This document shows, piece after piece, positions 1 through 64,000 of a DNA stretch of 64,000 bases (the stretch's first letter is position 1; each line of letters begins with the position of its first letter). The position numbers and the translations under genes were made by a program. The stretch is from Minisyncoccota bacterium (lineage in GTDB: Bacteria; Patescibacteriota; Minisyncoccia; UBA6257; 2-01-FULL-56-20). The notes beneath the pieces were generated by a model. The model did not search any database. It was given only the letters and a program-made list of their open reading frames with translations, and had not been told where the DNA came from. The stretch spans positions 14,687-78,686 of the forward strand of contig DATKNL010000009.1 in assembly GCA_035541435.1 (NCBI GenBank). The letters are read 5' to 3'.

Positions 1-704
1 TCGGCGCGGAGCGGATTCACCCGCAGGCTCGAGGCGAGCGCCTGCGTGAGCGAGAACGATGCAAAATCGCTCTGGGAGTTCCAGGTGAGGCTCCCTTTCT
101 CCATGAAGATGATGTTCGTCGAGCGGCTGCCGATGTCGATGATCATCGTCGGCGTCGGATCGTCCTCGAAGAGCCGCACGAGGCTCAGGCTTTCCATCTC
201 GAGCGTGCGGAGCGAGAGTCCTGCCGACGCGAAGATGTGCTGATAACGCCTGATCTCGGACCGCGGCACCGAAATGAGAAGTACCTTCTGATGTTCGTAC
301 CCCTTGTCGTCCTGATAGTGGCTCACTTTGAGCCAGTCGAGCGCGACCTCGTCGAGCGGCAGCGGTACGTACTGCCGCGCCTGATAGATGAGCGCCTTCT
401 CGATCTCTTTCGGCTCCATCTGCGGAAAGTCGAGCACCGTCGTGAAGACCGAAAAGAGCGGCAACGACGCATAGACGTCCTTCGCGTTCGTCCCCATCTC
501 CTTCACGAGCGTCTTCACGAGCGTGATGACGTCGGACTCGAAGATCTTAAGGCTGCTCGTCTGCAGCGCCTGGTTCGCGCGCGCGAGATAGCCGCTCGAT
601 TCGAGGATGCCGTAATTCAGGATCTTGGGACGTTCGCCAGGAAGGATTTCAGCCGCTTTGATGGAGGTCGTTCCGATGTCGACGGTGAGATAGGGCTTCG
701 CCAT
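1..704 (-). CDS. pilM: Type IV pilus assembly ATPase-like protein PilM (partial, C-terminus beyond window start)
   Basis: Minus-strand translation from ATG (~702-704) gives MAKPYLTVDIGTTSIKAAEILPGERPKILNYGILES..., an actin-like ATPase fold N-terminus typical of PilM. ORF runs off the window edge so is absent from the ORF track. Confidence 0.65.
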   Translation of the reverse strand, partial: MAKPYLTVDIGTTSIKAAEILPGERPKILNYGILESSGYLARANQALQTSSLKIFESDVITLVKTLVKEMGTNAKDVYASLPLFSVFTTVLDFPQMEPKEIEKALIYQARQYVPLPLDEVALDWLKVSHYQDDKGYEHQKVLLISVPRSEIRRYQHIFASAGLSLRTLEMESLSLVRLFEDDPTPTMIIDIGSRSTNIIFMEKGSLTWNSQSDFASFSLTQALASSLRVNPLRA

Positions 705-752
705 GCCGTGAAATTTAAGGGGGTTTTAATGTCCCTTCCCTATCATGATAGC

Positions 753-1478
753 ATGGATTTTTCGCTCTTATTGGAGGTTTTGTTCCCGCGCCGATGCCTC
801 GTCTGCGGGTATCGCGCCCCGAAACCGCCCGAATCGTGGGCCTGCTGCCCCGCGTGCCGCGCGGGCATCGGCGCCCGCCCCATCCGTTCGACGCTCATCG
901 TTCCCCTGCCGCACGGCCCGCCGCGCGCAGTTCCCGTCATGGCCGCCTGCCGCTATGAGTATCATGCGGTCCGCAGTCTCGTGCGCGCGCTGAAGTTCGA
1001 CGGGATCCGCGCCGCCGCGATCCCGCTCGGCGACCTTGCCGCCGAAACGCTCGGGCCTCTTATTAAAGATGGTGCCGCCGCGCTGGTCCCGATGCCGCTC
1101 GCAAAACGGCGCGAGCGCGCTCGCGGGTTCAACCAGGCCGACCTCATCGCTCGCCGGTTCGCGCTTCGCACGAACCTCACCGTCGCGAGCGGCACGCTTG
1201 CGCGGACGCGGTTCAGCAAGCCGCACAGCGCGACCGAAAGCGCCGCGGAACGGGCACGAACGGTGCGCGGGAGTTTTAGTGTTGCCGCTGCCGCGCCGCC
1301 GCGGCGCGTCATCCTCTTCGACGACGTCGTGACGACCGGCGCGACGCTCGGCGAGGCCGCGCGGACGCTGTTCGCCGCCGGCGTGCGCGAAATCGCCGCG
1401 ATCACGGTCGCGGCGACTACGAAGTGGATTCCGGCTGCGCCCGAGGACGGCAGCCTTATTGCGGCAGCAGGGCCTTGA
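753..1478 (+). CDS. comF: ComF family protein (ComFC-like phosphoribosyltransferase, competence)
   Basis: MDFSLLLEVLFPRRCLVCG... with a CxxC zinc-finger-like N-terminus and a C-terminal PRTase motif VILFDDVVTTGATL. In frame with track ORF 237..1478. The upstream 237-752 part is Arg-rich antisense of pilM and was rejected. Confidence 0.75.
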   Translation: MDFSLLLEVLFPRRCLVCGYRAPKPPESWACCPACRAGIGARPIRSTLIVPLPHGPPRAVPVMAACRYEYHAVRSLVRALKFDGIRAAAIPLGDLAAETLGPLIKDGAAALVPMPLAKRRERARGFNQADLIARRFALRTNLTVASGTLARTRFSKPHSATESAAERARTVRGSFSVAAAAPPRRVILFDDVVTTGATLGEAARTLFAAGVREIAAITVAATTKWIPAAPEDGSLIAAAGP

Positions 1479-2358
1479 TGGCGTTGCTCACGGCGAGGAA
1501 CTGTTGATAGGTGTCAGACAGGGACGACAGGGACTGCTGGATGAGCGGGAGCGTCTCGTCGGGCGGGAGCGACTGCACGAGCGCCTGGCGCGCCGACTGG
1601 TTCTCGCTCATCGCGTCGGCAAGCGACGCGCGTGCGGCGACGAAGGCGTTCTCAAGGTCGGCGTTCGGCGCGGCGCTCTCGAGGAACGACACGGCCCGCG
1701 ACGTCTGGTCCATGCGCACCTGCGCCATCGCGAAGAGGTCCTGGCTCTTCGACCACAGGATGAAGTTGTTGACGGCGCCGACGAGCGGCTCATAGGAACC
1801 GGTCCTCCATGCGAGGACCTCCTTCGCGACCGCCTGGCTTCCCGAAATGCCGACGTCGTTCAGCTTGTCGAGCTCGATCGCATAGAAGTTGAGCGCGTCA
1901 TCGAGGCGGCCCGAGAGCTCGGACTGCACGGCCGCGACATCGCCGGTCGACGTCACGTTCTTCAACGACTGCTGCAGCGCCTGAGCCTCGGCCGACGCGC
2001 ACTCGATCGTCTGCCCGAGCAGCTGCTTGCGCAGCGCGAGTTCCTGGCGCAACTCGTCCGCATAGCTCAATGTCGGATCGTTCTGAATCGCGGCGAGCTT
2101 CTTCAGGTCGGCGGCACTCGGCGCGCACGTGTCGACAGGCTGCGGCGGAGGCGTGGGCGTTGCCGGCGCGGTCGAAGTCGAAGATCCGGCGGCGGCGCCT
2201 GCGCCCGTCGTGGACGACGAAATGGCCGGTGTCCCCGTCGCGGCAGGCGACGCCGCGGGCGCATCGGCGGCATGTGCGCGGGCGAAAGGAAGCACGGCAC
2301 CCGCAAGGAGTGCCGCACCGATGACGAACGCCGTTCCGATCCGCCGTGGGATGTTCAT
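1456..2358 (-). CDS. Hypothetical secreted alpha-helical protein (signal peptide plus Ala/Thr/Pro-rich linker)
   Basis: N-terminus MNIPRRIGTAFVIGAALLAGAVLPFARAHA is a signal peptide. Balanced composition, unlike the Arg-rich antisense ORF 1459..2361. Last gene of the sigma / anti-sigma operon. Confidence 0.6.
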   Translation of the reverse strand: MNIPRRIGTAFVIGAALLAGAVLPFARAHAADAPAASPAATGTPAISSSTTGAGAAAGSSTSTAPATPTPPPQPVDTCAPSAADLKKLAAIQNDPTLSYADELRQELALRKQLLGQTIECASAEAQALQQSLKNVTSTGDVAAVQSELSGRLDDALNFYAIELDKLNDVGISGSQAVAKEVLAWRTGSYEPLVGAVNNFILWSKSQDLFAMAQVRMDQTSRAVSFLESAAPNADLENAFVAARASLADAMSENQSARQALVQSLPPDETLPLIQQSLSSLSDTYQQFLAVSNAIKALLPQ

Positions 2359-2383
2359 TAAAAAATCCTTAAACGATGCTTGC

Positions 2384-2878
2384 TTATTGCGAAAGGGCCC
2401 CGAGCGCCTGGTCGACGGACACCGTCGTGGTCGCCGCGGTCGACGATGCGCCAGCCGTTCCCGCCGGCCCCACGGCCTGCGGACTCACGGCGGCCATCGA
2501 CGAACGGAGCGCAGTCGACGTGCTGCGAGACGCGAAGGCGGCGGGCGACGTCGCGATGCCGTCGGGATAGCTCAGGTGCGAAAGCTCGATCTGCATGTCG
2601 ATCGCCTGCGCCTCGGCATGGATGCCGGCGGCGTCGATCACGGAATATTGCACGGGCGTGATGTAGCCCGAATTCGAAAACGCGCCCGTGATGAGCAGGA
2701 TGAAGAATCCGGCGAGGGCCACGGCGGCGCCGGTCTCGATGAACTGCAGGATGCCGCGGAACGGGCTCATCGGCACGGGATTCTGCGCGGTAGCCAAAAT
2801 CGCCCGCTTCGAATGGTCGGCATACGATGCGTCGGGCCTGATCCGCTTAAATTGTCTGAGGGTTTCGAAAAGGTTCAT
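2384..2878 (-). CDS. Putative membrane-anchored anti-sigma factor (single TM, Ser/Thr/Ala-rich extracytoplasmic tail)
   Basis: Immediately downstream of, and overlapping, the ECF sigma gene. ~40-aa cytoplasmic N-terminus, one TM (VALAGFFILLITGAF), then a low-complexity tail. No zinc-finger HxxxCxxC motif, so the function is inferred from topology and gene context only. Confidence 0.4.
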   Translation of the reverse strand: MNLFETLRQFKRIRPDASYADHSKRAILATAQNPVPMSPFRGILQFIETGAAVALAGFFILLITGAFSNSGYITPVQYSVIDAAGIHAEAQAIDMQIELSHLSYPDGIATSPAAFASRSTSTALRSSMAAVSPQAVGPAGTAGASSTAATTTVSVDQALGALSQ

Positions 2879-3422
2879 TTGCTTCGTGGACTCCCAATAT
2901 CTTCTGGAGTTCCTTCATCGCGCGGTGCTGCATGAGCTTCACGGCTCCTTCGGTCTTGCCGATGGCGGCCGCCGTCTCTTTGAGGGAAACGTCTTCGATG
3001 AAGCGCAGGATGATCACGTCCTGATAGTCCGGCTTCAGCTGCTCGATGGCGCGCCGCACTTTCTCGATCTCGAGCTTCGCCGCGAGGTCCGCGCTCACGG
3101 TCGTCGGCACCGCGAAATATTCGGGGTCGAGCGCGTCGAGGGCGATGTCGCTCTTCTTCGCGCGATAGAAGTCGATGACCTGGTTGCGCGCGATCTGATA
3201 GAGCCAGCTCGAGAAGGGGTGGCCCCGGTGCTTATAGGTCCTCACGTTCTGCCAGGCCGAGAGAAAGACCTGGTGGGTGATGTCTTCGGCTTCTTCCCGG
3301 CTTCCGGTCTTTACGAGCACGAACCGATAGATCATCGGCTGATAGCTGTCATAAAGCGCCCCAAAAGCCGAGGAATTGCCCCGGATGGCGTCTTTTATTA
3401 ACTTTTCCTCGCCATCTATCAT
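2847..3422 (-). CDS. RNA polymerase sigma-70 factor, ECF subfamily
   Basis: Region 2 (YRFVLVKTGSREEAEDITHQVFLSAWQN) and region 4 (VIILRFIEDVSLKETAAAIGKTEGAVKLMQHRAMKEL) motifs. 191 aa. Confidence 0.85.
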   Translation of the reverse strand: MIDGEEKLIKDAIRGNSSAFGALYDSYQPMIYRFVLVKTGSREEAEDITHQVFLSAWQNVRTYKHRGHPFSSWLYQIARNQVIDFYRAKKSDIALDALDPEYFAVPTTVSADLAAKLEIEKVRRAIEQLKPDYQDVIILRFIEDVSLKETAAAIGKTEGAVKLMQHRAMKELQKILGVHEANEPFRNPQTI

Positions 3423-3556
3423 ATAAAACGATGGTTTATAGGCCTGGGTTACTCATCAAAAAAGCCCCCTTGGGCCTTAGTGTTTCCTATGCGTATTATA
3501 CGCATCATACCCCCTTTGCGTGCCCGGGTCAAAAGCGGTATATTTGAGCTACTTCC

Positions 3557-4153
3557 ATGGCATCGGTAACACCGGCGTCGATCCTCGAGAACAAGACCCA
3601 TTTTGAGGACCGATTCATTCCCGATCACGCCAAGCTCCTCGCCGTCGTCGAAGGGCTGAAAAAGGACGGCCGGCGCATCGTCCTCACCCAGGGCGTCTAT
3701 GACCTCATCCACGAAGGTCACGCCCTCTATCTTGAGAAGGCGAAATCCTATGGCGACATCCTCGTCGTGGGCGTCGACTCGGACCAGCTCACGAAGCTGC
3801 GCAAGGGACCGAACCGCCCGATCGTCCCCCAGGACGAGCGCGTGAAGATGCTGATCCACCTGCGCCACGTCGACATCGTGACGATGCGCGAGGCGGGCAG
3901 CGACATCGGCGACCTGATCCGGCTCCTGAAGCCCGACGTGCTCGTCACGTCAGAGACGACCGCGGACTTCAAGGATGACATCGAGCGCGGCACCTACACG
4001 AAGTTCTGCCGCGAGATCGTCGTGCTCCCCGCCCAGGCCGCGACGACGACGACCGCGCGCATCCGCAACCTCACGATCGAAGGCGCCGAGAAGCTGGCGC
4101 GCGAAGTGAACAAGCTCACCGAGGACTTCCTGAACGGCATTCGCAACGGATGA
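3557..4153 (+). CDS. Cytidylyl/adenylyltransferase-like nucleotidyltransferase (RfaE domain II / TagD family)
   Basis: GVYDLIHEGHALYLEKAKSYGDILVVGVDSD carries the H-x-G-H nucleotidyltransferase motif and resembles the HldE C-terminal domain. Stop overlaps the next gene's start (ATGA at 4150-4153). Confidence 0.75.
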   Translation: MASVTPASILENKTHFEDRFIPDHAKLLAVVEGLKKDGRRIVLTQGVYDLIHEGHALYLEKAKSYGDILVVGVDSDQLTKLRKGPNRPIVPQDERVKMLIHLRHVDIVTMREAGSDIGDLIRLLKPDVLVTSETTADFKDDIERGTYTKFCREIVVLPAQAATTTTARIRNLTIEGAEKLAREVNKLTEDFLNGIRNG

Positions 4154-4989
4154 ACGGCCCCGTCATCGCCTCATACGTCCCCGCCCTCCACCGGGGCTAT
4201 GTCGACTTCTTCAAGCGTCACGGCGCCGGCGGTTCGCTCTTCGTCGTCGGCAGCGCGTTCCTCAAGGACGTGCCCCGCCTTGAGCGCGACATCCGCGCGC
4301 TTACGCCCGACGAGGTGCGCGAAGCCGTCGGCGCGCTCGGCATTTTTGAAAAAACATTAATTCTTGATGAAAGGAACCTTGACGAACTGCGCGGAGCCGC
4401 CGAAATCGTGATGCCCGACGACGAGGCGAACCGCAATTTCGCCGGCGCGCATCTTGCCGGCGCGCGCGTGACGTTCGTCCCCGTCTTCCTGCGCTGGGAC
4501 CGGCAGATCTCGACGAAGGAGTTCGAAGTGGCGCCCGACCGCATCGTTTCCGAAGACGCATTCGACCGCGACGTGATCGCGGGAGCGCTCGACGAGGCGA
4601 AGAAGAGCCCCGACTGGTGGCGGCAGGTGGGCGCCGTCCTCGTGCGCGACCGCAAGCCGGTCCTGATCGCCCACAACAGCCCGCTGCCGTCGGACTATAC
4701 GCCGAACATCTTCGGCGACCCGCGCAGCAACTTCGATGCGGGCGAGGCGCAGTACAAGGACCTCGGCAAATTCATCCACGCCGAGGCGCAGCTCATCGCC
4801 ATTGCCGCGAAAAAGGGCATCCCGCTCGACGGCGCGTCGCTCTATGTCTCGACCTTCCCCTGTCCCGCCTGCGCGAAATCCGTCGCCGTCGCCGGCATCA
4901 AGGAAGTCTTTTACGCAAAGGGATATTCCCTGCTCGATGCCGAGGACATCCTGAAGATGTTCGGCGTGAGGATCGTGATGGTGAAATAG
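4150..4989 (+). CDS. Two-domain protein: unknown ~150-aa N-terminal domain fused to a dCMP/cytidine deaminase zinc-binding domain (ComEB/dCMP deaminase-like)
   Basis: C-terminal half contains HAEAQLIAIAAKKG...STFPCPACAKSVAVAGIKEVFY, the H-A-E ... P-C-x-x-C deaminase zinc motif. The N-terminal domain (ASYVPALHRGYVDFFKRHGAGGSLFVVGSAF...) is not recognised. Confidence 0.7.
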   Translation: MNGPVIASYVPALHRGYVDFFKRHGAGGSLFVVGSAFLKDVPRLERDIRALTPDEVREAVGALGIFEKTLILDERNLDELRGAAEIVMPDDEANRNFAGAHLAGARVTFVPVFLRWDRQISTKEFEVAPDRIVSEDAFDRDVIAGALDEAKKSPDWWRQVGAVLVRDRKPVLIAHNSPLPSDYTPNIFGDPRSNFDAGEAQYKDLGKFIHAEAQLIAIAAKKGIPLDGASLYVSTFPCPACAKSVAVAGIKEVFYAKGYSLLDAEDILKMFGVRIVMVK

Positions 4990-5010
4990 GAAAGCCGCTC
5001 GGCACGTCAA

Positions 5011-5457
5011 TCACCCGACCCGCGCAAGGATCGGCTTGCGGCCATCGTCCCCACTCGAAGAGACGACGTTCGCGTGCAGATGGCTCACCGACGCGCCCGT
5101 ATAGCGCGTGTCGCCGAACCGCATGATGAGCGTCCCGCCGGGAATGTGCCGCTCGTCCGCCAGATCGGCGACGAACCGATGCAGCTCGTCCCATGCGCCG
5201 GGTTCGAGTTCGCGCAGATCGCCGATGTGCCTCTTATGGATGAGCAACGCATGATGCTTCGCCCCTTCGTATGGGTACATGTTGTCGGTCAGGAGCCAGA
5301 ACGCGCCTTCGCGAAGGATGGGATTTTTGTGATAGCGCACGAGGTTTTCGGGGCAGAACGGGCAGACCCCGTCCTTGCTGATCGCCCTGATCACCTCGCC
5401 GTACGCGCCGCCGTCGGGACGCTCGCCCGTATTCTCGCTGTTCACGAAGCCGCTCAT
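5011..5457 (-). CDS. HIT-superfamily-like nucleotide hydrolase/transferase (GalT/Apa2-like branch?)
   Basis: CPFCP motif and a degenerate histidine triad VSHLHANVV. Last gene of the folA-thyA operon, 4 nt after the thyA stop. Confidence 0.45.
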   Translation of the reverse strand: MSGFVNSENTGERPDGGAYGEVIRAISKDGVCPFCPENLVRYHKNPILREGAFWLLTDNMYPYEGAKHHALLIHKRHIGDLRELEPGAWDELHRFVADLADERHIPGGTLIMRFGDTRYTGASVSHLHANVVSSSGDDGRKPILARVG

Positions 5458-5460
5458 GGC

Positions 5461-6348
5461 CTAGACCGGAGTCGGAATCAGCATCTTCGGGTGCGGATCG
5501 TAATCGGTAAGCATGAAATGGTCCGGCCGGAAATCGAAGATGTCCTTGACCGACGGATCGAGCGCCACGGTGCCGAGGCGGCGCGGCTCGCGCTCGAGAA
5601 GCTCCTTCACCTTGTCGTACTGGCTTTCATAAATGTGCACGTCCGAGAACGTATAGACGACTTCGCGAAGCGAATAGCCGATCACCTGGCCGAGCATGAG
5701 GCCGAACGCCGCATACTGGATGATGTTGAAGGGAACGCCGACCGGAAAATCCGCGCTGCGCTGGAAGTGGTGGATGACGAGCTCCTTCGTCTCGGGGAAG
5801 CACAGCACGTGGATCCATCCGTGGCACGGCGCGACGACCACTTTGCGCGTCAGGCCTTCGTGCTGCAGCGTGTACTGCGGGATCCACGGCGACAGGAAGT
5901 GCGTTCGCAGGTAGGGACGCTCCTTTATCTGCTGTACGAGATGCTTGATCTGATTGAACGGCTCCCCTTCCTTGGTCGGGAAGCTCGCCCACGCCGCCCC
6001 ATACGAACCGTCGCCGAGGTCGCCTTCGGGCAGGCCGAAGATGGCGCACTTCTCTTTGGTCACCCACTTGCTCCACCACTTGCAGCCGAACGCCTCGAGC
6101 TCGGCCTGCGTGCGGGCGCCGTGCAGGAACGCGATGTGCTCTGCGAGCGCTCCCTTGAGGAATGGCCCCGAAAGGTCGCGCTCGGTGATGACGGGGAAGC
6201 CGTTGTCCATCTTGTAGCGCAGCTGCTGCCCGACCAGCATGCGCGCCTTCTCGCCGTGGATCGGCGTCACTTCGACCCCTTCCTCGAAGATCTTGCGGAG
6301 GAGGTTCTGATATTGCGGGTCGGGAGTCCGTTCGGCGTAAGGTTTCAT
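5461..6348 (-). CDS. thyA: Thymidylate synthase (ThyA family)
   Basis: Catalytic motif VAPCHGWIHV (P-C-H) and QRSADFPVGVPFNIIQYAAFGLMLGQV, matching the ThyA QRSCD..G.PFNI signature. Likely start at M7 (MKPYAERTPDPQYQNLLRKIFEEG). Adjacent folA supports a DHF-producing TS. Confidence 0.8.
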   Translation of the reverse strand: MKPYAERTPDPQYQNLLRKIFEEGVEVTPIHGEKARMLVGQQLRYKMDNGFPVITERDLSGPFLKGALAEHIAFLHGARTQAELEAFGCKWWSKWVTKEKCAIFGLPEGDLGDGSYGAAWASFPTKEGEPFNQIKHLVQQIKERPYLRTHFLSPWIPQYTLQHEGLTRKVVVAPCHGWIHVLCFPETKELVIHHFQRSADFPVGVPFNIIQYAAFGLMLGQVIGYSLREVVYTFSDVHIYESQYDKVKELLEREPRRLGTVALDPSVKDIFDFRPDHFMLTDYDPHPKMLIPTPV

Positions 6349-6371
6349 GGGAATATGATGCCTCAATTGTA

Positions 6372-6887
6372 CTATACGGTCCGCACGTAGGTAAGGAAGG
6401 TCATGTCGTAGGGGTTCTTCTCGTCCTTAGCCCGATCCCGCGAATCGGCGAGTCGCCATTCGGCTTCGTTCCATTCCGGAAACCGCACGTCGCCGTCGAA
6501 CGTCCCGTGCACGCGCGTTATATATAGAGTACCGGCGAGCGGCAGGGCTTCGCCATAGATCTCGCCGCCACCCACCACGAAGACCGTGTCGCCGCCTTCG
6601 GAAGCACGGCCCCGCTCGAGCGCCTCGCCCAGCGAATGGGCGACGACGACGCCCTCGGGCGCGAACGAGGGGTCGCGCGTGATCGCGATGTTGGTCCGGC
6701 CCGGCAGCGGCTTGCCGATCGAGGCGAACGTCTTGCGGCCCATCACGATCGGATGCCCCATCGTCGTTGCCTTGAAGAAGGCGAAGTCGGCGGGCAGGTG
6801 CCACGGCACGGCTCCTTTGGAACCGATGACCCGGTGCTCGTCCATGGCCGCGATGAGGCAGATGTTCGGACGCGATGATTCGCTCAT
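6372..6887 (-). CDS. folA: Dihydrofolate reductase
   Basis: ICLIAAMDEHRVIGSKGAVPWHLPADFAFFKATTMGHPIVMGRKTFASIG is a classic DHFR N-terminus. Likely start at M11 of the track ORF. Confidence 0.85.
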   Translation of the reverse strand: MSESSRPNICLIAAMDEHRVIGSKGAVPWHLPADFAFFKATTMGHPIVMGRKTFASIGKPLPGRTNIAITRDPSFAPEGVVVAHSLGEALERGRASEGGDTVFVVGGGEIYGEALPLAGTLYITRVHGTFDGDVRFPEWNEAEWRLADSRDRAKDEKNPYDMTFLTYVRTV

Positions 6888-6952
6888 GAAGCCATTATTG
6901 CACACTGCGCCCGGCATTCAAATGGAATCATTAAAAAATGATTAAACGATCT

Positions 6953-6980
6953 TTGACTTCGGTTGTGCTAAACCTAAAAT
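6953..6980 (+). promoter_or_regulatory. Putative sigma-70 promoter (TTGACT-N16-TAAAAT) giving a near-leaderless transcript for the 6987 gene. A 7-bp inverted repeat AATCATT-N4-AATGATT lies just upstream at ~6926-6943
   Basis: Sequence ttgacttcggttgtgctaaacctaaaatgtttgcATG. The -10 box ends 6 nt before the ATG. Confidence 0.4.
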
Positions 6981-6986
6981 GTTTGC

Positions 6987-7298
6987 ATGACCATCGAAGA
7001 TTTCAACAAACGGTTCGACGAGACGGACCGCCGCATCGACTCCCTGGCGCTCGCGTGCCAAGAGGAATTCGCCGCCATACATCAGGAGTTCGCTGGAATC
7101 CATGAGGAGTTTGATGGAATCCACAAAGAAATCGCTGGAATCCACGGGGAAATAGCCTCCATCAGGCAGGAGATGGCGACGAAGCAGGACCTCTTCCAGA
7201 TGGAGGCCCGCATCACGGGTGCGATCCACGACATCCTCGCCGAAATCAAGAATCACGATCTTCGGCTGCTGCGCCTCGAACGGATCGTGAAACCCTGA
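6987..7298 (+). CDS. Small coiled-coil protein with five 7-aa (21-bp) tandem repeats (EFAAIHQ / EFAGIHE / EFDGIHK / EIAGIHG / EIASIRQ)
   Basis: Regular heptad periodicity and balanced composition. Preferred over the overlapping minus ORF 6942..7370. Repeats visible at DNA level, ~7060-7165. Confidence 0.5.
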   Translation: MTIEDFNKRFDETDRRIDSLALACQEEFAAIHQEFAGIHEEFDGIHKEIAGIHGEIASIRQEMATKQDLFQMEARITGAIHDILAEIKNHDLRLLRLERIVKP

Positions 7299-7326
7299 TG
7301 CGGTAACCTTCCCTTTGTTTCCTTTC

Positions 7327-7401
7327 TGGAGCGGGTAACGGGAGTCGAACCCGTATCTCGACCTTGGCAAGGTCGCATAATAGCCGCTATACGATACCCG
7401 C
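7327..7401 (-). tRNA. tRNA-Gly (anticodon GCC), CCA encoded
   Basis: Reverse complement GCGGGTATCGTATAGCGGCTATTATGCGACCTTGCCAAGGTCGAGATACGGGTTCGACTCCCGTTACCCGCTCCA. 7-bp acceptor stem, anticodon stem CGACC/GGTCG with loop TTGCCAA, T-arm ACGGG-TTCGACT-CCCGT. Confidence 0.85.
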
Positions 7402-7469
7402 TTTATTGGATTATTGTATAGATTCCCGCAAAAATAGCAACCCGAAGAAAGCGGGTGTCGGCGGACGGA

Positions 7470-8924
7470 TCAGAAGCCGCTCGGAACCCATTTCTGCATC
7501 GTGCCGTTCTTCTGATTGTACACATAGAGATTTCCCGCGGCGTCGAACGAAAGCTGGGCCGGCAAGAACTGCGTCGCTCCCCCGTTGTTCGCGAACGACG
7601 CCCCGAAGACGAACGTGCCGCCGCTCGGGACCCATTTGTCCACGCGATGGTTCTGGTTGTCGGCGATGTACAGGTTGCCGGCGGCATCGAAGGCGATGTC
7701 GTTCGGAAAGTTGATCTGCCCGATTCCCGATCCCGTCGAACCGAAGACGGACGAATAGCTGAACGAATTGCCGTTCGGCACCCACTTTTCGATCTCGTCC
7801 TTGCCGTTCTCCATCATGTAAAGATTGCCGGATGCGTCGAATTTTATGGACTCGGGAAGGCCGTACAGCGGATCGTTGTAAGTGTCGTTATAGACATACG
7901 TTCCGCCGTTCGGGACCCATTTCTCGACGCGGTTGTTGTGCGGATCGGCGATATAGAGGTTGCCGCTGCCGTCGAACAGCAGGTCGGTCGGCAGATAGAG
8001 CTGCCCCACCCCCGATCCCGACGTTCCGAACGCCGTCGCATAGACATACGTCGTGCCGCTCGGCGTCCACTTTTCGACGCGGCTGTTGAATTGGTCTATC
8101 ACCAAAAGATTGCCGCTGCCATCGAAGGCCATCGCCCCCACGTTGCTGAACTGGCCGTTGCCGGACCCGCCGCTGCCGAACGCCGTGCCATAGGCGAACG
8201 AATTGCCGCTCGGGACCCATTTCTGCACGGTGTTGTTATAGCCGAGATACAGGTTTCCCGCTGCGTCGAACTCCGCCCCGGTCCTCGTGGTCGAGAACGT
8301 CAGGCTGTACGAGAACGGAACGCGGTTCGCGCAGGCGATCTGGGTGCTGCCGCTCTCGATCGCGGCCGGGTCGCTCCCGCCGTCGCCCGTCGCGAGCGGC
8401 GCATATTTCTGGGATTCGGGATAGGCCTCGAGCTTCGCGGCGCTCCCGTTCGTCACATAGACGTAATATTCCCCGGACGAAGAGGTGTTTACGGGATCGA
8501 CGGGCAGCTTCGAGAACGGCGCTCCGCCGCTCATCTGCGAGAAGTTGACCGGGATCCAACCGGTGCCGTCCACGTTATAGACGGACGACGATGCGGCGCA
8601 GTGATAGGTCCCATCCGCCGGGAATCCGAGCGACGAGCAGTCCCCGCCGGCGCTCGACGTCGCCGCCGGGTCGATCAGCGAAAGGTACTCGACGCCGGGC
8701 GTACCCAGCACGCACTGCTGATTGTCGCGGGCATACAGGTTGAGGGACGTTTCAATCGTCTTGAGGTCCGAGACGCGGATGGCATCACGGCTTTGCGCGA
8801 TCTCCTGCTGGGGATTGAGGACGGAGAACACGACGACCATGATCACCGCGATGAGTCCCACGACGAGCAGCAGTTCGACGAGCGTGAATCCCCGCCGATG
8901 CGACGCTTGGTTCGTTCCGTTCAT
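7470..8924 (-). CDS. Type IV pilin-like (prepilin N-terminus) protein with C-terminal NHL-repeat beta-propeller
   Basis: N-terminus RRGFTLVELLLVVGLIAVIMVVVF carries the G/FTLVE prepilin peptidase cleavage/methylation motif. Followed by ~6 repeats of the type GSGNGQF..P..IAFDxxGNLYVAD..NxRVxKW (NHL). Confidence 0.8.
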   Translation of the reverse strand: MNGTNQASHRRGFTLVELLLVVGLIAVIMVVVFSVLNPQQEIAQSRDAIRVSDLKTIETSLNLYARDNQQCVLGTPGVEYLSLIDPAATSSAGGDCSSLGFPADGTYHCAASSSVYNVDGTGWIPVNFSQMSGGAPFSKLPVDPVNTSSSGEYYVYVTNGSAAKLEAYPESQKYAPLATGDGGSDPAAIESGSTQIACANRVPFSYSLTFSTTRTGAEFDAAGNLYLGYNNTVQKWVPSGNSFAYGTAFGSGGSGNGQFSNVGAMAFDGSGNLLVIDQFNSRVEKWTPSGTTYVYATAFGTSGSGVGQLYLPTDLLFDGSGNLYIADPHNNRVEKWVPNGGTYVYNDTYNDPLYGLPESIKFDASGNLYMMENGKDEIEKWVPNGNSFSYSSVFGSTGSGIGQINFPNDIAFDAAGNLYIADNQNHRVDKWVPSGGTFVFGASFANNGGATQFLPAQLSFDAAGNLYVYNQKNGTMQKWVPSGF

Positions 8925-9092
8925 GATGAAGTTTTACGGTTGGTTGCTATCGTTCGGCCGGACCGCTTGCAGGCAGTCGTACGTGCAGTTCAATCGCTTC
9001 CGGGCAACCTTCTCTCGTACTTTAAGCGTATATCCGGGAGGCCAGGTGTCAAATGGACTTATGCACTCGCACTCCCTGTCACTTCCTCGTCC

Positions 9093-10094
9093 CTACCGGC
9101 CGCCCTCGACCGCCTGATAGACGGCCGACGAGATGTCGGCGATGGACCGCTCCTGGCTGCCGAGGCTCGCCGTGCCGCGGGTCATAACGCAGAGCAGATA
9201 GGCGTCGCCCGGCGCATAGACGATGCCGCAGTCGTGCAGCTCGCGCTTCGTCACGGTCACGCCGTCGTAGAACGACACGATCCCGAACTTGTGCGCGACG
9301 GCGGTGCCGCTCGGCACGCCGGCCACGATCCCCTCGGTGAAGTCGGTCGTCGCAAGCAGCGCCAGCGCGTCGTTCGAGTCGGCGCGCGGCAGGTAGGTCG
9401 CGTTATAGAGCGTGCGGAACAGGATGCCGTACTGCTGCGGCGTCATGAAGTCGAGCGTCGACGATGTCACGTGGTCGTTCACCGGCAGCTGCAGGTCGCG
9501 ATAGATCTCGTTCAGGTCGCCCGGGTCGACGAGGTCATAGAGCAGCGCGGCGGCGTTGTTGTCGGAATAGCGGATCATGTCGTCGAGCAGCTCGCGGACG
9601 GCATACGTCCCGCCCGGCTTGACCGCCTGTTCTGGCCGGATCTCCTGCTCGGCGTTGAGGTCGGGACTGCCGGCGGGAAACGTCACCCTGCGGTCCATGA
9701 GCGTGCTCGACTGCTCCGCGAGCTCCTCATAGGCGATGAGGATCGGCACCTTGCCGAGGCTCGAGGGATAATAGGTATCGGCGCCGTTCACCGAGGCCCA
9801 CTGGCCGCTCGCGAAGTCGGCGAAATAGACCGATGCGTTCGCGATGTCCCCTTGCGAGACGTGTCGCGCGATGGCCGTCTGGGCGGCGCTTATGATGGGC
9901 GCATCCTGCGGGAAGGCCTTCGCCGAATTGCACGCGAGGAGCGGGCTGATGTACCTGAACTGGTCGTCGGTGAGGCGCAGCGGCGGGGGCACCGAAGGAG
10001 CGTGCGTGGTCACGCTGCGGGCGACCCATCCCCCGCCGAAACAGGCGGCGGCGAGCAGCACGGCGGCGGCCCACAGCGCTCGCGGGGACTTCAT
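9093..10094 (-). CDS. Serine hydrolase, class A beta-lactamase/PBP-like family, secreted
   Basis: Signal peptide MKSPRALWAAAVLLAAACFGG. SDN-like motif RYSDNNAA and KTG-like motif HKFG. Confidence 0.6.
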   Translation of the reverse strand: MKSPRALWAAAVLLAAACFGGGWVARSVTTHAPSVPPPLRLTDDQFRYISPLLACNSAKAFPQDAPIISAAQTAIARHVSQGDIANASVYFADFASGQWASVNGADTYYPSSLGKVPILIAYEELAEQSSTLMDRRVTFPAGSPDLNAEQEIRPEQAVKPGGTYAVRELLDDMIRYSDNNAAALLYDLVDPGDLNEIYRDLQLPVNDHVTSSTLDFMTPQQYGILFRTLYNATYLPRADSNDALALLATTDFTEGIVAGVPSGTAVAHKFGIVSFYDGVTVTKRELHDCGIVYAPGDAYLLCVMTRGTASLGSQERSIADISSAVYQAVEGGR

Positions 10095-10138
10095 ATGTTC
10101 CCTATACGACCGGCGGCCGGCGTTCGGGTGCTCCGGCT

Positions 10139-10735
10139 TCATGGCCTTCTGTTCTTCTTATAGGCGACCGCGGTCGGGATGAGCGACAGCAGGACGACGA
10201 GCAGGACGACCGGCAGCAGGTAGGTGTCGATGTTCGGCACGGCCGCGCCGAGGAAGTAGCCGAGCAGGGTGATGCCCGCGCTCCACAGGACGCATCCGAC
10301 GATGTCGAAGATCAGGAACGTGCGATAGGTCATGCGCGCGACGCCACCGAGGAGCGGCGCGAAGATGCGGATCACCGGGATGAACCGCTGCACGACGAAC
10401 GTCCACTTGCCGTTCCGCTCGAAGAAGGCCTCGGTCTTGTGCAGGTTGTCCTGGTTGAAGACGAGCGTGTTCCGCTCGAAGACGCGCCGGCCGAGCTTGC
10501 GACCGATGAGATAGCCGACGTTGTCGCCGAGGACCGCGGTGAGGAAGATGACGGCCACGAGGGCGCAGATGTTGAAATAGCCCTGCGAGGCGAGCAGGCC
10601 CGCAAGGAAGAGCAGGCTGTCACCGGGCAGGATGAACCCGAGCAGCAGCCCCGTCTCGGCGAACACGATGGCGCCGATGCCGAGATAGCCGAACGTCTTC
10701 ACGACATAGGTGACGAAGGCGGTGATGGCGGTCAT
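10139..10735 (-). CDS. DedA family membrane protein (VTT/SNARE-associated domain)
   Basis: GYLGIGAIVFAETGLLLGFILPGDSLLFLAGLL. Real start at internal ATG 10735 (MTAITAF...); the upstream Arg-rich extension was rejected. Confidence 0.8.
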   Translation of the reverse strand: MTAITAFVTYVVKTFGYLGIGAIVFAETGLLLGFILPGDSLLFLAGLLASQGYFNICALVAVIFLTAVLGDNVGYLIGRKLGRRVFERNTLVFNQDNLHKTEAFFERNGKWTFVVQRFIPVIRIFAPLLGGVARMTYRTFLIFDIVGCVLWSAGITLLGYFLGAAVPNIDTYLLPVVLLVVLLSLIPTAVAYKKNRRP

Positions 10736-11364
10736 GCGGTCGTCGAGGTTGTCCGCGGCGCGGATTTGTCGGCGTTGAACACAAAGAGGCGGTAGCCCGC
10801 GAAGTTCCAGGCGAGGTTGAGGACGGTCGCCGCCGCGGCCGCGACGTTGTCCCACCTGACCTGCGAGAGCCCGAAGAGCGGATGGACGGCGTTCGACAGG
10901 ACGGACGTCGTCCCGACGTTCAGCAGGAATCCGACGACGGTGACGGCGAAGAAGCGGGCGAATTCGGCCTTGGTGCGCCGCGCGGACGATTCGCCCGCGA
11001 ACGCCCACAGGCGGTTGAGCTCATAGCTGTTCACCATCGCGCACAGGAACGAGACCGACTTGAACGCGGTGATCGACCAGCCCCGGTCGGTCCCGGTCGC
11101 CGCGATCAGGAGGTCGAAGATGAAGAAGTCGATGCCGGTGTTCAGCACCCCTACCATGAGGAACTTGATGAGCCGCGCCGCGATCCCCTCGCGGAAGATC
11201 AGCCGCGCGAGCACGGCGCCCGCGACGAAGAGGAACGGCATCGCGACGGCGAGCGCGACGAGCTCCCATCCGGCAAGCACGGCAAGCCGCTGCAGCACGA
11301 AGAACCAGAGCGCGCCCGAGGCGGCCCCGACAAGGAAGGCGATGGCGTATTCGCGCGGTTTCAT
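10732..11364 (-). CDS. GtrA family membrane protein (polysaccharide-synthesis associated)
   Basis: Four-TM protein with FLMVGVLNTGIDFFIFDLL, a GtrA-like motif. 4-nt overlap with dedA. Confidence 0.65.
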   Translation of the reverse strand: MKPREYAIAFLVGAASGALWFFVLQRLAVLAGWELVALAVAMPFLFVAGAVLARLIFREGIAARLIKFLMVGVLNTGIDFFIFDLLIAATGTDRGWSITAFKSVSFLCAMVNSYELNRLWAFAGESSARRTKAEFARFFAVTVVGFLLNVGTTSVLSNAVHPLFGLSQVRWDNVAAAAATVLNLAWNFAGYRLFVFNADKSAPRTTSTTA

Positions 11365-11481
11365 GGCGTCGTGCTGCGTTCCCTCTATGGTACCACCGAA
11401 CCGGCGCGGCGACGATCAAGGGCTTTCACGGGCATCCGATTCATCAAAAGGATGACAAAAACGGCGGACCCGGGACCGCCT

Positions 11482-11976
11482 TCAATTTCCCCTTGGAGCA
11501 TCTCGATCTTGCGCTAACGTTATGAACTCGGAATTTTCAGCGATCTCGGAAGGGTCATCATAGAAGAAAACCGATTTCACTATCCCCTCGATCGTCTCTG
11601 ATATTTCGGAACCTGTTTTCGCGATCACGAATATGGGGATGTTTTTTGCATGGGCGTATCCAGCCTCTATGCCTAAGCCGACACCCTTTTCCGAGCATTC
11701 CACAATCAAAAGATCCGATGCGTCGATCTCCGAGAAGCTCTTTCGCATCAGTTCCCGCGGCGTAAATTTCACCTCGCCCCATCTTTCGACGTCACGAACC
11801 ATGACTACGGTATCAATGCCAACCTTTTCAAGTGCATTCGAAATGTCCTCGATAAGTTGTCTATTGCCGAAGTCCCCGTAAAACTTTATGGCCAGATATG
11901 CCTTCATGTTTTCATAATGCGAGCATTGGCGTTGCGCTGACTCATCAAGCATCTCGACCGTTCGATTATATCTCAA
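11482..11976 (-). CDS. Nucleoside 2-deoxyribosyltransferase-like (Rcl/PF05014-like) protein in a low-GC islet
   Basis: MKAYLAIKFYGD...SDLLIVECSEKGVGLGIEAGYAHAKNIPIFVIAK resembles the deoxyribosyltransferase / flavodoxin-like nucleotide-binding fold. Local GC is clearly lower than flanks. Confidence 0.45.
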   Translation of the reverse strand: MRYNRTVEMLDESAQRQCSHYENMKAYLAIKFYGDFGNRQLIEDISNALEKVGIDTVVMVRDVERWGEVKFTPRELMRKSFSEIDASDLLIVECSEKGVGLGIEAGYAHAKNIPIFVIAKTGSEISETIEGIVKSVFFYDDPSEIAENSEFITLAQDRDAPRGN

Positions 11977-12130
11977 AGAAGAGCATCCTCGCGAGGAATC
12001 TCACTGCTCGCCCGGCTCCGCCTCGCTGCGCTTTCGGAACCCTCGGTTCCGAAGGGCCTCCGACACGGGAGGGGCAGGCTGCCCCTCCCGACCCCTCCCC
12101 TCGTTCGATTCCTCCCCCCAAGAGCATCCT

Positions 12131-12233
12131 CATAAAGGTATGGAAAGGGAGTCTCGGAGGCGCGAAGGCGCCGAGAGCCTAGGCGGCCGGTCAGCAGACC
12201 GGAACGCCGTCCCTTTCCATACCTTTATGAGGA
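12131..12233. repeat. 103-bp element with perfect 23-bp terminal inverted repeats (cctcataaaggtatggaaaggga ... tccctttccatacctttatgagg) around a GC-rich 57-bp core, abutting the 3' end of tRNA-Arg
   Basis: Read directly from the sequence. The AT-rich arms and GC-rich palindromic core (ggcgcgaaggcgcc, ccggtcagcagaccgg) are unusual in a 65%-GC background. Confidence 0.7.
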
Positions 12234-12235
12234 TG

Positions 12236-12307
12236 TGCCCTCGCGAGGAATCGAACCTCGATTACAAGATCCGCAATCTTGCGTCCTATCCGTTGAACGA
12301 CGAGGGC
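12236..12307 (-). tRNA. tRNA-Arg (anticodon GCG), no encoded CCA
   Basis: Reverse complement GCCCTCGTCGTTCAACGGATAGGACGCAAGATTGCGGATCTTGTAATCGAGGTTCGATTCCTCGCGAGGGCA. Canonical cloverleaf: anticodon stem CAAGA/TCTTG, loop TTGCGGA (G34 C35 G36, G37), T-arm CGAGG-TTCGATT-CCTCG. Confidence 0.7.
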
Positions 12308-12329
12308 GAATCGCCGCGCTCTAAGCGTA

Positions 12330-12797
12330 CTAGAACCGCAGGATTTTTTCAATCGCGTCGAGGAGCGACGGCTCGTGCTCGACTTCCTTCAGGACGCCCT
12401 TCAGGTCGGCGCGCAGCTCGTCGACGCGGTCGCCGGGCAGGAGTACCTTGAGCGCCGGGCGCACGCGCGAGCGGAAGTTCAGATAGAGGTCGGCGAACGG
12501 GTCGCCCGCGGGCGCGGTGCTCCAGCTCTCGAACTCGCGCAGCTCGTGGTAGCGGCGGCCGTCGACCATGATCCCCTGGTCGTCGAGCGTGAACGGGATC
12601 TCGCGCGGCGTGCGGTTGCCCCAGACGATGAGCAGGATGCCCGCGACCGTGATGAAGAAGCCGAAGAGGAAGTTGCGGGTGACGACCGAGAACGCGACGA
12701 TGGCCGCGGCCGCGATCACGAGGATCCAGTACCATGAGACGTCCTTCTCGCGGTACTCGAATTCGGGAGCCTCCCACTGCATGAGGAACTTCGCCAT
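12330..12797 (-). CDS. Hypothetical membrane protein (2 TM)
   Basis: WYWILVIAAAAIVAFSVVTRNFLFGFFITVAGILLIVWG. Upstream of hup in the same orientation. Confidence 0.55.
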   Translation of the reverse strand: MAKFLMQWEAPEFEYREKDVSWYWILVIAAAAIVAFSVVTRNFLFGFFITVAGILLIVWGNRTPREIPFTLDDQGIMVDGRRYHELREFESWSTAPAGDPFADLYLNFRSRVRPALKVLLPGDRVDELRADLKGVLKEVEHEPSLLDAIEKILRF

Positions 12798-12929
12798 ATG
12801 GCTATTTTAGCACGGTTCCCATTCGCACATTCGTAAGAATCCGTACGTTCGCACCACCACAAACGAAAACCGCCCCTCGCGTGAGCGGTGGGCGGCTCCG
12901 TTTCTTAGAAAAGGATCCTTTTCCAATCG

Positions 12930-13205
12930 CTAGAGGACGGCTTCCTTGAGAAGCTTGCCTGCGCGGAACTTCGGCTTGACCGACGCCTTGATCTGGATCT
13001 TCTCGCCGGTCTTCGGGTTGCGGCCCTCGCGCGCGGCGCGCTTCGCCACGCGGAACGTTCCGAATCCCGCGATCGCCACCTCTTCGCCGTGGCTCATCGT
13101 CTTCACGATGGTGTCGAACACGGCGTCGACGGCGCGCTCCGATTCGGCCTTGGTCTGCATGCCTGCAGCCTTCATGACCGCTTCCACTAATCCCTTTTTG
13201 TTCAT
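12930..13205 (-). CDS. hup: HU family DNA-binding protein
   Basis: MNKKGLVEAVMKAAGMQTKAESERAVDAVFDTIVKTMSHGEEVAIAGFGTFRVAKRAAREGRNPKTGEKIQIKASVKPKF, a classic HU beta-arm signature. Confidence 0.85.
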   Translation of the reverse strand: MNKKGLVEAVMKAAGMQTKAESERAVDAVFDTIVKTMSHGEEVAIAGFGTFRVAKRAAREGRNPKTGEKIQIKASVKPKFRAGKLLKEAVL

Positions 13206-13310
13206 GGTTAGGTGTTGGGTGTTCCGACCTTTAGGGTTCCCCATTATTATAGCAAAACCAAGGGTTTTCTGCGCAAGAGGGGCGGATTCCGAAACGACCG
13301 GCGGGTTATG

Positions 13311-14081
13311 TCAACTCTCGTCCTGCCGCTTAGCCCCCTCCTCTTTCAAAAAGTTCTGGATGTCGGTCACGGTCCCCATGAGCTGCGCCGGGAAGATGAT
13401 CGTCGAGTTCTTCTCGGTTGCGATCTCGGCGAGCGTCTGCAGATTGCGCAGCTGGAGCGCGATCGGGTGGGCCATCATGATGTCGGCCGTGTCGGCGAGC
13501 TTCTGCGCCGAGAGGTATTCCCCTTCCGCCGAGATGATCTTGGCCCGCTTCTCGCGCTCGGCCTCGGCCTGTTTGGCGATCGCCCGCTGCATGTCGTCGG
13601 GCAGCTGGATGTCCTTGATCTCGACCGCGCTCACGACGACGCCCCACTGCTCGGTGTAGCCGTCGAGGATCTTCGTGATCTCGGCGTTGATGACGTCCCG
13701 CTCGGACAGGATCTCGTCGAGCTGGAACTTGCCGACCACGTTCCTGAGCGACGTCTGCGCGATCTGGTCGATCGCGTCACGGACGTTCTGGATGGCGACG
13801 ATGCTCTTCACGGGGTCGACGATGCGGTAGTACGAGACGGCCGAGACGTCGACCGACACGTTGTCCTTCGTGATGATCTTCTGCGCGGGCACCGGCAGGG
13901 TGATCGTGCGCAGGTCGACGGTGCGGAGCGATTCGAAGACCGGGATGACCCACGTGAGCCCCGGCGCGCGTTCGGCCACGATCCGTCCGAAGCGGAAGAC
14001 GACGCCCTTCTGGTACTGCTGCACGACCCTGAGGCCCGCGAGGATGACGACGACGAGCGCGACAATGATATAGGTGGTCAT
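13311..14081 (-). CDS. SPFH/band-7 (stomatin/HflC-like) membrane protein
   Basis: N-terminal TM plus QQYQKGVVFRFGRIVAERAPGLTWVIPVFESLRTVDLRTITL; C-terminal coiled coil AKQAEAEREKRAKIISAEGE. Confidence 0.85.
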   Translation of the reverse strand: MTTYIIVALVVVILAGLRVVQQYQKGVVFRFGRIVAERAPGLTWVIPVFESLRTVDLRTITLPVPAQKIITKDNVSVDVSAVSYYRIVDPVKSIVAIQNVRDAIDQIAQTSLRNVVGKFQLDEILSERDVINAEITKILDGYTEQWGVVVSAVEIKDIQLPDDMQRAIAKQAEAEREKRAKIISAEGEYLSAQKLADTADIMMAHPIALQLRNLQTLAEIATEKNSTIIFPAQLMGTVTDIQNFLKEEGAKRQDES

Positions 14082-14127
14082 GCTTGAACGATAGCACCGG
14101 GCGGGCGGGCGTCAAGAACGGCCGGCC

Positions 14128-14160
14128 GAAAACAAAACCAGCCCCTTGCGGGGCTGGTTT
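14128..14160 (-). terminator. Rho-independent terminator after the large surface-protein gene
   Basis: Hairpin CCAGCCCC-TTGC-GGGGCTGG followed, on the minus strand, by TTTTGTTTT. Confidence 0.6.
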
Positions 14161-14211
14161 GCCGATCGCGGTGTCACAAGTACCGCGAAGCGAAGCCTTT
14201 CGTCGGGTTCG

Positions 14212-17200
14212 TTACGAACCCGACGGGAAGACGATCGACGCAGAGAGCGGAAGTGCGACGTTGCCAGGAAGGATCTGCGGGATGCTCGTGATGAGCAGGC
14301 CCTGCGAATCCAAGCTGTCGACATACTGCATGTCCGTCGTGTTCTGCAGGTTGACCGTCAACCCGGGCGAGATACCGTTGGCCGGGGTCGCCGTGCCGGC
14401 GTTGTCGTTCACGCGAACCGTGAAGGTGACGTTGCCGCCATTGCTGATCTGGGCGAACGGAGAGCTCGTGGCGAAAACCCATGTCTTCGAGGCTCCGCCG
14501 GCAACACCGGCAGTTGAGCTCGTGGAAAGGATTCCATCGGTCGTGATCGACTGACCGTTCTGGTCAATGAGATCGACGCCCTGCATGAAGGTCGAAGTCG
14601 CGCTCGTAGTAGCGATAAGCGTACCTGTGAAGGTAAGCGTAAGCTGCTTCACGGCCGCGGCGCCAGCGCTGTTCGCGCTAAACGTCACCGTCGCCATGTT
14701 GTCGTTCGTCACGCGCGAGTTGTGCGTGCCGACCGACGCGAGCTGCGGGACAAGGGTCGTCCGGAGCACCGTCTGGTTGTTGCCAGAAGCGCTCTGGAGC
14801 GTCACGTTGGCCGTGTGGTTCGAAGTCGCGCCGCGGGCCACAACGGCGAGGGCCGTCGTGTTGTTGATCGAATCCGTCGTCGTCATGATGCCGAAGCTTG
14901 ACGTCGAATTGTCGGTGATCGAACCGCCCGTGAACGAACCCGCATCACCCTTGAGCGAGACCGAGAGCGAACCGCCAGCCGGAACGACCAACGGGTTGCT
15001 CAGGCTCGTGAACTGGTAGATGTAACCGGTTCCCGAAGCATCGATCGTCGGGCTGCCAGCCGTGCCGAGAAGCGTCGAGCCGTTATAGAGGCTCAGGTTG
15101 CTGAAGGCAGCCTTGACGCTTGTACTCACAACGGAATCAACGACATTGAGCTGCGTGATCTTCACGTTCTCGACGTTCGACGTTTCCGTAACGCGGAAGA
15201 CGGCGAGCGTGTTGCCAGGCGAGTTCTGGACGATCTGGCCAGCCGGAGGATTCGTGGAATCCGCGCTGATGGTGATCGACGGGGTTCCGTTGAATGCCAG
15301 GTTCTGACCAGGCGTCGAGTTGCAGGAAACCGAGCTAAACGAGGTAGCGCCGGATCCCGTGCAGCCTGCGAGGGACGTGATGTTCGAGACCGTACCCGTC
15401 GCGTTCGACAAGGTGTCGGCATAGACGTCGACAGTCGCCGTACCGCCGACCGGAACGCTGAATTGCGCACCCGAGAAGGTGTAGGTCTGACCGCCGGCCA
15501 CCGAACCGATCGTCGAACCGAACTGGGTGCCGTTCACGAGCACATGGAGGTTCTGCAGGTAGTTGCTCGCCCCGCTGGGGAGAGACACCTGGACGTTGTT
15601 CACGTTCACGCCTTCAGCCGACGAGGCCTGGAAAACGTACGAACCGATGCGCTGGTTGGTGACACCAGCCGAGACGTTCTGCTGACCCAAGGCGTTGTTC
15701 GCGCTCACCGAAAGGCTGTTGGCAGCCATCGAGAGGGCGACACCGTTCGCGCCAGCGATATTGGTCGTCTGGCTCGAAATGACACCCTGAAGAGGCGCGT
15801 TGGTCTCAGGAAGCAAATTCGCGGTGACCGTCGAGAAGTTCGCGGTCGTCTGGATATCTGCCTTGAGCGAGAGGACGCGGTTGGTGTTCGCAGGGATCTG
15901 ATAGTTGATCTGCGAACCCGACGTGCCGAAGCAGTCGTAGTAGGTCAGCGTCTGAAGCGTGGTCGTAGCAGCCGGCCACGAACCACCAGACGTGTATCCA
16001 CCACCAACAGTGGCATCACAGCCGGTATTCCCGGACGGAGGCGTGTTGATCGTGGAACCGACCTGGTTACCGGCATCATCCGTGAGCGAAATGTTCTTCA
16101 CGACCATCCCCAATGAGGTGTCGGAAGCGACATTCAATCCTGTGAATGCCAGGTCGAAGCCAGCCCAGCGAAGACGGACAGGCTCACCGGACGCATAGAC
16201 GTCATATTTCGCGAGCGTGACCTGCGAGGTTCCCCGCGCAATGTTGCCCGTCGGAGTATTAGCATCCTGCGTAACAGTGATCTGACCCTGCTGAATGCTG
16301 ACCTGCGTGCCGATACCGCTCGTGTTAACGACGGTAACCGGCACGTTGTACTGGCTGTCAATAGCCAGCACGTCGTAACCGTTCAAAACTTCGAACTGGA
16401 AGTTCATGAAAGGCGACCCCATCACATCCGCAAAGACCTGGATGCTGTTGTTGCCCGTCGAGAGCTTCACCGGCGAAGCCGAAAGGTCGAAATAGGCCAT
16501 GCCGTTCTGCGAAATGGACGACAAGGTCTTACCCGCCTGGGTTCCATTGATCGTCAGCTTCACGTTCTGAAGGTTGGCGAGGTTCGCCGAACCGATAACG
16601 TGGAAGTTGACGCCCTGGAGCCAGACCGGGTTGTTGTTGGCGTTGAACTGCCAGGCGCCCACGAGGTTTGCCTGCGTTCCGGCCGTCACCTGCGTGCCGA
16701 TCGAAGACGAGGTAATCGTGAGCGAGGCGAGGTTCGGATTCGAAACAGTCGTCACCGTGAAGGAGCCGCTGTTCACCGGGAACACACCCGTCGCCGTCAC
16801 CGCCGTGTTGCTGCCGGTCCACGCCGAAACATCAGACGCGCTCTGAAGCGAGAACGCCGTGGTGTTGCCAGCCGCGAGACCGCCAGCGACATCAATCGCG
16901 AGCGTCACATTCGCGGTCTGACCGGCTCCGATGGAGAGGTTGAGACCTGCGAAATCGATGACACCCTGGTTGATGGAATTGTACTGCGCGATGACCTGAC
17001 CGTTCTGGGTAAGGTATGCGCCCGAAATCGAGTTATCCGCCAAGACACCCGTCTTGTGGAACTTCAATTCCGAAACCGTCACCGCGCCGGAGTTGCCGGC
17101 CGTGAGGTTGACCGAGAGGACCGGGACGCGAGCCGCACCGTAGCAAGTGCCCGTGCACGTGCTGGGGGTCGAGATCAGCGAGCCCGAAACCGGGTTGTTT

Positions 17201-17730
17201 GCCGCCACGCTCACCGCAAGACCGGTGGCCGGAGCAACAACGACGCCGCCACCCGTGCCCGTGCCGGTGCCCGTACCTGTTCCGGTACCGGTGCCCGTGC
17301 CCGTGCTGGCCATGGCGTTAACGAATGCCCTGGTCTTAGGACCAAAGTATCCGGCTGCAGGGGAAATCGAGTTCGCCGCCTGGAAAGCCGCCAACGCCTT
17401 CTGAGTGAGGGCGCCGAAATAGGCCGTCGGAGCGGAAACCTTGAGATAACCCTTTGCGATCAGCATCTGCTGCAGCGAGGTGACGTCCGCGCCAGTCGAA
17501 CCCACGGTGAGGTCGTGAGTGAAACTGTAGGACATCATCGAGCCTGAGCTCGAACCTCCTGCATTGAGCTGACCCTGCAGCTGTGCGATCTGCTGCTGCA
17601 ACTGCGTAATCATCGCCTGAAGATCAGTCGCTGATTGAGCGTTTGCGAGCGGCATCGCAGCAACTCCCAGCATCGACAAAACTGTCGTTGCCGTGAGCGC
17701 CGCACCTAAAACTTTCTTAGTAATGCTCAT
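14212..17730 (-). CDS. Large secreted cell-surface protein (1172 aa): signal peptide, coiled coil, peptidoglycan-binding domain, (TG)n linker, then many Ig-like/beta-sandwich repeats. S-layer or adhesin-like
   Basis: Signal peptide MSITKKVLGAALTATTVLSMLGVAAMPLANA. PG_binding_1-like segment LTVGSTGADVTSLQQMLIAKGYL...YFGALTQKALAAFQAANSI. TGTGTGTGTGTGTGTGTG linker. Ser/Thr/Asn/Gly/Val-rich body. Confidence 0.8.
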   Translation of the reverse strand: MSITKKVLGAALTATTVLSMLGVAAMPLANAQSATDLQAMITQLQQQIAQLQGQLNAGGSSSGSMMSYSFTHDLTVGSTGADVTSLQQMLIAKGYLKVSAPTAYFGALTQKALAAFQAANSISPAAGYFGPKTRAFVNAMASTGTGTGTGTGTGTGTGTGGGVVVAPATGLAVSVAANNPVSGSLISTPSTCTGTCYGAARVPVLSVNLTAGNSGAVTVSELKFHKTGVLADNSISGAYLTQNGQVIAQYNSINQGVIDFAGLNLSIGAGQTANVTLAIDVAGGLAAGNTTAFSLQSASDVSAWTGSNTAVTATGVFPVNSGSFTVTTVSNPNLASLTITSSSIGTQVTAGTQANLVGAWQFNANNNPVWLQGVNFHVIGSANLANLQNVKLTINGTQAGKTLSSISQNGMAYFDLSASPVKLSTGNNSIQVFADVMGSPFMNFQFEVLNGYDVLAIDSQYNVPVTVVNTSGIGTQVSIQQGQITVTQDANTPTGNIARGTSQVTLAKYDVYASGEPVRLRWAGFDLAFTGLNVASDTSLGMVVKNISLTDDAGNQVGSTINTPPSGNTGCDATVGGGYTSGGSWPAATTTLQTLTYYDCFGTSGSQINYQIPANTNRVLSLKADIQTTANFSTVTANLLPETNAPLQGVISSQTTNIAGANGVALSMAANSLSVSANNALGQQNVSAGVTNQRIGSYVFQASSAEGVNVNNVQVSLPSGASNYLQNLHVLVNGTQFGSTIGSVAGGQTYTFSGAQFSVPVGGTATVDVYADTLSNATGTVSNITSLAGCTGSGATSFSSVSCNSTPGQNLAFNGTPSITISADSTNPPAGQIVQNSPGNTLAVFRVTETSNVENVKITQLNVVDSVVSTSVKAAFSNLSLYNGSTLLGTAGSPTIDASGTGYIYQFTSLSNPLVVPAGGSLSVSLKGDAGSFTGGSITDNSTSSFGIMTTTDSINNTTALAVVARGATSNHTANVTLQSASGNNQTVLRTTLVPQLASVGTHNSRVTNDNMATVTFSANSAGAAAVKQLTLTFTGTLIATTSATSTFMQGVDLIDQNGQSITTDGILSTSSTAGVAGGASKTWVFATSSPFAQISNGGNVTFTVRVNDNAGTATPANGISPGLTVNLQNTTDMQYVDSLDSQGLLITSIPQILPGNVALPLSASIVFPSGS
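17255..17312. repeat. Hexanucleotide tandem repeat (GGCACN/GGTACC-like) x ~9, encoding the (Thr-Gly)n linker of the surface protein
   Basis: Sequence gtgcccgtgccggtgcccgtacctgttccggtaccggtgcccgtgcccgt. Potentially length-variable (slipped-strand). Confidence 0.7.
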
Positions 17731-18179
17731 TTTAATTTATTGTTTGCGACATTTGATTTGATTATCGACCATGCGATCCCTTGCGGAATCGAATGACGTC
17801 GACCTTTTCCGTATGTCCAGCCGTACTTTTGCAGCGTGACTGAGGGCCACTCGGCAAAAGCACGGCTGGGCTCCGTTTCTTAATTGATTTCTGGATCGCT
17901 CGCCATCTTCATTCGCGATCACATCCGCAGTGAGGTTAGGACGGATCGTCGAAATCGGATGACGAACGAGATCTGTATCTTATAAAAGAAAAAGTCCGCT
18001 CTCTCATGAGGCAGACTCAAAATGCATGCATACTCCAGACCCAGGCCAATCCTTAATTGTCTTGCGGATCGACCGTTCCCTTCGCATTTTGATACCGCCT
18101 CACACGGTACCTTTACGTTAGATTATAACGTGGGCTCTTTGGAAAAGGTTACCCCCGTTATCCACTGTTTTCAAGGGTT

Positions 18180-18932
18180 TTACACAACCGGCATCGGTCC
18201 CGGCAGCGTCTGCCTGATCCGATAGAAAACCGCCGGGCCGCCCGTCCCCACCCGATCGATCAGGCCCTGCTCGACGAGCGTCTGCAGGTCATAGCGCAGG
18301 GTGCGCTCGCTCGCATTCGGCAGGATCTCTTGGATGTCCTTCATCCGGCAATTTCCCATTTGCCGGATTCGATCCAAAATTGCCGATTGCCGGATTGCCG
18401 ATTTCAGGATGCCGTTGATCTCGCTTTCCTGACCCTGCTTTTCGATGGGATCATTTTTTGGCTCCGAGGCTGCCTCCTCAACCATATTGCCGGATTCCTT
18501 TTCTTGCCGGATTGCCGGATTGGCATTGCCGGATTTCTCGCCCGTGTCGAAATTGCCGGATGAAAAGATTGATGCCAAATCGGGTTCCGGCCGGGACAAA
18601 ATTGCCGGATCATGGGATACCCCGTCGGCAACGCTCATGACGACGCTCAAAGCCCTGCCGAACGCCTGGATCTCCCCCAGCATGACGTCGCCGTTTGCCT
18701 GGTTCATCAGGCTGACATCCGAGGCGAACCGGGTGAAATATTCGAGTGTCGAGACGTTCTTCAGGGCACCCGCAAAATCGGTGCCGGCGACCGCTCCCAA
18801 AAGGGATACGGCAGCCGCTCTATAATATCCGGCAAAACCGGCATCGGTCATGACGCCGGAAATCCTGAAAACCGCATAAGCGATCTCATAGGCCTTCTTG
18901 AGCAGCCATGAGCTATTGCCGGATTCTTGCAT
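18180..18932 (-). CDS. Putative transcriptional regulator: N-terminal globular domain, low-complexity linker, C-terminal winged helix-turn-helix
   Basis: C-terminus ILPNASERTLRYDLQTLVEQGLIDRVGTGGPAVFYRI is wHTH-like. The track ORF begins with TTG; the first ATG is M8 (18932). The gene body and its promoter carry the TTGCCGGAT motif array. Confidence 0.5.
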   Translation of the reverse strand: MQESGNSSWLLKKAYEIAYAVFRISGVMTDAGFAGYYRAAAVSLLGAVAGTDFAGALKNVSTLEYFTRFASDVSLMNQANGDVMLGEIQAFGRALSVVMSVADGVSHDPAILSRPEPDLASIFSSGNFDTGEKSGNANPAIRQEKESGNMVEEAASEPKNDPIEKQGQESEINGILKSAIRQSAILDRIRQMGNCRMKDIQEILPNASERTLRYDLQTLVEQGLIDRVGTGGPAVFYRIRQTLPGPMPVV

Positions 18933-19497
18933 GCCGCAAGTATAATCCGGCAATTCTCGAAAATCAAGCTATTTTATGGGAACGACCCAGTCGCCCACGA
19001 AACGCATGAAATCGTCGCGCCGGTCCTCCATCTGGTATTCCTGAAGATGCCACTTGGGGTGGCATTCGGGAGTCCATTCGTAATGGCCGCGGACCTCGCG
19101 GTCCTTGAAAACCCTGAGGTGATACTGCTTTTCGAAGCCGTCGAGGCGGCGGACGCTGATGATCTGCTCGTCGTCAATCCAGGCGACGAAGTGGTTGCCG
19201 AACTGCTGGCCCTCGAGATATTTCACGAAATCCGCGACTTTGACGTCGGGTGCGAGCTTGCCGATCACGAACTCCTGGCGGCTGACGCCGTGGCGGATGA
19301 AACCGGTCTTCAAAAGGAAGTCCCTCCCCCATTCGAAACCATCCGAGATGATGTATTTCCAAAGGAAATACTTGATTTTCCTTGTCAGCCCTTCCGGATA
19401 GGGCAAAACCGAATCGGCGATTCGGCTCGTAAGGGTCTCGTCCATAAGTACCCCTCCACCCTACCATAAATAACCGGCAATTTCCAGGTCTTGCCGG
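18343..19497. promoter_or_regulatory. Array of >=14 copies of motif (A)ATTGCCGGAT(T) in both orientations, including three palindromic operators: ATCCGGCAA-N8-TTGCCGGAT (18343-18367), ATTGCCGGATT-N18-AATCCGGCAAT (18915-18954, over the wHTH gene start/-10), and CCGGCAA-N10-TTGCCGG (19474-19497, just upstream of the 158-aa gene)
   Basis: Copies at ~18343, 18359, 18379-18404 (three tandem), 18486, 18503, 18511, 18525, 18551, 18601, 18827 (reverse), 18915, 18944 (reverse), 19474 (reverse), 19491. Spacing is irregular and not a multiple of 3, so the repeats are DNA-level rather than protein repeats. Confidence 0.6.
18969..19445 (-). CDS. Hypothetical cytoplasmic protein (158 aa) with the palindromic TTGCCGG operator in its promoter
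   Basis: Balanced composition (MDETLTSRIADSVLPYPEGLTRKIKYFLWKYIISDGFEWGRDFLLK...). RBS GGAGGGG 7 nt upstream of the ATG. Confidence 0.55.
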   Translation of the reverse strand: MDETLTSRIADSVLPYPEGLTRKIKYFLWKYIISDGFEWGRDFLLKTGFIRHGVSRQEFVIGKLAPDVKVADFVKYLEGQQFGNHFVAWIDDEQIISVRRLDGFEKQYHLRVFKDREVRGHYEWTPECHPKWHLQEYQMEDRRDDFMRFVGDWVVPIK

Positions 19498-19509
19498 GTG
19501 CCGGAAAGG

Positions 19510-20838
19510 CTACTGATATTGGATATAGCTCGGCTCCGGCGTGAGCTTGAGGAGCTGTGCCGGGCCGAGAAGATAGCTCCCGGGGACCTTCACGTCGTTC
19601 TTATAGAAGATCTTGAACCCGGTGAACTGCACCGGCTCGGGCTCGATGAAGTCCTGATAGGTGCCGATCTTCTGGGACGGCGGCCCGAACCCGTCCATGT
19701 CCATCACGACCTGCACCTCGGGCAGCGGGGTGATGTCCTTATAGTTCGTGACCATGGCCTGGGTGAACCGGTGGACGACCAGGATCTTCGGGGGCAGGTT
19801 GTTGTCGTGGACGATGGTCGCGAGGTATCGGGCGGCGAAGTCGATGTTCGAGGCGTCGAGCGTCCCGATGACCGTCCCCGGCTGCCGGCCGTTGTGCATG
19901 GCGAATTCGGGATCGATCGAGAGCTCCACGTTCGGCAGCTTGAGGTACTGGGCAAGGAGCGGGACCTCGGTTTCGACGCTGCTCAAGCCGACCTGCACGT
20001 CGAGGAACACGATGCCGTGCAGGGCGTTCGCCATGTCGATCGCCTTCTGGACCTGGTCTGGCGGCATGCGCAGCCGGTATTTGCCGTCGGGGCCGGGACT
20101 CCCCTGCGCCGAGACCACGATGTAGTCGAGGGCGGGAATGACCGGCGTCGAGGGGTCGGCGGCGGCCCACATGGCCGAGGTCGAGGCGAGCTTCGCCATG
20201 ACGACGTCGGGGGCGAATTCGCCCAAGATGCCCATCTGGGTCGAATAGAAGTTGCCGTAATAGGCGACGATGCGGTTGAAGGGCAGGAGCGCTCCGGGCA
20301 GCGGATAGGGGGCGCCCGCCACCGGCCAGCCGCTCACGAGCTTCTTATAGGTGGTCGTCGTCATGACGATGGTCGACGTTCCGAACTGCACGGTCGAGGT
20401 CACCGTCACCTTCTTCACCGGAACATCGGCGATCGTGGTCATCTTCGCGTCATAGGCGGCGGTATCGAGCGCGGTCCCGGCGGGTTCGGTGCCGAAGGGC
20501 GCCTGGCTCGTCCCGTCGGCCATCATGGCCAGGATCTCGGAACTGGTCGGCGTGAATGTGAGCGGTTTGCCGGCTCCAGTCGGCGTCGCCCCCTGGTGAG
20601 ACCCCGTTTGGGCGGTTGTTGTTGTCGTCGTGGTGGTGGTCGTGGCCGTTGTTCCCGTCGCTAGGGCCGTCGTCCCGGTCGCGCCGCCGGCCTGCGCGGT
20701 CGTTGTCGCGGCATCCGAAACCGCTTTACCGCTCGTGAGGGTAAGCGTCTTTGAGGTACTGCCGGCATACCAAACGACCCCGACGATGCAGAGGGCGATC
20801 ACGACGATGCCGATCAATTGTTTCGAGCCACCGCTCAT
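19510..20838 (-). CDS. Membrane-anchored extracytoplasmic protein: N-terminal TM, poly-Thr linker, C-terminal globular domain (possible glycoside-hydrolase-like/DUF4015-like)
   Basis: IGIVVIALCIVGVVWYA TM helix, then TTATTTTTTTTTT, then a ~300-aa domain (IVFLDVQVG, IDPEF). Confidence 0.6.
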   Translation of the reverse strand: MSGGSKQLIGIVVIALCIVGVVWYAGSTSKTLTLTSGKAVSDAATTTAQAGGATGTTALATGTTATTTTTTTTTTAQTGSHQGATPTGAGKPLTFTPTSSEILAMMADGTSQAPFGTEPAGTALDTAAYDAKMTTIADVPVKKVTVTSTVQFGTSTIVMTTTTYKKLVSGWPVAGAPYPLPGALLPFNRIVAYYGNFYSTQMGILGEFAPDVVMAKLASTSAMWAAADPSTPVIPALDYIVVSAQGSPGPDGKYRLRMPPDQVQKAIDMANALHGIVFLDVQVGLSSVETEVPLLAQYLKLPNVELSIDPEFAMHNGRQPGTVIGTLDASNIDFAARYLATIVHDNNLPPKILVVHRFTQAMVTNYKDITPLPEVQVVMDMDGFGPPSQKIGTYQDFIEPEPVQFTGFKIFYKNDVKVPGSYLLGPAQLLKLTPEPSYIQYQ

Positions 20839-20912
20839 TCCTCATATCTTATGCGAAAGCGGTTTTGGTGGATAGGGTGCAAAACCGTCGCGACGCCAGA
20901 TTCGCGCGTGTG

Positions 20913-20944
20913 AAAAATCGAAAGGACCCGTTGCCGGGTCCTTT
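20913..20944 (-). terminator. Rho-independent terminator downstream of the ABC permease gene
   Basis: Hairpin AAAGGACCCG-TTGC-CGGGTCCTTT, with a T-tract on the minus strand. Confidence 0.55.
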
Positions 20945-21074
20945 CGTCCAAACGAGGCTGGCCTGGTCACCACCAAAGCTCATTCAGTATGAGTTCGGCA
21001 ACAACCGAAGTCAATCATGATTTAAGGATTTTTTAACAATTCCTTTTCGCGGTGGAGGTGCGGGGATGCCTTCC

Positions 21075-22790
21075 CTACCCGATATCCTCGACGAACGGAT
21101 TGAACGTGCCGAGATCCTGCGAGAGCGTCGCGGCGGCGGCAATGATGAAAAGCGCCGAGAGCGCGACGAAGGCGGCGAGAGGCGCGAGCGCGCCGACGAG
21201 CAGCGCCTGATAGAAGATCCACGTCCCGAGCGCGCCATACCCGAGCGACAGGAACGTGAACCCGAGGCCGGGCAGCGACGTGCTCACGATCTCGGGATCA
21301 TCCGACTCGGTGTTCGGGAACCGCGCACCGAGCGCGAGGCCGAACGTCGTGATGGCGAGCACCATCACCGCGATCGTCGCGAGGAAAAGCCCGACCTGCA
21401 CGATCGGCACGCCGAGGATCGACGCGTTCGCGATGCCGAGTCCGAGGCCGAAGACCAGGAAGACCGCGCTATAGAACGCGAGCTTCGAGAAGAAGACCGC
21501 GCGCGGCGAGATCGGCGCCGTCCCGAGGATCCACCGCATCCGCCGGTCGACGCTGAACGAGGGCAGGGCGAACCGCAGCGAGAACGTGCTCGTGAAGAAC
21601 ACCGTGGTCGCGACCTGCAGCGACTGGATGGCGGCGACGATGGTCGCGGTGCTCACGCCGTATTCCGCGGAGTTGCGGTGCAGAAAGAGGTTGAGGGCGC
21701 TCTGGATGATCCAGAGGCCGAGCATGAAAAGAATCCACAGAAGGTCGCGCAGGCTGCGGAAGGTGGTGACCGCCTCCTTTTCGAAAATCGCGCCGATCGG
21801 CGACCTGAAATAGCGCGGGAACGCCCGGGGCGGCTCGTTCGCGGCCGTCCGCGCGGCGGCATCCGCGTCGTCACCGAGGGCGGTCCGCGCCTCGAAGTCC
21901 TGCTCCTGCAGCCGCTGCCACACCGGCAGATAGGCGAACGACAGGAGCCAGATGAGGACGCCGACGACCGCGACGGCGAGCGCAAGGGCGGCAAGATAGC
22001 TCCACGCGAGGAGCCAGGCGTGGTCCTGGAGCGCGAGCATGATGAGCGCCATGCCGTGCGTCGGAACGTACCAGAACGCCGCCGTGATCCCCGAGACGTC
22101 CGCCTGCGCCGCGGCGAGCGGGCCCGAGACGAAGAGCCGGACGATGTCCATGTCCGCGATCCTGCGCGCCATGAAATAGGTCGCGCCGCCGACGAGCGCG
22201 GCTGCGGCGAGCGCAAGCCACTTCATCTGAAGGAGGCCTGCCTTCGCTCCCTGCGCGACATAGAAGAGCGCGGCAAGCGCCATGATGAAGACGATCGCCG
22301 AACCCGACGCCCCCGCCGCGAGGAGCACGAGCCCGACGAGCGCCGAAAGGACAGCGGCCGCTCCCCCGCCGTACACCCCGGCGAGCGCGATGACGGCCGG
22401 CAGGCCGATCACGAGAAGCGGCCAGAGCGACGACTCGAAGATGCGCAGGATCGAACCGACGAGGAGAATCTTATAGTTCGGCGTCGCCGCGACCCACTCG
22501 TTCGCGCCGGCGCGGAAGAGCGTGAAGAGCGCAGAGATCACCGCGCTCACGAACATGAGATAACCGAGCACGAGGAAGAAGACCTCGTAGGTATAGAGCG
22601 GGAGCGTCTCGCGGCCATAGGCTTCGTGCTGCATGAGCGTGAAGCCGGCGCGGACGAAGAAGAAGATCCCGACCGCGATCGCGACGACGAGCAGCATGAA
22701 GAGCGCGATCGTGATCGCCTTCGCGACGGTCCGGGTGCCCATATAGCGCCTGAACCCGAGTCCGGAATATTTGAAGAGGAGCAAAAGCAT
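21075..22790 (-). CDS. ABC transporter permease (multi-TM, ~12 TM)
   Basis: Highly hydrophobic 571-aa protein immediately downstream of the ABC ATPase gene, same strand. Confidence 0.65.
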   Translation of the reverse strand: MLLLLFKYSGLGFRRYMGTRTVAKAITIALFMLLVVAIAVGIFFFVRAGFTLMQHEAYGRETLPLYTYEVFFLVLGYLMFVSAVISALFTLFRAGANEWVAATPNYKILLVGSILRIFESSLWPLLVIGLPAVIALAGVYGGGAAAVLSALVGLVLLAAGASGSAIVFIMALAALFYVAQGAKAGLLQMKWLALAAAALVGGATYFMARRIADMDIVRLFVSGPLAAAQADVSGITAAFWYVPTHGMALIMLALQDHAWLLAWSYLAALALAVAVVGVLIWLLSFAYLPVWQRLQEQDFEARTALGDDADAAARTAANEPPRAFPRYFRSPIGAIFEKEAVTTFRSLRDLLWILFMLGLWIIQSALNLFLHRNSAEYGVSTATIVAAIQSLQVATTVFFTSTFSLRFALPSFSVDRRMRWILGTAPISPRAVFFSKLAFYSAVFLVFGLGLGIANASILGVPIVQVGLFLATIAVMVLAITTFGLALGARFPNTESDDPEIVSTSLPGLGFTFLSLGYGALGTWIFYQALLVGALAPLAAFVALSALFIIAAAATLSQDLGTFNPFVEDIG

Positions 22791-22800
22791 GGGGCGGCGC

Positions 22801-23532
22801 TTAGGAACGTTCCGCGATCGCGACGTAGACGTCCTCGAGGCTCGCGTCGTGCGCGCAGTGCGCCTGCGCGCGGAGCTCGTCCATCGTTCCGACCGCGGCG
22901 AGGCGGCCGCGGCTCATGATGCCGATGCGGGTCGCGATCTCCTGCGCGAAGGAAAGGGTGTGCGTCGCGATGAGCGCCGCGTGGCCGCCCTCCCCCGCGA
23001 ACTTCGTGAACAGCCCCTTCGCCGTGCGGGCGCTCAGGGGGTCGAGGCCGACGATCGGCTCGTCGACGAGGAGCAGCTTCGGCTTGTGGAGCAGTGCGGC
23101 GAGGATGGAGAACTTCTGCTTGTTGCCGCGCGAATAGGTTTCGAAATAATGCTTCTCGATGCCTTCGAGCCTGAACGTGCCGAGCAGGTCGCGCACGGCC
23201 TCCATGCGTTCCGCTTCGGGAACGTCGAACAGCGATCCGACGAAGTGCAGGAACTGCTCCCCCGTCATGCCGGGCCAGGCCGAGGGATCGTCGGGGATGT
23301 ACCCGATCATCGCCTTCGTCTCGCGCGGCGACGTCACGACATCCTTCCCGCCCACGGTGACCGTGCCGCCGTCGGGCCGCAGAAGGCCGGCGATCGACTT
23401 GATGATCGTCGTCTTTCCCGCGCCGTTCGGACCGATGAGGCAGAAGACCTCCCCGTCCTTCACCTCGAACGAGACGCCCTTCACGGCATCGAGGTCGCCA
23501 AATGACTTCGAAAGCGATTGTACGTTCAGCAT
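22801..23532 (-). CDS. ABC transporter ATP-binding protein
   Basis: Walker A GPNGAGKTT, signature YSRGNKQKF, Walker B LLLVDEP. Confidence 0.9.
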   Translation of the reverse strand: MLNVQSLSKSFGDLDAVKGVSFEVKDGEVFCLIGPNGAGKTTIIKSIAGLLRPDGGTVTVGGKDVVTSPRETKAMIGYIPDDPSAWPGMTGEQFLHFVGSLFDVPEAERMEAVRDLLGTFRLEGIEKHYFETYSRGNKQKFSILAALLHKPKLLLVDEPIVGLDPLSARTAKGLFTKFAGEGGHAALIATHTLSFAQEIATRIGIMSRGRLAAVGTMDELRAQAHCAHDASLEDVYVAIAERS

Positions 23533-23628
23533 GATTCTCTCGTGGCTCTTGCCTTCATTGTAGCAGGCCGGGGCGGGACTGCATATAAAAGAGGACCCCG
23601 AAGGGTCCTCGCTGTTTTTTTTCGAACG

Positions 23629-23919
23629 TCATCCAGCCGCTTGAGCGGCGAGCATGGCCGGAACATCGCAGAATGCCGCCTTGTCCGCGGGAACGCCGAA
23701 ATCATCGAGGACCTCCTCGATGACGCGCCGGTCAAGCGCGACGATGGTGAACTGACGACCCTGCCTCGTGACGACGATGCTGTCGGGCAGGACATAGGTC
23801 GCGCCATGACGCGACTGGACAATTTCATATTTGGCATCCTGACGGAGCCGTTCAAGGATCTTCTTCCGCCGGTCCCCCGACGGCTTGATCATGCCGACCG
23901 ACAAATACAATCTGATCAT
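23629..23919 (-). CDS. Hypothetical small protein (96 aa)
   Basis: Balanced composition. The opposite-strand ORF 23518..24693 is Arg-rich. Confidence 0.4.
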   Translation of the reverse strand: MIRLYLSVGMIKPSGDRRKKILERLRQDAKYEIVQSRHGATYVLPDSIVVTRQGRQFTIVALDRRVIEEVLDDFGVPADKAAFCDVPAMLAAQAAG

Positions 23920-23964
23920 CCGCGCATTCCTCCTGAGGGAATCATGACAACGAGCACGCTTATC

Positions 23965-24636
23965 CTAAGCGTCTCGCTGCGGATTGTCCAGCAGGCCGGT
24001 CTCTTCAACCGTCGTGACGATGCGATCGGCGGCGGCAAGGTCGGCCTTCGGATGGGTGTTCGCGACGCCGATCGCCATCATGCCCGCCGATTTCGCGGAC
24101 TGGATGCCCGCCGGCGTGTCCTCGATCACGACGCACGCGGCGGGTGCGACGCCGAGCTTTTGCGCGGCGAGCAGATAGGGCTCGGGATGCGGCTTGCCGT
24201 GCGCCACGTCCTCGGCCGCGACGATCACCGCGAAGCGGTCCGCGACGCCGAATTCGGCGAGGGTCTCGCGGACTTCCGACGCAAGCGCGCTCGAGACGAG
24301 GGCAAGTTTGTAATGTTCCGCGCAGCGCTTGATGAAATCGATCACGCCGGGATAGGCGTGATGGCGGCCCTCGCCCGCGACAAGCGACGCATAGATCGCC
24401 GCCTTCTCGCGGATCAGCCGCGGGACGTCGAGCGCCGCGCTGAACACGGCGCCGAGATTCGCGAAACCTTCCTCGTCGGTGCGTCCCATGCAGTTCGCGA
24501 CGAAATAGTCCTGCGTGAGCTCGAACCCGTGCCGGCGCATGACCTCGACGAACGCCCGCGCGTGCAGCGCCTCGTCGTCGACGATCACGCCGTTCATGTC
24601 GAAGATGACGGCGGCGGGCTTCCGCGGATCGTCCAT
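23965..24636 (-). CDS. HAD-superfamily hydrolase (beta-phosphoglucomutase-like subfamily IA)
   Basis: AVIFDMNGVIVDD (DxD motif), with VIEDTPAGIQSAKSAGMMAIGV as C-terminal motif III/IV. Confidence 0.8.
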   Translation of the reverse strand: MDDPRKPAAVIFDMNGVIVDDEALHARAFVEVMRRHGFELTQDYFVANCMGRTDEEGFANLGAVFSAALDVPRLIREKAAIYASLVAGEGRHHAYPGVIDFIKRCAEHYKLALVSSALASEVRETLAEFGVADRFAVIVAAEDVAHGKPHPEPYLLAAQKLGVAPAACVVIEDTPAGIQSAKSAGMMAIGVANTHPKADLAAADRIVTTVEETGLLDNPQRDA

Positions 24637-24637
24637 G

Positions 24638-25159
24638 TCAGCCTTTCGGAAGGTTCAGCTTCGAGAAGGCCAGGAGGAACGCGGGGATCATGAGGTCCTT
24701 GCGCGTGAGCGTCTTCGACGAGAAATAGATGACGGGATCGTCCTCGCCGGCGAGGCGCTGCGTGAGCGCATCGACCTTCACGTGCATATCCTGCACTTCC
24801 TTCACCATCCATTCGGGAACGTTGATGCTCGACGTGAAGCCCGCGGCGGTCTGCCCGTCCTTCATGTGCAGCGCGACGCAGATCACGTAATACCATTCGG
24901 CGGCGCTATAGACATAGGTGAGGCAGTTCTCGACGCCAACGCCGACGTCGACGGCCGGATGCGTGAGCGCCTGTTCGGCATAGCCGCCGGCGCGCTTGAA
25001 AAGCTCCTCGAACCCGAACGCCTGCTCGGTCGACGACGGCCGCTCGAGCGATTCGTCGTGCACGATCGACGCCTCGATGTTCAGGCGCTTCAGGGCCTCC
25101 GCGAGGGCCTGCTGCTTCGGTTCGATGTAGCGCTTGGAGGTGTAAAAGCCGATGTTCAT
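24638..25159 (-). CDS. Non-canonical purine NTP phosphatase-like (DUF84 / YjjX family)
   Basis: TEQAFGFEELFKRAGGYAE...WYYVICVALHMKDGQ...VIYFSSKTLTRKDLMIPAFLLAFSKL parallels YjjX (EQPFGSEETRAGA...DFWVAIEAGI...[25 protein letters not shown]). Confidence 0.55.
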   Translation of the reverse strand: MNIGFYTSKRYIEPKQQALAEALKRLNIEASIVHDESLERPSSTEQAFGFEELFKRAGGYAEQALTHPAVDVGVGVENCLTYVYSAAEWYYVICVALHMKDGQTAAGFTSSINVPEWMVKEVQDMHVKVDALTQRLAGEDDPVIYFSSKTLTRKDLMIPAFLLAFSKLNLPKG

Positions 25160-25283
25160 GGTCGGGATGGGTTCGCTTTCAGTATAGCAGGACGGGGTAG
25201 GCGGGTCGCTTTTCGTTGTAAAACCTTGCCCGTTCTGCTATAAGGAAAGAAGAACGTTAATCCGCTACGAAGGGAGCGAATCC

Positions 25284-25832
25284 ATGAACGACCTGCAACG
25301 CACGACCGACCCGGACGTCCTGCTTCACCATGCGATCCAAGGAGATTCCGACGCCTTGGGGACGCTTCTCATGCTGCACCGCTCGCAGGTCCTCAGGATT
25401 TGCAGCAAGCGCCACCCTAACCCGAGCATCGCCGAGGAACTCACGCAGGAGACGTTCGTCAACGCCATCCGCGGCTTCAACAATTATCGCGAAACGGGAA
25501 CCTTCTCGCACTGGCTTTCCCGGATCGCGAAGAACCTTGCGAACAACAAGCTCCGCGACGACAGGATGCTGAAGCGTGCGGGCGGCCGGGAACCGGCGGA
25601 GCTCGACGACGCCGCGACCATCACCGACAGCATGCTTGAGCACGTCCCGTTCCGGCTCAGCTTGATAAAGGCCTTGGGCATGCTGCCCCCGTTCCAGCGG
25701 GACTGCTTCATGCTCGTCCATCTTCACGGCCACAGCTATGCAGCGGTCGCCAAAGAGCTCGGCCGAACTGTCTCGTCCATAAGGAGCGGGGTTCATATGA
25801 GCCGCAAGCGGCTGCGCGAACACCTGAGCTGA
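25284..25832 (+). CDS. RNA polymerase sigma-70 factor, ECF subfamily
   Basis: Region 2 ELTQETFVNAIRGFNNYRETGTFSHWLSRIAKN and region 4 CFMLVHLHGHSYAAVAKELGRTVSSIRSGVHMSRKRL. Confidence 0.8.
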   Translation: MNDLQRTTDPDVLLHHAIQGDSDALGTLLMLHRSQVLRICSKRHPNPSIAEELTQETFVNAIRGFNNYRETGTFSHWLSRIAKNLANNKLRDDRMLKRAGGREPAELDDAATITDSMLEHVPFRLSLIKALGMLPPFQRDCFMLVHLHGHSYAAVAKELGRTVSSIRSGVHMSRKRLREHLS

Positions 25833-26032
25833 ACGACCACCTTTCCCCTTGGAACGCCTTTCCCCGAAGGCGTTCTTTTTTTTAAAAAAACGCGCCGTGG
25901 GCAATGACCCCAGCATGCCAGGCGGACGGAGCGATTGACACGCATCGCACCGAGGGTGTTAGATGGAACTGCCGCCTCAAGCGGCGATCTTTGACAACGA
26001 CGTATGCCCCTCAAGGGCAGAAAGGAAGCATC

Positions 26033-27136
26033 ATGGCAACATCGCCCGAAGCAGCAGCCGCAACCACCTTCTTCCCGAACCCGATCATCACGCTCGAACA
26101 GGTAAAAAGAATTGCCGACTACGGAACCCTGGAGCATCTCGAGACGCTGATCATCAAAGAGGCTTGGCACGCGTTCATCGGCAGCCTCTTCGACCGTGGC
26201 GCGAACGTCAGGCCCAAGCACATACCTTGGCTTGAAAGCCGCATTCCGGAGCTCTTCTTCAAGGTGAACAACGGCAGCCGGAACTGCGCCGACCTTGCCG
26301 AGCGGCTCCTCGACTGGTATCTCTTCAACTCCCACGACGACGTCGCAACCCGCGCCCTCGCATTCGCGATCGCATTCTGCGAAAAAGGCGGCTATGACCA
26401 GAAGAAGGTCTTCCGCCGCATTCGCGATATCGGCTACTGGTCGATTCCCTCCATCGAGCCTTTCATCGTCAGGCACCTTCGGAAGATCAATCCGGAATCG
26501 TTTACCGACCGCTATTTCGAGAGCGACTGGATCGATGCCGAACGGGCCTTGGATCTTGTCATGCGTTTTGAAGACGTGACGATGATTCCGATCCTCGAAT
26601 CCATCCTGCAGAATCATGATTCGGGAAAGGTCTCACTGGAAGATGGACACCGCGCCCGCTCGTTTCTGCAATTGAAAATCACCGCGATCCTTCGGGGGGC
26701 CGTTCTGCGGCTCAAGCAGATCCAGAAAGAGCAGCAGCCGTCGCTCAGCTATGTGGTCGGGAAACCGCTCGCGGAAGCTGCAAACCTTTCGGGCGCCGTC
26801 CTCCTTAAGGTGCGACATGACGAGACGTTTCCAGTCGCGCGGCGCGAAGAGGGCATCCTGATCACGGTCACGCTGGAATGCGAGCGCCAAGACGACATTC
26901 CCCGGCTGCGGGACTGTCTCGCGGGCGGAACATTCAGCATCGGTCTTGCTGAATGGCGCCGTTTCGTGTGTCCGCAGCAATTCGACGCTGTCGTGAATCC
27001 GGAAACGTTCGTCTCGAGAAACATCCTTGTCCCGCAGGGAAACGCAACGGCACGGTTCTGCCTGGCGTTCAAAATCGAGGATAAAACCATCACAAACTAT
27101 TTCGGCTACACGCAGCCTGAGCCCCCATCGGCTTGA
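26033..27136 (+). CDS. Hypothetical soluble protein (368 aa) immediately downstream of the ECF sigma factor
   Basis: Starts MATSPEAAAATTFF. No TM or recognisable motif. Followed by a terminator. Confidence 0.5.
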   Translation: MATSPEAAAATTFFPNPIITLEQVKRIADYGTLEHLETLIIKEAWHAFIGSLFDRGANVRPKHIPWLESRIPELFFKVNNGSRNCADLAERLLDWYLFNSHDDVATRALAFAIAFCEKGGYDQKKVFRRIRDIGYWSIPSIEPFIVRHLRKINPESFTDRYFESDWIDAERALDLVMRFEDVTMIPILESILQNHDSGKVSLEDGHRARSFLQLKITAILRGAVLRLKQIQKEQQPSLSYVVGKPLAEAANLSGAVLLKVRHDETFPVARREEGILITVTLECERQDDIPRLRDCLAGGTFSIGLAEWRRFVCPQQFDAVVNPETFVSRNILVPQGNATARFCLAFKIEDKTITNYFGYTQPEPPSA

Positions 27137-27147
27137 GGTGAAATCCC

Positions 27148-27178
27148 AGCCGCTCGCATCATGCGGGCGGCTTTTTCA
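27148..27178 (+). terminator. Rho-independent terminator
   Basis: Hairpin AGCCGCTCGCAT-C-ATGCGGGCGGCT followed by TTTTTC. Confidence 0.6.
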
Positions 27179-27206
27179 TTGCCGCACGCAAGCGCTGCGC
27201 CGCGTA

Positions 27207-27758
27207 TTACCGCCGCGGAGCGTACCGAAGCAGGATGTTCCCGTTTTTGAACATCCGGGAATCGAGCAGGCGCAGGCCCACGGGCTTCTTGAGCCCCGCG
27301 AAGAGCGGCGTGCCCTTTCCTATCGCCACGGGGGCGTACATGAGCCTGAACTCATCCACGAGGTCCGCCTCCATCAGGCTCACCGCGAGCGTGTTGCTGC
27401 CGAGGATCGCGATGTCCGTGCCGGGCTCGTTCTTTATTTTCGTAATCGCCTCGACGAGATTGCCGCTCACCACTTCGGTGTTTTCCCATGTCGGCTCGAA
27501 CGGTCGCCCCACGACGACCTTGCGGACCCGGGTCATCCAGTCCGCCGTCGGACGGTCCTCGTTCCCCTGGGGCGTCGGCCAGTAGCCCGCCATCAGGTCA
27601 TAGGTCCGCCGCCCGAAGAGCACGGTGTCGAGATGGTTGTTCTGGGCGTGCGCGAACTCGTTGAACTCCTCGTCGACGTTGTGCCAGGAAAGGTCGTGAT
27701 GTTCGCCTTCGACGTAGCCGTCGAGGCTCACCATCATGAAGAGGAATGTCTTTCTCAT
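27207..27758 (-). CDS. Dihydrofolate reductase family protein (RibD C-terminal domain-like)
   Basis: MRKTFLFMMVSLDGYVEGEHHDLSWHNVDEEFNEF...DTVLFGRRTYDLM...IAILGSNTLAVSLMEADLVDEFRLMYAPVAIGKGTPLF is a typical RibD_C/DHFR-like fold. Start at internal ATG 27758. Confidence 0.75.
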   Translation of the reverse strand: MRKTFLFMMVSLDGYVEGEHHDLSWHNVDEEFNEFAHAQNNHLDTVLFGRRTYDLMAGYWPTPQGNEDRPTADWMTRVRKVVVGRPFEPTWENTEVVSGNLVEAITKIKNEPGTDIAILGSNTLAVSLMEADLVDEFRLMYAPVAIGKGTPLFAGLKKPVGLRLLDSRMFKNGNILLRYAPRR

Positions 27759-27766
27759 GGATTGCG

Positions 27767-28180
27767 TTAACGCCAGGCGCCGAGGATGGCGCCCATGGCC
27801 GCGATCGAGACGAGGAACGAGACCGAATCGAAGAGCCACAGCTTCCACGGCTTCTTCATCCAGATCACGTCGATCGCCGTCCACGTCGCCGCGAATCCCA
27901 GCCAGAGCCACGCGCCGATGATCATCCCCTTGTACCAGGTCATCGGGCCCATGATGACCGAGTACGAGGCGATCCAGATGATCATCGAGAGCACCGACGC
28001 GCACACGATGTTGGTGACGAGGTTCCAGAACATCGGCTTCAGCATCATCCTGAAGTCGGGATTCTCGGGCATCGTCACGTTGGCGAGCCGCATCCACGTC
28101 TTTCCGAACAGGGGTCCGTGGAAGAGGAACCCGATGATGAAGCACGCGACCGCGGAAACGAGGATGGATAGTATGTTCAT
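27767..28180 (-). CDS. DUF1761-like small membrane protein (4 TM)
   Basis: MNILSILVSAVACFIIGFLFHGPLFGKTWMRLANV... Confidence 0.55.
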   Translation of the reverse strand: MNILSILVSAVACFIIGFLFHGPLFGKTWMRLANVTMPENPDFRMMLKPMFWNLVTNIVCASVLSMIIWIASYSVIMGPMTWYKGMIIGAWLWLGFAATWTAIDVIWMKKPWKLWLFDSVSFLVSIAAMGAILGAWR

Positions 28181-28249
28181 GACTTCATTGTAGCAGAATG
28201 GCGCGGGCGCTGGGCGAGGGTGCTGCTCGGATTCGAACCGCTGGAAAAA

Positions 28250-28573
28250 TCAACTCCCGCCCTTGTTCCCTTCTAACAGCCTAGGGCTAAGTTCGGCGTC
28301 TATGATACCTCCGGCTTTTTCGATCTCGATAACCAATTGATGCAACAATGCTAATTGTTCCTTCACGTTACCCAGCGAATCCGTGTTTACTTCAGCGTGT
28401 TCGCCCGGCTCGCGCGCCGTTTCGTCTGAGTCGACGATCTTGATAACACGGAATGATTCGCCATTCAGCTTGTTCGTCACTGCGCTGAACTTATAGGCGA
28501 GCTCGTTCAACATCCGATCTTTTTCAGTAAGCTCCGATCCTCGCTTTGGCCCGAATTCAGGATTCTTGGGCAT
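28250..28573 (-). CDS. Hypothetical protein (107 aa), islet cargo
   Basis: Balanced composition in a low-GC region. Confidence 0.4.
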   Translation of the reverse strand: MPKNPEFGPKRGSELTEKDRMLNELAYKFSAVTNKLNGESFRVIKIVDSDETAREPGEHAEVNTDSLGNVKEQLALLHQLVIEIEKAGGIIDAELSPRLLEGNKGGS

Positions 28574-28613
28574 AATTGGATTGTACTACGAAATATGTCA
28601 TAGAGAAATTCCA

Positions 28614-29186
28614 TCAACCTTGAGAAACGGATCCGACAATCTCTGAAAGTAATTCCGGGAATTCTCCGGTTTTCATGTCTTCTTCGGTATAATGCCCCCT
28701 CCCTTTCAGTTCAATAATCTTGCCGCCCAAAAAATCGTGAAATATCTTCAAGCTTCTTTTTCCGGCTTCCTCTTCGTTGTCGGCGGTAAATGTGACAATT
28801 CTATTCACGCGCGACTTAATCGTTTTATCTATTTGATAGTCATAAAATTTCTTTTTCGCCTCGCTGCTCGTGCCAATCTTCCAAGGAGCTATCAAAAACA
28901 GCGAATCAATCTTTTGTTTTGAGTCGCCAAGCCAGCGGACTAAAAATGCCGATCCGCAGCTGTGTCCAATTAAAATGCTTTGCTCGGTTATTGCTTCCTT
29001 TTCCAAGACCTTCCTCCAGGCATCATAATCCGGAGCCCACGATTCCGGCATACGAAGAATTTTCGCAGGTATGTTGCGCGCCATCAATTCATCTCGCACC
29101 CACGGCATCCAATGTTTCGCTGGATCGCATTCGATTTCCTCGTGAGGAGATGAGGAGCATCCGTGGATGATAATTGCATTCTTCAT
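28614..29186 (-). CDS. Alpha/beta serine hydrolase (YdeN/RBBP9-like)
   Basis: Nucleophile elbow IGHSCGS (GxSxG); ~190 aa, matching the RBBP9/YdeN family size. Confidence 0.65.
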   Translation of the reverse strand: MKNAIIIHGCSSSPHEEIECDPAKHWMPWVRDELMARNIPAKILRMPESWAPDYDAWRKVLEKEAITEQSILIGHSCGSAFLVRWLGDSKQKIDSLFLIAPWKIGTSSEAKKKFYDYQIDKTIKSRVNRIVTFTADNEEEAGKRSLKIFHDFLGGKIIELKGRGHYTEEDMKTGEFPELLSEIVGSVSQG

Positions 29187-29293
29187 ACCCCTATCTTACC
29201 TCAAAAGTATCGGCGGGCGGCATGGGGCGATGTTCGAACCGCCGCAAATAAAACAAATGACGCAGCTTTGACAGCTGCGTCTTAAATTCCGAA

Positions 29294-29911
29294 TTATATC
29301 CCATGCAATTTCCGGGAATCGAGAATGCTTGGGCCTCGGTGAATATAATCAGCGAGTCCTTGTTGATATTTACGTTCGCGCTCCTTGCGTTCCCTACCGT
29401 CCTCTTCGTACGCGGCCTGCCTGATAATGTCATACGCCACGCTCACGAGCGTAGCGATGGCGAGATCCCTGATGGTCTGCAGTCCGTTCCTGGGCCGTTG
29501 TCCGTAATTACGGACGCTCTCTTCCGGCGGCACGACTTCTTCGATGCCGGTTTTTTGGATGAAGAACCCGCACCAGTCTTCCAGTGGCTCACTGAAATCC
29601 TTGGTATGCCCGCAGGAGCAAATTCTCCCCAGCGTCTCTGCGTTCATCCTGTCCAACTTCGACTTGAGCACTGGCTGCAGGGTCCGGTATAGAATGTGCG
29701 GCGTGAGCCTCTGATCGCTTTTCAAGCCTTCGAGGACGTTTTTGCCGACCAATTGTTGCGCGAGATTTACAATGTACTCCTGATTTTCCTGTCTCATTTT
29801 TCTCTCCTTGTGAGAGTTCTCGTCACCACCATGGATCGCACGATCGGACTCTTCCGAAAGCGGCGATACGAACCCGAGACGGTTCATTAACGATCCGACA
29901 AGCATTCGCAA
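29294..29911 (-). CDS. Hypothetical protein (205 aa), islet cargo
   Basis: Charged and helical; no recognisable motif. Confidence 0.4.
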   Translation of the reverse strand: MRMLVGSLMNRLGFVSPLSEESDRAIHGGDENSHKERKMRQENQEYIVNLAQQLVGKNVLEGLKSDQRLTPHILYRTLQPVLKSKLDRMNAETLGRICSCGHTKDFSEPLEDWCGFFIQKTGIEEVVPPEESVRNYGQRPRNGLQTIRDLAIATLVSVAYDIIRQAAYEEDGRERKERERKYQQGLADYIHRGPSILDSRKLHGI

Positions 29912-30130
29912 TGTCGATGGGGGAATAATATCATATAATTATATAAATGTCAATATTTGCAGGGCCCGTCGTACGGGCCTCCCAGGACCGTCAACCAGGT
30001 CGACGCGGAGAGGGAGGGATTCCGTCGCTCGCTTCGTTCGCTCCTGGAACCCTACGCAGCACCCCGACCCCCTCTCTGGGAAACCCTCGGTTTCCCAGAC
30101 CTTCCGACACGGGGTGCTGCTCGGGTTCGA

Positions 30131-30170
30131 ATCCCTCCGCATGCAAAAAGGAATGTCCAGACGGACATTC
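30131..30170. terminator. Perfect 40-nt palindrome ATGCAAAAAGGAATGTCC-AGAC-GGACATTCCTTTTTGCAT; bidirectional intrinsic terminator directly 3' of tRNA-Ser. Its arms extend into inverted copies of the tRNA 3' end
   Basis: 18-bp stem, 4-nt loop, U-tract on both strands. The flanking sequence cgggttcgaatccctccgc (30110-30129) is the inverted complement of the tRNA-Ser 3' end, with a 6-nt deletion. Confidence 0.6.
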
Positions 30171-30171
30171 C

Positions 30172-30258
30172 TTTTTGCATGCGGAGAGGGAGGGATTCGA
30201 ACCCTCGATGCCGTTTCCGGCATACAGTCTTTCCAGGACTGCCGTTTCAACCGCTCAC
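30172..30258 (-). tRNA. tRNA-Ser (anticodon GGA), long variable arm
   Basis: Reverse complement GGAGAGGTGCGTGAGCGGTTGAAACGGCAGTCCTGGAAAGACTGTATGCCGGAAACGGCATCGAGGGTTCGAATCCCTCCCTCTCCG. Anticodon stem CAGTC/GACTG with loop CTGGAAA; T-arm GAGGG-TTCGAAT-CCCTC. Confidence 0.85.
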
Positions 30259-30330
30259 GCACCTCTCCTTGAAAGCGCCGCGCGGCCCGCGGCATGGCCG
30301 CGCCGCATCGCGAGCTCCCTTATTCTGCCC

Positions 30331-31248
30331 TTACATCGCAAGCTTTTCAAGCGCGGCGATGCGGTCCTCGATCGGCGGATGCGTCATCCAGATGCGGTGC
30401 CACCATGAGACGTGCTCGCCCTTGAACGGCGAATCGAGCCAGAGGTGCGCGGTCGAGTCGCGCGCGGTGCTCATGGGAACGGTGTCCTCGGCGATCTTCT
30501 CGAGCGCCGAGATGAGGCCGGCCGGATAGCGCGTGAGGAGCACGCCCGACGCGTCGGCCAGCGCCTCGCGGCGGCGCGAGATGGCAAGCTGGATGAGCAT
30601 CGTGCCGATCGGGGCGAGGATCGAAAGGGCGATCGCGAAGAGGAAGATCAGTCCCCCGGCCTCGCTGTTGCGCCCGCGGCCGCCCATGCCGCCCCGGAAC
30701 CCGCCCCACACAAGCGAGCGCAGGAAGACGTCGGCAACGAGCGCGATCACGCCCGCAAGCACGGCGGCGACGGTCGAAACGAGGATGTCGCGGTTCTTCA
30801 CGTGCGACATCTCGTGCGCGATCACGCCTTCGAGCTCCGTCTTATCGAGCCGCGCGAGTGCGCCCTGGGTGACCGCGACCGCGGCATGCTGGGCGTCGCG
30901 TCCCGTCGCGAACGCGTTGATCTGCATTTCGGGCGTGATATACACCTTGGGCATCGGGAGCCCGTCGGCGATCGAGAGGTTCTCGACGGTGTTCCACAAA
31001 AGCGGATTGTCGGCCCGCGTGATCTCCTGCGCGCGCGCAAGCGAGAGCGCGATGCTCGCCGAGGAATAATAGCTTATGAACGAATAGACGACGCTGAAGA
31101 TGAGCGCGAAGACGAAGAAGCTCGGGTCGCCGTAATAAGCGGAGATCGCATAGCCGAGCGCCCCGACGACGACGAAAAACACGAGGAACATGAGCCATGT
31201 CTTGCGGACATTCGAACCCTGCAATGAATAGACGTTGGTGGAGGCCAT
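30331..31248 (-). CDS. htpX: M48 family zinc metalloprotease HtpX
   Basis: HEMSH zinc-binding motif (GVIAHEMSHVKNRD), 4 TM, C-terminal WMTHPPIEDRIAAL. Confidence 0.85.
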   Translation of the reverse strand: MASTNVYSLQGSNVRKTWLMFLVFFVVVGALGYAISAYYGDPSFFVFALIFSVVYSFISYYSSASIALSLARAQEITRADNPLLWNTVENLSIADGLPMPKVYITPEMQINAFATGRDAQHAAVAVTQGALARLDKTELEGVIAHEMSHVKNRDILVSTVAAVLAGVIALVADVFLRSLVWGGFRGGMGGRGRNSEAGGLIFLFAIALSILAPIGTMLIQLAISRRREALADASGVLLTRYPAGLISALEKIAEDTVPMSTARDSTAHLWLDSPFKGEHVSWWHRIWMTHPPIEDRIAALEKLAM

Positions 31249-31815
31249 CTAGAACTTCACCGCGACCGGCTGCCGCTCCGCCGCGGTCAGGTCGTCGCCG
31301 AAGAACTGCATCGGCTTGAAGTTGAACACGCTCGCGACGAGGTTGGACGGGAACGTCTGGATCTTCGTGTTGAGGTCGCGCACCATGCCGTTATAGAAGC
31401 GGCGGGCGGCCTGGATCTTGTCTTCGGTGTCGGTGAGCTCGTTCTGCAAGTTCAAAAAATTCTGGTTCGCCTTGAGGTCGGGATAGTTCTCGGCGACGGC
31501 GAAAAGCGACTTGAGCGTCTGCGAAAGCTGGTTCTCGGCGTCGGCCCTCGCGGGACCGCTCGCCCGCATCGCCATCGAACGGGCCTTCGTGACGTCCTCG
31601 AAGACGCCCTTCTCGTGGGCCGCATAGCCCTTCACGGTCTCGATGAGGTTCGGGATCAGGTCATAGCGGCGCTTGAGCTGCACGTCGATGTCGGACCACG
31701 CCTCCTGCGTGCGGTTGCGGAGCGTGACGAGGCCGTTATAGATCGCGATGAGCACGATCACGACGAGGGCGATGACGCCTAAGATGATCCAGGTAATCAT
31801 GTCGCTATTATACAA
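31249..31815 (-). CDS. lemA: LemA family protein
   Basis: N-terminal TM plus [53 protein letters not shown], a classic LemA signature. Contiguous with htpX. Confidence 0.85.
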
Positions 31816-31854
31816 CCGACCGCACGACCAGGCAAGATGCGGCGGGGCGCCTGC

Positions 31855-31885
31855 GAAAGAAAAAAGGGAGATGTTGCCATCTCCC
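31855..31885 (-). terminator. Rho-independent terminator after folB
   Basis: Hairpin GGGAGATG-TTGC-CATCTCCC, then TTTTTTCTTT on the minus strand. Confidence 0.55.
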
Positions 31886-32248
31886 TCATATACGAGGCCC
31901 GCCGCGGTTTCGGGTCACACGGACGCCCGGAATCGCCTTGCGCCAGCGGTCCATCTTCGCCACCGCGACCGTCGCGGTCTCGACGTTCGCGTAGCCGAGC
32001 AGCCGCTCCGCCAGACGGACGGCGAGCTCCTCGAGGAACCGGAACTCGCCCGTCTCGGCGACGCAGATCATCGCCTTGCGCACGTCCGCATAGTCGACGC
32101 CGTCCGCAAGGTCCATCGAGCGCAGCATCGGACCGAAGTCCGTGCCGAATTCGAGGTCGATGCGGATGCGCTGCGGGACCGCGCGCTCCTCGTCGCCCGC
32201 GCCGATGCGGACCGACACCACCAGGTTCTCAATGAAGATCGTGTCCAT
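31886..32248 (-). CDS. folB: Dihydroneopterin aldolase
   Basis: [37 protein letters not shown]...[32 protein letters not shown], 120 aa. Start at internal ATG 32248; the upstream Arg-rich extension was rejected. Confidence 0.8.
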
Positions 32249-32858
32249 GACGGCCTCCCAGATGCCGGAATCCCGCGGCGATCCGCGGTCCGCACCCCGA
32301 CGCGCCGTGGACGCGGTGGAACGGACGGCTCTCGTCGTCGCCCGCGCCGCCGAGCAGCCCCGGCGCGCGGAGCAGCATGAGGTCGCCCGCCGCGAGGTTG
32401 CACGAGAGCACCGGCTGCCCGATGCGCTCGTCGCCCAGCACTTCGACCGTCCCCGATCCGCAGACCGTGACGACCGCGATGATGAGCCGGTTGCGCGCAT
32501 GGTCGCGATGGCTCGTGATGCCGTCGTCCGGTCCGTACTTCTGCACCGATATGTCGTCGGGCGTCCATGCGGCAAGCGACGGGAATTCGCCAGCCACCGA
32601 CGAGAGCACGCGCTCGACGGCGGCCTTCAGCATCGAGAGATGGAACAGCTCCGTCGAACGGGACGGGAACATCAGGCGTTCGAACGCCTGCGTCACCGGC
32701 CCGATCGTCTCGTTGACGCGCTCGAACGGCTCCTGCTTCAGTTCCTGTCCGAGCCCGGCGAGGAAGATCCTGTCGACCGCCCGCGGGATGTGGGCGGCAC
32801 CGATGATGCTCGCCGTCCGCACGGCTGCGGCGGCGTTCCACTGCGTGAATACGTTCAT
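32229..32858 (-). CDS. Fe(II)/2-oxoglutarate-dependent dioxygenase, AlkB-like
   Basis: H-x-D...H facial triad (SHRDHA ... PFHRV). DISVQKYGPDDGITSHRDH...LLRAPGLLGG...SRPFHRV parallels AlkB (CLINRYAPGAKLSLHQDKDE ... SRLFYHGI). Start at ATG 32858 with an AGGAGG RBS. Confidence 0.6.
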   Translation of the reverse strand: MNVFTQWNAAAAVRTASIIGAAHIPRAVDRIFLAGLGQELKQEPFERVNETIGPVTQAFERLMFPSRSTELFHLSMLKAAVERVLSSVAGEFPSLAAWTPDDISVQKYGPDDGITSHRDHARNRLIIAVVTVCGSGTVEVLGDERIGQPVLSCNLAAGDLMLLRAPGLLGGAGDDESRPFHRVHGASGCGPRIAAGFRHLGGRHGHDLH

Positions 32859-33045
32859 GCGTCCTCCTTTTATTGGATCGTGAATACGAATGTAAAAGAA
32901 CAAAAACTGCCCGGGAAGGGCAGGTCTCGAAAGACGGTGGAAAATCTCGAAGCCTCCCCTTCGGTCAGGAATCCGAACGGGACGAGGCGAAGCCGGACCA
33001 GGTTGCGATCGTCTTCGTATGAAGCATGCATTCAGTATAGCACGG

Positions 33046-33076
33046 ACAAAAAAACCGGCCGCACTGCGGCCGGTTT
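33046..33076 (-). terminator. Strong bidirectional Rho-independent terminator after groEL
   Basis: AAAAAAA-ACCGGCCGCA-CTGC-GGCCGGT-TTCG. Reads as a hairpin plus U7 on the minus strand. Confidence 0.7.
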
Positions 33077-33102
33077 CGCGCCAAACGGGCGTGCGATCCT
33101 GT

Positions 33103-34800
<1,698 letters not shown>

Positions 34801-34840
34801 TTACGAATTTTTACGAACGTGCGGATGGAATTTGCGGACG

Positions 34841-35134
34841 TTATTCCTCGATGACGGCGAGGATGTCGTCCTCGTCGCCGACCAGATACTTCTTGTCGCC
34901 GAGCTCGATCTCGTCCGGTCCGTACTTCTTGAACAGGACCATGTCGCCGACCTTCACCGACATGGGCTGCACCGATCCGTCATCCTTCATCTTGCCCGGG
35001 CCGACCGCGATCACCTTGCCCCTCACGGGCTTCTCGCGCTCCGCCGTATCGGGCAGCACGATGCCGCTCACCGTCTTCTTCTCCTGCTCGAGCGCCTCGA
35101 GGAACAGGTGGTTTGATAATGGTTTGAAGTTCAT
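34841..35134 (-). CDS. groS: Co-chaperonin GroES (10 kDa)
   Basis: MNFKPLSNHLFLEALEQEKKTVSGIVLPDTAEREKPVRGKVIAVGPG..., 97 aa, directly upstream of groL. Confidence 0.95.
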   Translation of the reverse strand: MNFKPLSNHLFLEALEQEKKTVSGIVLPDTAEREKPVRGKVIAVGPGKMKDDGSVQPMSVKVGDMVLFKKYGPDEIELGDKKYLVGDEDDILAVIEE

Positions 35135-35155
35135 TTTTTGTTAATGAAAATGCGT

Positions 35156-35182
35156 TTGGCACTCCCGACAAAAGAGTGCCAA
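35156..35182. promoter_or_regulatory. CIRCE element (HrcA operator) upstream of groES: TTGGCACTC-N9-GAGTGCCAA
   Basis: Matches the CIRCE consensus TTAGCACTC-N9-GAGTGCTAA with one substitution per arm. Lies 22 nt upstream of the groES start codon. Confidence 0.75.
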
Positions 35183-35223
35183 TAAGAATTATAGCCGCCG
35201 ACCCTCGTTCGTCAAGGCCGGTT

Positions 35224-36159
35224 TTAGGACTTTTTAACCTGGTCGTAGATGTTGAGGACCGCCTTGATGGCGTCCCCCACCGAGATGTTGTTCTGCTGAT
35301 AGAGCCCGTCCGAAACGTCGCCCGCCGCCCAGATGCCCGGGCAGGACGTCGTCTGCGTCTTCGGGTCGATCACGATGTGGCCGTGGTCGCCCATCGCGAC
35401 GAGGCCCGTGAGGAATTCGGAGTTCGGCAGGAGGCCGACCTCGACGAAGACGCCGTCGAGGGCGATCTGCTGCGTCTCGCCCGATTTCGCGTTCTTCACG
35501 CGGATGCCGTTCACGAACTTGTCGCCGAGGACCTCTTCGACGACGGTGTTCCAGAGGACCTGCACCTGGGGATGCGACTTCACCTTTTCCTGCGAGACCG
35601 GATCGCCGCGCAGCACGTCGGAACGCACGATGAGATGGATCTTCGGCGAATAGGGAATGAGGTCGAGCACGCTCTCGAGCGCGGAATTGCCGCCGCCCAC
35701 GACCGCCGTGGTCTTGCCCTCGAAGAGCGGCGCGTCGCACGTCGTGCAGAAGACCACGCCCTTGCCGTCGAAGGCGTCCTCGCCCGGAACGCCGAGCCGC
35801 TTGCGCCGGCTCCCGGCGGTGACGAGCACGTATTTCGTCTCGAACATCCTGCCGGACTTCGCCGTCACGGCGAACCCGCCGCCCGGAACGCCGAGGTCCT
35901 TCTTTTCGATCTTCGTGACGAGGTCGTCGTCGATGATGTCGATCGCCGGCTGCGCGCGCAGGTGGTCCTCGAGGCTCTTCGCGAAATCGAAGCCCGAGAT
36001 CGCCTTCGTGCCGATCCAGTTCTCGATGCTCGCCGAGTTGACCGCCTGCCCGCCGAAGCTGTCGGTCACGAGCAGCGTCTTCATCTTCTTGCGCGCAGCA
36101 TAAATCCCCGCGGCAACGCCGCCGGGACCGCCGCCGATGATGATGAGGTCATAGGTCAT
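35224..36159 (-). CDS. trxB: Thioredoxin-disulfide reductase
   Basis: FAD motif DLIIIGGGPGGVAAGIYAARK, redox-active CTTCD (VVFCTTCDAPLF), NADPH motif GGGNSALE. Confidence 0.9.
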   Translation of the reverse strand: MTYDLIIIGGGPGGVAAGIYAARKKMKTLLVTDSFGGQAVNSASIENWIGTKAISGFDFAKSLEDHLRAQPAIDIIDDDLVTKIEKKDLGVPGGGFAVTAKSGRMFETKYVLVTAGSRRKRLGVPGEDAFDGKGVVFCTTCDAPLFEGKTTAVVGGGNSALESVLDLIPYSPKIHLIVRSDVLRGDPVSQEKVKSHPQVQVLWNTVVEEVLGDKFVNGIRVKNAKSGETQQIALDGVFVEVGLLPNSEFLTGLVAMGDHGHIVIDPKTQTTSCPGIWAAGDVSDGLYQQNNISVGDAIKAVLNIYDQVKKS

Positions 36160-36214
36160 GGGCTTGAGATCGGAAACCGGAGCGGGGGCGCTCCGGCCGG
36201 ATGGCTGCGAACGG

Positions 36215-36463
36215 TTACTTCTTGAGGTCGAGCACCTGCTCGAGGGTCCGCTGGTCGAAGCCGATGATGATGTTGTCGTCGACCTGGATCACGGGCACGC
36301 CGAGCTGCTGGGTCTTCTCGATCATGTCCTCGCGCGCCTTCGCGTCCGAGGCGACGTTGAGCTCTTCATATGAAACGCCGTTCTTCGCGAAGAATTCCTT
36401 CGCCATCTTGCAGTACACGCACGAGGGCGTGCTATAGATCGTCACTTTATGCGCTGTCGTCAT
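36215..36463 (-). CDS. Glutaredoxin-family protein (NrdH/Grx-like)
   Basis: CVYC active site (VTIYSTPSCVYCKMAKEFF), 82 aa. Confidence 0.8.
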   Translation of the reverse strand: MTTAHKVTIYSTPSCVYCKMAKEFFAKNGVSYEELNVASDAKAREDMIEKTQQLGVPVIQVDDNIIIGFDQRTLEQVLDLKK

Positions 36464-36481
36464 GGGATTGGTTGGTTGGAA

Positions 36482-36670
36482 TTATTGTTCTGAGCCGTGG
36501 GAGGGATGAGGCGACCGTTCCCCGAAGATCTCCCAGGCGTTCATGAGGATGATGGCCGTCCCGGCCGCGAGGTTGCTCCATTTCATGAGCGAGATGTCCG
36601 CGAACCCGAGGAGCCAGGGCGAGGCAAGGATCCAGACGCCGATGAGGAGTGCTACCCACTGCTTGGTCAC
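36482..36670 (-). CDS. Small membrane protein with SPW motif (SPW-repeat family-like)
   Basis: WVALLIGVWILASPWLLGF, 62 aa, 2 TM. Confidence 0.4.
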   Translation of the reverse strand: MTKQWVALLIGVWILASPWLLGFADISLMKWSNLAAGTAIILMNAWEIFGERSPHPSHGSEQ

Positions 36671-36700
36671 GTCTTCATTTTAGAACGCCGTGGGTCGAAG

Positions 36701-37327
36701 TCAACGAGCGGCGCCGGCGGCCATGGGCTTGGCGGGTACGGCGGCGGCCATGCGGGCCGTCTTGAGCGCATTCGCCCACCACATGAGCTGCTCGAGCATG
36801 CCGTTTTTCATGCCTTCGACAGGCGCGAAGAGCTCTGGCGTCACCTTGTCGGCCTCGGCGATCGCGGCATAGACCGGCCACTGGATGTGCACGGCATTCC
36901 GGATCGGAGCCATCTGCAGCTCGATCACGACCGTGCGCAGCTGTTCGACCGAACGGGCACCCCCGACGCCGCCGTAGCTCACGAAGGCGACCGGCTTGCG
37001 GTTCCACTCGCGAGAGACATAGTCGAGCGCATTCTTGAGGACCGCCGGATAGCCGTGGCTGTACTCGGCCGTCACGATGATGAAGGCGTCGCCGTCGGCG
37101 ATCTTCCTCGTCCAGGCCTGGACGACGGGATTCGCGTAGGGCTCCTTGATCATGCTCGGCGAGACCGGCTCGTTGAAGAACGGCAGCTTGTAGTCGCGAA
37201 GGTCGAGCAGTTCCACCTCGACGCCAGGCAGCTTGGCTGCCTCGTCGGCGATCCAGCGCGCCGGCTTGTCGCCGAAGCGGCCTTCGCGGGTCGTTCCCGA
37301 AATTACCTTGATGCGGATTGGTTCCAT
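36701..37327 (-). CDS. NAD(P)H-dependent FMN reductase
   Basis: IKVISGTTREGRFGDKPARWIADEA...DAFIIVTAEYSHGYPAVLKNALDYV, flavodoxin-like FMN_red family. Confidence 0.8.
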   Translation of the reverse strand: MEPIRIKVISGTTREGRFGDKPARWIADEAAKLPGVEVELLDLRDYKLPFFNEPVSPSMIKEPYANPVVQAWTRKIADGDAFIIVTAEYSHGYPAVLKNALDYVSREWNRKPVAFVSYGGVGGARSVEQLRTVVIELQMAPIRNAVHIQWPVYAAIAEADKVTPELFAPVEGMKNGMLEQLMWWANALKTARMAAAVPAKPMAAGAAR

Positions 37328-37353
37328 GTGAGTTGTTAACTATTTATTAATGA

Positions 37354-37662
37354 TTATTTGACCTTTGAGGATTTTACCGGACGGGCGTCCCGGCTCAGTT
37401 TCGCGAGAAGCTCGAGCAGGTATTCGGCGTTCATGGCATAGAAGACCTCCTTGCCCCGCCGTTCGTCGACGACCAGATTGCATGACTTGAGCGTCTTCAG
37501 GTGCTGCGAAACCGCCGGCTGGCTGAGCTTCGTGATTATGACGAGCTCGCCCACGGTCTTGCGCCCCTTGAGGAGCGCCTGGATGAGGCGGTAGCGGGAG
37601 GCGTTGCCGATCCCCTTCCCGAACCGCTCGATTTCCTTGCAGTTGTCGGCCATATAAATCAT
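37354..37662 (-). CDS. ArsR/SmtB family transcriptional regulator
   Basis: RYRLIQALLKGRKTVGELVIITKLSQPAVSQHLKTLKSCNLV, a winged HTH. Confidence 0.8.
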   Translation of the reverse strand: MIYMADNCKEIERFGKGIGNASRYRLIQALLKGRKTVGELVIITKLSQPAVSQHLKTLKSCNLVVDERRGKEVFYAMNAEYLLELLAKLSRDARPVKSSKVK

Positions 37663-37705
37663 TATATTCGCATATCCTTATATGTCAAGAGGGGGCCGAT
37701 CGCGA

Positions 37706-37733
37706 CGAAAAAGCCCGCCTAGGCAGGCGGGCG
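37706..37733 (-). terminator. Rho-independent terminator
   Basis: GCCCGCC-TAGGCA-GGCGGGC hairpin followed by TTTTT on the minus strand. Confidence 0.5.
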
Positions 37734-37748
37734 GGCGGGCCGATAACG

Positions 37749-37910
37749 TCAGTATCTTCGACGAGGTCCGGACATGCGAATCGCGTCAAGCAGGACTCGG
37801 CGAACTTCTTGGGCTTCCGCTTCGATATTGATCCCTTCTTCTTTGGCTTCCGTAAGAATTTCCTCGTCAGTGGCACGGAGGACGTCTTCCGGGGTCTGAA
37901 ACCGTTTCAT
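37749..37910 (-). CDS. Possible small protein (53 aa) MKRFQTPEDVLRATDEEILTEAKEEGINIEAEAQEVRRVLLDAIRMSGPRRRY
   Basis: Alternative frame to the track's 63-aa ORF. Has a GAGGTG RBS 5 nt upstream of the ATG and ends right at the terminator hairpin. Confidence 0.3.
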   Translation of the reverse strand: MKRFQTPEDVLRATDEEILTEAKEEGINIEAEAQEVRRVLLDAIRMSGPRRRY

Positions 37911-37987
37911 GATGCACCTCGCTAAGGGTCATGGTACGACTTCGACCGCGAAGCCGCAAGCGGGCGGCGGATATCCAAGAGGACGCG

Positions 37988-38803
37988 TTATTTCGCCGTG
38001 AGCGCCGCATCGATCGCCTGCTTGTAAGTCGCATAGGGTTCCGCGCCGAGGATCTGCGTGCCGTTGATGAAGAACGTCGGGGTCGAGTTCACGCCGGCGG
38101 CGCCTGCCTGGGACATTTCGGCGGTCACGGTGCTCGATTCGGAATCATTCGCAACGCACTTCGTGAATGTCGGAACGTCAAGGCCGACCTTCTGCGCGAG
38201 CGAGACAAGCTTGGCCTGCGAGAAGAATCCGTCGTCCTCCCGTCCGCCCGCCTGGGCGTCGGCGACCTTCGCGGCATAGAGGGCGTCATGATAGGGCCAG
38301 AGCTTGCCCTGGTCGTTCGCACATTCGGCGGCCTCGGCGGCGAGGGTCGATTCGGGACCGAGGAACGCGAAGTTCCTGAAGACCATGCGCACCTTGCCGT
38401 TGTTCACGTAATCCTTGATGATCTGCTGCTCGGTCTGCGCATAGAAGAGGCCGCAGTATGGGCACTGGTAGTCGCCGTATTCGACGAGCGTGACCGGCGC
38501 GTTCTTGTCGCCGAGGACCGCGTCGCGCGGACCAAGCTTCATGACGTCGGCCGGCGTGAGCGTCCCGGCCTGGACGCCGGCACCGGTACCGCCGCCGTTC
38601 TGCGCGCCCGCTCCCCCGTCGGAAGGACGGTAGAGGGTCGAGAAGACGATCGAGCCGCCGATCACGGCTGCGGCGATGAGGATGCTGAACGGCAGGAACC
38701 TGTCGTTCCGCGCCGATGTCGAGGCGGGAACTTCGGTTCGCACCTCTTCGATTTCGATCATGGCGCCGTCGCGGCCCGAATCGTCATGCTGCATGACACC
38801 CAT
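37988..38803 (-). CDS. DsbA-family thiol:disulfide oxidoreductase (membrane-anchored/secreted)
   Basis: CPYC active site (YGDYQCPYCGLFYAQ); N-terminal TM FLPFSILIAAAVIGGSIVF. Start codon uncertain (ATG at ~38803, 38794 or 38761). Confidence 0.75.
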   Translation of the reverse strand: MGVMQHDDSGRDGAMIEIEEVRTEVPASTSARNDRFLPFSILIAAAVIGGSIVFSTLYRPSDGGAGAQNGGGTGAGVQAGTLTPADVMKLGPRDAVLGDKNAPVTLVEYGDYQCPYCGLFYAQTEQQIIKDYVNNGKVRMVFRNFAFLGPESTLAAEAAECANDQGKLWPYHDALYAAKVADAQAGGREDDGFFSQAKLVSLAQKVGLDVPTFTKCVANDSESSTVTAEMSQAGAAGVNSTPTFFINGTQILGAEPYATYKQAIDAALTAK

Positions 38804-38878
38804 TATACCGCCCGCGGGCGGGTGCCGCAATCCCGCCGCGCATGCAACGCATCCGTCCCCCTGCGGTATAATGGAAGG

Positions 38879-39478
38879 ATGTCGCAAGCATCATCGATTT
38901 TCGCGTGGCTCATCGCCTATCGCTACATCGTCGCCTATCCGCTCGCGATCATAGAGGGCCCGATCGTCATGATGGTGTCCGGATTCCTCGTCCGGCTCAA
39001 CTTCTTCGACTTCTGGCCGATCTATCTCACGCTCATCGCCGGCGACCTCACAGGCGACGTCATCTGGTACATGGTCGGCCGCCATGGCGGACGGCCGCTC
39101 ATCGAGAAGTACGGCAAGTGGATCAACATCTCGCAGGAGAACGTCGAGCGCGCCGAGGAGTTCTTCAACGAGCACCAGACGAAGATCCTTTTCATCTCCA
39201 AGCTCACGACCGGATTCGGGTTCGCCATCGCGACGCTCATCGCCGCCGGGGCGACCAAGGTCCCGTTCAGGAAATACATCACGATCAACTTCTTCGGCGA
39301 ATTCATCTGGGCGGGATTCCTCTTCGCGATCGGCTATTTCTTCGGCAACCTCTACACGTGGGTCGACAAGAGCCTGCGCTGGGGCTTCATCACGGGCCTC
39401 GTCGTCGTCGCGGTCCTCGCCGTGTGGGGCTTCGGCAAAGTGATGCGCCGCCGGTTCGGCGCCCCGCCGAGATTCTGA
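38879..39478 (+). CDS. DedA family membrane protein (second paralogue)
   Basis: YRYIVAYPLAIIEGPIVMMVSGFL...LTLIAGDLTGDVIWYMVGRHGGRPLIEKYGKW. TATAAT -10 and GGAAGG RBS directly upstream. Divergent from dsbA. Confidence 0.8.
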   Translation: MSQASSIFAWLIAYRYIVAYPLAIIEGPIVMMVSGFLVRLNFFDFWPIYLTLIAGDLTGDVIWYMVGRHGGRPLIEKYGKWINISQENVERAEEFFNEHQTKILFISKLTTGFGFAIATLIAAGATKVPFRKYITINFFGEFIWAGFLFAIGYFFGNLYTWVDKSLRWGFITGLVVVAVLAVWGFGKVMRRRFGAPPRF

Positions 39479-39493
39479 TCGTTCGCTACGACA

Positions 39494-40219
39494 ATGGATC
39501 CCCTCATATCGATCATCATCCCGACCTTCAACGAGGAGAAGACCATCGAGAAGACCGTCAGGCAGTTCGAGCGGCTGAGGACGCCGCACGAGACGATCGT
39601 TTCGGATTCCATGAGCACCGACCGCACGGTCGAGATCGCGAAGTCGTGTGCCGACACGGTCGCGCTCCTTCCGGCCTCGAAGAAGCCGGGCGTCTCGCCG
39701 GCCCGCAATGACGGCGTGGCCGTCTCGCACGGCCGCTATCTCGTCTTCATCGATTCGGACACGTTCGTCCCCGATCCCGACGCGTTCTTCGCCAAGCTCC
39801 TCGCGCGCTTCGAGCGCGAGCCGCGCCTCGTGGGCATCTCGGTGAAGATCATGATCGTGAGGGAGCTCGCGACCCGCAGCGACCGCGCGGTCTCGTTCCT
39901 CATGAACTTCTGGTTCTGGTTCTCGAACAAGTATTTCAACGCCGGCCTCGCGTCGGGCAAGTTCATCATGGTGAAGGCCGATGCCTTCAGGAAGGCCGGC
40001 GGGTTCGACGAGCGCCTCAAGACCGCCGAGGACGTGGACCTGTTCAGCAAGCTCTCGAAAATCGGTGACGTGCGGACGGCATGGGACCTCGCGGTCTATC
40101 ACGAAGGGCGGCGCTTTCACCACATGGGCGCCTGGATGACGCTGTTCAAATGGATCCACAACGGCATCTCGTACTGGCTCTTCAAGAAGCCGTCGGACAC
40201 CTGGGAACCGGTCCGCTGA
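39494..40219 (+). CDS. Glycosyltransferase family 2
   Basis: ISIIIPTFNEEKTIEKTV..., VFIDSDTFV (DxD), AEDVDLF. Confidence 0.85.
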   Translation: MDPLISIIIPTFNEEKTIEKTVRQFERLRTPHETIVSDSMSTDRTVEIAKSCADTVALLPASKKPGVSPARNDGVAVSHGRYLVFIDSDTFVPDPDAFFAKLLARFEREPRLVGISVKIMIVRELATRSDRAVSFLMNFWFWFSNKYFNAGLASGKFIMVKADAFRKAGGFDERLKTAEDVDLFSKLSKIGDVRTAWDLAVYHEGRRFHHMGAWMTLFKWIHNGISYWLFKKPSDTWEPVR

Positions 40220-40264
40220 GGCGGCCCCGTCCGGCGAGGCGGGGCGACCTGCTACACTAAGGGT

Positions 40265-41221
40265 ATGCGCGCCAAACTGAGTTTCGTCATTCCCGCCTAT
40301 AACGAGGAGCACTACCTGGGCGACTGCCTCGACACGATCATCAAGGAGGTCTCGGGGCGCGACGACGTCGAGATCGTCGTGGCGGACAACAATTCGAGCG
40401 ACCGCACGATCGCCGTCGCCGAGGAGCGCAAGGCGAAGTTCCCGAACCTCGTCGTCGTCAAGGAGACGCGGCGCGGCGCGAACCGCACCCGGCAGACCGG
40501 CTTCGAGTCCTCGCACGGCGAGATCATCGCCTTCATCGACGCCGACACGAAGATGCCGGCGGGATGGGTCGCGACCGTCGAACGCGAGTTCGCGCTCCAT
40601 CCGAAGGTCGTCTGCGTGAGCGGACCGTTCATCTATTACGACCTCTCGCCCGGCATCCGCGCGCTCGTCAAGATGTTCTATGTCTGGGGTTACGTCATCT
40701 ATCTCATCGGGCGCGGGATCTTCCATCGCACGACGATCATCCAGGGCGGCAACTATGCCGTCCGCCGCCAGGCGCTCGAGAAGATCGGCGGGCAGGACGT
40801 GAGCATCGTCTTCTATGGCGACGATACCGACCTTGCCGTGCGCCTGAGCCGCATCGGCATCGTGAAATTCTCGTTCGCCATGCCGATCCTCACCTCGGGC
40901 CGCCGGCTCGCGAAGGAAGGCACGTTCACCATGGGCTTCCGCTATGCGCTCAACAACTTCTGGATGACGGTCTTCCGCCGGCCGTTCACGATGGACGCGA
41001 AGACGGTCCGGTTCGAGAACGGCACCGTATACCAGCCCGAGAACAAAAACCGCGAGCGGCTCATCGCCGTCGTCTTCACCTCGATCGTCGTGCTGTTCTT
41101 CGTGGCCCTCGTGCTGGTCGCCTATTACGTCCTGAAGGCCGGGGCCTTCGGAACGGTCTCGCTCGCGCACCTCTTTTCGGGCGCCCGCGAGTCCGCCGCG
41201 CCGATTTCCAGTTCGCCCTGA
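40265..41221 (+). CDS. Glycosyltransferase family 2 with C-terminal TM
   Basis: LSFVIPAYNEEHYLGDCLDTI, AFIDADTKM (DxD), C-terminal TM IAVVFTSIVVLFFVALVLVAYYVL. Confidence 0.85.
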   Translation: MRAKLSFVIPAYNEEHYLGDCLDTIIKEVSGRDDVEIVVADNNSSDRTIAVAEERKAKFPNLVVVKETRRGANRTRQTGFESSHGEIIAFIDADTKMPAGWVATVEREFALHPKVVCVSGPFIYYDLSPGIRALVKMFYVWGYVIYLIGRGIFHRTTIIQGGNYAVRRQALEKIGGQDVSIVFYGDDTDLAVRLSRIGIVKFSFAMPILTSGRRLAKEGTFTMGFRYALNNFWMTVFRRPFTMDAKTVRFENGTVYQPENKNRERLIAVVFTSIVVLFFVALVLVAYYVLKAGAFGTVSLAHLFSGARESAAPISSSP

Positions 41222-41267
41222 AATGTGATAAAAGGATTGTGCGGCCGCGAAGCCGGCCCGCAGCCCC

Positions 41268-42599
41268 ATGGGTAACCGATTCAAGATATTCCTGTTCGTC
41301 GTCGGGGATGCCGTGGCCCTGTACCTCGGCCTTTTTCTTACGCTCTTCATCCGCTATGGCGCGGATTTTTATGGCGAGTTCCTCGACGCGCACGCGCTCC
41401 CGTTCACCGTCGTCTTCGCGCTCTGGCTCGTCCTGTTCTATGTGTCGGGCCTTTATGACCTGCGCCGGCTGCGCAACAACCTTGATTTCATAAAGACGCT
41501 CTTCCTCGCGGTCGCCGTGAACGCGGTGATCGCCGTGCTGCTCTTCTATCTCGTGCCCGCGTTCGGCATCGCGCCGAAAACCAACCTGCTGATCTTCATC
41601 GCCGTCTTCGCCGTGGTCGAGATCGCCTGGCGGCGCCTGGCGAACCGGCTCATGACGTTCGGCGAGTCCCCGAACCGCGTCCTCGTCATCGGCGACGGCC
41701 CGGCGGTGGACGACGTCACGCGGACGATCCGCGAGAACCCGCAGCTCGGCTATGAGATCAGGGCCGAGCTCGGGGAGGGCGAGGCCTATCGCGCGCCCGA
41801 GGCGCTGAAGGACATCGCCCGGCGCGAACGGGTCACGATGATCGTCGTGCCGCACGCGCTGAAGCGCGACGCCCGGCTCACCCGCACGCTCTATGAGCTG
41901 TTCGGCAGCGGCCTTGCCGTCGTCGACCTCGTCGCGTTCTACGAGACCATCATGCGCAAGGTGCCGCTCCCGGACCTCGAGGAGGCGTGGCTCATCGAGA
42001 ACATCGCCGCGGAAGTCCGGTTCTATGACCAGCTGAAGCGGGCGGCGGAATTCCTAGGCGCCCTCGTCCTCGGCATCGTGCTCCTGCCGCTCGAGCTCCT
42101 GATCGCGCTCCTCGTCCGGCTCACCTCGCGCGGGCCCGTCATCTATAAGCAGGTGCGCGTCGGCGAGAAGGAGCGCCCGTTCACGCTCTATAAGTTCCGG
42201 ACCATGCGCGTCGACGCCGAAAAGGACGGGGCCGTCTGGGCCTCGGTGCGCGATCCGCGCGCGACGCCCATCGGACATTTCCTGAGGCTCTCTCATTTCG
42301 ACGAGCTCCCGCAGCTCTGGAACATCGTGAAGGGCGACATCTCGTTCGTGGGCCCTCGCCCCGAGCGCCCCGAGTTCGTCGAGAAGCTCAAGCGGCAGAT
42401 CCCCTATTACGAGGTGCGCCTGCTCATCAAGCCGGGCGTCACCGGATGGGCGCAGATCAACTATCACAAAGACGCGACGGCCGAAGACGTCATGCAGAAG
42501 CTCGAATACGACATCTATTACCTGAAGAACCGCTCGATCGTGCTCGATTGGGCGATCATCCTGAAGACGCTGAAGGCGATCGTCTCGAATCCCGAATAG
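41268..42599 (+). CDS. Polyprenyl-phosphate sugar phosphotransferase (WbaP/exopolysaccharide priming glycosyltransferase family)
   Basis: Bacterial sugar transferase C-domain: VIYKQVRVGEKERPFTLYKFRTMRVDAE...LRLSHFDELPQLWNIVKGDISFVGPRPERPEFV...GVTGWAQINY. 4-5 N-terminal TM. Confidence 0.85.
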   Translation: MGNRFKIFLFVVGDAVALYLGLFLTLFIRYGADFYGEFLDAHALPFTVVFALWLVLFYVSGLYDLRRLRNNLDFIKTLFLAVAVNAVIAVLLFYLVPAFGIAPKTNLLIFIAVFAVVEIAWRRLANRLMTFGESPNRVLVIGDGPAVDDVTRTIRENPQLGYEIRAELGEGEAYRAPEALKDIARRERVTMIVVPHALKRDARLTRTLYELFGSGLAVVDLVAFYETIMRKVPLPDLEEAWLIENIAAEVRFYDQLKRAAEFLGALVLGIVLLPLELLIALLVRLTSRGPVIYKQVRVGEKERPFTLYKFRTMRVDAEKDGAVWASVRDPRATPIGHFLRLSHFDELPQLWNIVKGDISFVGPRPERPEFVEKLKRQIPYYEVRLLIKPGVTGWAQINYHKDATAEDVMQKLEYDIYYLKNRSIVLDWAIILKTLKAIVSNPE

Positions 42600-42637
42600 G
42601 GCCGCGCGCGGCCCGAAGCCGAACGCAAGCGCGGGCG

Positions 42638-43150
42638 CTATGCAAGCTGCGCGCCGTTCTTGCGCGCCTTGTCGAGAAGCCAGGAGCTTGACTGCACCTT
42701 GCCGCCGCGGCCGAGGTTGAAGATCATCTCGATGCCCAGTTCGCGGCAGGCGTTGATGTCCTTATAGAGCGACGATGCCGGATCGGCGGCGTTCTTCTCG
42801 TCCCGGTCGCCGCCGTTCGCGAAGATCGTCGGCCTGATCTCAGCGAGCATATGGACCACGCTCATGTCCTTCGGATCGGACTCGTGCTTCGTGAGCACCA
42901 CGCGGTCGACGGCGCGGAGCCCCTCGATGACCTCTTTGCGCTCCTGTTCGGACATGAAGGCATAGCCCTTCTTCTTCTTGATCCAGTTGTCGTTGTTCAG
43001 GATGACGACCAGCTCGTCGCCGAGCGCCTTTGCGGCCTCGAACATCCGGACGTGCCCGATATGGATCGGATCGAACCCGCCGCTCACCGCGACGACGACC
43101 TTCTTGCGACCGTCACTGCTGACGCTTCCCTCTTCTTTATTGCTGTGCAT
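42638..43150 (-). CDS. Cytidylyltransferase (TagD / glycerol-3-phosphate cytidylyltransferase-like, RfaE-II family)
   Basis: VVVAVSGGFDPIHIGHVRMFEAAKALGDELVVILNND matches TagD ([33 protein letters not shown]). Confidence 0.75.
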   Translation of the reverse strand: MHSNKEEGSVSSDGRKKVVVAVSGGFDPIHIGHVRMFEAAKALGDELVVILNNDNWIKKKKGYAFMSEQERKEVIEGLRAVDRVVLTKHESDPKDMSVVHMLAEIRPTIFANGGDRDEKNAADPASSLYKDINACRELGIEMIFNLGRGGKVQSSSWLLDKARKNGAQLA

Positions 43151-43340
43151 GGTTGTTATCGGGCGAATCCGCCCAGATGGATCGCATGCGCGAGCGCATA
43201 CCAGACGGCGGCAATCACAATGATGATCGCGGCCGCGGTGGCGCCTGCGCGTGCCTTCGACATGCCTTCATTATAAATCACCTTCTGCGGCGGCGGTCCA
43301 GCCCGGCACCGCCGCGCGATTTTATCGATAATTGCATTCA

Positions 43341-45530
43341 TTATGGCGGGCATCCGGACGGGATATGCACAGGAGCGGTTCCGGTCCCGTCGGGTTCGAC
43401 CGTGACGCCGTCGACCGCGAGGACGGGCACGGCCTGCAGCGAAAGGACGGCGGTCGACGTGGGATCCGCGAGCGCCACGTCGCTCCAGGTGCTCGTCGCG
43501 ACCGCGACCGCGCGGCTGTCATAGGTCTTCACCGCAACCTTCCGCTTCGCGGAGGATTTCGCCGTGGACGATCCGGCGCTCCCCGTCCCGATGACGACCC
43601 GCAGCGTCCCCGACGCCGGCGCCGTAACGACCGTCGTCGAGCCGAACGCCTCATATGAGCTGCCAGGAATGCCGTTCTCGATATCGCCCGCGGCGTTCGG
43701 TCCCGTGTGGTTGCCGTTCCCGTCGTACAGGTCGGCCGACGCGCCGCCCGTCACGGTGACCTCGGTCATGACCGGCCGCGGTGCGCCCCGCCCCTCGAGG
43801 CAGTCCTCGCTTGAAACCGACAAGCCGAGCGGCGGGAGCGCAAGCGAGGGAAAAGATCCGTCCACGATCGCCTGGAAAAGCATGATTGTCCGCGCATCGC
43901 GGATCAGCCCGTCGTGATCGATGCCGTTCTCGCCATAGAGGGTGAAAATGTTCGTGTAGCCGTCCGCATGGTCCATCGCCGAAAGGACCGGCACCGTCCC
44001 GTCACCGTTCGCGCGGCCGACGTCGACCGAGCCGTCGTCGTGAACGACGTATTGGTCGACGGTCGGATCCTGGCAGCCCACGAGGTTATAGACGCGCGGT
44101 CCGGATGGCAGCGGGCCGCCATCGATCGTCTCGTGTTCGCCGTCGGCGCGCGCGAGAAGGGCGGGGTTGCGCGCATCGATCGGATCGGCCGTGAGCAGCG
44201 CGTTCGTTTCGTCGAAATCGAGGGCGAGCGTCGTCTCGTTGCCGGCATCGTCTTCGCCTTCACGAACGACATAGGGACCATGCACGCCGACGAAGCGTCG
44301 TGAGGGCAGCAGATCATAGATGCCCGGCATGTTCTGCGTGATCGCTTTCACTTCTCGCGGATTGAGCAGGCTTACCGGGCCGATGCCGAACCCAAGGTCG
44401 TCACCATACTGCAGCGCCTTGAACGTCGCCGGCGCACCGAGCTGCGGAACGCCGACCAGGATGAGCGAATTAATGAGCGCGGCACCGGCGGATCCCGAAC
44501 GGACAAGAAAGTCCTTCACGGCGAGGCCGCCCATGCTGTGGGCGATGACGTTCACCTTGCCGTCGGGCGACTGCGCGGCGGCCCGTTCGATGACCGAGCC
44601 GACGACGGCCGACGAGCTCGCGACGCCCATGCGCCAGTCATAAGGAGCGACGAACAGGTCGCGCCCCTCGACGAAGCCTTCGTTTTCGAACGTATCGATG
44701 AGCGTCCCGTAAATCCGTTCGTCGAAGGGAATGGGAATCAGGAGCCGGTCGTACGTGCCGCTCACGGACCGAATGATGTCGCCCGCCGCAAGCTCGCGGC
44801 CCGGAACCTGCGTGCCGTCAGGCGCGAGCGCAAGCGCGTCGAGATAGTCGTCGTTCGGCGAATTCGCCATCTCGCTCGCCGCCGGCCAGAACTCCCGTCC
44901 CGCCGCAGCCGTGCCCGTCGCGCCGACAAGCGCGGACCCCATGACGCCGGGAACGATGACGAGCGGCTCGTCGAACGTCCCGCTCGCGATGATGAAGGGA
45001 TAGAACGGATAATAGCCCTCGCTCCGGCCGATGCCGGGAAGGAACGTGTTCGTCATCGCGATCCCCTGCCCGTTGACGCCCTGCAGGATGACGCTGCTGT
45101 TCTGATAGTCCTGCACCGTGACCAGCCGGTAATAATGGTCGGGATTCACGCGGATCGACAGATTTGAAAACGTGACCGTCTGTAAAATGTCGGTGAAGAC
45201 CGCGCCGTCGGCAACCGGGAACGTCCGCACGAGCTGCGCGTAACCGGCATCTGAAAATTCCTGAAGCGTCACCTGCGTCGCGGCATATTCAGGCGCGTTG
45301 ACCTTGCCTTCGAGCGTGATCGAACTGATGGTTCCCGCCGTTCCGCGCCCGAGATCGTACCAATTGTCGCCATACCAGCTGTCCTTCGACGCGGCCTGGT
45401 CGGCCGGCTGATTAAAGAGCAGCGCCGCGTGAGCGGGGCGCGCGGCCGCGAGCATGCAGAGCGCAAGCGCGATCAGGGCACCGGTCCGGATGCGCGAGTC
45501 GTATTTAAATCGAGCGATGGAAAAACGCAT
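43341..45530 (-). CDS. Secreted alpha/beta-hydrolase lipase-like protein (LCAT/PGAP1-like), 729 aa
   Basis: Signal peptide plus nucleophile elbow AHSMGGLA; C-terminal Ser/Thr/Ala-rich beta domain. Confidence 0.65.
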   Translation of the reverse strand: MRFSIARFKYDSRIRTGALIALALCMLAAARPAHAALLFNQPADQAASKDSWYGDNWYDLGRGTAGTISSITLEGKVNAPEYAATQVTLQEFSDAGYAQLVRTFPVADGAVFTDILQTVTFSNLSIRVNPDHYYRLVTVQDYQNSSVILQGVNGQGIAMTNTFLPGIGRSEGYYPFYPFIIASGTFDEPLVIVPGVMGSALVGATGTAAAGREFWPAASEMANSPNDDYLDALALAPDGTQVPGRELAAGDIIRSVSGTYDRLLIPIPFDERIYGTLIDTFENEGFVEGRDLFVAPYDWRMGVASSSAVVGSVIERAAAQSPDGKVNVIAHSMGGLAVKDFLVRSGSAGAALINSLILVGVPQLGAPATFKALQYGDDLGFGIGPVSLLNPREVKAITQNMPGIYDLLPSRRFVGVHGPYVVREGEDDAGNETTLALDFDETNALLTADPIDARNPALLARADGEHETIDGGPLPSGPRVYNLVGCQDPTVDQYVVHDDGSVDVGRANGDGTVPVLSAMDHADGYTNIFTLYGENGIDHDGLIRDARTIMLFQAIVDGSFPSLALPPLGLSVSSEDCLEGRGAPRPVMTEVTVTGGASADLYDGNGNHTGPNAAGDIENGIPGSSYEAFGSTTVVTAPASGTLRVVIGTGSAGSSTAKSSAKRKVAVKTYDSRAVAVATSTWSDVALADPTSTAVLSLQAVPVLAVDGVTVEPDGTGTAPVHIPSGCPP

Positions 45531-45592
45531 GGGTGCAGCCTAGCACCCCGTCGATTAAAAGAATCTAAAATTGCAGGTATAATGACGGATAT

Positions 45593-46513
45593 ATGAGAAT
45601 CATCGTAACCGGCGGGGCCGGATTCATCGGCTCGCACATCGTCGACGACTGCATCGCGAAGGGCCATTCGGTCGCCGTCATCGACAACCTGTCCACCGGA
45701 TCTCGCCGCAACCTCAACCGCAAAGCCCGGTTTCATAAGGCCGACATCAGGGACCGCGCCGCCATCGACCGCGTCTTCGCCAAGGAACGCCCCGAGGCCG
45801 TGAACCATCATGCGGCGCTCATCGAAGTGACGAAGTCGATGCGCGACCCGCACGGGACATTCGAGGCGAACGTCCTCGGAACGGCAAACGTGCTTGCCGC
45901 CTTCGCGGCGCACGGCCGCGGCGCCCGCCGCCGATTCGTTTTCGCGTCGACCGGTGGCGCGATCTATGGCGAACCGAAAAAGCTTCCCGCGAACGAAGCG
46001 ACGCCGATCGCGCCGCTCTCGCCCTACGGACTTTCGAAATACCTCGCCGAAGAGACGATCCGGTTCTATGCGCGCCTGCATGGGTTTTCCCATGTCATCC
46101 TCCGGTACACGAACGTCTATGGCCCGCGCCAGAACCCGAACGGCGAAGCGGGCGTCGTCGCGATCTTCACGCGTCTCATGAAAGCGGGACTACGGCCGAC
46201 CATCTTCGGCGACGGCAGCAAATCGCGCGACTACGTGCACGTGAGCGATGTCGTGCGCGCAAACGCCGCGGCGCTCCGCGCGGCATCGGACTTCACCGTG
46301 AACATCGGGACGGGTTCAGGCACGACCGACCGCATGATCTTCGACGCGATCGCCCGGGCAACCGGTTTCGCCAAGGAGCCGGTCTTCGCGCCCTATCGCA
46401 CGGGCGAGGTGTACCGCATCTCGCTCGACGCCCGCCTGGCGCGCCGCCGCCTCGGATGGAAGCCAACCGTCGCACTCGACCGCGGCATCAAAACCGTCGT
46501 CGACTCGCTCTGA
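45593..46513 (+). CDS. NAD-dependent epimerase/dehydratase (UDP-hexose 4-epimerase-like SDR)
   Basis: Rossmann motif IIVTGGAGFIGSH, catalytic YGLSK (YxxxK), RYTNVYGPRQ. Confidence 0.85.
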   Translation: MRIIVTGGAGFIGSHIVDDCIAKGHSVAVIDNLSTGSRRNLNRKARFHKADIRDRAAIDRVFAKERPEAVNHHAALIEVTKSMRDPHGTFEANVLGTANVLAAFAAHGRGARRRFVFASTGGAIYGEPKKLPANEATPIAPLSPYGLSKYLAEETIRFYARLHGFSHVILRYTNVYGPRQNPNGEAGVVAIFTRLMKAGLRPTIFGDGSKSRDYVHVSDVVRANAAALRAASDFTVNIGTGSGTTDRMIFDAIARATGFAKEPVFAPYRTGEVYRISLDARLARRRLGWKPTVALDRGIKTVVDSL

Positions 46514-46515
46514 TC

Positions 46516-48027
46516 ATGGACCAGCCGACACACGAACCGCCGCCGCCTGTTTCGAAAAAAGCAAGGATCCTTTCATTTCTTTTTAACAACAAAAACGCGA
46601 AGCAGACGATCGCCAAGAACACCTTCTGGCTTTCGGTCTCGAACTTCGGAGGCAAGGCGATCAGGGCCGTCATCATCATCTATGCCGCGCGCGTGCTTGG
46701 CGCGGCGGAATACGGCGTGTTCACCTATGCCATAACCCTTGCCGGATTCATTTCGCTTGTCATGGACCCCGGCATCAACTTCGTCTTCATGCGTGATGCC
46801 GCGCGCGCGTCCGACGAGGACCAACGGAGCATCTTCGGAACCGCCTTCGGCATCAAGCTCGTCCTGCTCGCAATCGGGGCGTCGATCATCCTGTTCGCCG
46901 GACCCCTGTTCTCGACGCTTCCCGGAGCGAAAATCCTGCTCCCCATCGCGGCGATCATCGCCGTCTTCGACACGCTGCGGGACTTCTTCCTCTCGCTCAT
47001 GCGCGCACGCGAGCAAATGGAGTGGGATGCGGGCATCACGCTCGTGACGAACCTCGCGATCGTCACGGTCGGCTTCGCGCTGCTTTTCCTCAGCCCGAGC
47101 GCGAAATCGCTCATCTGGGGATATGCGCTCGGCAGCGTCATCGGCACGACGATCGTCATGATCGCGCTCCGCAGCTACATCCGGACGGCGTTCGCGAAGT
47201 TCAGGCGGCGGCTCGCGAAACCGATGGTCGCGGCTGCGTGGCCCTTTGCCATCACGGGGGCGCTCGGCCTGCTGCTCACGAACGCCGACATCCTCATCAT
47301 CAGCTGGTTCCGCAGCGCGGAGGTGGTCGGCATCTATGCGGCGGGCATCCGGATCATCCAGGCCCTCTATCTTATTCCCGGCATCCTGCAGACGAGCACC
47401 CTGCCGCTCCTCGCGCGGCTGGCCAACAGCGACAACGAGAAGTTCCGCGGGACCCTCGAGCGGATCGTGAGCACGCTCTTCCTCGCCGCCATCCCGCTCG
47501 CGGCGGGAGGAATCGTCGTCGGCACCCAGCTCATCGGCACCATATTCGGCGCGGCATTCATCCCGGGCGCGCCGTCGTTCAAGATCCTCATGCTCACCAT
47601 GATGATCGACTTCCCCGGCTCCGTCATCGGCACGGCGGTATTCGCTTATGGCCATCAAAAGAGCCTGATCATCACGTCGGCGACCGCCGGCATCCTGAAT
47701 GTCGCGCTCGACCTCGCCCTCATCCCGCACTTCGGGATGGCGGGATCGGCCCTCGCAACGCTCATCGCCCAGGGGGCGAGCAACGCCTACCTCTGGGTCA
47801 TCATGAACCGCATCAATCCGTTTTCGGTCGCGAACCGCCTGAGGAACGTCCTCATCGCGACGGCGATCATGACGGTCCTCGCCGAAGCGCTCACGCTCCT
47901 GCACGTCGAGGTCTTCGTGACGATCGCCTGCTGCGTTGCCGCCTATTTCGCCATGCTTGCGACGTTCCGCGAACCGCTGCTCCGCGAGGTGACGAGCCGC
48001 TTTCAGACGAGGAATCCGCTCTCGTAA
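46516..48027 (+). CDS. Oligosaccharide/polysaccharide flippase (Wzx, MOP superfamily)
   Basis: ~14 TM, 503 aa, typical polysaccharide-biosynthesis-protein architecture. Start ATG at 46516, 3 nt after the epimerase stop. Confidence 0.8.
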   Translation: MDQPTHEPPPPVSKKARILSFLFNNKNAKQTIAKNTFWLSVSNFGGKAIRAVIIIYAARVLGAAEYGVFTYAITLAGFISLVMDPGINFVFMRDAARASDEDQRSIFGTAFGIKLVLLAIGASIILFAGPLFSTLPGAKILLPIAAIIAVFDTLRDFFLSLMRAREQMEWDAGITLVTNLAIVTVGFALLFLSPSAKSLIWGYALGSVIGTTIVMIALRSYIRTAFAKFRRRLAKPMVAAAWPFAITGALGLLLTNADILIISWFRSAEVVGIYAAGIRIIQALYLIPGILQTSTLPLLARLANSDNEKFRGTLERIVSTLFLAAIPLAAGGIVVGTQLIGTIFGAAFIPGAPSFKILMLTMMIDFPGSVIGTAVFAYGHQKSLIITSATAGILNVALDLALIPHFGMAGSALATLIAQGASNAYLWVIMNRINPFSVANRLRNVLIATAIMTVLAEALTLLHVEVFVTIACCVAAYFAMLATFREPLLREVTSRFQTRNPLS

Positions 48028-48902
48028 TAGTCCCTGATCCCGCTTTCGATCGAAAACGCCGGCACGAACCCCAGCTTTTCCTTGGCAAGCGACATGTCGC
48101 ACAGCGTGTAGTCCTGATAGCGCCCCTGGTACGGATTGTCGATATAGTCGGGCTTCCATTGCGTGCCAAGCACGCCGTTCAGGATCTCGATGATGCGGTT
48201 GAAGGTCGTCGCAACGCCTGAACCGCAGTTCACGATGCATGATTCCTTTGCCGCGAGCGCGAGCATGTTCGCCGTAACCACGTCCTTCACATAAATATAG
48301 TCGCGTTTCTGCTCGCCGTCCGTGAAGATCCGCGGCGCATGCTGCTTCATCTGGTGCGCCAGCTGATAGATCATCGTCGCGCGGCTCCCTTTGTGGCTCT
48401 CGCCCCGTCCATAGACGTTGCAATAACGGAGTCCCACGACCGTCACGTCGGGGTGGTCCTTCGCGACCTGCATGGCAAGCGCGTCGAGCGCCACTTTAGA
48501 TTCGGCATAGGGATTGAGCGGTTTCGGCGTCATCGTTTCTTGATAGGGCGGCGTGAGGTCGCCATAGATCGCGGTCGACGACGCATAGACGATGCGCTTG
48601 CAGCCGTTCTTCACGACATAGTCGAAGAGCGCCTTCGACGAGTCGGCGTTCGCCCGGAACATTTCGGCGCGGTCCATGTTCGTCGTGTCGTTGATCGCCG
48701 CCTCGTGGATCACTGCGTCGATATGCCCGATCGCATCCCAATCGATGCCGAGGAAGCTCGGCTGAAGGTATTTGCCGGTGAAACCCTTGAGCTTCTGCTC
48801 GGCATCGTGCCCGGTGATGAGCACGTCGTGTCCGTCCTCCATGAGCTTGCGGACGATGTTCGAGCCGATGAGGCCGGTGCCGCCGGTGACGAGGATTCTC
48901 AT
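48003..48902 (-). CDS. hldD: ADP-L-glycero-D-manno-heptose-6-epimerase
   Basis: ILVTGGTGLIGSNIV...RYCNVYGRGESHKGSRATMIYQLAHQ...IFTDGEQKRDYIYVKDV...GRYQDYTLCDMSLAKE aligns with E. coli HldD ([23 protein letters not shown]...LFEGSENFKRDFVYVGDV...GRYQAFTQADLTNLRA). Confidence 0.75.
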   Translation of the reverse strand: MRILVTGGTGLIGSNIVRKLMEDGHDVLITGHDAEQKLKGFTGKYLQPSFLGIDWDAIGHIDAVIHEAAINDTTNMDRAEMFRANADSSKALFDYVVKNGCKRIVYASSTAIYGDLTPPYQETMTPKPLNPYAESKVALDALAMQVAKDHPDVTVVGLRYCNVYGRGESHKGSRATMIYQLAHQMKQHAPRIFTDGEQKRDYIYVKDVVTANMLALAAKESCIVNCGSGVATTFNRIIEILNGVLGTQWKPDYIDNPYQGRYQDYTLCDMSLAKEKLGFVPAFSIESGIRDYYESGFLV

Positions 48903-48975
48903 AGGGATAGCGTACCATCCGTCCCCGGCCCGCGACAATACCGGACCGGACCAAGCCCGACCTCATCTGCCATTC

Positions 48976-49010
48976 CAAATAAAAGAGGGCGCGCCACGTG
49001 GCACGCCCTT
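48976..49010 (-). terminator. Rho-independent terminator after the NUDIX gene
   Basis: GGGCGTGCCAC/GTGGCGCGCCC hairpin followed by TCTTTTATTT on the minus strand. Confidence 0.5.
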
Positions 49011-49029
49011 GCTGCTGTCTGTCAGAACG

Positions 49030-49740
49030 TCAGAAGATCCGCTCGCCAAACCGCTCGAGATAGCGCTGCTGGAGCATGAGGAGCGCCGTCAGCGTCTTGA
49101 ACTCGGTGCAGGCCTCCATGCTCTCATGTTTCGCGAGCAGGCTGCCATACGCCATGGGCAACGGCACGACCTCGACCTTCTGGATCGGCTCATCGCTCGG
49201 AGGAGCGGGTTGCTCCCCGTCGAAGAACATGAGCGCATGGATGGAATACCCCTCGATCTGCGCACCGCCCGAACATGGGGTCGGAACCTTGAGGAGGCAC
49301 ATCTCGCCGACGACCGTCGGATCGATGCCGAACTCCTGTTTGAGTTCGCGCGTCGCGGCGCCAGGAAGCGTGATGTCCGATCCCTCGACGAGCCCTCCGG
49401 GAAGCTCCCGAAGCGTGTCGCCGGGATGATCTGTCACGAGCGCCGGATAGGGACGCACCTCGTGAACGAACATCGTTTTGCAGTTTTGGGGGCCGGCATT
49501 CCTGATCGTCTCGAGAAAATCTCCCGTGACGACCGCAGTGCTCGGGATGATGATCGGCAGCGCCTTCACGGCATAGATCTGCCCGGTGCTTACCACCATC
49601 ACCACCCACCGGAACGGGACTCCCGGCTCCTGGCAGGAAAACAGCACGTGATGGCTTGAGCCAAGAATTTTCACATCTTTGTCCTTGAGGTCGAGCGGCT
49701 TCTGCCACGGAAGAACTTCAGATGCTACCTCGGTAATCAT
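49030..49740 (-). CDS. NUDIX hydrolase (ADP-ribose/nucleotide-sugar pyrophosphatase-like)
   Basis: Nudix box PGGLVEGSDITLPGAATRELKQEFGI, i.e. GGx5Ex7REUxEExGU. Confidence 0.7.
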   Translation of the reverse strand: MITEVASEVLPWQKPLDLKDKDVKILGSSHHVLFSCQEPGVPFRWVVMVVSTGQIYAVKALPIIIPSTAVVTGDFLETIRNAGPQNCKTMFVHEVRPYPALVTDHPGDTLRELPGGLVEGSDITLPGAATRELKQEFGIDPTVVGEMCLLKVPTPCSGGAQIEGYSIHALMFFDGEQPAPPSDEPIQKVEVVPLPMAYGSLLAKHESMEACTEFKTLTALLMLQQRYLERFGERIF

Positions 49741-49852
49741 GCAGTCTTCTCCTTTTTTTTGGATCTTCGAAATTGCAATGGTCTGTTGCAGATAATACCG
49801 TAAATATTGAAAAATGTCAATATCATCCTTTCGCCATGCCGAAAAAAGTCAT

Positions 49853-49881
49853 TTGACAAATCTCTATAAATAATTTATACT
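49853..49881 (+). promoter_or_regulatory. Canonical sigma-70 promoter TTGACA-N17-TATACT in an AT-rich intergenic region
   Basis: Sequence catttgacaaatctctataaataatttatactatatttcag, ~55 nt upstream of the HAD gene start at 49938. Confidence 0.55.
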
Positions 49882-49937
49882 ATATTTCAGTATCCTTTCC
49901 TGATCTCCAGATCCGGGAAAGGCAGACAGGAGCACAT

Positions 49938-50663
49938 ATGGATTTGCAGGCTGTACGCGGCTGGCTTCTGCAGTTTGAAGCCATCTTCTTCGACTTCGAC
50001 GGCGTCATTGGCGATTCGGAACTCACGAAAGCCGAAATTTGGAAACGCCTCTTCAACGAATACGGCATTTCCGAACCGGGCGACACCTGGTACCAGGCGC
50101 ATATCGGCCGGACACGGATGGATCACTGCGTGGACATGGTGGACACGTTCCACCTTTCCGTCGCTCCGGCCGTCATTGCCGACCAGCAGAAGGCAATGGA
50201 GTTCGCGGCCTTCCACGACGAATTCGTTCCGCCGATCGAGCCGATGGTCCAGCTCGTAAAACGCCTGTACGAAGACAACGTCACCCTTGGCGTCGCCTCG
50301 TCGCAGCACCGGGCGATCGTCGAACGGCAGCTCGAGCACATGGGCATCAGGCACTGCTTTCGCGACGTCGTTTCATGCGAGGACGATTGTCCGACTCAGG
50401 GCAAACCGAACCCGCGAATCTATCAGCTTGCCGCCGAACGCCTCAATGTCGATCCGCATAAGTGCGCCGGCATCGAGGACACGGAATCGGGGCACGTTGC
50501 GGTCGCGGACGCCGGCATGTTCTGCATCGGATTCGAAAACCCGAACAGCGGCAGGCAGAACTTCCCGCGGGCCGATCTTGTTCTCGGATTCCCCGACGTC
50601 CAGGCACTCAACCCTCTTCTCGGCATCTACCGCGCGCTCTCAAGCGTGGGCGGCGACTATTAG
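49938..50663 (+). CDS. HAD-superfamily phosphatase (subfamily IA; candidate sugar-phosphate phosphatase)
   Basis: FFDFDGVIGDS (DxDG motif I), VASSQHRAIV (motif II), GKPNP...GIEDTESG (motif III/IV). Confidence 0.8.
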   Translation: MDLQAVRGWLLQFEAIFFDFDGVIGDSELTKAEIWKRLFNEYGISEPGDTWYQAHIGRTRMDHCVDMVDTFHLSVAPAVIADQQKAMEFAAFHDEFVPPIEPMVQLVKRLYEDNVTLGVASSQHRAIVERQLEHMGIRHCFRDVVSCEDDCPTQGKPNPRIYQLAAERLNVDPHKCAGIEDTESGHVAVADAGMFCIGFENPNSGRQNFPRADLVLGFPDVQALNPLLGIYRALSSVGGDY

Positions 50664-50680
50664 ACGAGAGATGATAGGCA

Positions 50681-50713
50681 GGGGCGCATCGTCATGATGC
50701 GCCTCTTTTTATT
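50681..50713 (+). terminator. Rho-independent terminator
   Basis: GGCGCATC-GTCAT-GATGCGCC followed by TCTTTTTATTT. Confidence 0.6.
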
Positions 50714-50739
50714 TCCCTGCGCTGTGCTACCCTGATCCT

Positions 50740-51246
50740 ATGATGACCGCCCGCGACAAGATCAAAACCATCGACGAGATCGCCCGCATCACGCGCGAGG
50801 CGCACGCCGCCGGCAAAAAAATCGTGACGACGAACGGAACGTTCGACCTCATCCACGTGGGCCATATCCGCAACCTCGAAGAGGCCCGCGCGATGGGCGA
50901 CCTCCTCATCGTCGGCGTGAATTCCGACGCATCGGTCAGGAACTACAAGGGACCGACCCGTCCGATCCTCGGCGAGGCCGACCGCGCGGAAATCATCGCG
51001 GGGCTCGAATCGGTGAGCCACGTCTTCATCTTCGACGAGCCCGATCCGCGCCCGTGGCTCGAGAAAATCCATACCGACATCCACGTGAAGGGCGGCGACT
51101 GGAAGAACGCCGACAAGTCGCGCGCAATCTCGACGATCGTCGAAGCGCCCCTTCTTGAAAGTAAGGGCGCGAAACTCGTACTCGTCGACCTCGTTCCCGG
51201 CAAATCGACGACCTCGATCATCGAGAAGATCCGGCAGCTTCCCTAA
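50740..51246 (+). CDS. RfaE domain-II-like nucleotidyltransferase (heptose 1-phosphate adenylyltransferase-like)
   Basis: KIVTTNGTFDLIHVGHIRNLEEARAMGDLLIVGVNSDASVRNYKGPTRPI..VSHVFIFDE..KGGDW, a near-canonical HldE C-domain. Confidence 0.75.
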   Translation: MMTARDKIKTIDEIARITREAHAAGKKIVTTNGTFDLIHVGHIRNLEEARAMGDLLIVGVNSDASVRNYKGPTRPILGEADRAEIIAGLESVSHVFIFDEPDPRPWLEKIHTDIHVKGGDWKNADKSRAISTIVEAPLLESKGAKLVLVDLVPGKSTTSIIEKIRQLP

Positions 51247-52235
51247 AGGTATTCCTTCAGCAGGCGCTCCCCGCCCGGGAACATCGGCACGAAACGGCGG
51301 CCGAACGCGTCCTTCGTCGCCGCACTCTTCGCGACCACGTACAGGTCCTTCTTGAGGAGCGACGCGACGTGTACGACATAGGCATCGAAGCTCACGACGC
51401 CGCGCACGGCGGGGTGCGCGAACAGCGAGAAGAGGTCAGTCGGCGAAAACCGGCCGCGGAGGTCGATATCGACGAAGGGATAGGCGCGCGGATCGTTCCG
51501 CTTGTCGCCGGCACTGCCGGTATGGATGATCCGATATCCTTCGTCCTTCATTTTTTGGACGAGCTCGACGAGCAAGTGCTCCCGCTGCTTCGCCTCGACG
51601 ATGCCCGACGCGACATAATTATTGAAAGCGAGATAGCGGCCGTCATGCGCGATGCTTGCGGCCCAGGGCGCCGATTCGCATCCGCGCGTGAGCGATGCCG
51701 GAACGGCCGGCTCGAAGTCGGGGCCCGAAAGCGCGGGAAGCGGCTGCAGGCCAAGTCCCTGCAAGGCTCGCGACACGAGGCCGATCATCGCGACCACGAC
51801 GCGGTCGCCGCCCTCGATCGCGGCATAATCGATGCCGATCGCGGCGGCCTGCGGGAAGCGCGACGTGATCGCGTGAAGCATGTCGTTCTTCGAAATGAAG
51901 ACGTGACCGCCCTGCCCCAGTTCGGCGAGCCGGATCGTATCATAGCCGAGGCCCTTGAAATAAGGCTCGAGGCGCGGATCGACGACGATCTTCACGGCGC
52001 CCACCCGCTTCAGGGCCCGAGCAAGCGGCTCATGAAAGAGCTGGTCGCCCAGATGGACGAGGATCGGATCCCAGAACGCCAGCACGAAGGTCCCCGAAAA
52101 CGAGAAGTCCGAAGGCGCTACGGCGCGCATGCCCGGCTCCCGATAGACGGTGCGCCGCAAAGCCACGAGCTCTGAAAGCCCGTGTGCCACGACCTTATGG
52201 ATGTAATAGCGGACAGCGGACCAAAATGACTTCAT
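51243..52235 (-). CDS. Putative glycosyltransferase family 9-like (heptosyltransferase-like) protein
   Basis: N-terminal ILVHLGDQLFHEPLARAL and C-terminal SFDAYVVHVASLLKKDLYVV loosely match GT9 motifs. Weak. Confidence 0.4.
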   Translation of the reverse strand: MKSFWSAVRYYIHKVVAHGLSELVALRRTVYREPGMRAVAPSDFSFSGTFVLAFWDPILVHLGDQLFHEPLARALKRVGAVKIVVDPRLEPYFKGLGYDTIRLAELGQGGHVFISKNDMLHAITSRFPQAAAIGIDYAAIEGGDRVVVAMIGLVSRALQGLGLQPLPALSGPDFEPAVPASLTRGCESAPWAASIAHDGRYLAFNNYVASGIVEAKQREHLLVELVQKMKDEGYRIIHTGSAGDKRNDPRAYPFVDIDLRGRFSPTDLFSLFAHPAVRGVVSFDAYVVHVASLLKKDLYVVAKSAATKDAFGRRFVPMFPGGERLLKEYL

Positions 52236-52292
52236 GATGTCAATTTACTATAATATCAAATATCGCTTCCTCAAAGCTCCCCGACCATAACC

Positions 52293-53480
52293 GTGAACCC
52301 GATCGAAGAAACCATCAAAAAGAACGGCGGCGTCATATTCGCCGAACCGGCGATCGTGCACCGCGTCGCCTATAGCGGCCGGAACATCGTCGGCCCGAAC
52401 GATTCCTTCACTGCGCCGCTCATGGACGGCCGCGGCTACCTGCCCGTCGAGTGGTGGGTCATGTCGATCACGCAGGCCGAGAACGACGCGCGCGTGGACG
52501 GCGAAGGCGTCTCGAACCTCGTCCTCGCCGACGGCAGCACGATGCGCCTCGACCATGCGGCCCGCGAATCCGAAACGCTCCTCTTCGGTCCGTACCGCTC
52601 GCGCTGGCCCCTCACGAAGATCCTCGACATCGGAGGCAAGCCAGTGAAGACGAGCTTCTCGAGCGAACCCGAGGTTCCGCCGATCCCCTGCCATCTGCAC
52701 TCGGGCGTTCCGGTGAACGGCGTCGCGAACATCGCGAGCGGCAAGCTCGAAGCCTATTTCCTGCCGCCGGTCGACGTCGCGCCGTACGAGCAGGACTTCG
52801 GCCGCGTGAAGACGCGCCTCGGCGTGAAGCCCTCGACGTCGCGCGGGGCGTTCCTGAACGGCATGAGGAAGTTCGGCATCGACGACGAGCTCTATGCGCT
52901 GCTCAACGAGTTCGAGGTCCGGCCGTTTGACGGATGGATCATCCCGCCGGGCGTCGTGCACGCGCCAGGACCGTGGACGACGTTCGAGATCCAGCTGCCG
53001 CAGGACGACTTCAACCTGCTCGCATGGCGCCTCGGCCAGAGGATTCCGGCGAACGAGCTCGCCTCGCAGCGGGAAGCGCAGCTCCTGCGCGGGCTGGGCA
53101 GCGAGGAAGAGGTCCTCGAAAAGCTCGTCGCGTGGGACGCGACCGCCCGCCCAGACTTCGAGCAGGCCTATCGCCGCCCGAGCCGCATCATCGAAGAGGG
53201 CGCCTGGGGCGCAAAACGGCAGATCTTCTTCGACCAGTTCTATGGCGAAAGCCTCGAGGTGAAGCCCGGCATGTCGTATGCCGTCACGGGCGACAAGCCG
53301 GTGGCAGCGGTCCTTTGGAGCGGGCATGGGACGGTGAACGGCCTCGCGCTCGACCACGGGAACGGCCGCGAACGCGAATTCCTCATAACCCCGAACGCCC
53401 GGGCGACGGTCGCGAACGCCGGCCCCTCGAACCTCATGCTGTTCCTCGTCCATCCGCTCACGATTGACAGAAAATATTAA
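52293..53480 (+). CDS. Cupin-superfamily sugar-phosphate isomerase-like protein (class I phosphomannose-isomerase-like, 395 aa)
   Basis: Size, predicted beta-rich composition and paired His-containing segments (PCHLHSGVP, GVVHAPGPW) resemble type I PMI. No confident motif match. Sits directly upstream of hldE. Confidence 0.35.
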   Translation: MNPIEETIKKNGGVIFAEPAIVHRVAYSGRNIVGPNDSFTAPLMDGRGYLPVEWWVMSITQAENDARVDGEGVSNLVLADGSTMRLDHAARESETLLFGPYRSRWPLTKILDIGGKPVKTSFSSEPEVPPIPCHLHSGVPVNGVANIASGKLEAYFLPPVDVAPYEQDFGRVKTRLGVKPSTSRGAFLNGMRKFGIDDELYALLNEFEVRPFDGWIIPPGVVHAPGPWTTFEIQLPQDDFNLLAWRLGQRIPANELASQREAQLLRGLGSEEEVLEKLVAWDATARPDFEQAYRRPSRIIEEGAWGAKRQIFFDQFYGESLEVKPGMSYAVTGDKPVAAVLWSGHGTVNGLALDHGNGREREFLITPNARATVANAGPSNLMLFLVHPLTIDRKY

Positions 53481-53501
53481 AAGTATTTTAATATTAGAAC
53501 T

Positions 53502-55016
53502 ATGGAGACAAAACGCGCCGCGGCAATCATTAAAAACGTTTCACGACTCAACGTCCTGGTCATCGGGGACTTCTTTCTCGACCGCTACAACATCACCGGC
53601 GAACCGACCATCTCCCCCGAGTTCCCCGTGCTCCGCTCGGCCGTAAGGGAACAGCTCGACTTCCCCGGCGCGGCGGCGAACATCGCGAGGAGCTTCGCAC
53701 GGCTGGGCGCGAAGGTTTCGATCGCCGGGTTCCTCGGCGAGAACGAGGCCGGCGCGACCCTAGCGCGGATCCTCGAACGCGACGGCATCGACACGGCCGG
53801 CGCGGTCCGCGGCGGCAAGACGGGCCTCTTCATGCGCATCGTTTCGCGGAACGGCAAGGATGTCGCCCACTTCCACCGCCTCGACGAGCCCCAGGAGCAT
53901 CCGGCCCACGCCCGCGAGCACGTCGCCGCCTTCGTGAAAAAGAACGTCGCGAAATTCGACCTCGTCTTCATCGCCGACTACGCGGAAAACGAAGATTCGG
54001 TCATCGACGCCAGCCTCGTCGCTTCGGTCACCCGCACCGCGAAGCACACGGCCGGCATGTCACGCAGCCGCATCGACCTTTTCAAGCAGATCACCTGGGT
54101 TTTCATGAACAAGCTCGAAGCCGCGAAGCTCATCGGCAAACCCGATGCCGACCGGCACGCAAAGACCATCAATCAGAAGATCGGCAGCCGGAACGTCGTC
54201 GTGACCCGCGGCCGCCACGGCGCGGTGACAAGCAACGGCACCGAAATCGCGGCGATCATGACGGACGTCGTCGACCCCTGCGGCGCCGGCGACACCTTCG
54301 CATCGACCTTCTGCGCTTCGCTGCTCGGGGGCGCCGACGAGAACGAGGCGGGCAACCTCGCCGCCCAGGCCGCGGCCATCGCCGTCGGACAGCACTTCAC
54401 CTATTGCCCGAGCGGCGAAGAAGTCATCGACGCCGTCGCGCGCGCGAACAGCGAATCGCAGGACCTCGACCGCCTCGCAAAGAAAATCGAGGACTATAAG
54501 TCGGCCGGCAAGGTCATCGTCTTCGCCAACGGCTTCTTCGACCTGATCCACAGCGGCCACGTGCTCATGCTTGAACGGGCGAAGCAGCTCGGCGACGTCC
54601 TCGTCGTCGGCATCAACTCGGACCGCTCGACCCGCGAGAACAAGGGGCCGGGTCGGCCGATCATGCCCGAAGCGAGCCGCATCAAGATCCTTTCGTCACT
54701 CCGGTTCGTCGACCACGTCTTCGTATTCGACGAGCTCACCCCCATCAAGGCAATCATGAAGCTGAAGCCCCACGTCATCGTGAAGGGCGGCAACTTCACG
54801 CCTGACGAGGTGATCGGCAAGAACATCGTCGAGGCCTACGGCGGCCGCGTCGAAGTCATCATCCCCGAGACGGGATTCATGACGGACGACCTCATCAGGC
54901 ATATCGCGGTCCCGCAGAAGGCCGCATCGCGGCCGAAAGCGAAACGGGGAGCGCCGGCGCGCGCGAGGAAATCCGCGAAGACGCACCGCCATGAAAACAA
55001 GCGATCGCGATCCTAA
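53502..55016 (+). CDS. hldE: Bifunctional D-beta-D-heptose 7-phosphate kinase / D-beta-D-heptose 1-phosphate adenylyltransferase
   Basis: N-terminal PfkB/ribokinase-like domain (VLVIGDFFLDRY ... DPCGAGDTFASTF). C-terminal RfaE-II domain (VIVFANGFFDLIHSGHVLMLERAKQLGDVLVVGINSD ... KGGNF). Confidence 0.85.
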   Translation: METKRAAAIIKNVSRLNVLVIGDFFLDRYNITGEPTISPEFPVLRSAVREQLDFPGAAANIARSFARLGAKVSIAGFLGENEAGATLARILERDGIDTAGAVRGGKTGLFMRIVSRNGKDVAHFHRLDEPQEHPAHAREHVAAFVKKNVAKFDLVFIADYAENEDSVIDASLVASVTRTAKHTAGMSRSRIDLFKQITWVFMNKLEAAKLIGKPDADRHAKTINQKIGSRNVVVTRGRHGAVTSNGTEIAAIMTDVVDPCGAGDTFASTFCASLLGGADENEAGNLAAQAAAIAVGQHFTYCPSGEEVIDAVARANSESQDLDRLAKKIEDYKSAGKVIVFANGFFDLIHSGHVLMLERAKQLGDVLVVGINSDRSTRENKGPGRPIMPEASRIKILSSLRFVDHVFVFDELTPIKAIMKLKPHVIVKGGNFTPDEVIGKNIVEAYGGRVEVIIPETGFMTDDLIRHIAVPQKAASRPKAKRGAPARARKSAKTHRHENKRSRS

Positions 55017-55899
55017 GACCTATATCGACATCGCGCACAGCTTCGTCAACCGCTCCGACCTGCCGGACGCCGAGAAGAAGCTCATCGCTTCGGAGCTTGA
55101 GCGCTACCTCAAGGTGCAGCTGACCCGCAACCAGTGGCTCGAGCCCGCGATCACGAAGTTCTGCACGGACTGGTACCGCGAGTTCTATCGCATGATCGAC
55201 CGCGCCGATCCGTATCGCGGCGTGAAGGACCTGTCGCGCCGGCACGCCGAGCGCCTGACCGCGCGCTTCAAGCCCGCGACGTTCGGCGAGATCCTCATGT
55301 TCTGCATCCTGGGGAACAAGATCGACTATGGCTCGCTCTCGGCGCATACGCCCGATTTCGCCGAGCTCGAACAGGACCTCCGCCATTCGGCCGCCGAGGC
55401 GCTCGACATCGACGACTCCGCCGGCCTCGATCGCGCCATCCGGAAGGCGCGCCAGGTCATGCTGCTCGTCGACAACGTCGGCGAAATCGAGTTCGACAAA
55501 TTCCTACTCGGCTACGTTAAAAAGAATGGCACGGCGAGGATCCTCATCGCGGGCAAGGAGGAGCCGATGCTGAACGATGCGACCGTCCACGACCTGCGCG
55601 AATCCGGCATGAGCCGTTTCGGCACAATCGTCTCGACGGGCAGCGACTGCTTCGGCCTGCACGAGGAATATGTCTCCCCCGCCTTCAAGAAGGAGTTCAA
55701 AACGAGCGACCTCGTGATCGCGAAGGGGCAGGCCTATCTGGAATTCTTCACCGAATATAATATTGCGAACGTATTCAACGTCCTTTATTCGAAATATCCG
55801 ATCGTCGGCAACGGCTTCAGGCTGCCGCCGCACAAGAAGGCCGTCATTTCGTCGAAGCGGTATGCGCACCCGAACAACCGGCGCTACGATTTCGGCTAG
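54991..55899 (+). CDS. DUF89 (ARMT1-like) metal-dependent sugar-phosphate phosphatase
   Basis: LLVDNVGEIEFD (DNxGxE motif) and IAKGQAYLEFF (KGxxNYE-like). Overlaps the hldE 3' end by 26 nt, so likely translationally coupled. Confidence 0.65.
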   Translation: MKTSDRDPKTYIDIAHSFVNRSDLPDAEKKLIASELERYLKVQLTRNQWLEPAITKFCTDWYREFYRMIDRADPYRGVKDLSRRHAERLTARFKPATFGEILMFCILGNKIDYGSLSAHTPDFAELEQDLRHSAAEALDIDDSAGLDRAIRKARQVMLLVDNVGEIEFDKFLLGYVKKNGTARILIAGKEEPMLNDATVHDLRESGMSRFGTIVSTGSDCFGLHEEYVSPAFKKEFKTSDLVIAKGQAYLEFFTEYNIANVFNVLYSKYPIVGNGFRLPPHKKAVISSKRYAHPNNRRYDFG

Positions 55900-56900
55900 G
55901 CGCCGGCCGGCTGGCCCTGTCTGCGCCTGAGCGCCTCGACAAGCTCCTCCGCCGCCTCGCGGCTCGCGGGATAATTCCGTTCGGCGCGCATGAGGCGCAG
56001 CGGCCAGGCGATGCCGTGCTGCAGCGCCCGCAGCGCCGATTCGAACGCGCGATACGGACCCCGGCCGGCATAGGTCGCCACGCGGAGCACGCCGGCGATC
56101 GCGGTGAACCGCACGTCGAGCGATTTTTTGAAATAGGCGCGGGCGTCGTCCAGGCGCCCTTCGAGCGCATAGAAGTTCGCGAGGCGCGAATAGACGTCGG
56201 GCGCGAAGCGGCTGAACGTGCGCGGCTTCGCGGGATCAAGGTCGCGAAGCACGGTCTCGAGCCGGCGCGAAAAGATTTCGGGATGCGCCTGCGGCGAGCT
56301 GGTCACCTGGGACGCGTGGTTGAAATAGACCGTGAGCGGTTCGGCCACCGTGCGCTCGATCGCCGGATCGTCCTGGGCGCCGATCGCGCGCACGCGGATC
56401 GCGAAATCCTCGACGCTGCGCTGTTCCGGACGGAACATCCCGCCACGCTCGAGGAACTCCCGGCGCACGAGCCAGTTCGTCGGGGCATATGACGCGCAGT
56501 CGGCGAACCGTCCCGTCGCGAAATCGACGACCCAGCTGGTGCCGTTCACGATAAGCACCCCGCGATCCGCTTCGAGGACGGCGAGTTTCGTTTCAAGATT
56601 GCGCGCCAGATAGGCGTCGTCGCTGTCGAGGAACGCGAGATAAGTGCCGCGCGTCATCGCGATGCCCGTATTGCGCGCCGCACCCTGGCCGGCATTCGGC
56701 TGATAGGCATAGCGGATGCGCGGATCCTTGGCTGCGAGCGCCGCGACGACGGCCTTCGTGTCGTCGGTCGAGCCATCGTCCACGACGACGAGCTCCCAAC
56801 CCCCGAAGGTCTGCCCCTGCACGCTCGCGACCGCGTTCCGCAGAAGGTCGGAACGGTTGTAGGTCGGAATGATGACGGAAACCTTGGGGGCGGTGGACAT
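55896..56900 (-). CDS. Glycosyltransferase family 2
   Basis: VSVIIPTYNRSDLLRNAVASVQGQTF...VVDDGSTDDT...AFLDSDD. Confidence 0.8.
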   Translation of the reverse strand: MSTAPKVSVIIPTYNRSDLLRNAVASVQGQTFGGWELVVVDDGSTDDTKAVVAALAAKDPRIRYAYQPNAGQGAARNTGIAMTRGTYLAFLDSDDAYLARNLETKLAVLEADRGVLIVNGTSWVVDFATGRFADCASYAPTNWLVRREFLERGGMFRPEQRSVEDFAIRVRAIGAQDDPAIERTVAEPLTVYFNHASQVTSSPQAHPEIFSRRLETVLRDLDPAKPRTFSRFAPDVYSRLANFYALEGRLDDARAYFKKSLDVRFTAIAGVLRVATYAGRGPYRAFESALRALQHGIAWPLRLMRAERNYPASREAAEELVEALRRRQGQPAGA

Positions 56901-56909
56901 GGGCTGATG

Positions 56910-57911
56910 TTAGGCCGCGCGGGCGACGCGGTCAACGGTCCGCGCCTCGTCGCGCAGCACGTATGCCTTCGCGCCGTAGCGCATCCTAAACCGCAGGAAG
57001 GCGAGCCTGAACCCGAGCCGTTCGCCGAACGCTCGAAGCGGCAGGATGACGTGCCTGAATGCCCACGAACCCGGCAGCGAGCAGATATAAAGGATGGCCG
57101 TCCCGAGCGATGGATGGACGGCGAACGACCGCGCGAGCGCCTGCCGGCCTTCGCTAACCTTGCCAGCAAGCACGAGATAGACGCCGCGGTTGCGCCACAG
57201 GCGGCCCATGTTGGCCCGTCCGGCAGCGGTCCGCGGCATGATCGGCTCCCATTTCGCGATCATCGCCGCCGCCTTCACGGCAAGCTTCTCGGCGGTCGCA
57301 AGGTTCGTCACCTGCCCGCTGTGGGAATAATAGATGGCCACCGGCATGTCGATATAGGGAACCTTGATCGTGCCGTCATGGATCAGCGGCTGCAGGCGAA
57401 AGACGTGGTCGACATCCTCGATGATGTTCCGGTCCTCGTCATAGGGGCCGTAGTCGACGAAGATCGCCCGGCTGAGCAACACCGAACTCGGCGTCGAGCC
57501 GCCGATGCCGTTCACCCGTCCGGTCTGCCACGACATGCGCCACGTATGCCCGCGCACGACGTCGGCCCGCGCGCGCACGGCCTCGGAACCCAGCAGGTCG
57601 AGCGCCTCGGGCATGAGCGCGTCGTCGGAATCAAGCGCAAGGATCCAATCCCCTTTGGCATAGGCGATGCCCGTATTGCGCGCCGCCGCAACGCCGGCGT
57701 TCTTCTGATGGAAATAGCGCACGGCAAGCTCGGGGTGCGCATCGGCGAACTGCCGCACGACCGTTGCGGTCTCGTCGGTCGAGCCGTCGTCGACGACGAT
57801 GAGTTCGAGCGGCAGGTTCGTCTGCGCGGCGACGCTCGGCAGCGATACGCGCTTCAGGAAGTCGGCGCGGTTATAGGTCGGGATGATGACGCTAATGCGC
57901 AGCGATTCCAT
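56910..57911 (-). CDS. Glycosyltransferase family 2
   Basis: ISVIIPTYNRADFLKRV...IVVDDGSTDET...LALDSDD. Start at internal ATG 57911. Confidence 0.8.
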   Translation of the reverse strand: MESLRISVIIPTYNRADFLKRVSLPSVAAQTNLPLELIVVDDGSTDETATVVRQFADAHPELAVRYFHQKNAGVAAARNTGIAYAKGDWILALDSDDALMPEALDLLGSEAVRARADVVRGHTWRMSWQTGRVNGIGGSTPSSVLLSRAIFVDYGPYDEDRNIIEDVDHVFRLQPLIHDGTIKVPYIDMPVAIYYSHSGQVTNLATAEKLAVKAAAMIAKWEPIMPRTAAGRANMGRLWRNRGVYLVLAGKVSEGRQALARSFAVHPSLGTAILYICSLPGSWAFRHVILPLRAFGERLGFRLAFLRFRMRYGAKAYVLRDEARTVDRVARAA

Positions 57912-59073
57912 GGTTGTTATAGCTCGTCCACGCCTCGGTGATTTCGCGGGCGACCCGTTCCCACGACAGGCCTTCGGCCGTCGCGCGGCCGTGCTTCGCG
58001 AGCTCGGCGCAGAGCTTCGGATCGTCGACCAGACGCCGCATCGCGCGCGCCATCGCGTGAACGTCCGTCGGATCGTCGAGCAGCAGCGAATCATATCCGT
58101 CCTTCATGCGTTCCGACGCGCCGGCGTAGCGGGGCCCCGAAGTGATCGTCGGCAGTCCGGCCGCGAGGGCCTCGGCGATCACGAGCCCGAACGGCTCGTC
58201 GAGCGTCGGGAAGAGGAATGCGTCGGCGGCGGCGCACCAGTCGGCGAAATCGCTCCGCGGACCGATGAAGAACACGCGGTCGCCCACGCCGCGCTCGTCC
58301 GCAAGGCGCCGGAACGCCCGGTTGTCGGCCTTGCCGGCGACGACGAGTTTCGCGTGCGGCGCTCCGAGTTCGGCGAGCGCCTCGATCGCAAAGTTCAGTC
58401 CCTTGCGCTTGAACTCGTTGCCTGAAAAGAGAAAGACGAAGTCGCCGTCCGCGAACTTCATCTCGCTGCGGATCCGCGCACGGACGGCGGGATTCGGCGC
58501 GAACTCATGCGCATTCACGCCGCTATGCACGACAACCACCCGTTCGTCGGAAACGCCGTAGAGGGCGACGATCTCACGCTTCACCTTGTTCGCGATCGCG
58601 ATCACGCGCCTCGCGCCGCGCCTCACCGCCCAGCCCTCGACGAGGATGATCGCGAGGTTGATCGGCCGCAGCTTGCGGGCAATGCGCCGCAGGTAGCCCT
58701 TCGCGGTCTTCGGCTCGCGCGCGTTCGTCACGATGACCGCCTGCCGGTGCACGCTCTGCGCAATCATGAAATCCGTATTAAAGGAATACAGGCCGTTCGA
58801 TATGAAAAGCCCGTCGGGATGTTCGCGCTTGAACGCGCGATAGATGCGCGACGCCTTCGCCGCCTTCGCGAGATGGGTGAGCGCGGGAACGCGCCAGTCC
58901 GTCCTGATCGGGATCACGCGCTCGAGGTTGTCGGTCGGATAGCCGACGCTTGAGGCGACGATCGAAACGCGGTGCCCCGCCGCCACAAGCGCCTGGGCGA
59001 GCTCGACGCTGTAGCGTTCGATGCCGCCGAGCTTGTCATAGGTTCCCGCCGCGATGCAGACGTCGTAGCCCAT
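57892..59073 (-). CDS. Glycosyltransferase family 1/4 (GT-B fold)
   Basis: C-terminal EPFGLVIAEALAAGLPTITS (E-x7-E motif region); 393 aa. Confidence 0.85.
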   Translation of the reverse strand: MGYDVCIAAGTYDKLGGIERYSVELAQALVAAGHRVSIVASSVGYPTDNLERVIPIRTDWRVPALTHLAKAAKASRIYRAFKREHPDGLFISNGLYSFNTDFMIAQSVHRQAVIVTNAREPKTAKGYLRRIARKLRPINLAIILVEGWAVRRGARRVIAIANKVKREIVALYGVSDERVVVVHSGVNAHEFAPNPAVRARIRSEMKFADGDFVFLFSGNEFKRKGLNFAIEALAELGAPHAKLVVAGKADNRAFRRLADERGVGDRVFFIGPRSDFADWCAAADAFLFPTLDEPFGLVIAEALAAGLPTITSGPRYAGASERMKDGYDSLLLDDPTDVHAMARAMRRLVDDPKLCAELAKHGRATAEGLSWERVAREITEAWTSYNNHGIAAH

Positions 59074-59090
59074 GGATTCCAGTTTAGCAT

Positions 59091-59975
59091 TTACGGGCGC
59101 ATGAAGACGAAGTTGTCATAGCCGAGATTGCCGGCCTGATCGGGGCGTTCAAGAAGCTCGGGATCGCCCTCCTTGTTGAGGCCGTACAGCCGGTAGCCTT
59201 CGCGCGCGAGCAGTCCGATCGTCCCGCCGTGGGCCTCCGCGCCGTCGTCGCTCTTCCAGAGTTCCATCAGAATGACCGGATGTGCCTGCGCGATCATCGC
59301 GCGGGCACCCGCGAGCACCTCCTCCTCGAAGCCCTCGACATCGATTTTCATGATCGTCGGCGGACGATGGCTCTTCGCGTAATCGTCCAGGGTCGTGGTC
59401 TTCGCAATAATTTTCTTAAAGCGGCTGTCGGGACGGAACCCGCTCATGCCTGACATCCGCGGATCGGCATAATAGTCGCGCTCCTCCCCCATCACATCCG
59501 CTACGGCGATCAGGTTCGCAGTCATGTTCGGACGATCGGCATTCTTAACGAGCACCTTAAAGGTGCACGGGTTCGCCTCGAAACTGTGAATCTCGCCTGC
59601 CGTGACGAATTCCTTCGCGAGCGCGGAATAGAATCCGATGTGTGCACCGACGTCATAGAACACGGAATCGTCCTTCAGATTCTTCACGAGGAATTTCGTA
59701 AGCGGCAGCTCGAATCCCGGCAGCGCGCCGAAGAACACGACCGCGATATCCTCGGGAAGGTCGATATAAATGTCCTTCCCCCAGAACGCCCGCGCCTTGG
59801 TCACCATCGGAAACAGCCAGGTTACATAATAGAGTCCCTTGAGGCCATAGCGGCGAAGCGCGTACCAGAGCCGCCGCGACCGAGCCGCAACGGTGCCGCC
59901 ACCCGGCAGATAGGCATCAAAGGCGGCGATCTCGGGCTCTTTTGCTTTAAGAAGATCGAGGCAGGCTTCCCTCAT
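59091..59975 (-). CDS. FkbM-family methyltransferase
   Basis: FYDVGAHIGFYSALA (SAM motif I) and IMKIDVEGFEEEVLAGA (FkbM signature). Start at internal ATG 59975. Confidence 0.75.
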   Translation of the reverse strand: MREACLDLLKAKEPEIAAFDAYLPGGGTVAARSRRLWYALRRYGLKGLYYVTWLFPMVTKARAFWGKDIYIDLPEDIAVVFFGALPGFELPLTKFLVKNLKDDSVFYDVGAHIGFYSALAKEFVTAGEIHSFEANPCTFKVLVKNADRPNMTANLIAVADVMGEERDYYADPRMSGMSGFRPDSRFKKIIAKTTTLDDYAKSHRPPTIMKIDVEGFEEEVLAGARAMIAQAHPVILMELWKSDDGAEAHGGTIGLLAREGYRLYGLNKEGDPELLERPDQAGNLGYDNFVFMRP

Positions 59976-61252
59976 AGGAATGTGGGCTCGAACGGTTCGT
60001 TGCGGACGGGGTGCCGCTTCAGATAATCGAGCAGGCCGTCGAACTCGCGGATTACGTCGTCCGCCTCGACGGCCGCGATGCACGGGGCGGGCTCGCCGAC
60101 GGGCACGGTCGCGGCGCAGCGCCAATCGTCATAGAGGCAGCCGACATCCTTATAGACCCAGCGGTTCACGCCGCGGCGGCCATAGAGGGAATTCATGCCG
60201 AGGTGCGCGCCCGCGGGAATGCAGACCGAAGGGACGCCGAGGGCGACCGCGACGTGAACCGGTCCCGTATCGTTCGTGATCACGCTGTGCGCGTTCGCGA
60301 CGACCACCGATGATTCCGCAAGCGAGAACGCGCCGCAGCCGTTCACGAGCGGCACCGAGGCCAGTTCGGCGATGCGCCGGCCGAGGACGGCTTCGTCGGG
60401 AGAGCCGATGGTCGCGAGGCCGAATCCGCGCGCATGCACGGCGGCGGCAACGGCGGCGAACTTCTCGACCTGCCAGCGCTTCATGGGATCGCTCGCGCCG
60501 GGAACCAGCACGACATAGCGGCCTTTCGCAAGCCCCATTTCGCGCATCTTGCGCGAGGCGCCGTCGACCGCCGCGGGATCGATATGGAAATTGAGCGAAA
60601 ACTCGCGGGCGGGCGCACCGCCCGTCACGGCCATGCGGATCGCGTCATGATGCAGGAGCGCGTTCGCAGGATGGCCGCCATGCCGGTCGAAATCCCGATC
60701 GATCGACGGCACCGTCACCGCATAGCGCGGAAAGACGTGCCGGCGGGCATATCGGTCGAAACGCGCCGATTCGGGGTTGCGCAGCTCGACCCACGGCCCC
60801 TCGTATCCCACCACGCGTTGCGCGCCGAGCGAAGCGGCCACGACCCTGCTCGTCTTCTCTTTGATGCCAAGGCACTGGTTGACGACTTCGCTGAAACCGA
60901 TTTCGCGCAGCATGTTGATCGAACGCAGCGCGTACAACGGGTTCGTGCCGAACTTCGACGAATCGATCTTGATCACCTCGTCAACCGTGTCGCCGAATGC
61001 CGCCGGCGAAAGTCCCGACTGGCGCGCGATGGCAAGATGGATTTTCTTCCCGCCGAAATGCCGCCGATACTGCGCAAGGACCGACGTCGCGATGATGACG
61101 TCGCCGATGCCGTGAAAGTCGACGATGAGCACCCGGTCCTCCCATCCTTCCTTGTTGACCTTCGACCCGAACAGCGCGAGCAGAACGCGCGCGGCCCATC
61201 CGGCGAGGGTCCACTTGATGAAAAATTTCATTTTCTCGGTTGTCGTATCCAT
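59972..61252 (-). CDS. Glycosyltransferase family 9 (heptosyltransferase)
   Basis: VLIVDFHGIGDVIIATSVLAQYRRHF and the C-terminal NDTGPVHVAVALGVPSVCI GT9 signature. Confidence 0.85.
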   Translation of the reverse strand: MDTTTEKMKFFIKWTLAGWAARVLLALFGSKVNKEGWEDRVLIVDFHGIGDVIIATSVLAQYRRHFGGKKIHLAIARQSGLSPAAFGDTVDEVIKIDSSKFGTNPLYALRSINMLREIGFSEVVNQCLGIKEKTSRVVAASLGAQRVVGYEGPWVELRNPESARFDRYARRHVFPRYAVTVPSIDRDFDRHGGHPANALLHHDAIRMAVTGGAPAREFSLNFHIDPAAVDGASRKMREMGLAKGRYVVLVPGASDPMKRWQVEKFAAVAAAVHARGFGLATIGSPDEAVLGRRIAELASVPLVNGCGAFSLAESSVVVANAHSVITNDTGPVHVAVALGVPSVCIPAGAHLGMNSLYGRRGVNRWVYKDVGCLYDDWRCAATVPVGEPAPCIAAVEADDVIREFDGLLDYLKRHPVRNEPFEPTFL

Positions 61253-61261
61253 GAAAGTTGC

Positions 61262-62623
61262 TTATGCGTCCATGTAAGCCGCAAGGAACGGCTCGGTGCG
61301 CTCAGGGTGCGTGTGGAGGTAGTCGTCGAGCCTATGATAGTCCGCGACGACCTCGGCGGCCGTTACGGCTTCGAGGCACGGCGCGGGCGATCCCTGCGGG
61401 ACCGTGAGGGCGCACCGGGCGTCGTCATAGAGGCATCCGATATCCTTATATATCCACCGGTTCACCGCCTTGCGGCCATAGAGCGAATTGAAGGCGATGT
61501 GCCCTGCCGTCGCGATGCAGATCGTCGGAACGCCGAGGGCCACCGCGATATGCACCGGCCCCGTGTCGTTCGTGATGAGCATGTGCGCGTGCCTGATGAC
61601 CGCGGCCGATTCCATCAGCGTAACCGCTCCCGCGGTATCGATCAACGGGAACGGCAGGTGCTTCCCAAACTCCCGGCTGTAGGGCTGCTGCGCAGGCGAG
61701 CCGATGACGAGGACATCGAAGCCCCGCGCGTGCACGGCCTTCGCGACCTCGGCGAACTTGCCGATGTTCCATTGCCGGGCGGGATCGACGCACGCGACGG
61801 CGAACGCGACATAGCGTCCGGGTTTCGTCCCCCATTGCCCGATCTTCTCGAGCACGGCCGCATCCGCTGCCGGGTCGATGCCGAACGCCGTCGACGGATC
61901 GCGCGGACCGCCGTGGCCGTGAAGGGCGTCGGCGAGCGCAAGATGGTGCTGGATCGCTGTCTTCGGATGCGTTCCCTGCTTCATGAAATCCTTGTCGATC
62001 GATTCGACGAGGCGGGTGTAGCGGCCGAAGATGCGCGAGCGCGAAAACCGCACGAAAGGCGCCGCTGTCAGGTCGAGCAGCTCGATGCCCGGGCCTTCGT
62101 AGCCGACAACCGTTTCCGCCTTGAGCGAAACGGCGATGAGCTTGCTCGTGAGGTCCTTGAGGCCGGCCGCATCGTTCACGACCGTGCGGAAGCCGATCCG
62201 GCGCAGCCGGTTGACCGTCGCGACCTGATATCCCGGGCTCGATTGGAACCGCACGCCGTCGAAGACCACGAGGTCGTCGACCAGGTCGCCGAACATGGCC
62301 TTCGTCATGCCGCCGTGCTTCGTGACGAGCAGGAATATTTTCTTCGATGCGAACTTCGCACGGTACTGCCGCAGGGCGGGCGTCGCCATGATCACGTCGC
62401 CGATGCCGCCTGCGCCGATGATCAGCACCCGGTCGTCCCAGCCGTCCCGGTTCACGGGGGCGCCGAAAAGGTTGAGGGCCGCACCTGCGATGCCGCTCAT
62501 CAGGTCCCAGCGGAGAAAGAATTTCACGCGCTCCTCGCGTTCGCGTCCCCGAGGACCCGATCCGAAACCAAGATCGAGGACTTTCTTGAGGGAGGACGTG
62601 ATCGGCATGGGTTCGAAATCCAT
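61262..62623 (-). CDS. Glycosyltransferase family 9 (heptosyltransferase), paralogue
   Basis: VLIIGAGGIGDVIMATPALRQYRAKF and NDTGPVHIAVALGVPTICI. Start codon uncertain (M13 chosen). Confidence 0.85.
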   Translation of the reverse strand: MDFEPMPITSSLKKVLDLGFGSGPRGREREERVKFFLRWDLMSGIAGAALNLFGAPVNRDGWDDRVLIIGAGGIGDVIMATPALRQYRAKFASKKIFLLVTKHGGMTKAMFGDLVDDLVVFDGVRFQSSPGYQVATVNRLRRIGFRTVVNDAAGLKDLTSKLIAVSLKAETVVGYEGPGIELLDLTAAPFVRFSRSRIFGRYTRLVESIDKDFMKQGTHPKTAIQHHLALADALHGHGGPRDPSTAFGIDPAADAAVLEKIGQWGTKPGRYVAFAVACVDPARQWNIGKFAEVAKAVHARGFDVLVIGSPAQQPYSREFGKHLPFPLIDTAGAVTLMESAAVIRHAHMLITNDTGPVHIAVALGVPTICIATAGHIAFNSLYGRKAVNRWIYKDIGCLYDDARCALTVPQGSPAPCLEAVTAAEVVADYHRLDDYLHTHPERTEPFLAAYMDA

Positions 62624-62705
62624 ACCATCGTACCACGGCCCCCGAGGCCCGGAAAGCAAGGAATTGCGGCTTGCCCCCGCCCTCCGAACGGCCTACAATG
62701 ACGCT

Positions 62706-63080
62706 ATGGAACGGGACCGCGGAAGCCGCGTGATCGGCACCGGCATCGACATCGTCGAAATGGAACGGGTGCGCCGCATCGGCGCCCCCGACCGCTTCGC
62801 GGAATTCTTCCTTACGCCTGCCGAGCTCGACACCTATCGCGTGTCGCCCGACCCGGTCGGCTTCATCGCCTCGCGATTCGCGCTGAAGGAAGCCGTCATC
62901 AAGGCGTTCCCGGGGCTCCTCAAGCCGCACGATTTCGAAATTGTGAAGGACGGCGCGAAGCCCGTGCTGCGGTTCCTCGCCGGCGAGCGCGCGGCGAAGT
63001 ATCGCGCGACGGTGAGCCTCGCCCACTCCGAACTCTTCGCCGCCGGCTGTGCCGTCATCATGTCGCGCCGGTCGGCCTAG
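62706..63080 (+). CDS. acpS: Holo-[acyl-carrier-protein] synthase (4'-phosphopantetheinyl transferase)
   Basis: VIGTGIDIVEMERVRRI...FALKEAVIKA, 124 aa. Start at internal ATG 62706 of track ORF 62295..63080. Confidence 0.85.
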   Translation: MERDRGSRVIGTGIDIVEMERVRRIGAPDRFAEFFLTPAELDTYRVSPDPVGFIASRFALKEAVIKAFPGLLKPHDFEIVKDGAKPVLRFLAGERAAKYRATVSLAHSELFAAGCAVIMSRRSA

Positions 63081-63088
63081 CGCCCATC

Positions 63089-64000
63089 ATGAATCCGCTC
63101 GACTATCTGAGATCGGCAGCGCGCTTCGCGGACCTCGAGCCCGCGTCTTTCGCGCGCGCGGTCCGCGTGAACCTTATCACGAACTTCACGGACGACATCC
63201 TGAAGAACATCTTCGTGGGCGTCCACCTGCAACACGACGTCTATCCCGACATCCGCAGGGCCCCGTACAAGCAGTATCATCTCGAGCTCAAAAACCCCGC
63301 GAGTGCGCTCTATACCGACAAGCCCGACTTCACGTTCGTCCTCTTCGACGCGAACCCGTTCAAGGAATCGGCCTTCGGCCTGTCGCCCGAGCACTTCGAC
63401 GACGTGCTGGCCGACATCGAGGCCTATGCCGCGCGGGCCGGCGGGACGGTCGTCGTGAGCCACTTCATCACGTCCTATCAGAGCTCCTATCAGAACCTCG
63501 TCCGCGAGAACCCGCTCTTCGCGCGCATCGAGGGCTATAACCACGCGATCGACGAACTCGCCGCGCGCGTGAAGAACGTGAAGGCGTTCGACACGAACCG
63601 CATCGTCCACGTCGTCGGCGAGCGGCACGTCTTCGACCTGCGCGGCCTCTATGCCTTCGACATCCCCTTCACGCACGAGTTCATGGCGATCCTTGCCGAG
63701 GAATGGTTCGCCTATGTGCGCGCGGCGACGGGCGGCCTTAAGAAGTGCATCGTGCTCGACCTCGACAACACGCTCTGGGGCGGCGTCGTGGGCGAGCTTG
63801 GCGCGACCGGCATCGCGCTCGGCCCCGACTATCCGGGCAACGCCTTCGTCGGATTCCAGCGCGCCCTGCTCGACTTCCACAACCGCGGCATGATCCTCGC
63901 CGTAAACAGCAAGAACAATCCCGAGGACGTTGCCGAAGTCTTTGCGAAGAACCCGCACATGGTGCTCAAGGAGAAGCACTTCGCCGACATCCGTACGAAC
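63089..64000 (+). CDS. HAD-superfamily IIIC / FkbH-like domain protein (partial; continues beyond window end)
   Basis: Frame-2 ORF open to the window edge, hence not in the track. Contains KKCIVLDLDNTLWGGVVGELG, the FkbH/HAD-IIIC DxDxT motif, and ...ILAVNSKNNPEDV. Confidence 0.6.
   Translation, partial: MNPLDYLRSAARFADLEPASFARAVRVNLITNFTDDILKNIFVGVHLQHDVYPDIRRAPYKQYHLELKNPASALYTDKPDFTFVLFDANPFKESAFGLSPEHFDDVLADIEAYAARAGGTVVVSHFITSYQSSYQNLVRENPLFARIEGYNHAIDELAARVKNVKAFDTNRIVHVVGERHVFDLRGLYAFDIPFTHEFMAILAEEWFAYVRAATGGLKKCIVLDLDNTLWGGVVGELGATGIALGPDYPGNAFVGFQRALLDFHNRGMILAVNSKNNPEDVAEVFAKNPHMVLKEKHFADIRTN

Follow-up and report, generated by a model that had tools for sequence, protein, structure and literature searches.

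A probably autoregulatory winged-helix protein of Paceibacteria whose gene may double as an array of its own operators

A gene encoding a winged-helix regulator, found throughout the Paceibacteria, was shown to carry within its own coding sequence and promoter a dense array of a short DNA word, TTGCCGGAT/ATCCGGCAA. The explanation that we favor, with a probability of roughly 0.6, is that the product is an autorepressor and that its gene serves at the same time as a set of auxiliary operators. The features on which this reading is built are listed in Table 1.

Table 1. Features of the regulator locus and its surroundings (positions are those of the window)
Feature	Position	Strand	Basis or remark
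Giant surface-protein gene: 1172-aa secreted protein with a peptidoglycan-binding domain (Pfam PG_binding_1)	14212..17730	-	
Conserved leader, putatively structured, separating the regulator from the giant gene	17731..18179	-	Own promoter-like element
Regulator gene, 250 aa	18180..18932	-	ORF list, Pfam, AlphaFold2 model, homologue alignment
Site cluster in the segment coding for the first wHTH helix (KSAIRQSAILDRIRQMGNCRM)	18343..18402	-	Sequence; family-wide density
Palindrome ATCCGGCAA-N8-TTGCCGGAT, within the regulator gene where the wHTH-coding part begins	18343-18368		
Linker-coding DNA with six exact same-orientation copies (18487, 18504, 18512, 18526, 18553, 18602)	18423..18626	-	Differing frames
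Lone copy in opposite orientation, within the DNA coding for the N-domain (peptide GFAGY)	18827..18835	-	Exact match
Candidate operator O1, ATTGCCGGATT-N18-AATCCGGCAAT	18915-18954	.	Exact matches at 18916 and 18945
Sigma-70-type promoter TTGATT-17-TATACT	18939..18967	-	Promoter scan, independent
158-aa gene, no Pfam/NCBIfam family	18969..19445	-	Neighbor in this genome only
Palindrome CCGGCAA-N10-TTGCCGG, 29-52 nt 5' of the ATG of the 158-aa gene	19474-19497		

Distribution of the word

Fifteen exact copies of the 9-mer were detected in the window (the whole 64-kb stretch of DNA that was analyzed), against 0.70 expected; among 100 shuffled sequences the largest count was 4, and 15 was never reached. 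Twelve of the copies are located within 18343-18953, and the other three are singletons elsewhere in the 64 kb. The initial annotation had counted at least 14 copies, a figure that stands when near-copies are included, i.e., two one-mismatch copies at 19472 (minus strand) and 19491 (plus strand) and two 7-8-mers lacking one G (TTGCCGA and TTGCCGAT) at 18380 and 18395, and that is too high for exact copies only. The three palindromes that it described are all present.

The copies in the linker-coding DNA all have one orientation, with ATCCGGCAA on the coding strand. Same-orientation copies are spaced by 27, 100, 17, 8, 14, 27, and 49 nt, in agreement with the irregular direct repeats noticed previously in this segment; their reading frames therefore differ, and the word is translated as SGN, PAI, or IRQ in the protein of the window. 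The cluster at the first wHTH helix is composed of a tandem triplet, ATCGGCA-ATCCGGCA-ATCGGCAA, followed by the intragenic palindrome.

Comparison of 80 related Paceibacteria loci revealed that the regulator gene is approximately 97 times denser in the word than its flanks (304 copies in 71.7 kb of gene regions vs. 53 in 1.21 Mb of flanking DNA). The density of the 7-mer forms a single peak extending from -400 to +800, with a maximum of 25 per kb vs. a background of about 1.2, to which it returns in the downstream leader and at clpB. The first-wHTH-helix segment is the densest part across the family (47.6 copies per kb), and the N-domain-coding DNA is also enriched (9.4 per kb, with the same background of about 1.2). 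The median number of core copies (CGGCAA) per gene is 12, and copy number and position vary among close relatives; in some relatives, isolated copies are also found 180-600 nt ahead of the regulator gene. The initial annotation had raised the question whether the array is unique; it is a family-wide trait, found in regulators of Paceibacteria that fall into about 350 sequence clusters. Nor does the word behave as a genome-wide REP-like element in the DNA covered, given the three singletons elsewhere in the window and the background density across the 1.21 Mb of flanks. In the window and the +/-10-kb flanks (about 20 kb per genome), no targets beyond the regulator gene were found, and 92 site pairs were counted outside the gene (about 71 expected). 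Literature searches with the word returned only unrelated primers and sequences, and those for DeoR proteins of Parcubacteria only false matches.

Tandem copies are mostly spaced by 7-8 bp, with no more than 2-3 adjacent units and irregular spacers. A contingency locus undergoing slipped-strand phase variation is not supported, since such short runs do not form a long perfect tandem tract.

Selection on the DNA and co-variation

Sense copies in the family occupy all three reading frames (254, 196, and 174), and the same 9-mer is retained where the regulator proteins share merely 30-50% identity. In the peptide IRQSGNCR, which overlaps the word, synonymous codons are nearly fixed: CGG in 39 of 42 cases (background 0.12), CAA in 42 of 42 (0.23), TCC in 30 of 30 (0.17), and AAT in 41 of 42 (0.34). 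The control peptide SERT(I/L)RYDLQ of the same genes is as conserved as the word-overlapping peptides, yet its synonymous codons are scrambled (17 CAG and 17 CAA for Q, and a mixture for R). The frozen codons under the word and the use of three frames show selection at the level of DNA, as had been proposed from the spacing of the repeats. The conserved peptides molded by the word are M-x-E-S-G-K at the N-terminus and SAIRQSAIL-x-RIRQSGNCR at the start of the wHTH, an effect on the protein that had previously escaped notice.

At the sequence level, the promoter copies and the intragenic copies change jointly between lineages, the variant present in both places being ATGCGGCAA in L005/8/9/11, TTGCAGGA in L031, and TTCCGGAAA in L051. 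The predicted recognition helix, SERT(I/L)RYDL, is near-invariant across the family, and so is the core of the word. Two genomes of a single lineage (L051 and L089) encode SERTIRNDL and contain TTCCGGAAA or TTCCGGCAA in place of the usual word, so that a Y-to-N substitution tracks a change of the word; the ATG- and ATT- variants have no clear counterpart in the wHTH. Residue-by-residue co-variation between the wHTH and the word variants is thus weak, being confined to Y-to-N in these two genomes.

Domain architecture of the regulator

The regulator was called by NCBI as a protein of 223 aa beginning at M28 (P0001); homologues nevertheless align from residue 1 of the 250-aa form (ATG at 18932). 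In the AlphaFold2 model, it comprises (i) a four-helix bundle (aa 5-102), (ii) a linker of about 65 aa (aa 103-170), disordered over aa 125-170, and (iii) a winged helix (aa 171-240). The assignment of the latter is supported by a match to Pfam HTH_DeoR (PF08220; aa 181-228, 30.2 bits vs. a cut-off of 21), and the same family is precomputed for nearly all regulator homologues. In this protein, the HTH is C-terminal and no DeoRC domain was matched (E<=0.1), and the NCBIfam DeoR/GlpR models match the HTH only, far under their cut-offs. Canonical DeoR regulators are alike in having the same type of winged helix, with SERT(I/L)RYDL as the third helix, and differ in that their HTH is N-terminal and is combined with the DeoRC sugar-phosphate domain instead of a four-helix bundle. 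Other fold similarities of the wing-helix region, to AspA-type centromere binders, are generic.

The N-terminal domain, a feature overlooked in the initial annotation, is predicted to be an up-down bundle of about 100 aa that superposes on structures of Avd and of proteins encoded by 23S rRNA intervening sequences (PF05635; PDB 4dwl, 8ub7, 2gsc, and 2rld, the latter two listed as chains A-E). No Pfam match was obtained for 37 N-domains at E<=1, hence membership of PF05635 was not recovered by sequence, and a profile search of the N-domain against PDB sequences gave only spurious DARPin matches, an artifact of short repeats. Avd is a homopentamer that works with a reverse transcriptase; no retroelement was found near the regulator in the related loci. 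Avd and the intervening-sequence proteins are standalone, with no detectable sequence relation to the regulator, and we know of no description of an Avd-like bundle fused to a wHTH. From this similarity of predicted folds, one may guess that the regulator is oligomeric.

Promoter geometry and proposed autorepression

The -10 element of the regulator promoter (TATACT, 18944..18939, minus strand) is followed by the ATG (18932..18930) after only 6 nt, and the mRNA is therefore predicted to be leaderless. The candidate operator O1 spans both the -10 element and the ATG; one of its arms forms the end of the -35/-10 spacer and the other forms codons 3-6 (E-S-G-N). The typical layout in the family is TTGCAA-[TTGCCGGATTGCCGGAT]-TATAAT-N7-ATG aaa ga ATCCGGCAA. 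Among 55 related loci, the word abuts the -10 element, with the ATG 6-10 nt further on (mode 7), in 31; a tandem pair of words occupies the -35/-10 spacer in 25, and a sense copy lies within 30 nt past the ATG in 29. The geometry of autorepression at a near-leaderless promoter, as originally recognized for this gene, is thus recurrent, and it would be consistent with repression.

Our interpretation is as follows. A transcription factor distributed across the Paceibacteria would recognize ATCCGGCAA through its core, CGGCAA; we infer that this factor is the regulator itself, for which the confinement of the word to its gene, the joint change of promoter and intragenic copies, and the altered words of the two SERTIRNDL genomes are indirect signs. 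A sigma-70-type promoter would produce the leaderless regulator mRNA. Because words fill the spacer and codons 3-6, bound protein would shut out RNA polymerase, resulting in negative autoregulation. About 500 bp downstream, the DNA coding for the first wHTH helix would provide a second conserved cluster, composed of tandem copies and a palindrome, and the weakly constrained linker-coding DNA between the two clusters would act as a variable array. The intragenic copies could then function as auxiliary operators, several of which would be held at once by an oligomer that is multivalent and has its DNA-binding domains on flexible tethers. Such multi-site occupancy would raise the local concentration of the protein and may cause looping or a roadblock, making autorepression tight. 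Against this scheme, a tandem spacing of 7-8 bp is too tight for a winged helix to sit on every copy at once.

A more elaborate version of this scheme is rather speculative, and we consider it improbable as a whole. It holds that a pentameric Avd-like hub, with five winged helices on long flexible tethers, gathers the array of the regulator gene into a single nucleoprotein particle. In that case, the gene would serve as template and at the same time as a calibrated sink (a titration device) setting a sharp threshold, the level of the regulator would be coupled to the giant-gene promoter, and the linker sequence would be dictated by the cis-regulatory DNA code and not by protein function.

Neighboring genes and control of the giant surface-protein gene

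The regulator is part of a conserved chromosomal arrangement, HtrA-ClpB-membrane protein-regulator-giant protein-HU, with all genes on one strand. Complete chromosomes containing the locus include OY970354.1, OY970126.1, OY970358.1, OY970175.1, and OY970382.1. ClpB and the polytopic membrane protein are its conserved upstream partners in other genomes. This synteny raised the idea of a heat-shock repressor of clpB/htrA, for which no support was obtained, as the word is at background density upstream of both genes.

The 158-aa protein, for which no Pfam or NCBIfam match was obtained, indeed has no recognizable family. A self-contained module formed by the regulator and this gene, as envisaged initially, is contradicted by the absence of its homologues from all 80 related loci. 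Of the 29 homologues found, three were looked up and sit in unrelated neighborhoods, and the word is absent upstream of homologues elsewhere; the gene was therefore dismissed as a partner of the regulator. The palindrome preceding it is confined to this genome; either it belongs to the site cluster of the regulator as an outlier, or the 158-aa gene has been recruited locally.

The position of the regulator just upstream of the giant surface-protein gene was confirmed, and the two genes are arranged in this order on the same strand in 71 of the 80 loci. In the leader that separates them, two hairpins are predicted, one with GUGAGG as its loop and one resembling a terminator; RNAalifold detected invariant pairs only (GUGAGG with CCUCAC, and the terminator-like hairpin), and no Rfam family was found for the regulator gene and leader at gathering or E<=5 thresholds. 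The leader has no exact 9-mer and one 7-mer (TTGCCGA), i.e., a word density equal to the background.

Among the alternatives, the one that survives best, although we regard it as clearly less probable than autorepression through intragenic operators, is that the array is chiefly an upstream control region of the giant-gene promoter that merely happens to be located in the regulator gene, autoregulation being secondary. It is suggested by the conserved gene order, by the start of the promoter directly after the stop codon of the regulator, and by the densest cluster, which falls within the 3' half of the regulator gene at a distance of about 230-450 bp upstream from the leader promoter. In three loci (L030, L035, and L051), which have a longer gene-promoter spacer, extra copies even lie directly next to the GGTAACC box in the promoter of the giant gene. 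However, it is the promoter of the regulator itself that shows the clearest operator geometry; in most loci, neither the leader nor the promoter within it contains a copy, and over 200 bp separate the giant-gene promoter from the nearest copy. A distance of at least 230 bp is far for direct control of a promoter without looping. Within the autorepressor model, the extra copies beside the downstream promoter in some lineages point to an additional effect of this protein on the giant gene.

Other functions considered for the array

The next reading treats the array as a centromere-like or nucleoid-organizing site, in which a winged-helix adaptor coats direct repeats in and beside its own gene. 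TubR-tubC, ParR-parC, and ParB with parS inside spo0J are centromere adaptors acting on repeat arrays, and what they share with the system proposed here is a small DNA-binding protein whose gene contains or adjoins an array of direct repeats, the same sites serving for autoregulation. Many short same-orientation repeats in a single cluster per locus, with no other such cluster in the flanks, and a winged helix tethered to a possible oligomerization hub would fit such a function. We nevertheless hold it to be quite unlikely: Pfam searches of the neighbors identified no adjacent ParA, ParM, or TubZ-type NTPase gene, those neighbors belong to a chromosomal, housekeeping context, promoter occlusion is the strongest conserved feature, and the AspA-type fold matches carry little weight, being generic. 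The likeness to iteron, partition-site, or phage-operator arrays drawn in the initial annotation was likewise not upheld, as there are no replicon, partition, or phage genes nearby, the synteny is chromosomal and on one strand, and the wHTH is of the DeoR type.

Slightly less plausible still is a role of the word in RNA, where repeats of AUCCGGCAA and a few complementary UUGCCGGAU would form alternative hairpins or bind protein, thereby controlling translation or stability of the leaderless mRNA. The bias of family linkers toward the sense form (137 vs. 35 antisense copies) may be read in this way, and sense and antisense copies of one transcript could pair, e.g., across the intragenic palindrome; the arms of the candidate pairings are near-invariant. 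In addition, the wHTH matches the RNase R winged-helix family at a borderline score. Against this, the -35/-10 spacer holds those opposite-orientation copies that are conserved best; since it precedes the predicted start, they would be absent from the mRNA. Coding constraint alone could prefer the sense form (SGN/PAI/IRQ) over the antisense form (LPD/CRI).

The least probable reading is that the repeats arose neutrally in unconstrained linker DNA, through replication slippage or gene conversion, and are without function, or else that they are iterons of an origin embedded in an initiator gene, within the part coding for its linker, as is the case for the O gene of phage lambda. It has in its favor this precedent, the dominance of 7-8-bp tandem units, and the differences in copy number and position between close relatives, but is opposed by the persistence of the 9-mer in the genes of diverged proteins while synonymous sites of the control peptide are scrambled, by copies located in the spacer of the promoter and in coding segments that are conserved, and by a chromosomal locus with co-directional genes on both sides and no adjacent replication gene. 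A replication origin at the array was in addition rejected on the basis of the cumulative GC skew of the window, which turns near 24 kb, away from the array.

Relation to known regulatory systems

Auxiliary operators in coding DNA are known from the lac (O2 in lacZ) and gal (OI in galE) systems and from purR (a second operator), and several operators are joined by looping in the DeoR/GlpR group; PurR is autoregulated, with its second operator in its own coding region. These systems resemble the proposed one in having a main operator that overlaps the promoter, further operators hundreds of bp into the coding sequence, and a multivalent repressor. They possess one or two auxiliary sites, whereas the regulator gene contains about a dozen, in three frames. 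Unlike in lac, gal, and purR, the word fills a linker-coding segment and partly dictates the protein sequence, and this is conserved across a bacterial class. The 8-bp met-boxes of MetJ and the 6-bp hexamer arrays of Fur, itself a winged-helix protein, are short tandem units bound cooperatively. They are comparable with regard to head-to-tail units (7-8 bp here), variable copy number, and the proposed repression by coating of a promoter, and differ in that their boxes are located in the promoters of a regulon and not in their own coding sequence, and in their protein families.

As far as we know, Paceibacteria are not culturable and their gene regulation is almost wholly undescribed; for these uncultured bacteria, a regulator and its probable recognition word are now available as a pair. 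Since it adjoins a giant cell-surface gene with its own, previously undescribed and putatively structured leader, the regulator may be an entry point to envelope control in these episymbiotic organisms.

The locus is also an unusually clear natural case of overlapping codes, in which a regulatory DNA word is kept in a coding sequence in three frames, fixing synonymous codons in conserved peptides and setting much of the amino-acid make-up of the linker (SGN, PAI, IRQ). Repeat peptides in linkers and conservation of synonymous sites should accordingly be read with caution, as they can stem from constraint on DNA and not on protein.

Distribution of the Word in the Window

The 9-mer TTGCCGGAT (ATCCGGCAA on the opposite strand; core CGGCAA), considered here as the operator unit and referred to as the word, occurs in 15 exact copies in the 64-kb window, compared with a mean of 0.70 in dinucleotide-preserving shuffles, none of which (0/100) reached 15. 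Twelve of these copies fall within 18343-18953, and the coding strand of the regulator gene carries nine copies as ATCCGGCAA and three as TTGCCGGAT. The remaining exact copies (7825, 11268 and 46739) are singletons, one-mismatch copies are located at 19472 and 19491, and the shortened forms TTGCCGA and TTGCCGAT lie on either side of the 18387 copy. Outside the regulator gene, the number of site pairs is near expectation (92 vs. ~71). The dense motif array described in the initial annotation is thereby confirmed, its three palindromes match their description there exactly, and the trait reaches well past the window.

Features of the regulator locus in the window
Feature	Position	Strand	Basis
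Regulator gene (250 aa)	18180..18932	minus	direct reading and ORF
Promoter TTGATT-17-TATACT	18967..18939	minus	consensus scan
Palindrome O1, at the regulator promoter	18915-18954		direct sequence reading
Palindrome inside the regulator gene	18343-18368		direct sequence reading
Palindrome in front of the 158-aa gene	19474-19497		direct sequence reading
Conserved structured leader or small RNA, upstream of the giant gene	17731-18179	minus	

Conservation in the Regulator Family

A protein search retrieved >200 homologues of the regulator (30-55% identity), the named ones being Candidatus Paceibacterota DeoR-family regulators, and a full scan of 1.84 billion representatives yielded 354 clusters at E<=1e-30. 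For comparison, 80 loci were sampled from species-representative genomes (Paceibacterota, Parcubacteria, Liptonbacteria, Jorgensenbacteria, Harrisonbacteria and Minisyncoccia); the word scan covered ~20 kb per genome (genomes of 0.8-0.9 Mb) plus the 64-kb window. ATCCGGCAA or its complement has 304 occurrences in the regulator-gene regions (71.7 kb) and 53 in the flanks (1.21 Mb), i.e., a ~97-fold enrichment, with a median of 12 copies per regulator gene. The 7-mer profile shows a single peak between -400 and +800 around the start codon, reaching 25 per kb at +400..+600 over a background of ~1.2 per kb, and drops back to background in the intergenic region that follows the regulator, across the giant gene and in the vicinity of clpB. 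Word density per kb is 20.7 in the promoter segment, 9.4 in the N-domain, 16.5 in the linker, 47.6 in the first helix of the winged helix-turn-helix (wHTH) and 8.6 in its remainder. Among the papers of the library searched, there was no mention of the word in a regulatory context or of the regulator family.

In several genomes, single coding-strand copies of TTGCCGGAT recur 2.2-3.2 kb ahead of the regulator start (L002 -2240, L004 -2237, L012 -2679, L022 -3034, L054 -3190, L057 -3085 and L061 -3161). By approximate placement they map within the clpB gene span, where a conserved peptide probably happens to spell the word, and they account for part of the 53-copy flank count. Stray copies are also present 180-600 nt upstream of the regulator in some relatives.

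Promoter Geometry and Selection on the DNA

In the window, the regulator ATG lies 6 nt past the -10 box, and the mRNA would therefore be leaderless. The typical upstream layout in the family is cTTGCAA-ttgccggattgccggat-TATAAT-N7-ATG aaa ga atccggcaaa. In 31 of the 55 loci with a resolved start, a word lies directly against the -10 box, with the ATG 6-10 nt beyond the box (mode 7). The spacer holds a tandem pair of copies in 25 of these, and 29 have a sense copy <=30 nt past the ATG. A protein occupying the promoter copies would mask the start point together with the -35/-10 spacer, a classical autorepressor layout. The autoregulation proposed in the initial annotation is supported.

Neighbouring sense copies in the window's regulator gene are spaced irregularly (27, 100, 17, 8, 14, 27 and 49 nt), and the word therefore occupies all three frames, being translated as SGN, PAI or IRQ; the variable linkers of homologues are rich in SGN/SGK, PAI/PAK and IRQ. 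Sense copies within the coding sequences of the family are nearly equally distributed among the three frames (254, 196 and 174). In most members the conserved peptide IRQSGNCR is coded as ATC CGG CAA TCC GGC AAT TGC CGG, i.e., two tandem words leading into the palindrome CCGGCAATTGCCGG. Among 42 loci, its codons are CGG in 39/42 (share in the neighbouring giant gene, used as background, 0.12), CAA in 42/42 (0.23), TCC in 30/30 (0.17), GGC in 39/42 (0.40), AAT in 41/42 (0.34) and TGC in 41/42 (0.55). The control peptide SERT(I/L)RYDLQ, equally conserved in the same genes, has scrambled synonymous codons (Q, 17 CAG and 17 CAA; Y, 17/17; both R mixed). Synonymous sites in the family are therefore free to change except under the word, where they are frozen, and selection on its copies acts at the DNA level.

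Lineage Variants and the Reader of the Word

The dominant form of the word is ATGCGGCAA in L005, L008/9, L011, L025 and L048, ATTCGGCAA in L047, L049, L054, L057, L071, L077 and L078, TCCTGCAA in L031, and TTCCGGAAA in L051. Where legible, the promoter copy matches the intragenic form (TTGCCGCAT in L005/8/9/11, TTGCAGGAT in L031 and TTTCCGGAAT in L051); since both sets change together, one reader recognises both. Both the CGGCAA core of the word and SERT(I/L)RYDL, the predicted recognition helix, are nearly invariant. The variant SERTIRNDL is present in two genomes, both with changed words: L051 (TTCCGGAAA x11) and L089 (TTCCGGCAA x4 and TTCCGGAAA x3). This pairing implicates the encoded wHTH in reading the word, but amounts to a single evolutionary event.

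In this sub-lineage (L051:6234-7890 and L089:380-1543), the word has become self-complementary, TTCCGGAAA (TTTCCGGAAA), and the otherwise invariant Tyr of the third wHTH helix is altered (SERTIRYDL to SERTIRNDL). The IRQSGNCR segment of L051 lacks the word and reads IREAGDCR.

Regulator Protein

The sole Pfam match of the regulator is a DeoR-type helix-turn-helix (aa 181-228), and no effector domain was found by Pfam. An AlphaFold2 model (18 homologues) comprises a confident four-helix bundle (aa 5-102; pLDDT 94 when modelled alone), a disordered segment (aa 125-170; pLDDT below 50) and a winged helix (aa 171-240). Sequence-profile searches showed no relation of the bundle to the Avd/23S-IVS family (PF05635), and its likeness to these proteins is a predicted resemblance of fold and not demonstrated membership. 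Avd/23S-IVS proteins crystallise as pentamers, and the fold-search results list their structures as chains A-E; with these pentameric fold relatives as the sole basis, we suspect that the regulator forms a multivalent oligomer.

The public annotation (P0001) begins the regulator at Met28, giving 223 aa, which removes the first helix of the bundle and the codons overlapping the operator. The 250-aa form is supported by homologues and by the promoter.

Proposed Mechanism and Alternatives

We consider the regulator to be an autorepressor whose gene doubles as a bank of auxiliary operators (probability about 0.6). O1 at the promoter would block RNA polymerase. Further copies of the multivalent protein would be kept close by a conserved cluster at about +500 and by the variable array separating it from O1; such nearby copies could permit looping, cooperative coating or a roadblock. 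Repressors with intragenic auxiliary operators are already known, and the present case is in a barely studied lineage. The closest precedents for the auxiliary operators are lac O2, gal OI, the purR intragenic operator and DeoR/GlpR looping, and for the 7-8-bp head-to-tail units the MetJ met-boxes and Fur hexamer arrays. Compared with these, it is unusual that the sites are so numerous, extend across the coding sequence in all frames, leave an imprint on the protein sequence and are conserved across a bacterial class. The finding is also a striking example of overlapping codes.

It is unlikely that the array serves instead to control the giant gene from upstream. A centromere-like or nucleoid site is much less probable, and the iteron or partition array envisaged in the initial annotation is not supported. 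Marginally less credible still is an RNA-level element; conserved copies in the promoter spacer, which is not transcribed, argue against it. The least plausible reading, neutral slippage or an iteron origin, is opposed by the codon test, by the synteny of the locus on the chromosome and by a GC-skew turning point that lies near 24 kb and not at the array.

Gene Neighbourhood, Giant Gene and Its Leader

The conserved one-strand gene order is HtrA, ClpB, a 235-aa polytopic membrane protein, the regulator, a 300-550-bp intergenic region, a ~1150-aa protein with a signal peptide and PG_binding_1 domain (the giant protein), and HU; the giant protein, ClpB and the membrane protein are present in 71/80, 69/80 and 60/80 loci, respectively. 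The window retains the giant gene (14212..17730). Upstream of the regulator it carries the 158-aa gene, a 442-aa gene without family and an ABC-transporter pair, none of which was found in the other loci (80 compared), and ClpB and the 235-aa protein are absent from the whole 64 kb. Comparison of 18969-23532 with positions -6000..0 of L001-L080 points to a recent local rearrangement that would have replaced HtrA, ClpB and the membrane protein. Of the 29 homologues of the 158-aa protein, the three inspected adjoin glyoxalase, ApbE and NAD-binding genes, with no upstream copy of the word. The 158-aa protein is thus not a conserved partner, and the two-gene module initially postulated is not supported; the palindrome ahead of its gene is local to the window genome.

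In most loci, the regulator stop codon is directly followed by a promoter-like element (GGTAACCTTTCC-N12-CGTTATAAT), with no copy of the word nearby. L030, L035 and L051 have a longer spacer and carry word copies directly at the GGTAACC box (e.g., TTGCCGGGTAACC), which suggests that the regulator may also act on this promoter. The leader has equivalents in 60+ loci (e.g., L001:10727-11047), and Rfam gave no family match. Its promoter-like element is followed by a hairpin GGTTCRG-(U)GUGAGG-CTGAACC with a co-varying stem (GGTACCG/CGGTATC in the window, GGTTCTGC/GCAGAATC in L001) and in some cases an inserted extra hairpin. The distal part consists of a variable stretch, the terminator-like GCCUCGC-AAAA-GCGAG-UUUUUU, a CCUCAC box that complements the loop of the hairpin, the boxes AAAGGUCGACG and GGUCGAUA, and finally an AUG without an obvious Shine-Dalgarno sequence. 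The giant protein, syntenic across Paceibacteria, has a single PG_binding_1 domain and no other recognised family, and may be a major envelope protein or an S-layer-like one; in the window's copy, the PG-binding domain is followed by a Thr-Gly repeat (TGTGTG...).

Follow-up and report, generated by a model that had tools for sequence, protein, structure and literature searches.

The region of approximately 25 kb at positions 38879-64000 of our window, the whole 64-kb stretch of DNA analysed, is probably a variable Wzx-type surface-glycan locus linked to polyprenyl phosphate in a monoderm CPR bacterium, a reading that we hold with moderate confidence when the heptose route and the acylation module are both counted as part of it. 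Within this region the segment at 48.0-55.9 kb appears, from the families that it encodes, to be a self-contained NDP-heptose-type activation cassette without GmhA and without GmhB.

Host and setting of the locus

Genes were called using third-codon-position GC and checked against Pfam and NCBIfam profiles, and some starts were refined by gene prediction made independently on a Logan contig of identical sequence (GT9 61262-62623, FkbM 59091-59975, AcpS 62706-63080 and the FkbH-like protein from 63089). What we report as observed comprises gene content, folds and conserved residues, together with the fusions, the neighbourhoods and the taxonomy. All 24 genes named in an earlier sequence-only reading were present in the order given and their family calls held, the 'GT9-like' and 'cupin' calls being borne out by structure prediction only.

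GroEL sequence comparison confirmed the source contig as that of a Candidatus Paceibacterota (CPR/Patescibacteria) bacterium, as all named neighbours of its GroEL, at 79-88% identity, are CPR, and the MAG label agrees; among the neighbours listed, no contig is longer than about 0.9 Mb. CPR have been placed in a monoderm clade and we therefore do not regard the region as an LPS-core locus, in agreement with the sequence-only reading, which had seen heptose-type chemistry in a Wzx-dependent, lipid-linked glycan pathway. The locus lies at a conserved site flanked by DsbA/TrxB whose glycan content is variable, since in a related genome (L096) a Wzx/Wzy_C glycan locus occupies the equivalent DsbA/TrxB-flanked site. 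A run of about 24 consecutive glycan-related genes cannot have arisen by chance. The 64-kb window contained no lpx, kds or waaA gene and no visible Wzy or ligase, and GtrA, which the earlier reading had mentioned, was not seen.

Glycan assembly and export genes

The region opens with a DedA/VTT-domain membrane protein (38879..39478 (+); Pfam VTT_dom 64 bits; 3 hydrophobic segments) whose top NCBIfam match is UptA at 70 bits, below cut-off, and which is likely a UptA-like undecaprenyl-phosphate recycling transporter. It is followed by a soluble GT2 glycosyltransferase (39494..40219 (+); Pfam Glycos_transf_2 81 bits) and a second GT2 (40265..41221 (+); 94 bits to the same model) with two C-terminal hydrophobic segments (aa 263 and aa 282) that suggest a GtrB/ArnC-like topology. 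An initiating polyprenyl-phosphate sugar-1-phosphate transferase of the large WbaP/WcaJ type (41268..42599 (+); Pfam Bac_transf 216 bits) has 5 hydrophobic segments and exceeds its curated threshold (TIGR03025 362 bits, cut-off 296 bits). The cytidylyltransferase-fold nucleotidyltransferase at 42638..43150 (-) matches Pfam CTP_transf_like and carries an HxGH motif; its earlier 'TagD-like' label found no specific support, with rfaE_dom_II at 74 and TagD at 56 bits, both far below cut-off. Next come a secreted or membrane-anchored LCAT-domain (lipase/acyltransferase-like) protein of 729 aa (43341..45530 (-); Pfam LCAT 67 bits) with an N-terminal hydrophobic segment and no NCBIfam match, a GalE-like SDR nucleotide-sugar epimerase/dehydratase (45593..46513 (+); Pfam Epimerase 217 bits; TIGR01179 galE 199 bits, cut-off 262 bits) and a Wzx-type MOP flippase (46456..48027 (+); Pfam Polysacc_synt 115 bits; 13 hydrophobic segments).

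Beyond the cassette lie a GT2 glycosyltransferase with C-terminal TPR (55896..56900 (-); Pfam Glycos_transf_2 116 bits; TPR matches weak), a further GT2 (56910..57911 (-); 109 bits) whose start, MESLRISV..., was picked from the translation, and a GT4 glycosyltransferase (57892..59073 (-); Pfam Glycos_transf_1 and Glyco_transf_4). The adjoining FkbM-family methyltransferase of 294 aa by the Logan contig gene call (59091..59975 (-); Pfam Methyltransf_21; TIGR01444 83 bits, cut-off 38 bits) probably acts in sugar O-methylation.

Two GT9-family (heptosyltransferase family) glycosyltransferases follow, at 59972..61252 (-) (Pfam Glyco_transf_9 72 bits, cut-off 22 bits) and 61262..62623 (-) (71 bits; 453 aa), which are adjacent paralogues scoring 450 bits against each other. 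Both match LPS heptosyltransferase models in the C-terminal half alone and far below cut-off. We rejected the protein at 59972..61252 as a WaaC/WaaF orthologue on these grounds, its TIGR02195 score being 65 bits against a cut-off of 135 bits. A divergent GT9-like GT-B glycosyltransferase of 330 aa (51243..52235 (-)) has no Pfam or NCBIfam match and is assigned by its predicted structure (AF2 pLDDT 92.7), for which the best Foldseek matches are the GT9 3tov (1.4e-8), WaaF 1psw, TibC and WaaC. Its homologues close GT2-GT2-GT4 runs in other glycan loci.

A putative heptose cassette

NDP-heptose synthesis takes an isomerase, a kinase, a phosphatase and a nucleotidyltransferase (PMC11573728), and ADP-heptose genes have been reported in Paceibacteria, where the pathway is described as 'encoded' (PMC9166423). 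The homologous phosphatase has been reported missing from eukaryotes and viruses (PMC11461863). No GmhA or GmhB was found in the 64-kb window (of a genome of ~1 Mb), even at E<1. The sequence-only reading listed the genes of the cassette correctly and missed both this absence and the isomerase and phosphatase roles that its 'cupin' and DUF89, to which it gave no part in the pathway, may fill; these two proteins are the best candidates for the two steps.

The cassette begins with an HldD-like SDR (NDP-heptose 6-epimerase-like; 48003..48938 (-)) that scores 240 bits to TIGR02197 heptose_epim, below the 275-bit cut-off, compared with 108 bits for the runner-up family GalE, and has homologues in the cassettes of L004, L015 and L018. 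A NUDIX hydrolase (49030..49740 (-); Pfam NUDIX 30 bits) has no homologue in any related cassette and is a lineage-specific accessory; the nucleotide-sugar proof-reading that the sequence-only reading suggested for it is a hypothetical role. The HAD-IA (beta-phosphoglucomutase-like) phosphatase at 49938..50663 (+) (Pfam HAD_2 97 bits) was rejected as a GmhB-type enzyme, scoring 91 bits to TIGR02009 versus just 19.5 bits for HAD-IIIA, the class of GmhB. It may be an alternative or second sugar-phosphate phosphatase, and in a Kaiserbacteria locus (L033) its homologue sits between the RfaE-II and PMI-like genes. A stand-alone RfaE-II-type heptose-1-P nucleotidyltransferase (50740..51246 (+); TIGR02199 158 bits, cut-off 181.5 bits) has the HxGH motif and a C-terminal LVPGKSTT, a form of the STT motif in which K replaces R at position 5. 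The HldE-like bifunctional protein (53502..55016 (+); Pfam PfkB and CTP_transf_like; NF008454 HldE 272 bits, cut-off 521 bits) joins a PfkB sugar kinase to a nucleotidyltransferase domain in which HxGH is present, giving two nucleotidyltransferase domains per cassette. The set is completed by a DUF89/ARMT1 metal-dependent sugar-phosphate phosphatase (54991..55899 (+); Pfam ARMT1-like_dom 135 bits), which we propose as the heptose-1,7-bisphosphate 7-phosphatase in place of GmhB.

The former 'cupin' is a PMI-fold bicupin of 395 aa (52293..53480 (+)), so characterised from its predicted structure, conserved residues, fusions and neighbourhoods, and without any Pfam or NCBIfam match. Its AF2 model (pLDDT 94.6) has type-I phosphomannose isomerases as all of its best 17 Foldseek matches (top E 6e-16), and its invariant residues K109, H134, H136, K151, E153, H223 and E232 match, as aligned by eye, the ManA motifs K86, Q97, H99, K132, E134, H255 and E264 (ManA numbering), with a His-to-Glu spacing of 9 residues in both proteins. 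The hhalign comparison with ManA was not significant and the kinship to PMI is at fold level only. We propose the PMI-like protein as a candidate sedoheptulose-7-P isomerase in place of GmhA.

Recurrence of the cassette

We surveyed 27 loci with close orthologues of the PMI-like gene in GTDB species genomes and compared them with 53 loci of a distant subfamily. A HldE/RfaE-type nucleotidyltransferase accompanied the close orthologues in 19/27 loci, a PfkB kinase in 16/27, DUF89 in 15/27 and GT9 in 9/27, with GmhA and GmhB each in 0/27 within 10 kb; a nucleotidyltransferase or DUF89 occurred in 0/53 of the distant-subfamily loci. The combination of DUF89 with the PMI-like protein recurs in other bacteria and archaea, often as fused proteins. 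Pfam-confirmed fusions link the PMI-like domain to the kinase (PfkB+NT+PMI-like, P0140; PMI-like+PfkB, P0145), to DUF89 (ARMT1+NT+PMI-like, P0141; ARMT1+PMI-like, P0142 and P0034) and to the nucleotidyltransferase (NT+PMI-like, P0003, P0008 and P0010), and the cassette with GT9 and an HldD-like SDR is also found in distant bacteria and archaea. A transaldolase gene adjoins the PMI-like gene in 5/5 CPR loci with usable flanks; transaldolase makes sedoheptulose-7-P. Close PMI-like orthologues in Limnochordia lie in catabolic sugar-kinase/aldolase clusters and the family is therefore not exclusively a heptose one. Taken from sequence, the cassette would represent a non-orthologous NDP-heptose pathway.

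The comparison with the S-layer glycan heptose locus of Aneurinibacillus suggested by the sequence-only reading fails because the pathway there uses a GHMP kinase and a GDP-forming NTP-transferase whereas the enzymes here are HldE-type.

Alternative explanations

The same logic of isomerase, kinase, phosphatase and nucleotidyltransferase could activate a sugar other than D-glycero-D-manno-heptose that GT9-type enzymes then move, be it a different heptose or ketose derivative or a beta-hexose, for instance mannose by the route fructose-6-P, mannose-6-P, mannose-1,6-bisP, beta-mannose-1-P, NDP-mannose. We regard this as unlikely, although the fold matches of the PMI-like protein are true mannose-6-P isomerases, fructose-6-P is also handled by transaldolase, the HldE-like, HldD-like and RfaE-II proteins are all under NCBIfam equivalog cut-offs, the GT9s are distant from LPS heptosyltransferases and the STT motif is absent from the HldE-like nucleotidyltransferase domain, so that its sugar may differ from canonical heptose. 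For the kinase, nucleotidyltransferases and epimerase alike, the named family with the highest score is nevertheless a heptose-specific one, with a wide margin over GalE for the SDR, and a C6 epimerase requires a secondary C6 hydroxyl, that is, a heptose. The recurrence of GT9 in a third of the cassettes points the same way, and the machinery would be superfluous for the ordinary GDP-mannose route. More doubtful still is a canonical pathway in which the PMI-like and DUF89 proteins feed a mannose pathway, modify NDP-sugars or repair damaged sugar phosphates. As the window shows only 64 kb of a ~1-Mb genome GmhA and GmhB could be encoded elsewhere; heptose genes are dispersed in E. coli, with gmhA and gmhB unlinked, DUF89 proteins carry a damage-control phosphatase annotation and the 'encoded' pathway of Paceibacteria (PMC9166423) fits such a view. 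This sits poorly with the many genomes that fuse the PMI-like domain covalently to kinase, nucleotidyltransferase or DUF89, with the lack of GmhA/GmhB within 10 kb in the 27 loci compared with alternative partners in 15-19, with the presence of exactly the four activities required and with the minimal genomes of CPR and DPANN.

A natural-product cluster making a heptose-containing glycoside (cf. septacidin, hygromycin B) with an FkbH-derived unit is very improbable. ADP-heptose is used for septacidin biosynthesis in a Gram-positive (PMC11461863) and FkbH, AcpS and FkbM are typical components of clusters for secondary metabolites, but the region has no PKS, NRPS or FabH-like gene and instead holds, next to eight or nine glycosyltransferases, a phosphoglycosyl transferase above its curated cut-off, Wzx and a DedA/UptA-like protein; the glycan locus at the equivalent site in the related genome and the membrane-bound O-acyltransferase downstream of FkbH in relatives also argue for a surface polymer. 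Scarcely credible is a conventional waa-type locus for the LPS inner core in a diderm, although the LPS core is where GT9 and HldE/HldD-type genes are best known, given a contig from the monoderm CPR clade, 64 kb without lpx, kds or waaA, GT9s far under the WaaC, WaaF and WaaQ cut-offs and a locus founded on a phosphoglycosyl transferase and Wzx.

A putative acylation module at the right edge

The region closes with an AcpS-type holo-ACP synthase (phosphopantetheinyl transferase; 62706..63080 (+); Pfam ACPS; TIGR00516 60.3 bits, cut-off 59.8 bits) and an FkbH-like HAD-IIIC protein (63089..64000 (+)) of which the N-terminal ~304 aa precede the end of the window, full-length relatives having 564-580 aa. 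The latter matches TIGR01686 FkbH with 75 bits across the first 82 model positions and TIGR01681 HAD-IIIC with 41.8 bits (cut-off 35.75 bits). FkbH loads glyceryl from 1,3-bisphosphoglycerate onto a stand-alone ACP (PMC7489565). In two relatives of 56-59% identity, whose upstream genes differ from the present locus, AcpS-FkbH is followed by an ACP, a MaoC dehydratase, an SDR and an MBOAT O-acyltransferase, a set with Dlt-like O-acylation logic. The ACP-tethered decoration proposed in the sequence-only reading thus gains support by analogy with these relatives, as the present window ends inside FkbH, and we infer a similar ACP-to-MBOAT continuation in this genome.

Proposed pathway

We infer all substrates and products, and the direction of the chemistry, as follows. 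The PMI-fold bicupin would isomerise sedoheptulose-7-P to D-glycero-D-manno-heptose-7-P, a one-carbon-longer version of the PMI reaction from fructose-6-P to mannose-6-P, after which the PfkB domain of the HldE-like protein would phosphorylate O1 and DUF89/ARMT1, possibly with the HAD-IA enzyme, would remove the 7-phosphate. The HldE C-domain and/or the stand-alone RfaE-II would then make NDP-heptose, to be epimerised by the HldD-like SDR and transferred by the two GT9 enzymes and perhaps also the GT9-like one. Meanwhile the phosphoglycosyl transferase would prime an oligosaccharide on the lipid carrier for elongation by the GT2, GT4 and GT9-type transferases and probable O-methylation by the FkbM methyltransferase. 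Wzx would flip the lipid-linked product and the DedA/UptA-like protein would recycle the carrier. The FkbH-like protein may charge an ACP with a glycerate-derived unit, with the AcpS-FkbH module O-acylating the exported glycan with a glyceryl or lactyl group of that origin. Heptose would thus be activated without the textbook GmhA and GmhB, whose places are apparently taken by a mannose-isomerase-like enzyme that carries no annotation and by a phosphatase of the DUF89 family.

Gene content and setting of the glycan locus

The glycan locus at 38,879-64,000 comprises 24 strand-alternating genes in at least nine transcription blocks. Coding frames were chosen by third-position GC, as the window is ~63% G+C, and checked with Pfam and NCBIfam, with several start codons set by independent gene calls on an identical 6-kb Logan contig. 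In order, the locus encodes a DedA/VTT protein, two GT2 glycosyltransferases, a large Bac_transf phosphoglycosyl transferase, a 170-aa cytidylyltransferase-fold protein, a 729-aa LCAT-domain protein with a hydrophobic segment at its N-terminus, a GalE-like SDR, Wzx, an HldD-like SDR, a NUDIX protein, a HAD-IA hydrolase, a stand-alone RfaE-II nucleotidyltransferase, 330-aa and 395-aa proteins with no profile match, an HldE-like PfkB plus nucleotidyltransferase protein, a DUF89/ARMT1 protein, a GT2 with TPR, a further GT2, a GT4, an FkbM methyltransferase, two paralogous GT9 enzymes, AcpS and an FkbH-like HAD-IIIC protein, represented by its first ~304 residues as the window ends within the gene. 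On the evidence of Pfam, NCBIfam and structure prediction this is exactly the order and family assignment of 24 genes proposed by the sequence-only reading, so that the finding is real and was accurately read. The corrections are minor: the "TagD-like" label of the 170-aa protein has no specific support, and the GtrA named among the flippase-associated proteins was not seen. Far from the glycan locus, at 3557-4153 (+) and beside a dCMP-deaminase-domain gene, the window has a fourth gene of cytidylyltransferase fold, which matches the HldE nucleotidyltransferase domain with 85 bits, more than the "TagD-like" gene of the locus.

The assembly machinery is readily recognised. The phosphoglycosyl transferase passes TIGR03025 (362 bits against a 296-bit cut-off), and Wzx scores 115 bits with Polysacc_synt (cut-off 28) and has 13 hydrophobic segments. 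The paired GT9 genes at 59972-62623 (-) both pass PF01075 (72 and 71 bits, cut-off 22). GT9 membership of the 330-aa protein (51243-52235, -) is suggested by its predicted fold only (pLDDT 92.7), the closest folds being the GT9 structure 3tov, WaaF, TibC and WaaC, and all three proteins fall under the WaaC, WaaF and WaaQ equivalog cut-offs. Neither a Wzy-like polytopic protein nor a Wzy_C ligase or Wzz/chain-length regulator was found between 38.9 and 64 kb with Pfam and hydrophobic segments. As Wzy_C stands at the distal end of the locus in relatives, such a gene may lie beyond position 64,000; the other possibility is an oligosaccharide product that is not polymerised.

A related contig (L096), reached through a 46%-identical homologue of the 330-aa GT9-like protein, has at this genomic position a glycan locus that is also of Wzx type and shares the flank of phosphoglycosyl transferase, SDR, DsbA and TrxB. 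It carries another set of sugar genes (NTP-transferase, RGP, a C-methyltransferase and a Wzy_C/TPR protein) and no heptose cassette. With the site conserved and other sugar genes in place, the region behaves like an O-antigen or capsule locus of swappable content, and as a whole it adds one more member to a class of locus that is well known.

A non-LPS surface glycan in a monoderm lineage

The sequence-only reading had proposed a heptose-type, methylated surface glycan, with an ordinary LPS core locus as the alternative should lpx, Kdo and waa genes be present. GT9 enzymes are what would favour that alternative; it is rejected on taxonomy and on the gene content of the 64 kb. All named neighbours of the window GroEL at 79-88% identity are Paceibacterota, Patescibacteria, Minisyncoccia or Colwellbacteria, and the longest contigs among the neighbours listed reach ~0.9 Mb. 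This places the contig in the CPR, and CPR and Chloroflexi have been placed together in a monoderm clade (bioRxiv 10.1101/2021.05.31.446380). No lpx, kds or waaA gene occurs within the 64 kb. On both grounds the GT9 enzymes here are not builders of an LPS inner core, and the interpretation as a non-LPS, heptose-type, methylated surface glycan is supported. Heptose genes in this lineage are already known and are not new per se.

A G+C content of 63% is high for CPR. Elsewhere the window is in keeping with this group: it encodes type IV pilus components, enzymes of nucleotide salvage and a secreted protein of 1,172 aa that carries a peptidoglycan-binding domain. The pilus components, which include PilM and a 484-aa protein that combines an N-terminal pilin methylation motif with NHL repeats, lie together with a second DedA/VTT-domain protein at 3-725 (-), 7470-8924 (-) and 10139-11008 (-). 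The 1,172-aa protein (14212-17730, -) has a hydrophobic segment at its N-terminus, carries PG_binding_1 as its one annotated domain and is a candidate large wall-anchored surface protein. An Rfam search of the window returned three tRNAs only. One of these, tRNA-Ser (30181-30268), adjoins a region of lower G+C at 25900-30200 (0.50 at 28-30 kb against ~0.63 in the flanks) with genes for a RibD_C-domain and a Ser_hydrolase protein and several ORFs without a Pfam match. This points to a small island gained by horizontal transfer at a tRNA gene.

A heptose-type cassette without GmhA or GmhB

In the literature, synthesis of NDP-heptose from sedoheptulose-7-P is described as four steps requiring an isomerase, a kinase, a phosphatase and a nucleotidyltransferase (PMC11573728). 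The cassette at 48.0-55.9 kb contains an HldE-like kinase/nucleotidyltransferase, a second nucleotidyltransferase and an epimerase. With the E. coli GmhA as query, phmmer against all window ORFs gave no match at E<1e-5 and a single spurious match (E 0.26) at E<1, and the SIS domain is absent from all Pfam scans of the window. E. coli GmhB likewise had no phmmer match anywhere in the window, even at E<1, and the HAD protein of the locus is a HAD-IA, beta-PGM-like enzyme that reaches only 19.5 bits against the 44.6-bit cut-off of HAD-IIIA, the class of GmhB. Neither a GHMP kinase nor a PF00483 guanylyltransferase-type protein was found in the locus with Pfam. These negatives cover the 64 kb in view, and E. 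coli too has its gmhA and gmhB genes away from hldE.

The heptose-type enzymes and GT9s are divergent, all scoring under the NCBIfam equivalog cut-offs. The HldE-like protein has the correct PfkB plus nucleotidyltransferase architecture and scores 272 bits with NF008454 (cut-off 521), with both domain models under their cut-offs, and for the HldD-like SDR TIGR02197 is by far the best family (240 bits against a cut-off of 274.6; GalE 108). The nucleotidyltransferase domain of the HldE-like protein is without the STT motif, which is found in the stand-alone enzyme as LVPGKSTT. Arginine at position 5 of this motif marks CTP/UTP promiscuity according to PMC11573728; as the residue here is lysine, nucleotide promiscuity is not predicted by this rule.

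As the most economical reading, we think it probable that the locus encodes a non-orthologous NDP-heptose pathway in which an enzyme of phosphomannose isomerase (PMI) fold would take the place of GmhA and DUF89 and/or the HAD-IA enzyme that of GmhB. The resulting NDP-heptose would feed GT9-type transferases acting on a lipid-linked glycan. As all of the heptose-type enzymes are divergent, the sugar could be another one, such as a beta-hexose or other heptose. Under the NDP-heptose reading the cassette for sugar activation looks like a new form of that pathway. No open-access paper was found that links heptose with DUF89, or a sedoheptulose-7-P isomerase or heptose with a cupin or PMI-like isomerase.

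Fold and conserved residues of the PMI-like protein

The 395-aa protein (52293-53480, +) had been called a cupin. Its predicted structure (pLDDT 94.6, pTM 0.92) bears out a bicupin fold, and it is likely the isomerase of the pathway. The top 17 PDB fold matches are all type-I phosphomannose isomerases, with Foldseek E-values down to 6e-16, TM scores of 0.73-0.75 relative to the targets and an identity of only 10-15%. The relationship is revealed by fold prediction only: the protein matches no PMI profile in Pfam or NCBIfam, its best phmmer match in the PDB is to 1zx5 at E 0.22, and hhalign against E. coli ManA gives a non-significant probability of 0.5%.

Among 30 aligned members of the family K109, H134, H136, K151, E153, H223 and E232 are invariant. 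Matched to E. coli ManA by eye rather than by structural superposition, K109 (WPLTKILD) corresponds to ManA K86 (LPFLFKVL), H134 and H136 (PCHLHS) to Q97 and H99 (SIQVHP), K151 and E153 (GKLEAYF) to K132 and E134 (HKPELVF), and H223 and E232 (VVHA...FEI) to H255 and E264 (TPHA...LEV), with the last His and Glu spaced by nine residues in both. These ManA positions are those mutated in the Salmonella PMI structures returned by the fold search. The PMI-like protein has the predicted bicupin fold and the Lys, His, Glu and His motifs in common with type-I PMIs (1pmi, 3h1w, 1qwr, 1zx5), and would be expected to share their chemistry, the conversion of a ketose-phosphate to the 2-epi (manno) aldose-phosphate; it differs in having His rather than Gln as first metal ligand and in having heptose enzymes as genomic partners rather than those of GDP-mannose. 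PMI converts a ketose phosphate to a manno-configured aldose phosphate and GmhA carries out the same reaction on a substrate one carbon longer, so that a role as sedoheptulose-7-P isomerase is chemically fitting.

Genomic neighbourhoods, fusions and distribution

Members of the PMI-like family have no Pfam domain and form 639 representative clusters at E <= 0.001. Identities are 40-52% in bacteria, archaea, CPR and eukaryotes, the last including three sponges and Pelomyxa. Scanning a single genome for each GTDB species gave 80 loci, 27 with close orthologues (39-54% identity) and 53 with members of a distant subfamily (23-28% identity). The ORFs of all these loci were searched with window proteins, and partners were counted within ±10 kb for the 27 close loci. 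An HldE/RfaE-type nucleotidyltransferase was found in 19 of them, a PfkB kinase in 16, DUF89 in 15, GT9 in nine and an HldD-like SDR in four, and GmhA and GmhB in none (0/27 each). Eight loci are without the nucleotidyltransferase, and in four of these flanking sequence is scarce or missing (L030, L036 and L037 are on short contigs, and in L022 the match is at the contig start with the upstream side missing). Neither the nucleotidyltransferase nor DUF89 was found at any of the 53 distant loci, and the link with heptose genes is thus specific to the close subfamily. The distant subfamily (L038-L090) is common in Planctomycetota, Hydrogenedentota, Armatimonadota, Spirochaetota and Chloroflexota and never has heptose-pathway neighbours.

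Gene fusions, identified by combining Pfam domains with the coordinates of the PMI-like match, give a similar picture. The PMI-like domain is joined to PfkB and a nucleotidyltransferase in P0140 (896 aa), to ARMT1 and a nucleotidyltransferase in P0141 (859 aa), to ARMT1 in P0142 and P0034 (700 and 681 aa), to PfkB in P0145 (845 aa) and to a nucleotidyltransferase in P0003, P0008 and P0010 (568-589 aa), and equivalent fusions are present as stop-free reading frames in L011-L018. All three other pathway activities are therefore covalently joined to the PMI-like domain somewhere. In a further family member, P0159 (681 aa), a phosphoribulokinase/uridine-kinase-family domain is fused in place of PfkB, which hints at another variant of the kinase step.

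Full cassettes with GT9 and an HldD-like SDR occur on a distant bacterial contig (L004) and in archaea, including Aenigmatarchaeota (L007) and several MAGs labelled Woesearchaeota or Methanosarcinales, and each cassette constantly has two nucleotidyltransferase domains. A transaldolase gene adjoins the PMI-like gene in all five CPR loci with usable flanks, being within or directly beside the cassette in four and 1.4 kb away in L027. Transaldolase interconverts fructose-6-P and sedoheptulose-7-P. In a Kaiserbacteria locus (L033) a homologue of the window HAD-IA enzyme takes the position held by DUF89 in other cassettes, and the phosphatase step may thus be performed by either enzyme.

Close orthologues in Limnochordia are encoded alongside four FGGY kinases and a DeoC aldolase in a cluster for catabolism, a setting that fits a sugar-phosphate isomerase but indicates that the family is not restricted to heptose synthesis. 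In Carboxydochorda subterranea (CP141615.1, 3186412-3207653) a 49%-identical orthologue belongs to a sugar-catabolism cluster that encodes four FGGY kinases, a DeoC-type aldolase, a HAD phosphatase, a LacI regulator and a protein resembling fucose isomerase, and has no heptose-synthesis genes; the PMI-like enzyme there may serve a catabolic route, possibly for heptose or another rare sugar. The sponge and Pelomyxa proteins (P0047, P0071, P0098 and P0030) are 43-49% identical. In Sycon ciliatum (OZ025896.1) the gene extends over 12 kb, is interrupted by introns and has typical animal genes around it, and on these grounds is native rather than a contaminant. No member of the family was found on viral contigs.

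Other genes of the locus were considered as cassette components and rejected. Homologues of the 330-aa GT9-like protein are found in glycan loci without heptose genes and in 0/27 cassette loci, and a 351-aa protein adjoining the L004 cassette, considered as its counterpart, is unrelated. The NUDIX, FkbM and "TagD-like" proteins are in none of the related cassettes.

A putative acyl-decoration module at the end of the locus

The FkbH-like gene passes HAD-IIIC TIGR01681 (41.8 bits, cut-off 35.75). Its score of 75 bits with the FkbH model TIGR01686 is under the cut-off of 146.65 because the window ends within the gene, with only the first 82 of 323 model positions inside. In two relatives with 56-59% identity (L008 and L009) AcpS and a 564-580-aa FkbH-like protein begin a conserved run that continues with a 78-aa ACP (PP-binding, ...PSWDSLN... 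motif) directly after FkbH, a MaoC hot-dog dehydratase, an SDR of the ketoreductase or enoyl-reductase type and an MBOAT membrane O-acyltransferase. As the upstream glycan loci are different, with GT10, a C-methyltransferase and a sulfatase and no heptose genes, this run is a portable module. Downstream of FkbH-ACP-MaoC-SDR in both relatives (L008 13288-16080, L009 3182-5855) the MBOAT gene is beside one for a ~390-450-aa protein without a Pfam match; if the two are related, they could be an extracytoplasmic partner for the acyltransferase, with a role like that of DltD or AlgJ.

FkbH is described as loading a glyceryl group from 1,3-bisphosphoglycerate onto a stand-alone ACP (PMC7489565). The module would esterify the exported glycan with the glyceryl group, or with a lactyl group if the MaoC dehydratase and SDR reductase process glyceryl-ACP. 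The pairing of carrier protein and MBOAT recalls D-alanylation by the Dlt system. The ACP-tethered decoration hinted at by the sequence-only reading is thus supported by analogy with the ACP-to-MBOAT run in two relatives; in this genome AcpS and the start of FkbH are in view, and we would put it at about an even chance that the same genes follow.

With polyketide FkbH/ACP systems the locus shares an FkbH-like HAD-IIIC protein and a dedicated phosphopantetheinyl transferase; in contrast to them it has no PKS, FabH-like or methoxymalonyl gene, and the module is attached to glycan loci. The stand-alone ACP and MBOAT likeness to Dlt-type systems is seen in the relatives only, and neither a DltA-type ligase nor DltD was identified with the FkbH module. 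We found no open-access paper linking FkbH to a polysaccharide locus.

Comparison with known heptose pathways

The four-step logic, SDR epimerase and GT9 transferases are common to the window and the E. coli GmhA-HldE-GmhB-HldD pathway, and the kinase/nucleotidyltransferase, stand-alone nucleotidyltransferase and epimerase are homologues of E. coli-type HldE, RfaE-II and HldD. Unlike that pathway, the window has a PMI-fold bicupin and DUF89 in the places of the SIS-type GmhA and HAD-IIIA GmhB, two nucleotidyltransferase domains in the cassette and, as acceptor, a Wzx-flipped lipid-linked glycan in a monoderm rather than lipid A-Kdo. The S-layer glycan of Aneurinibacillus thermoaerophilus employs a GDP-D-glycero-alpha-D-manno-heptose route of GmhA, HddA (a GHMP kinase), GmhB and HddC (a GDP-forming NTP-transferase). 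Comparison with this locus had been proposed, and the likeness is one of purpose, heptose for a non-LPS surface glycan of a monoderm bacterium; it does not extend to the enzymes, as none of these four families is in the window locus by Pfam and NCBIfam.

Multidomain NDP-heptose biosynthetic enzymes (HBEs) across kingdoms were described by Tang et al. 2024, as summarised in PMC11573728 and PMC11461863. According to these summaries, HBEs and the PMI-like fusions both join kinase, nucleotidyltransferase and isomerase and both span bacteria and archaea, the PMI-like family extending to eukaryotes too, and the STT motif of the window stand-alone nucleotidyltransferase is also that of HBEs. The fusions here differ from the HBEs described there in using PMI-like isomerase and ARMT1/DUF89 phosphatase domains (P0140, P0141). 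In the study as summarised, the isomerase, kinase and phosphatase were found by homology to known enzymes, an approach that would consequently not recover the PMI-like and DUF89 families. A commentary on the study describes the homologous phosphatase as "absent in viruses and eukaryotes" (PMC11461863), and a non-homologous phosphatase could explain such a gap.

Implications

We regard it as possible, at slightly less than an even chance, that the PMI-fold family and DUF89/ARMT1 represent a second, ancient NDP-heptose route in CPR, DPANN and other archaea and assorted bacteria, with an isomerase native to some eukaryotes (sponges, Pelomyxa). If true, this route would fill gaps such as the phosphatase missing, by homology, from non-bacterial NDP-heptose producers, and heptose-decorated envelopes would be recurrent among ultra-small episymbiotic prokaryotes. 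NDP-heptoses serve as envelope building blocks and also strongly activate ALPK1, an innate immune receptor of vertebrates. To our knowledge current surveys of producers rest on homology to GmhA, HldE and GmhB, and if PMI-like and DUF89 proteins replace GmhA and GmhB these surveys under-count producers, above all CPR, DPANN archaea and possibly some animals and protists.

For the organism itself a variable glycan locus of 25 kb is a large outlay in a genome of ~1 Mb, suggesting that a surface with heptose, O-methyl and probably O-acyl decorations is a key interface with hosts and phages. More widely, two large families of "function unknown / damage-control" proteins would gain a concrete and directly testable metabolic role, namely the PMI-like family, which is widespread and has no annotation, and some of the DUF89 phosphatases.
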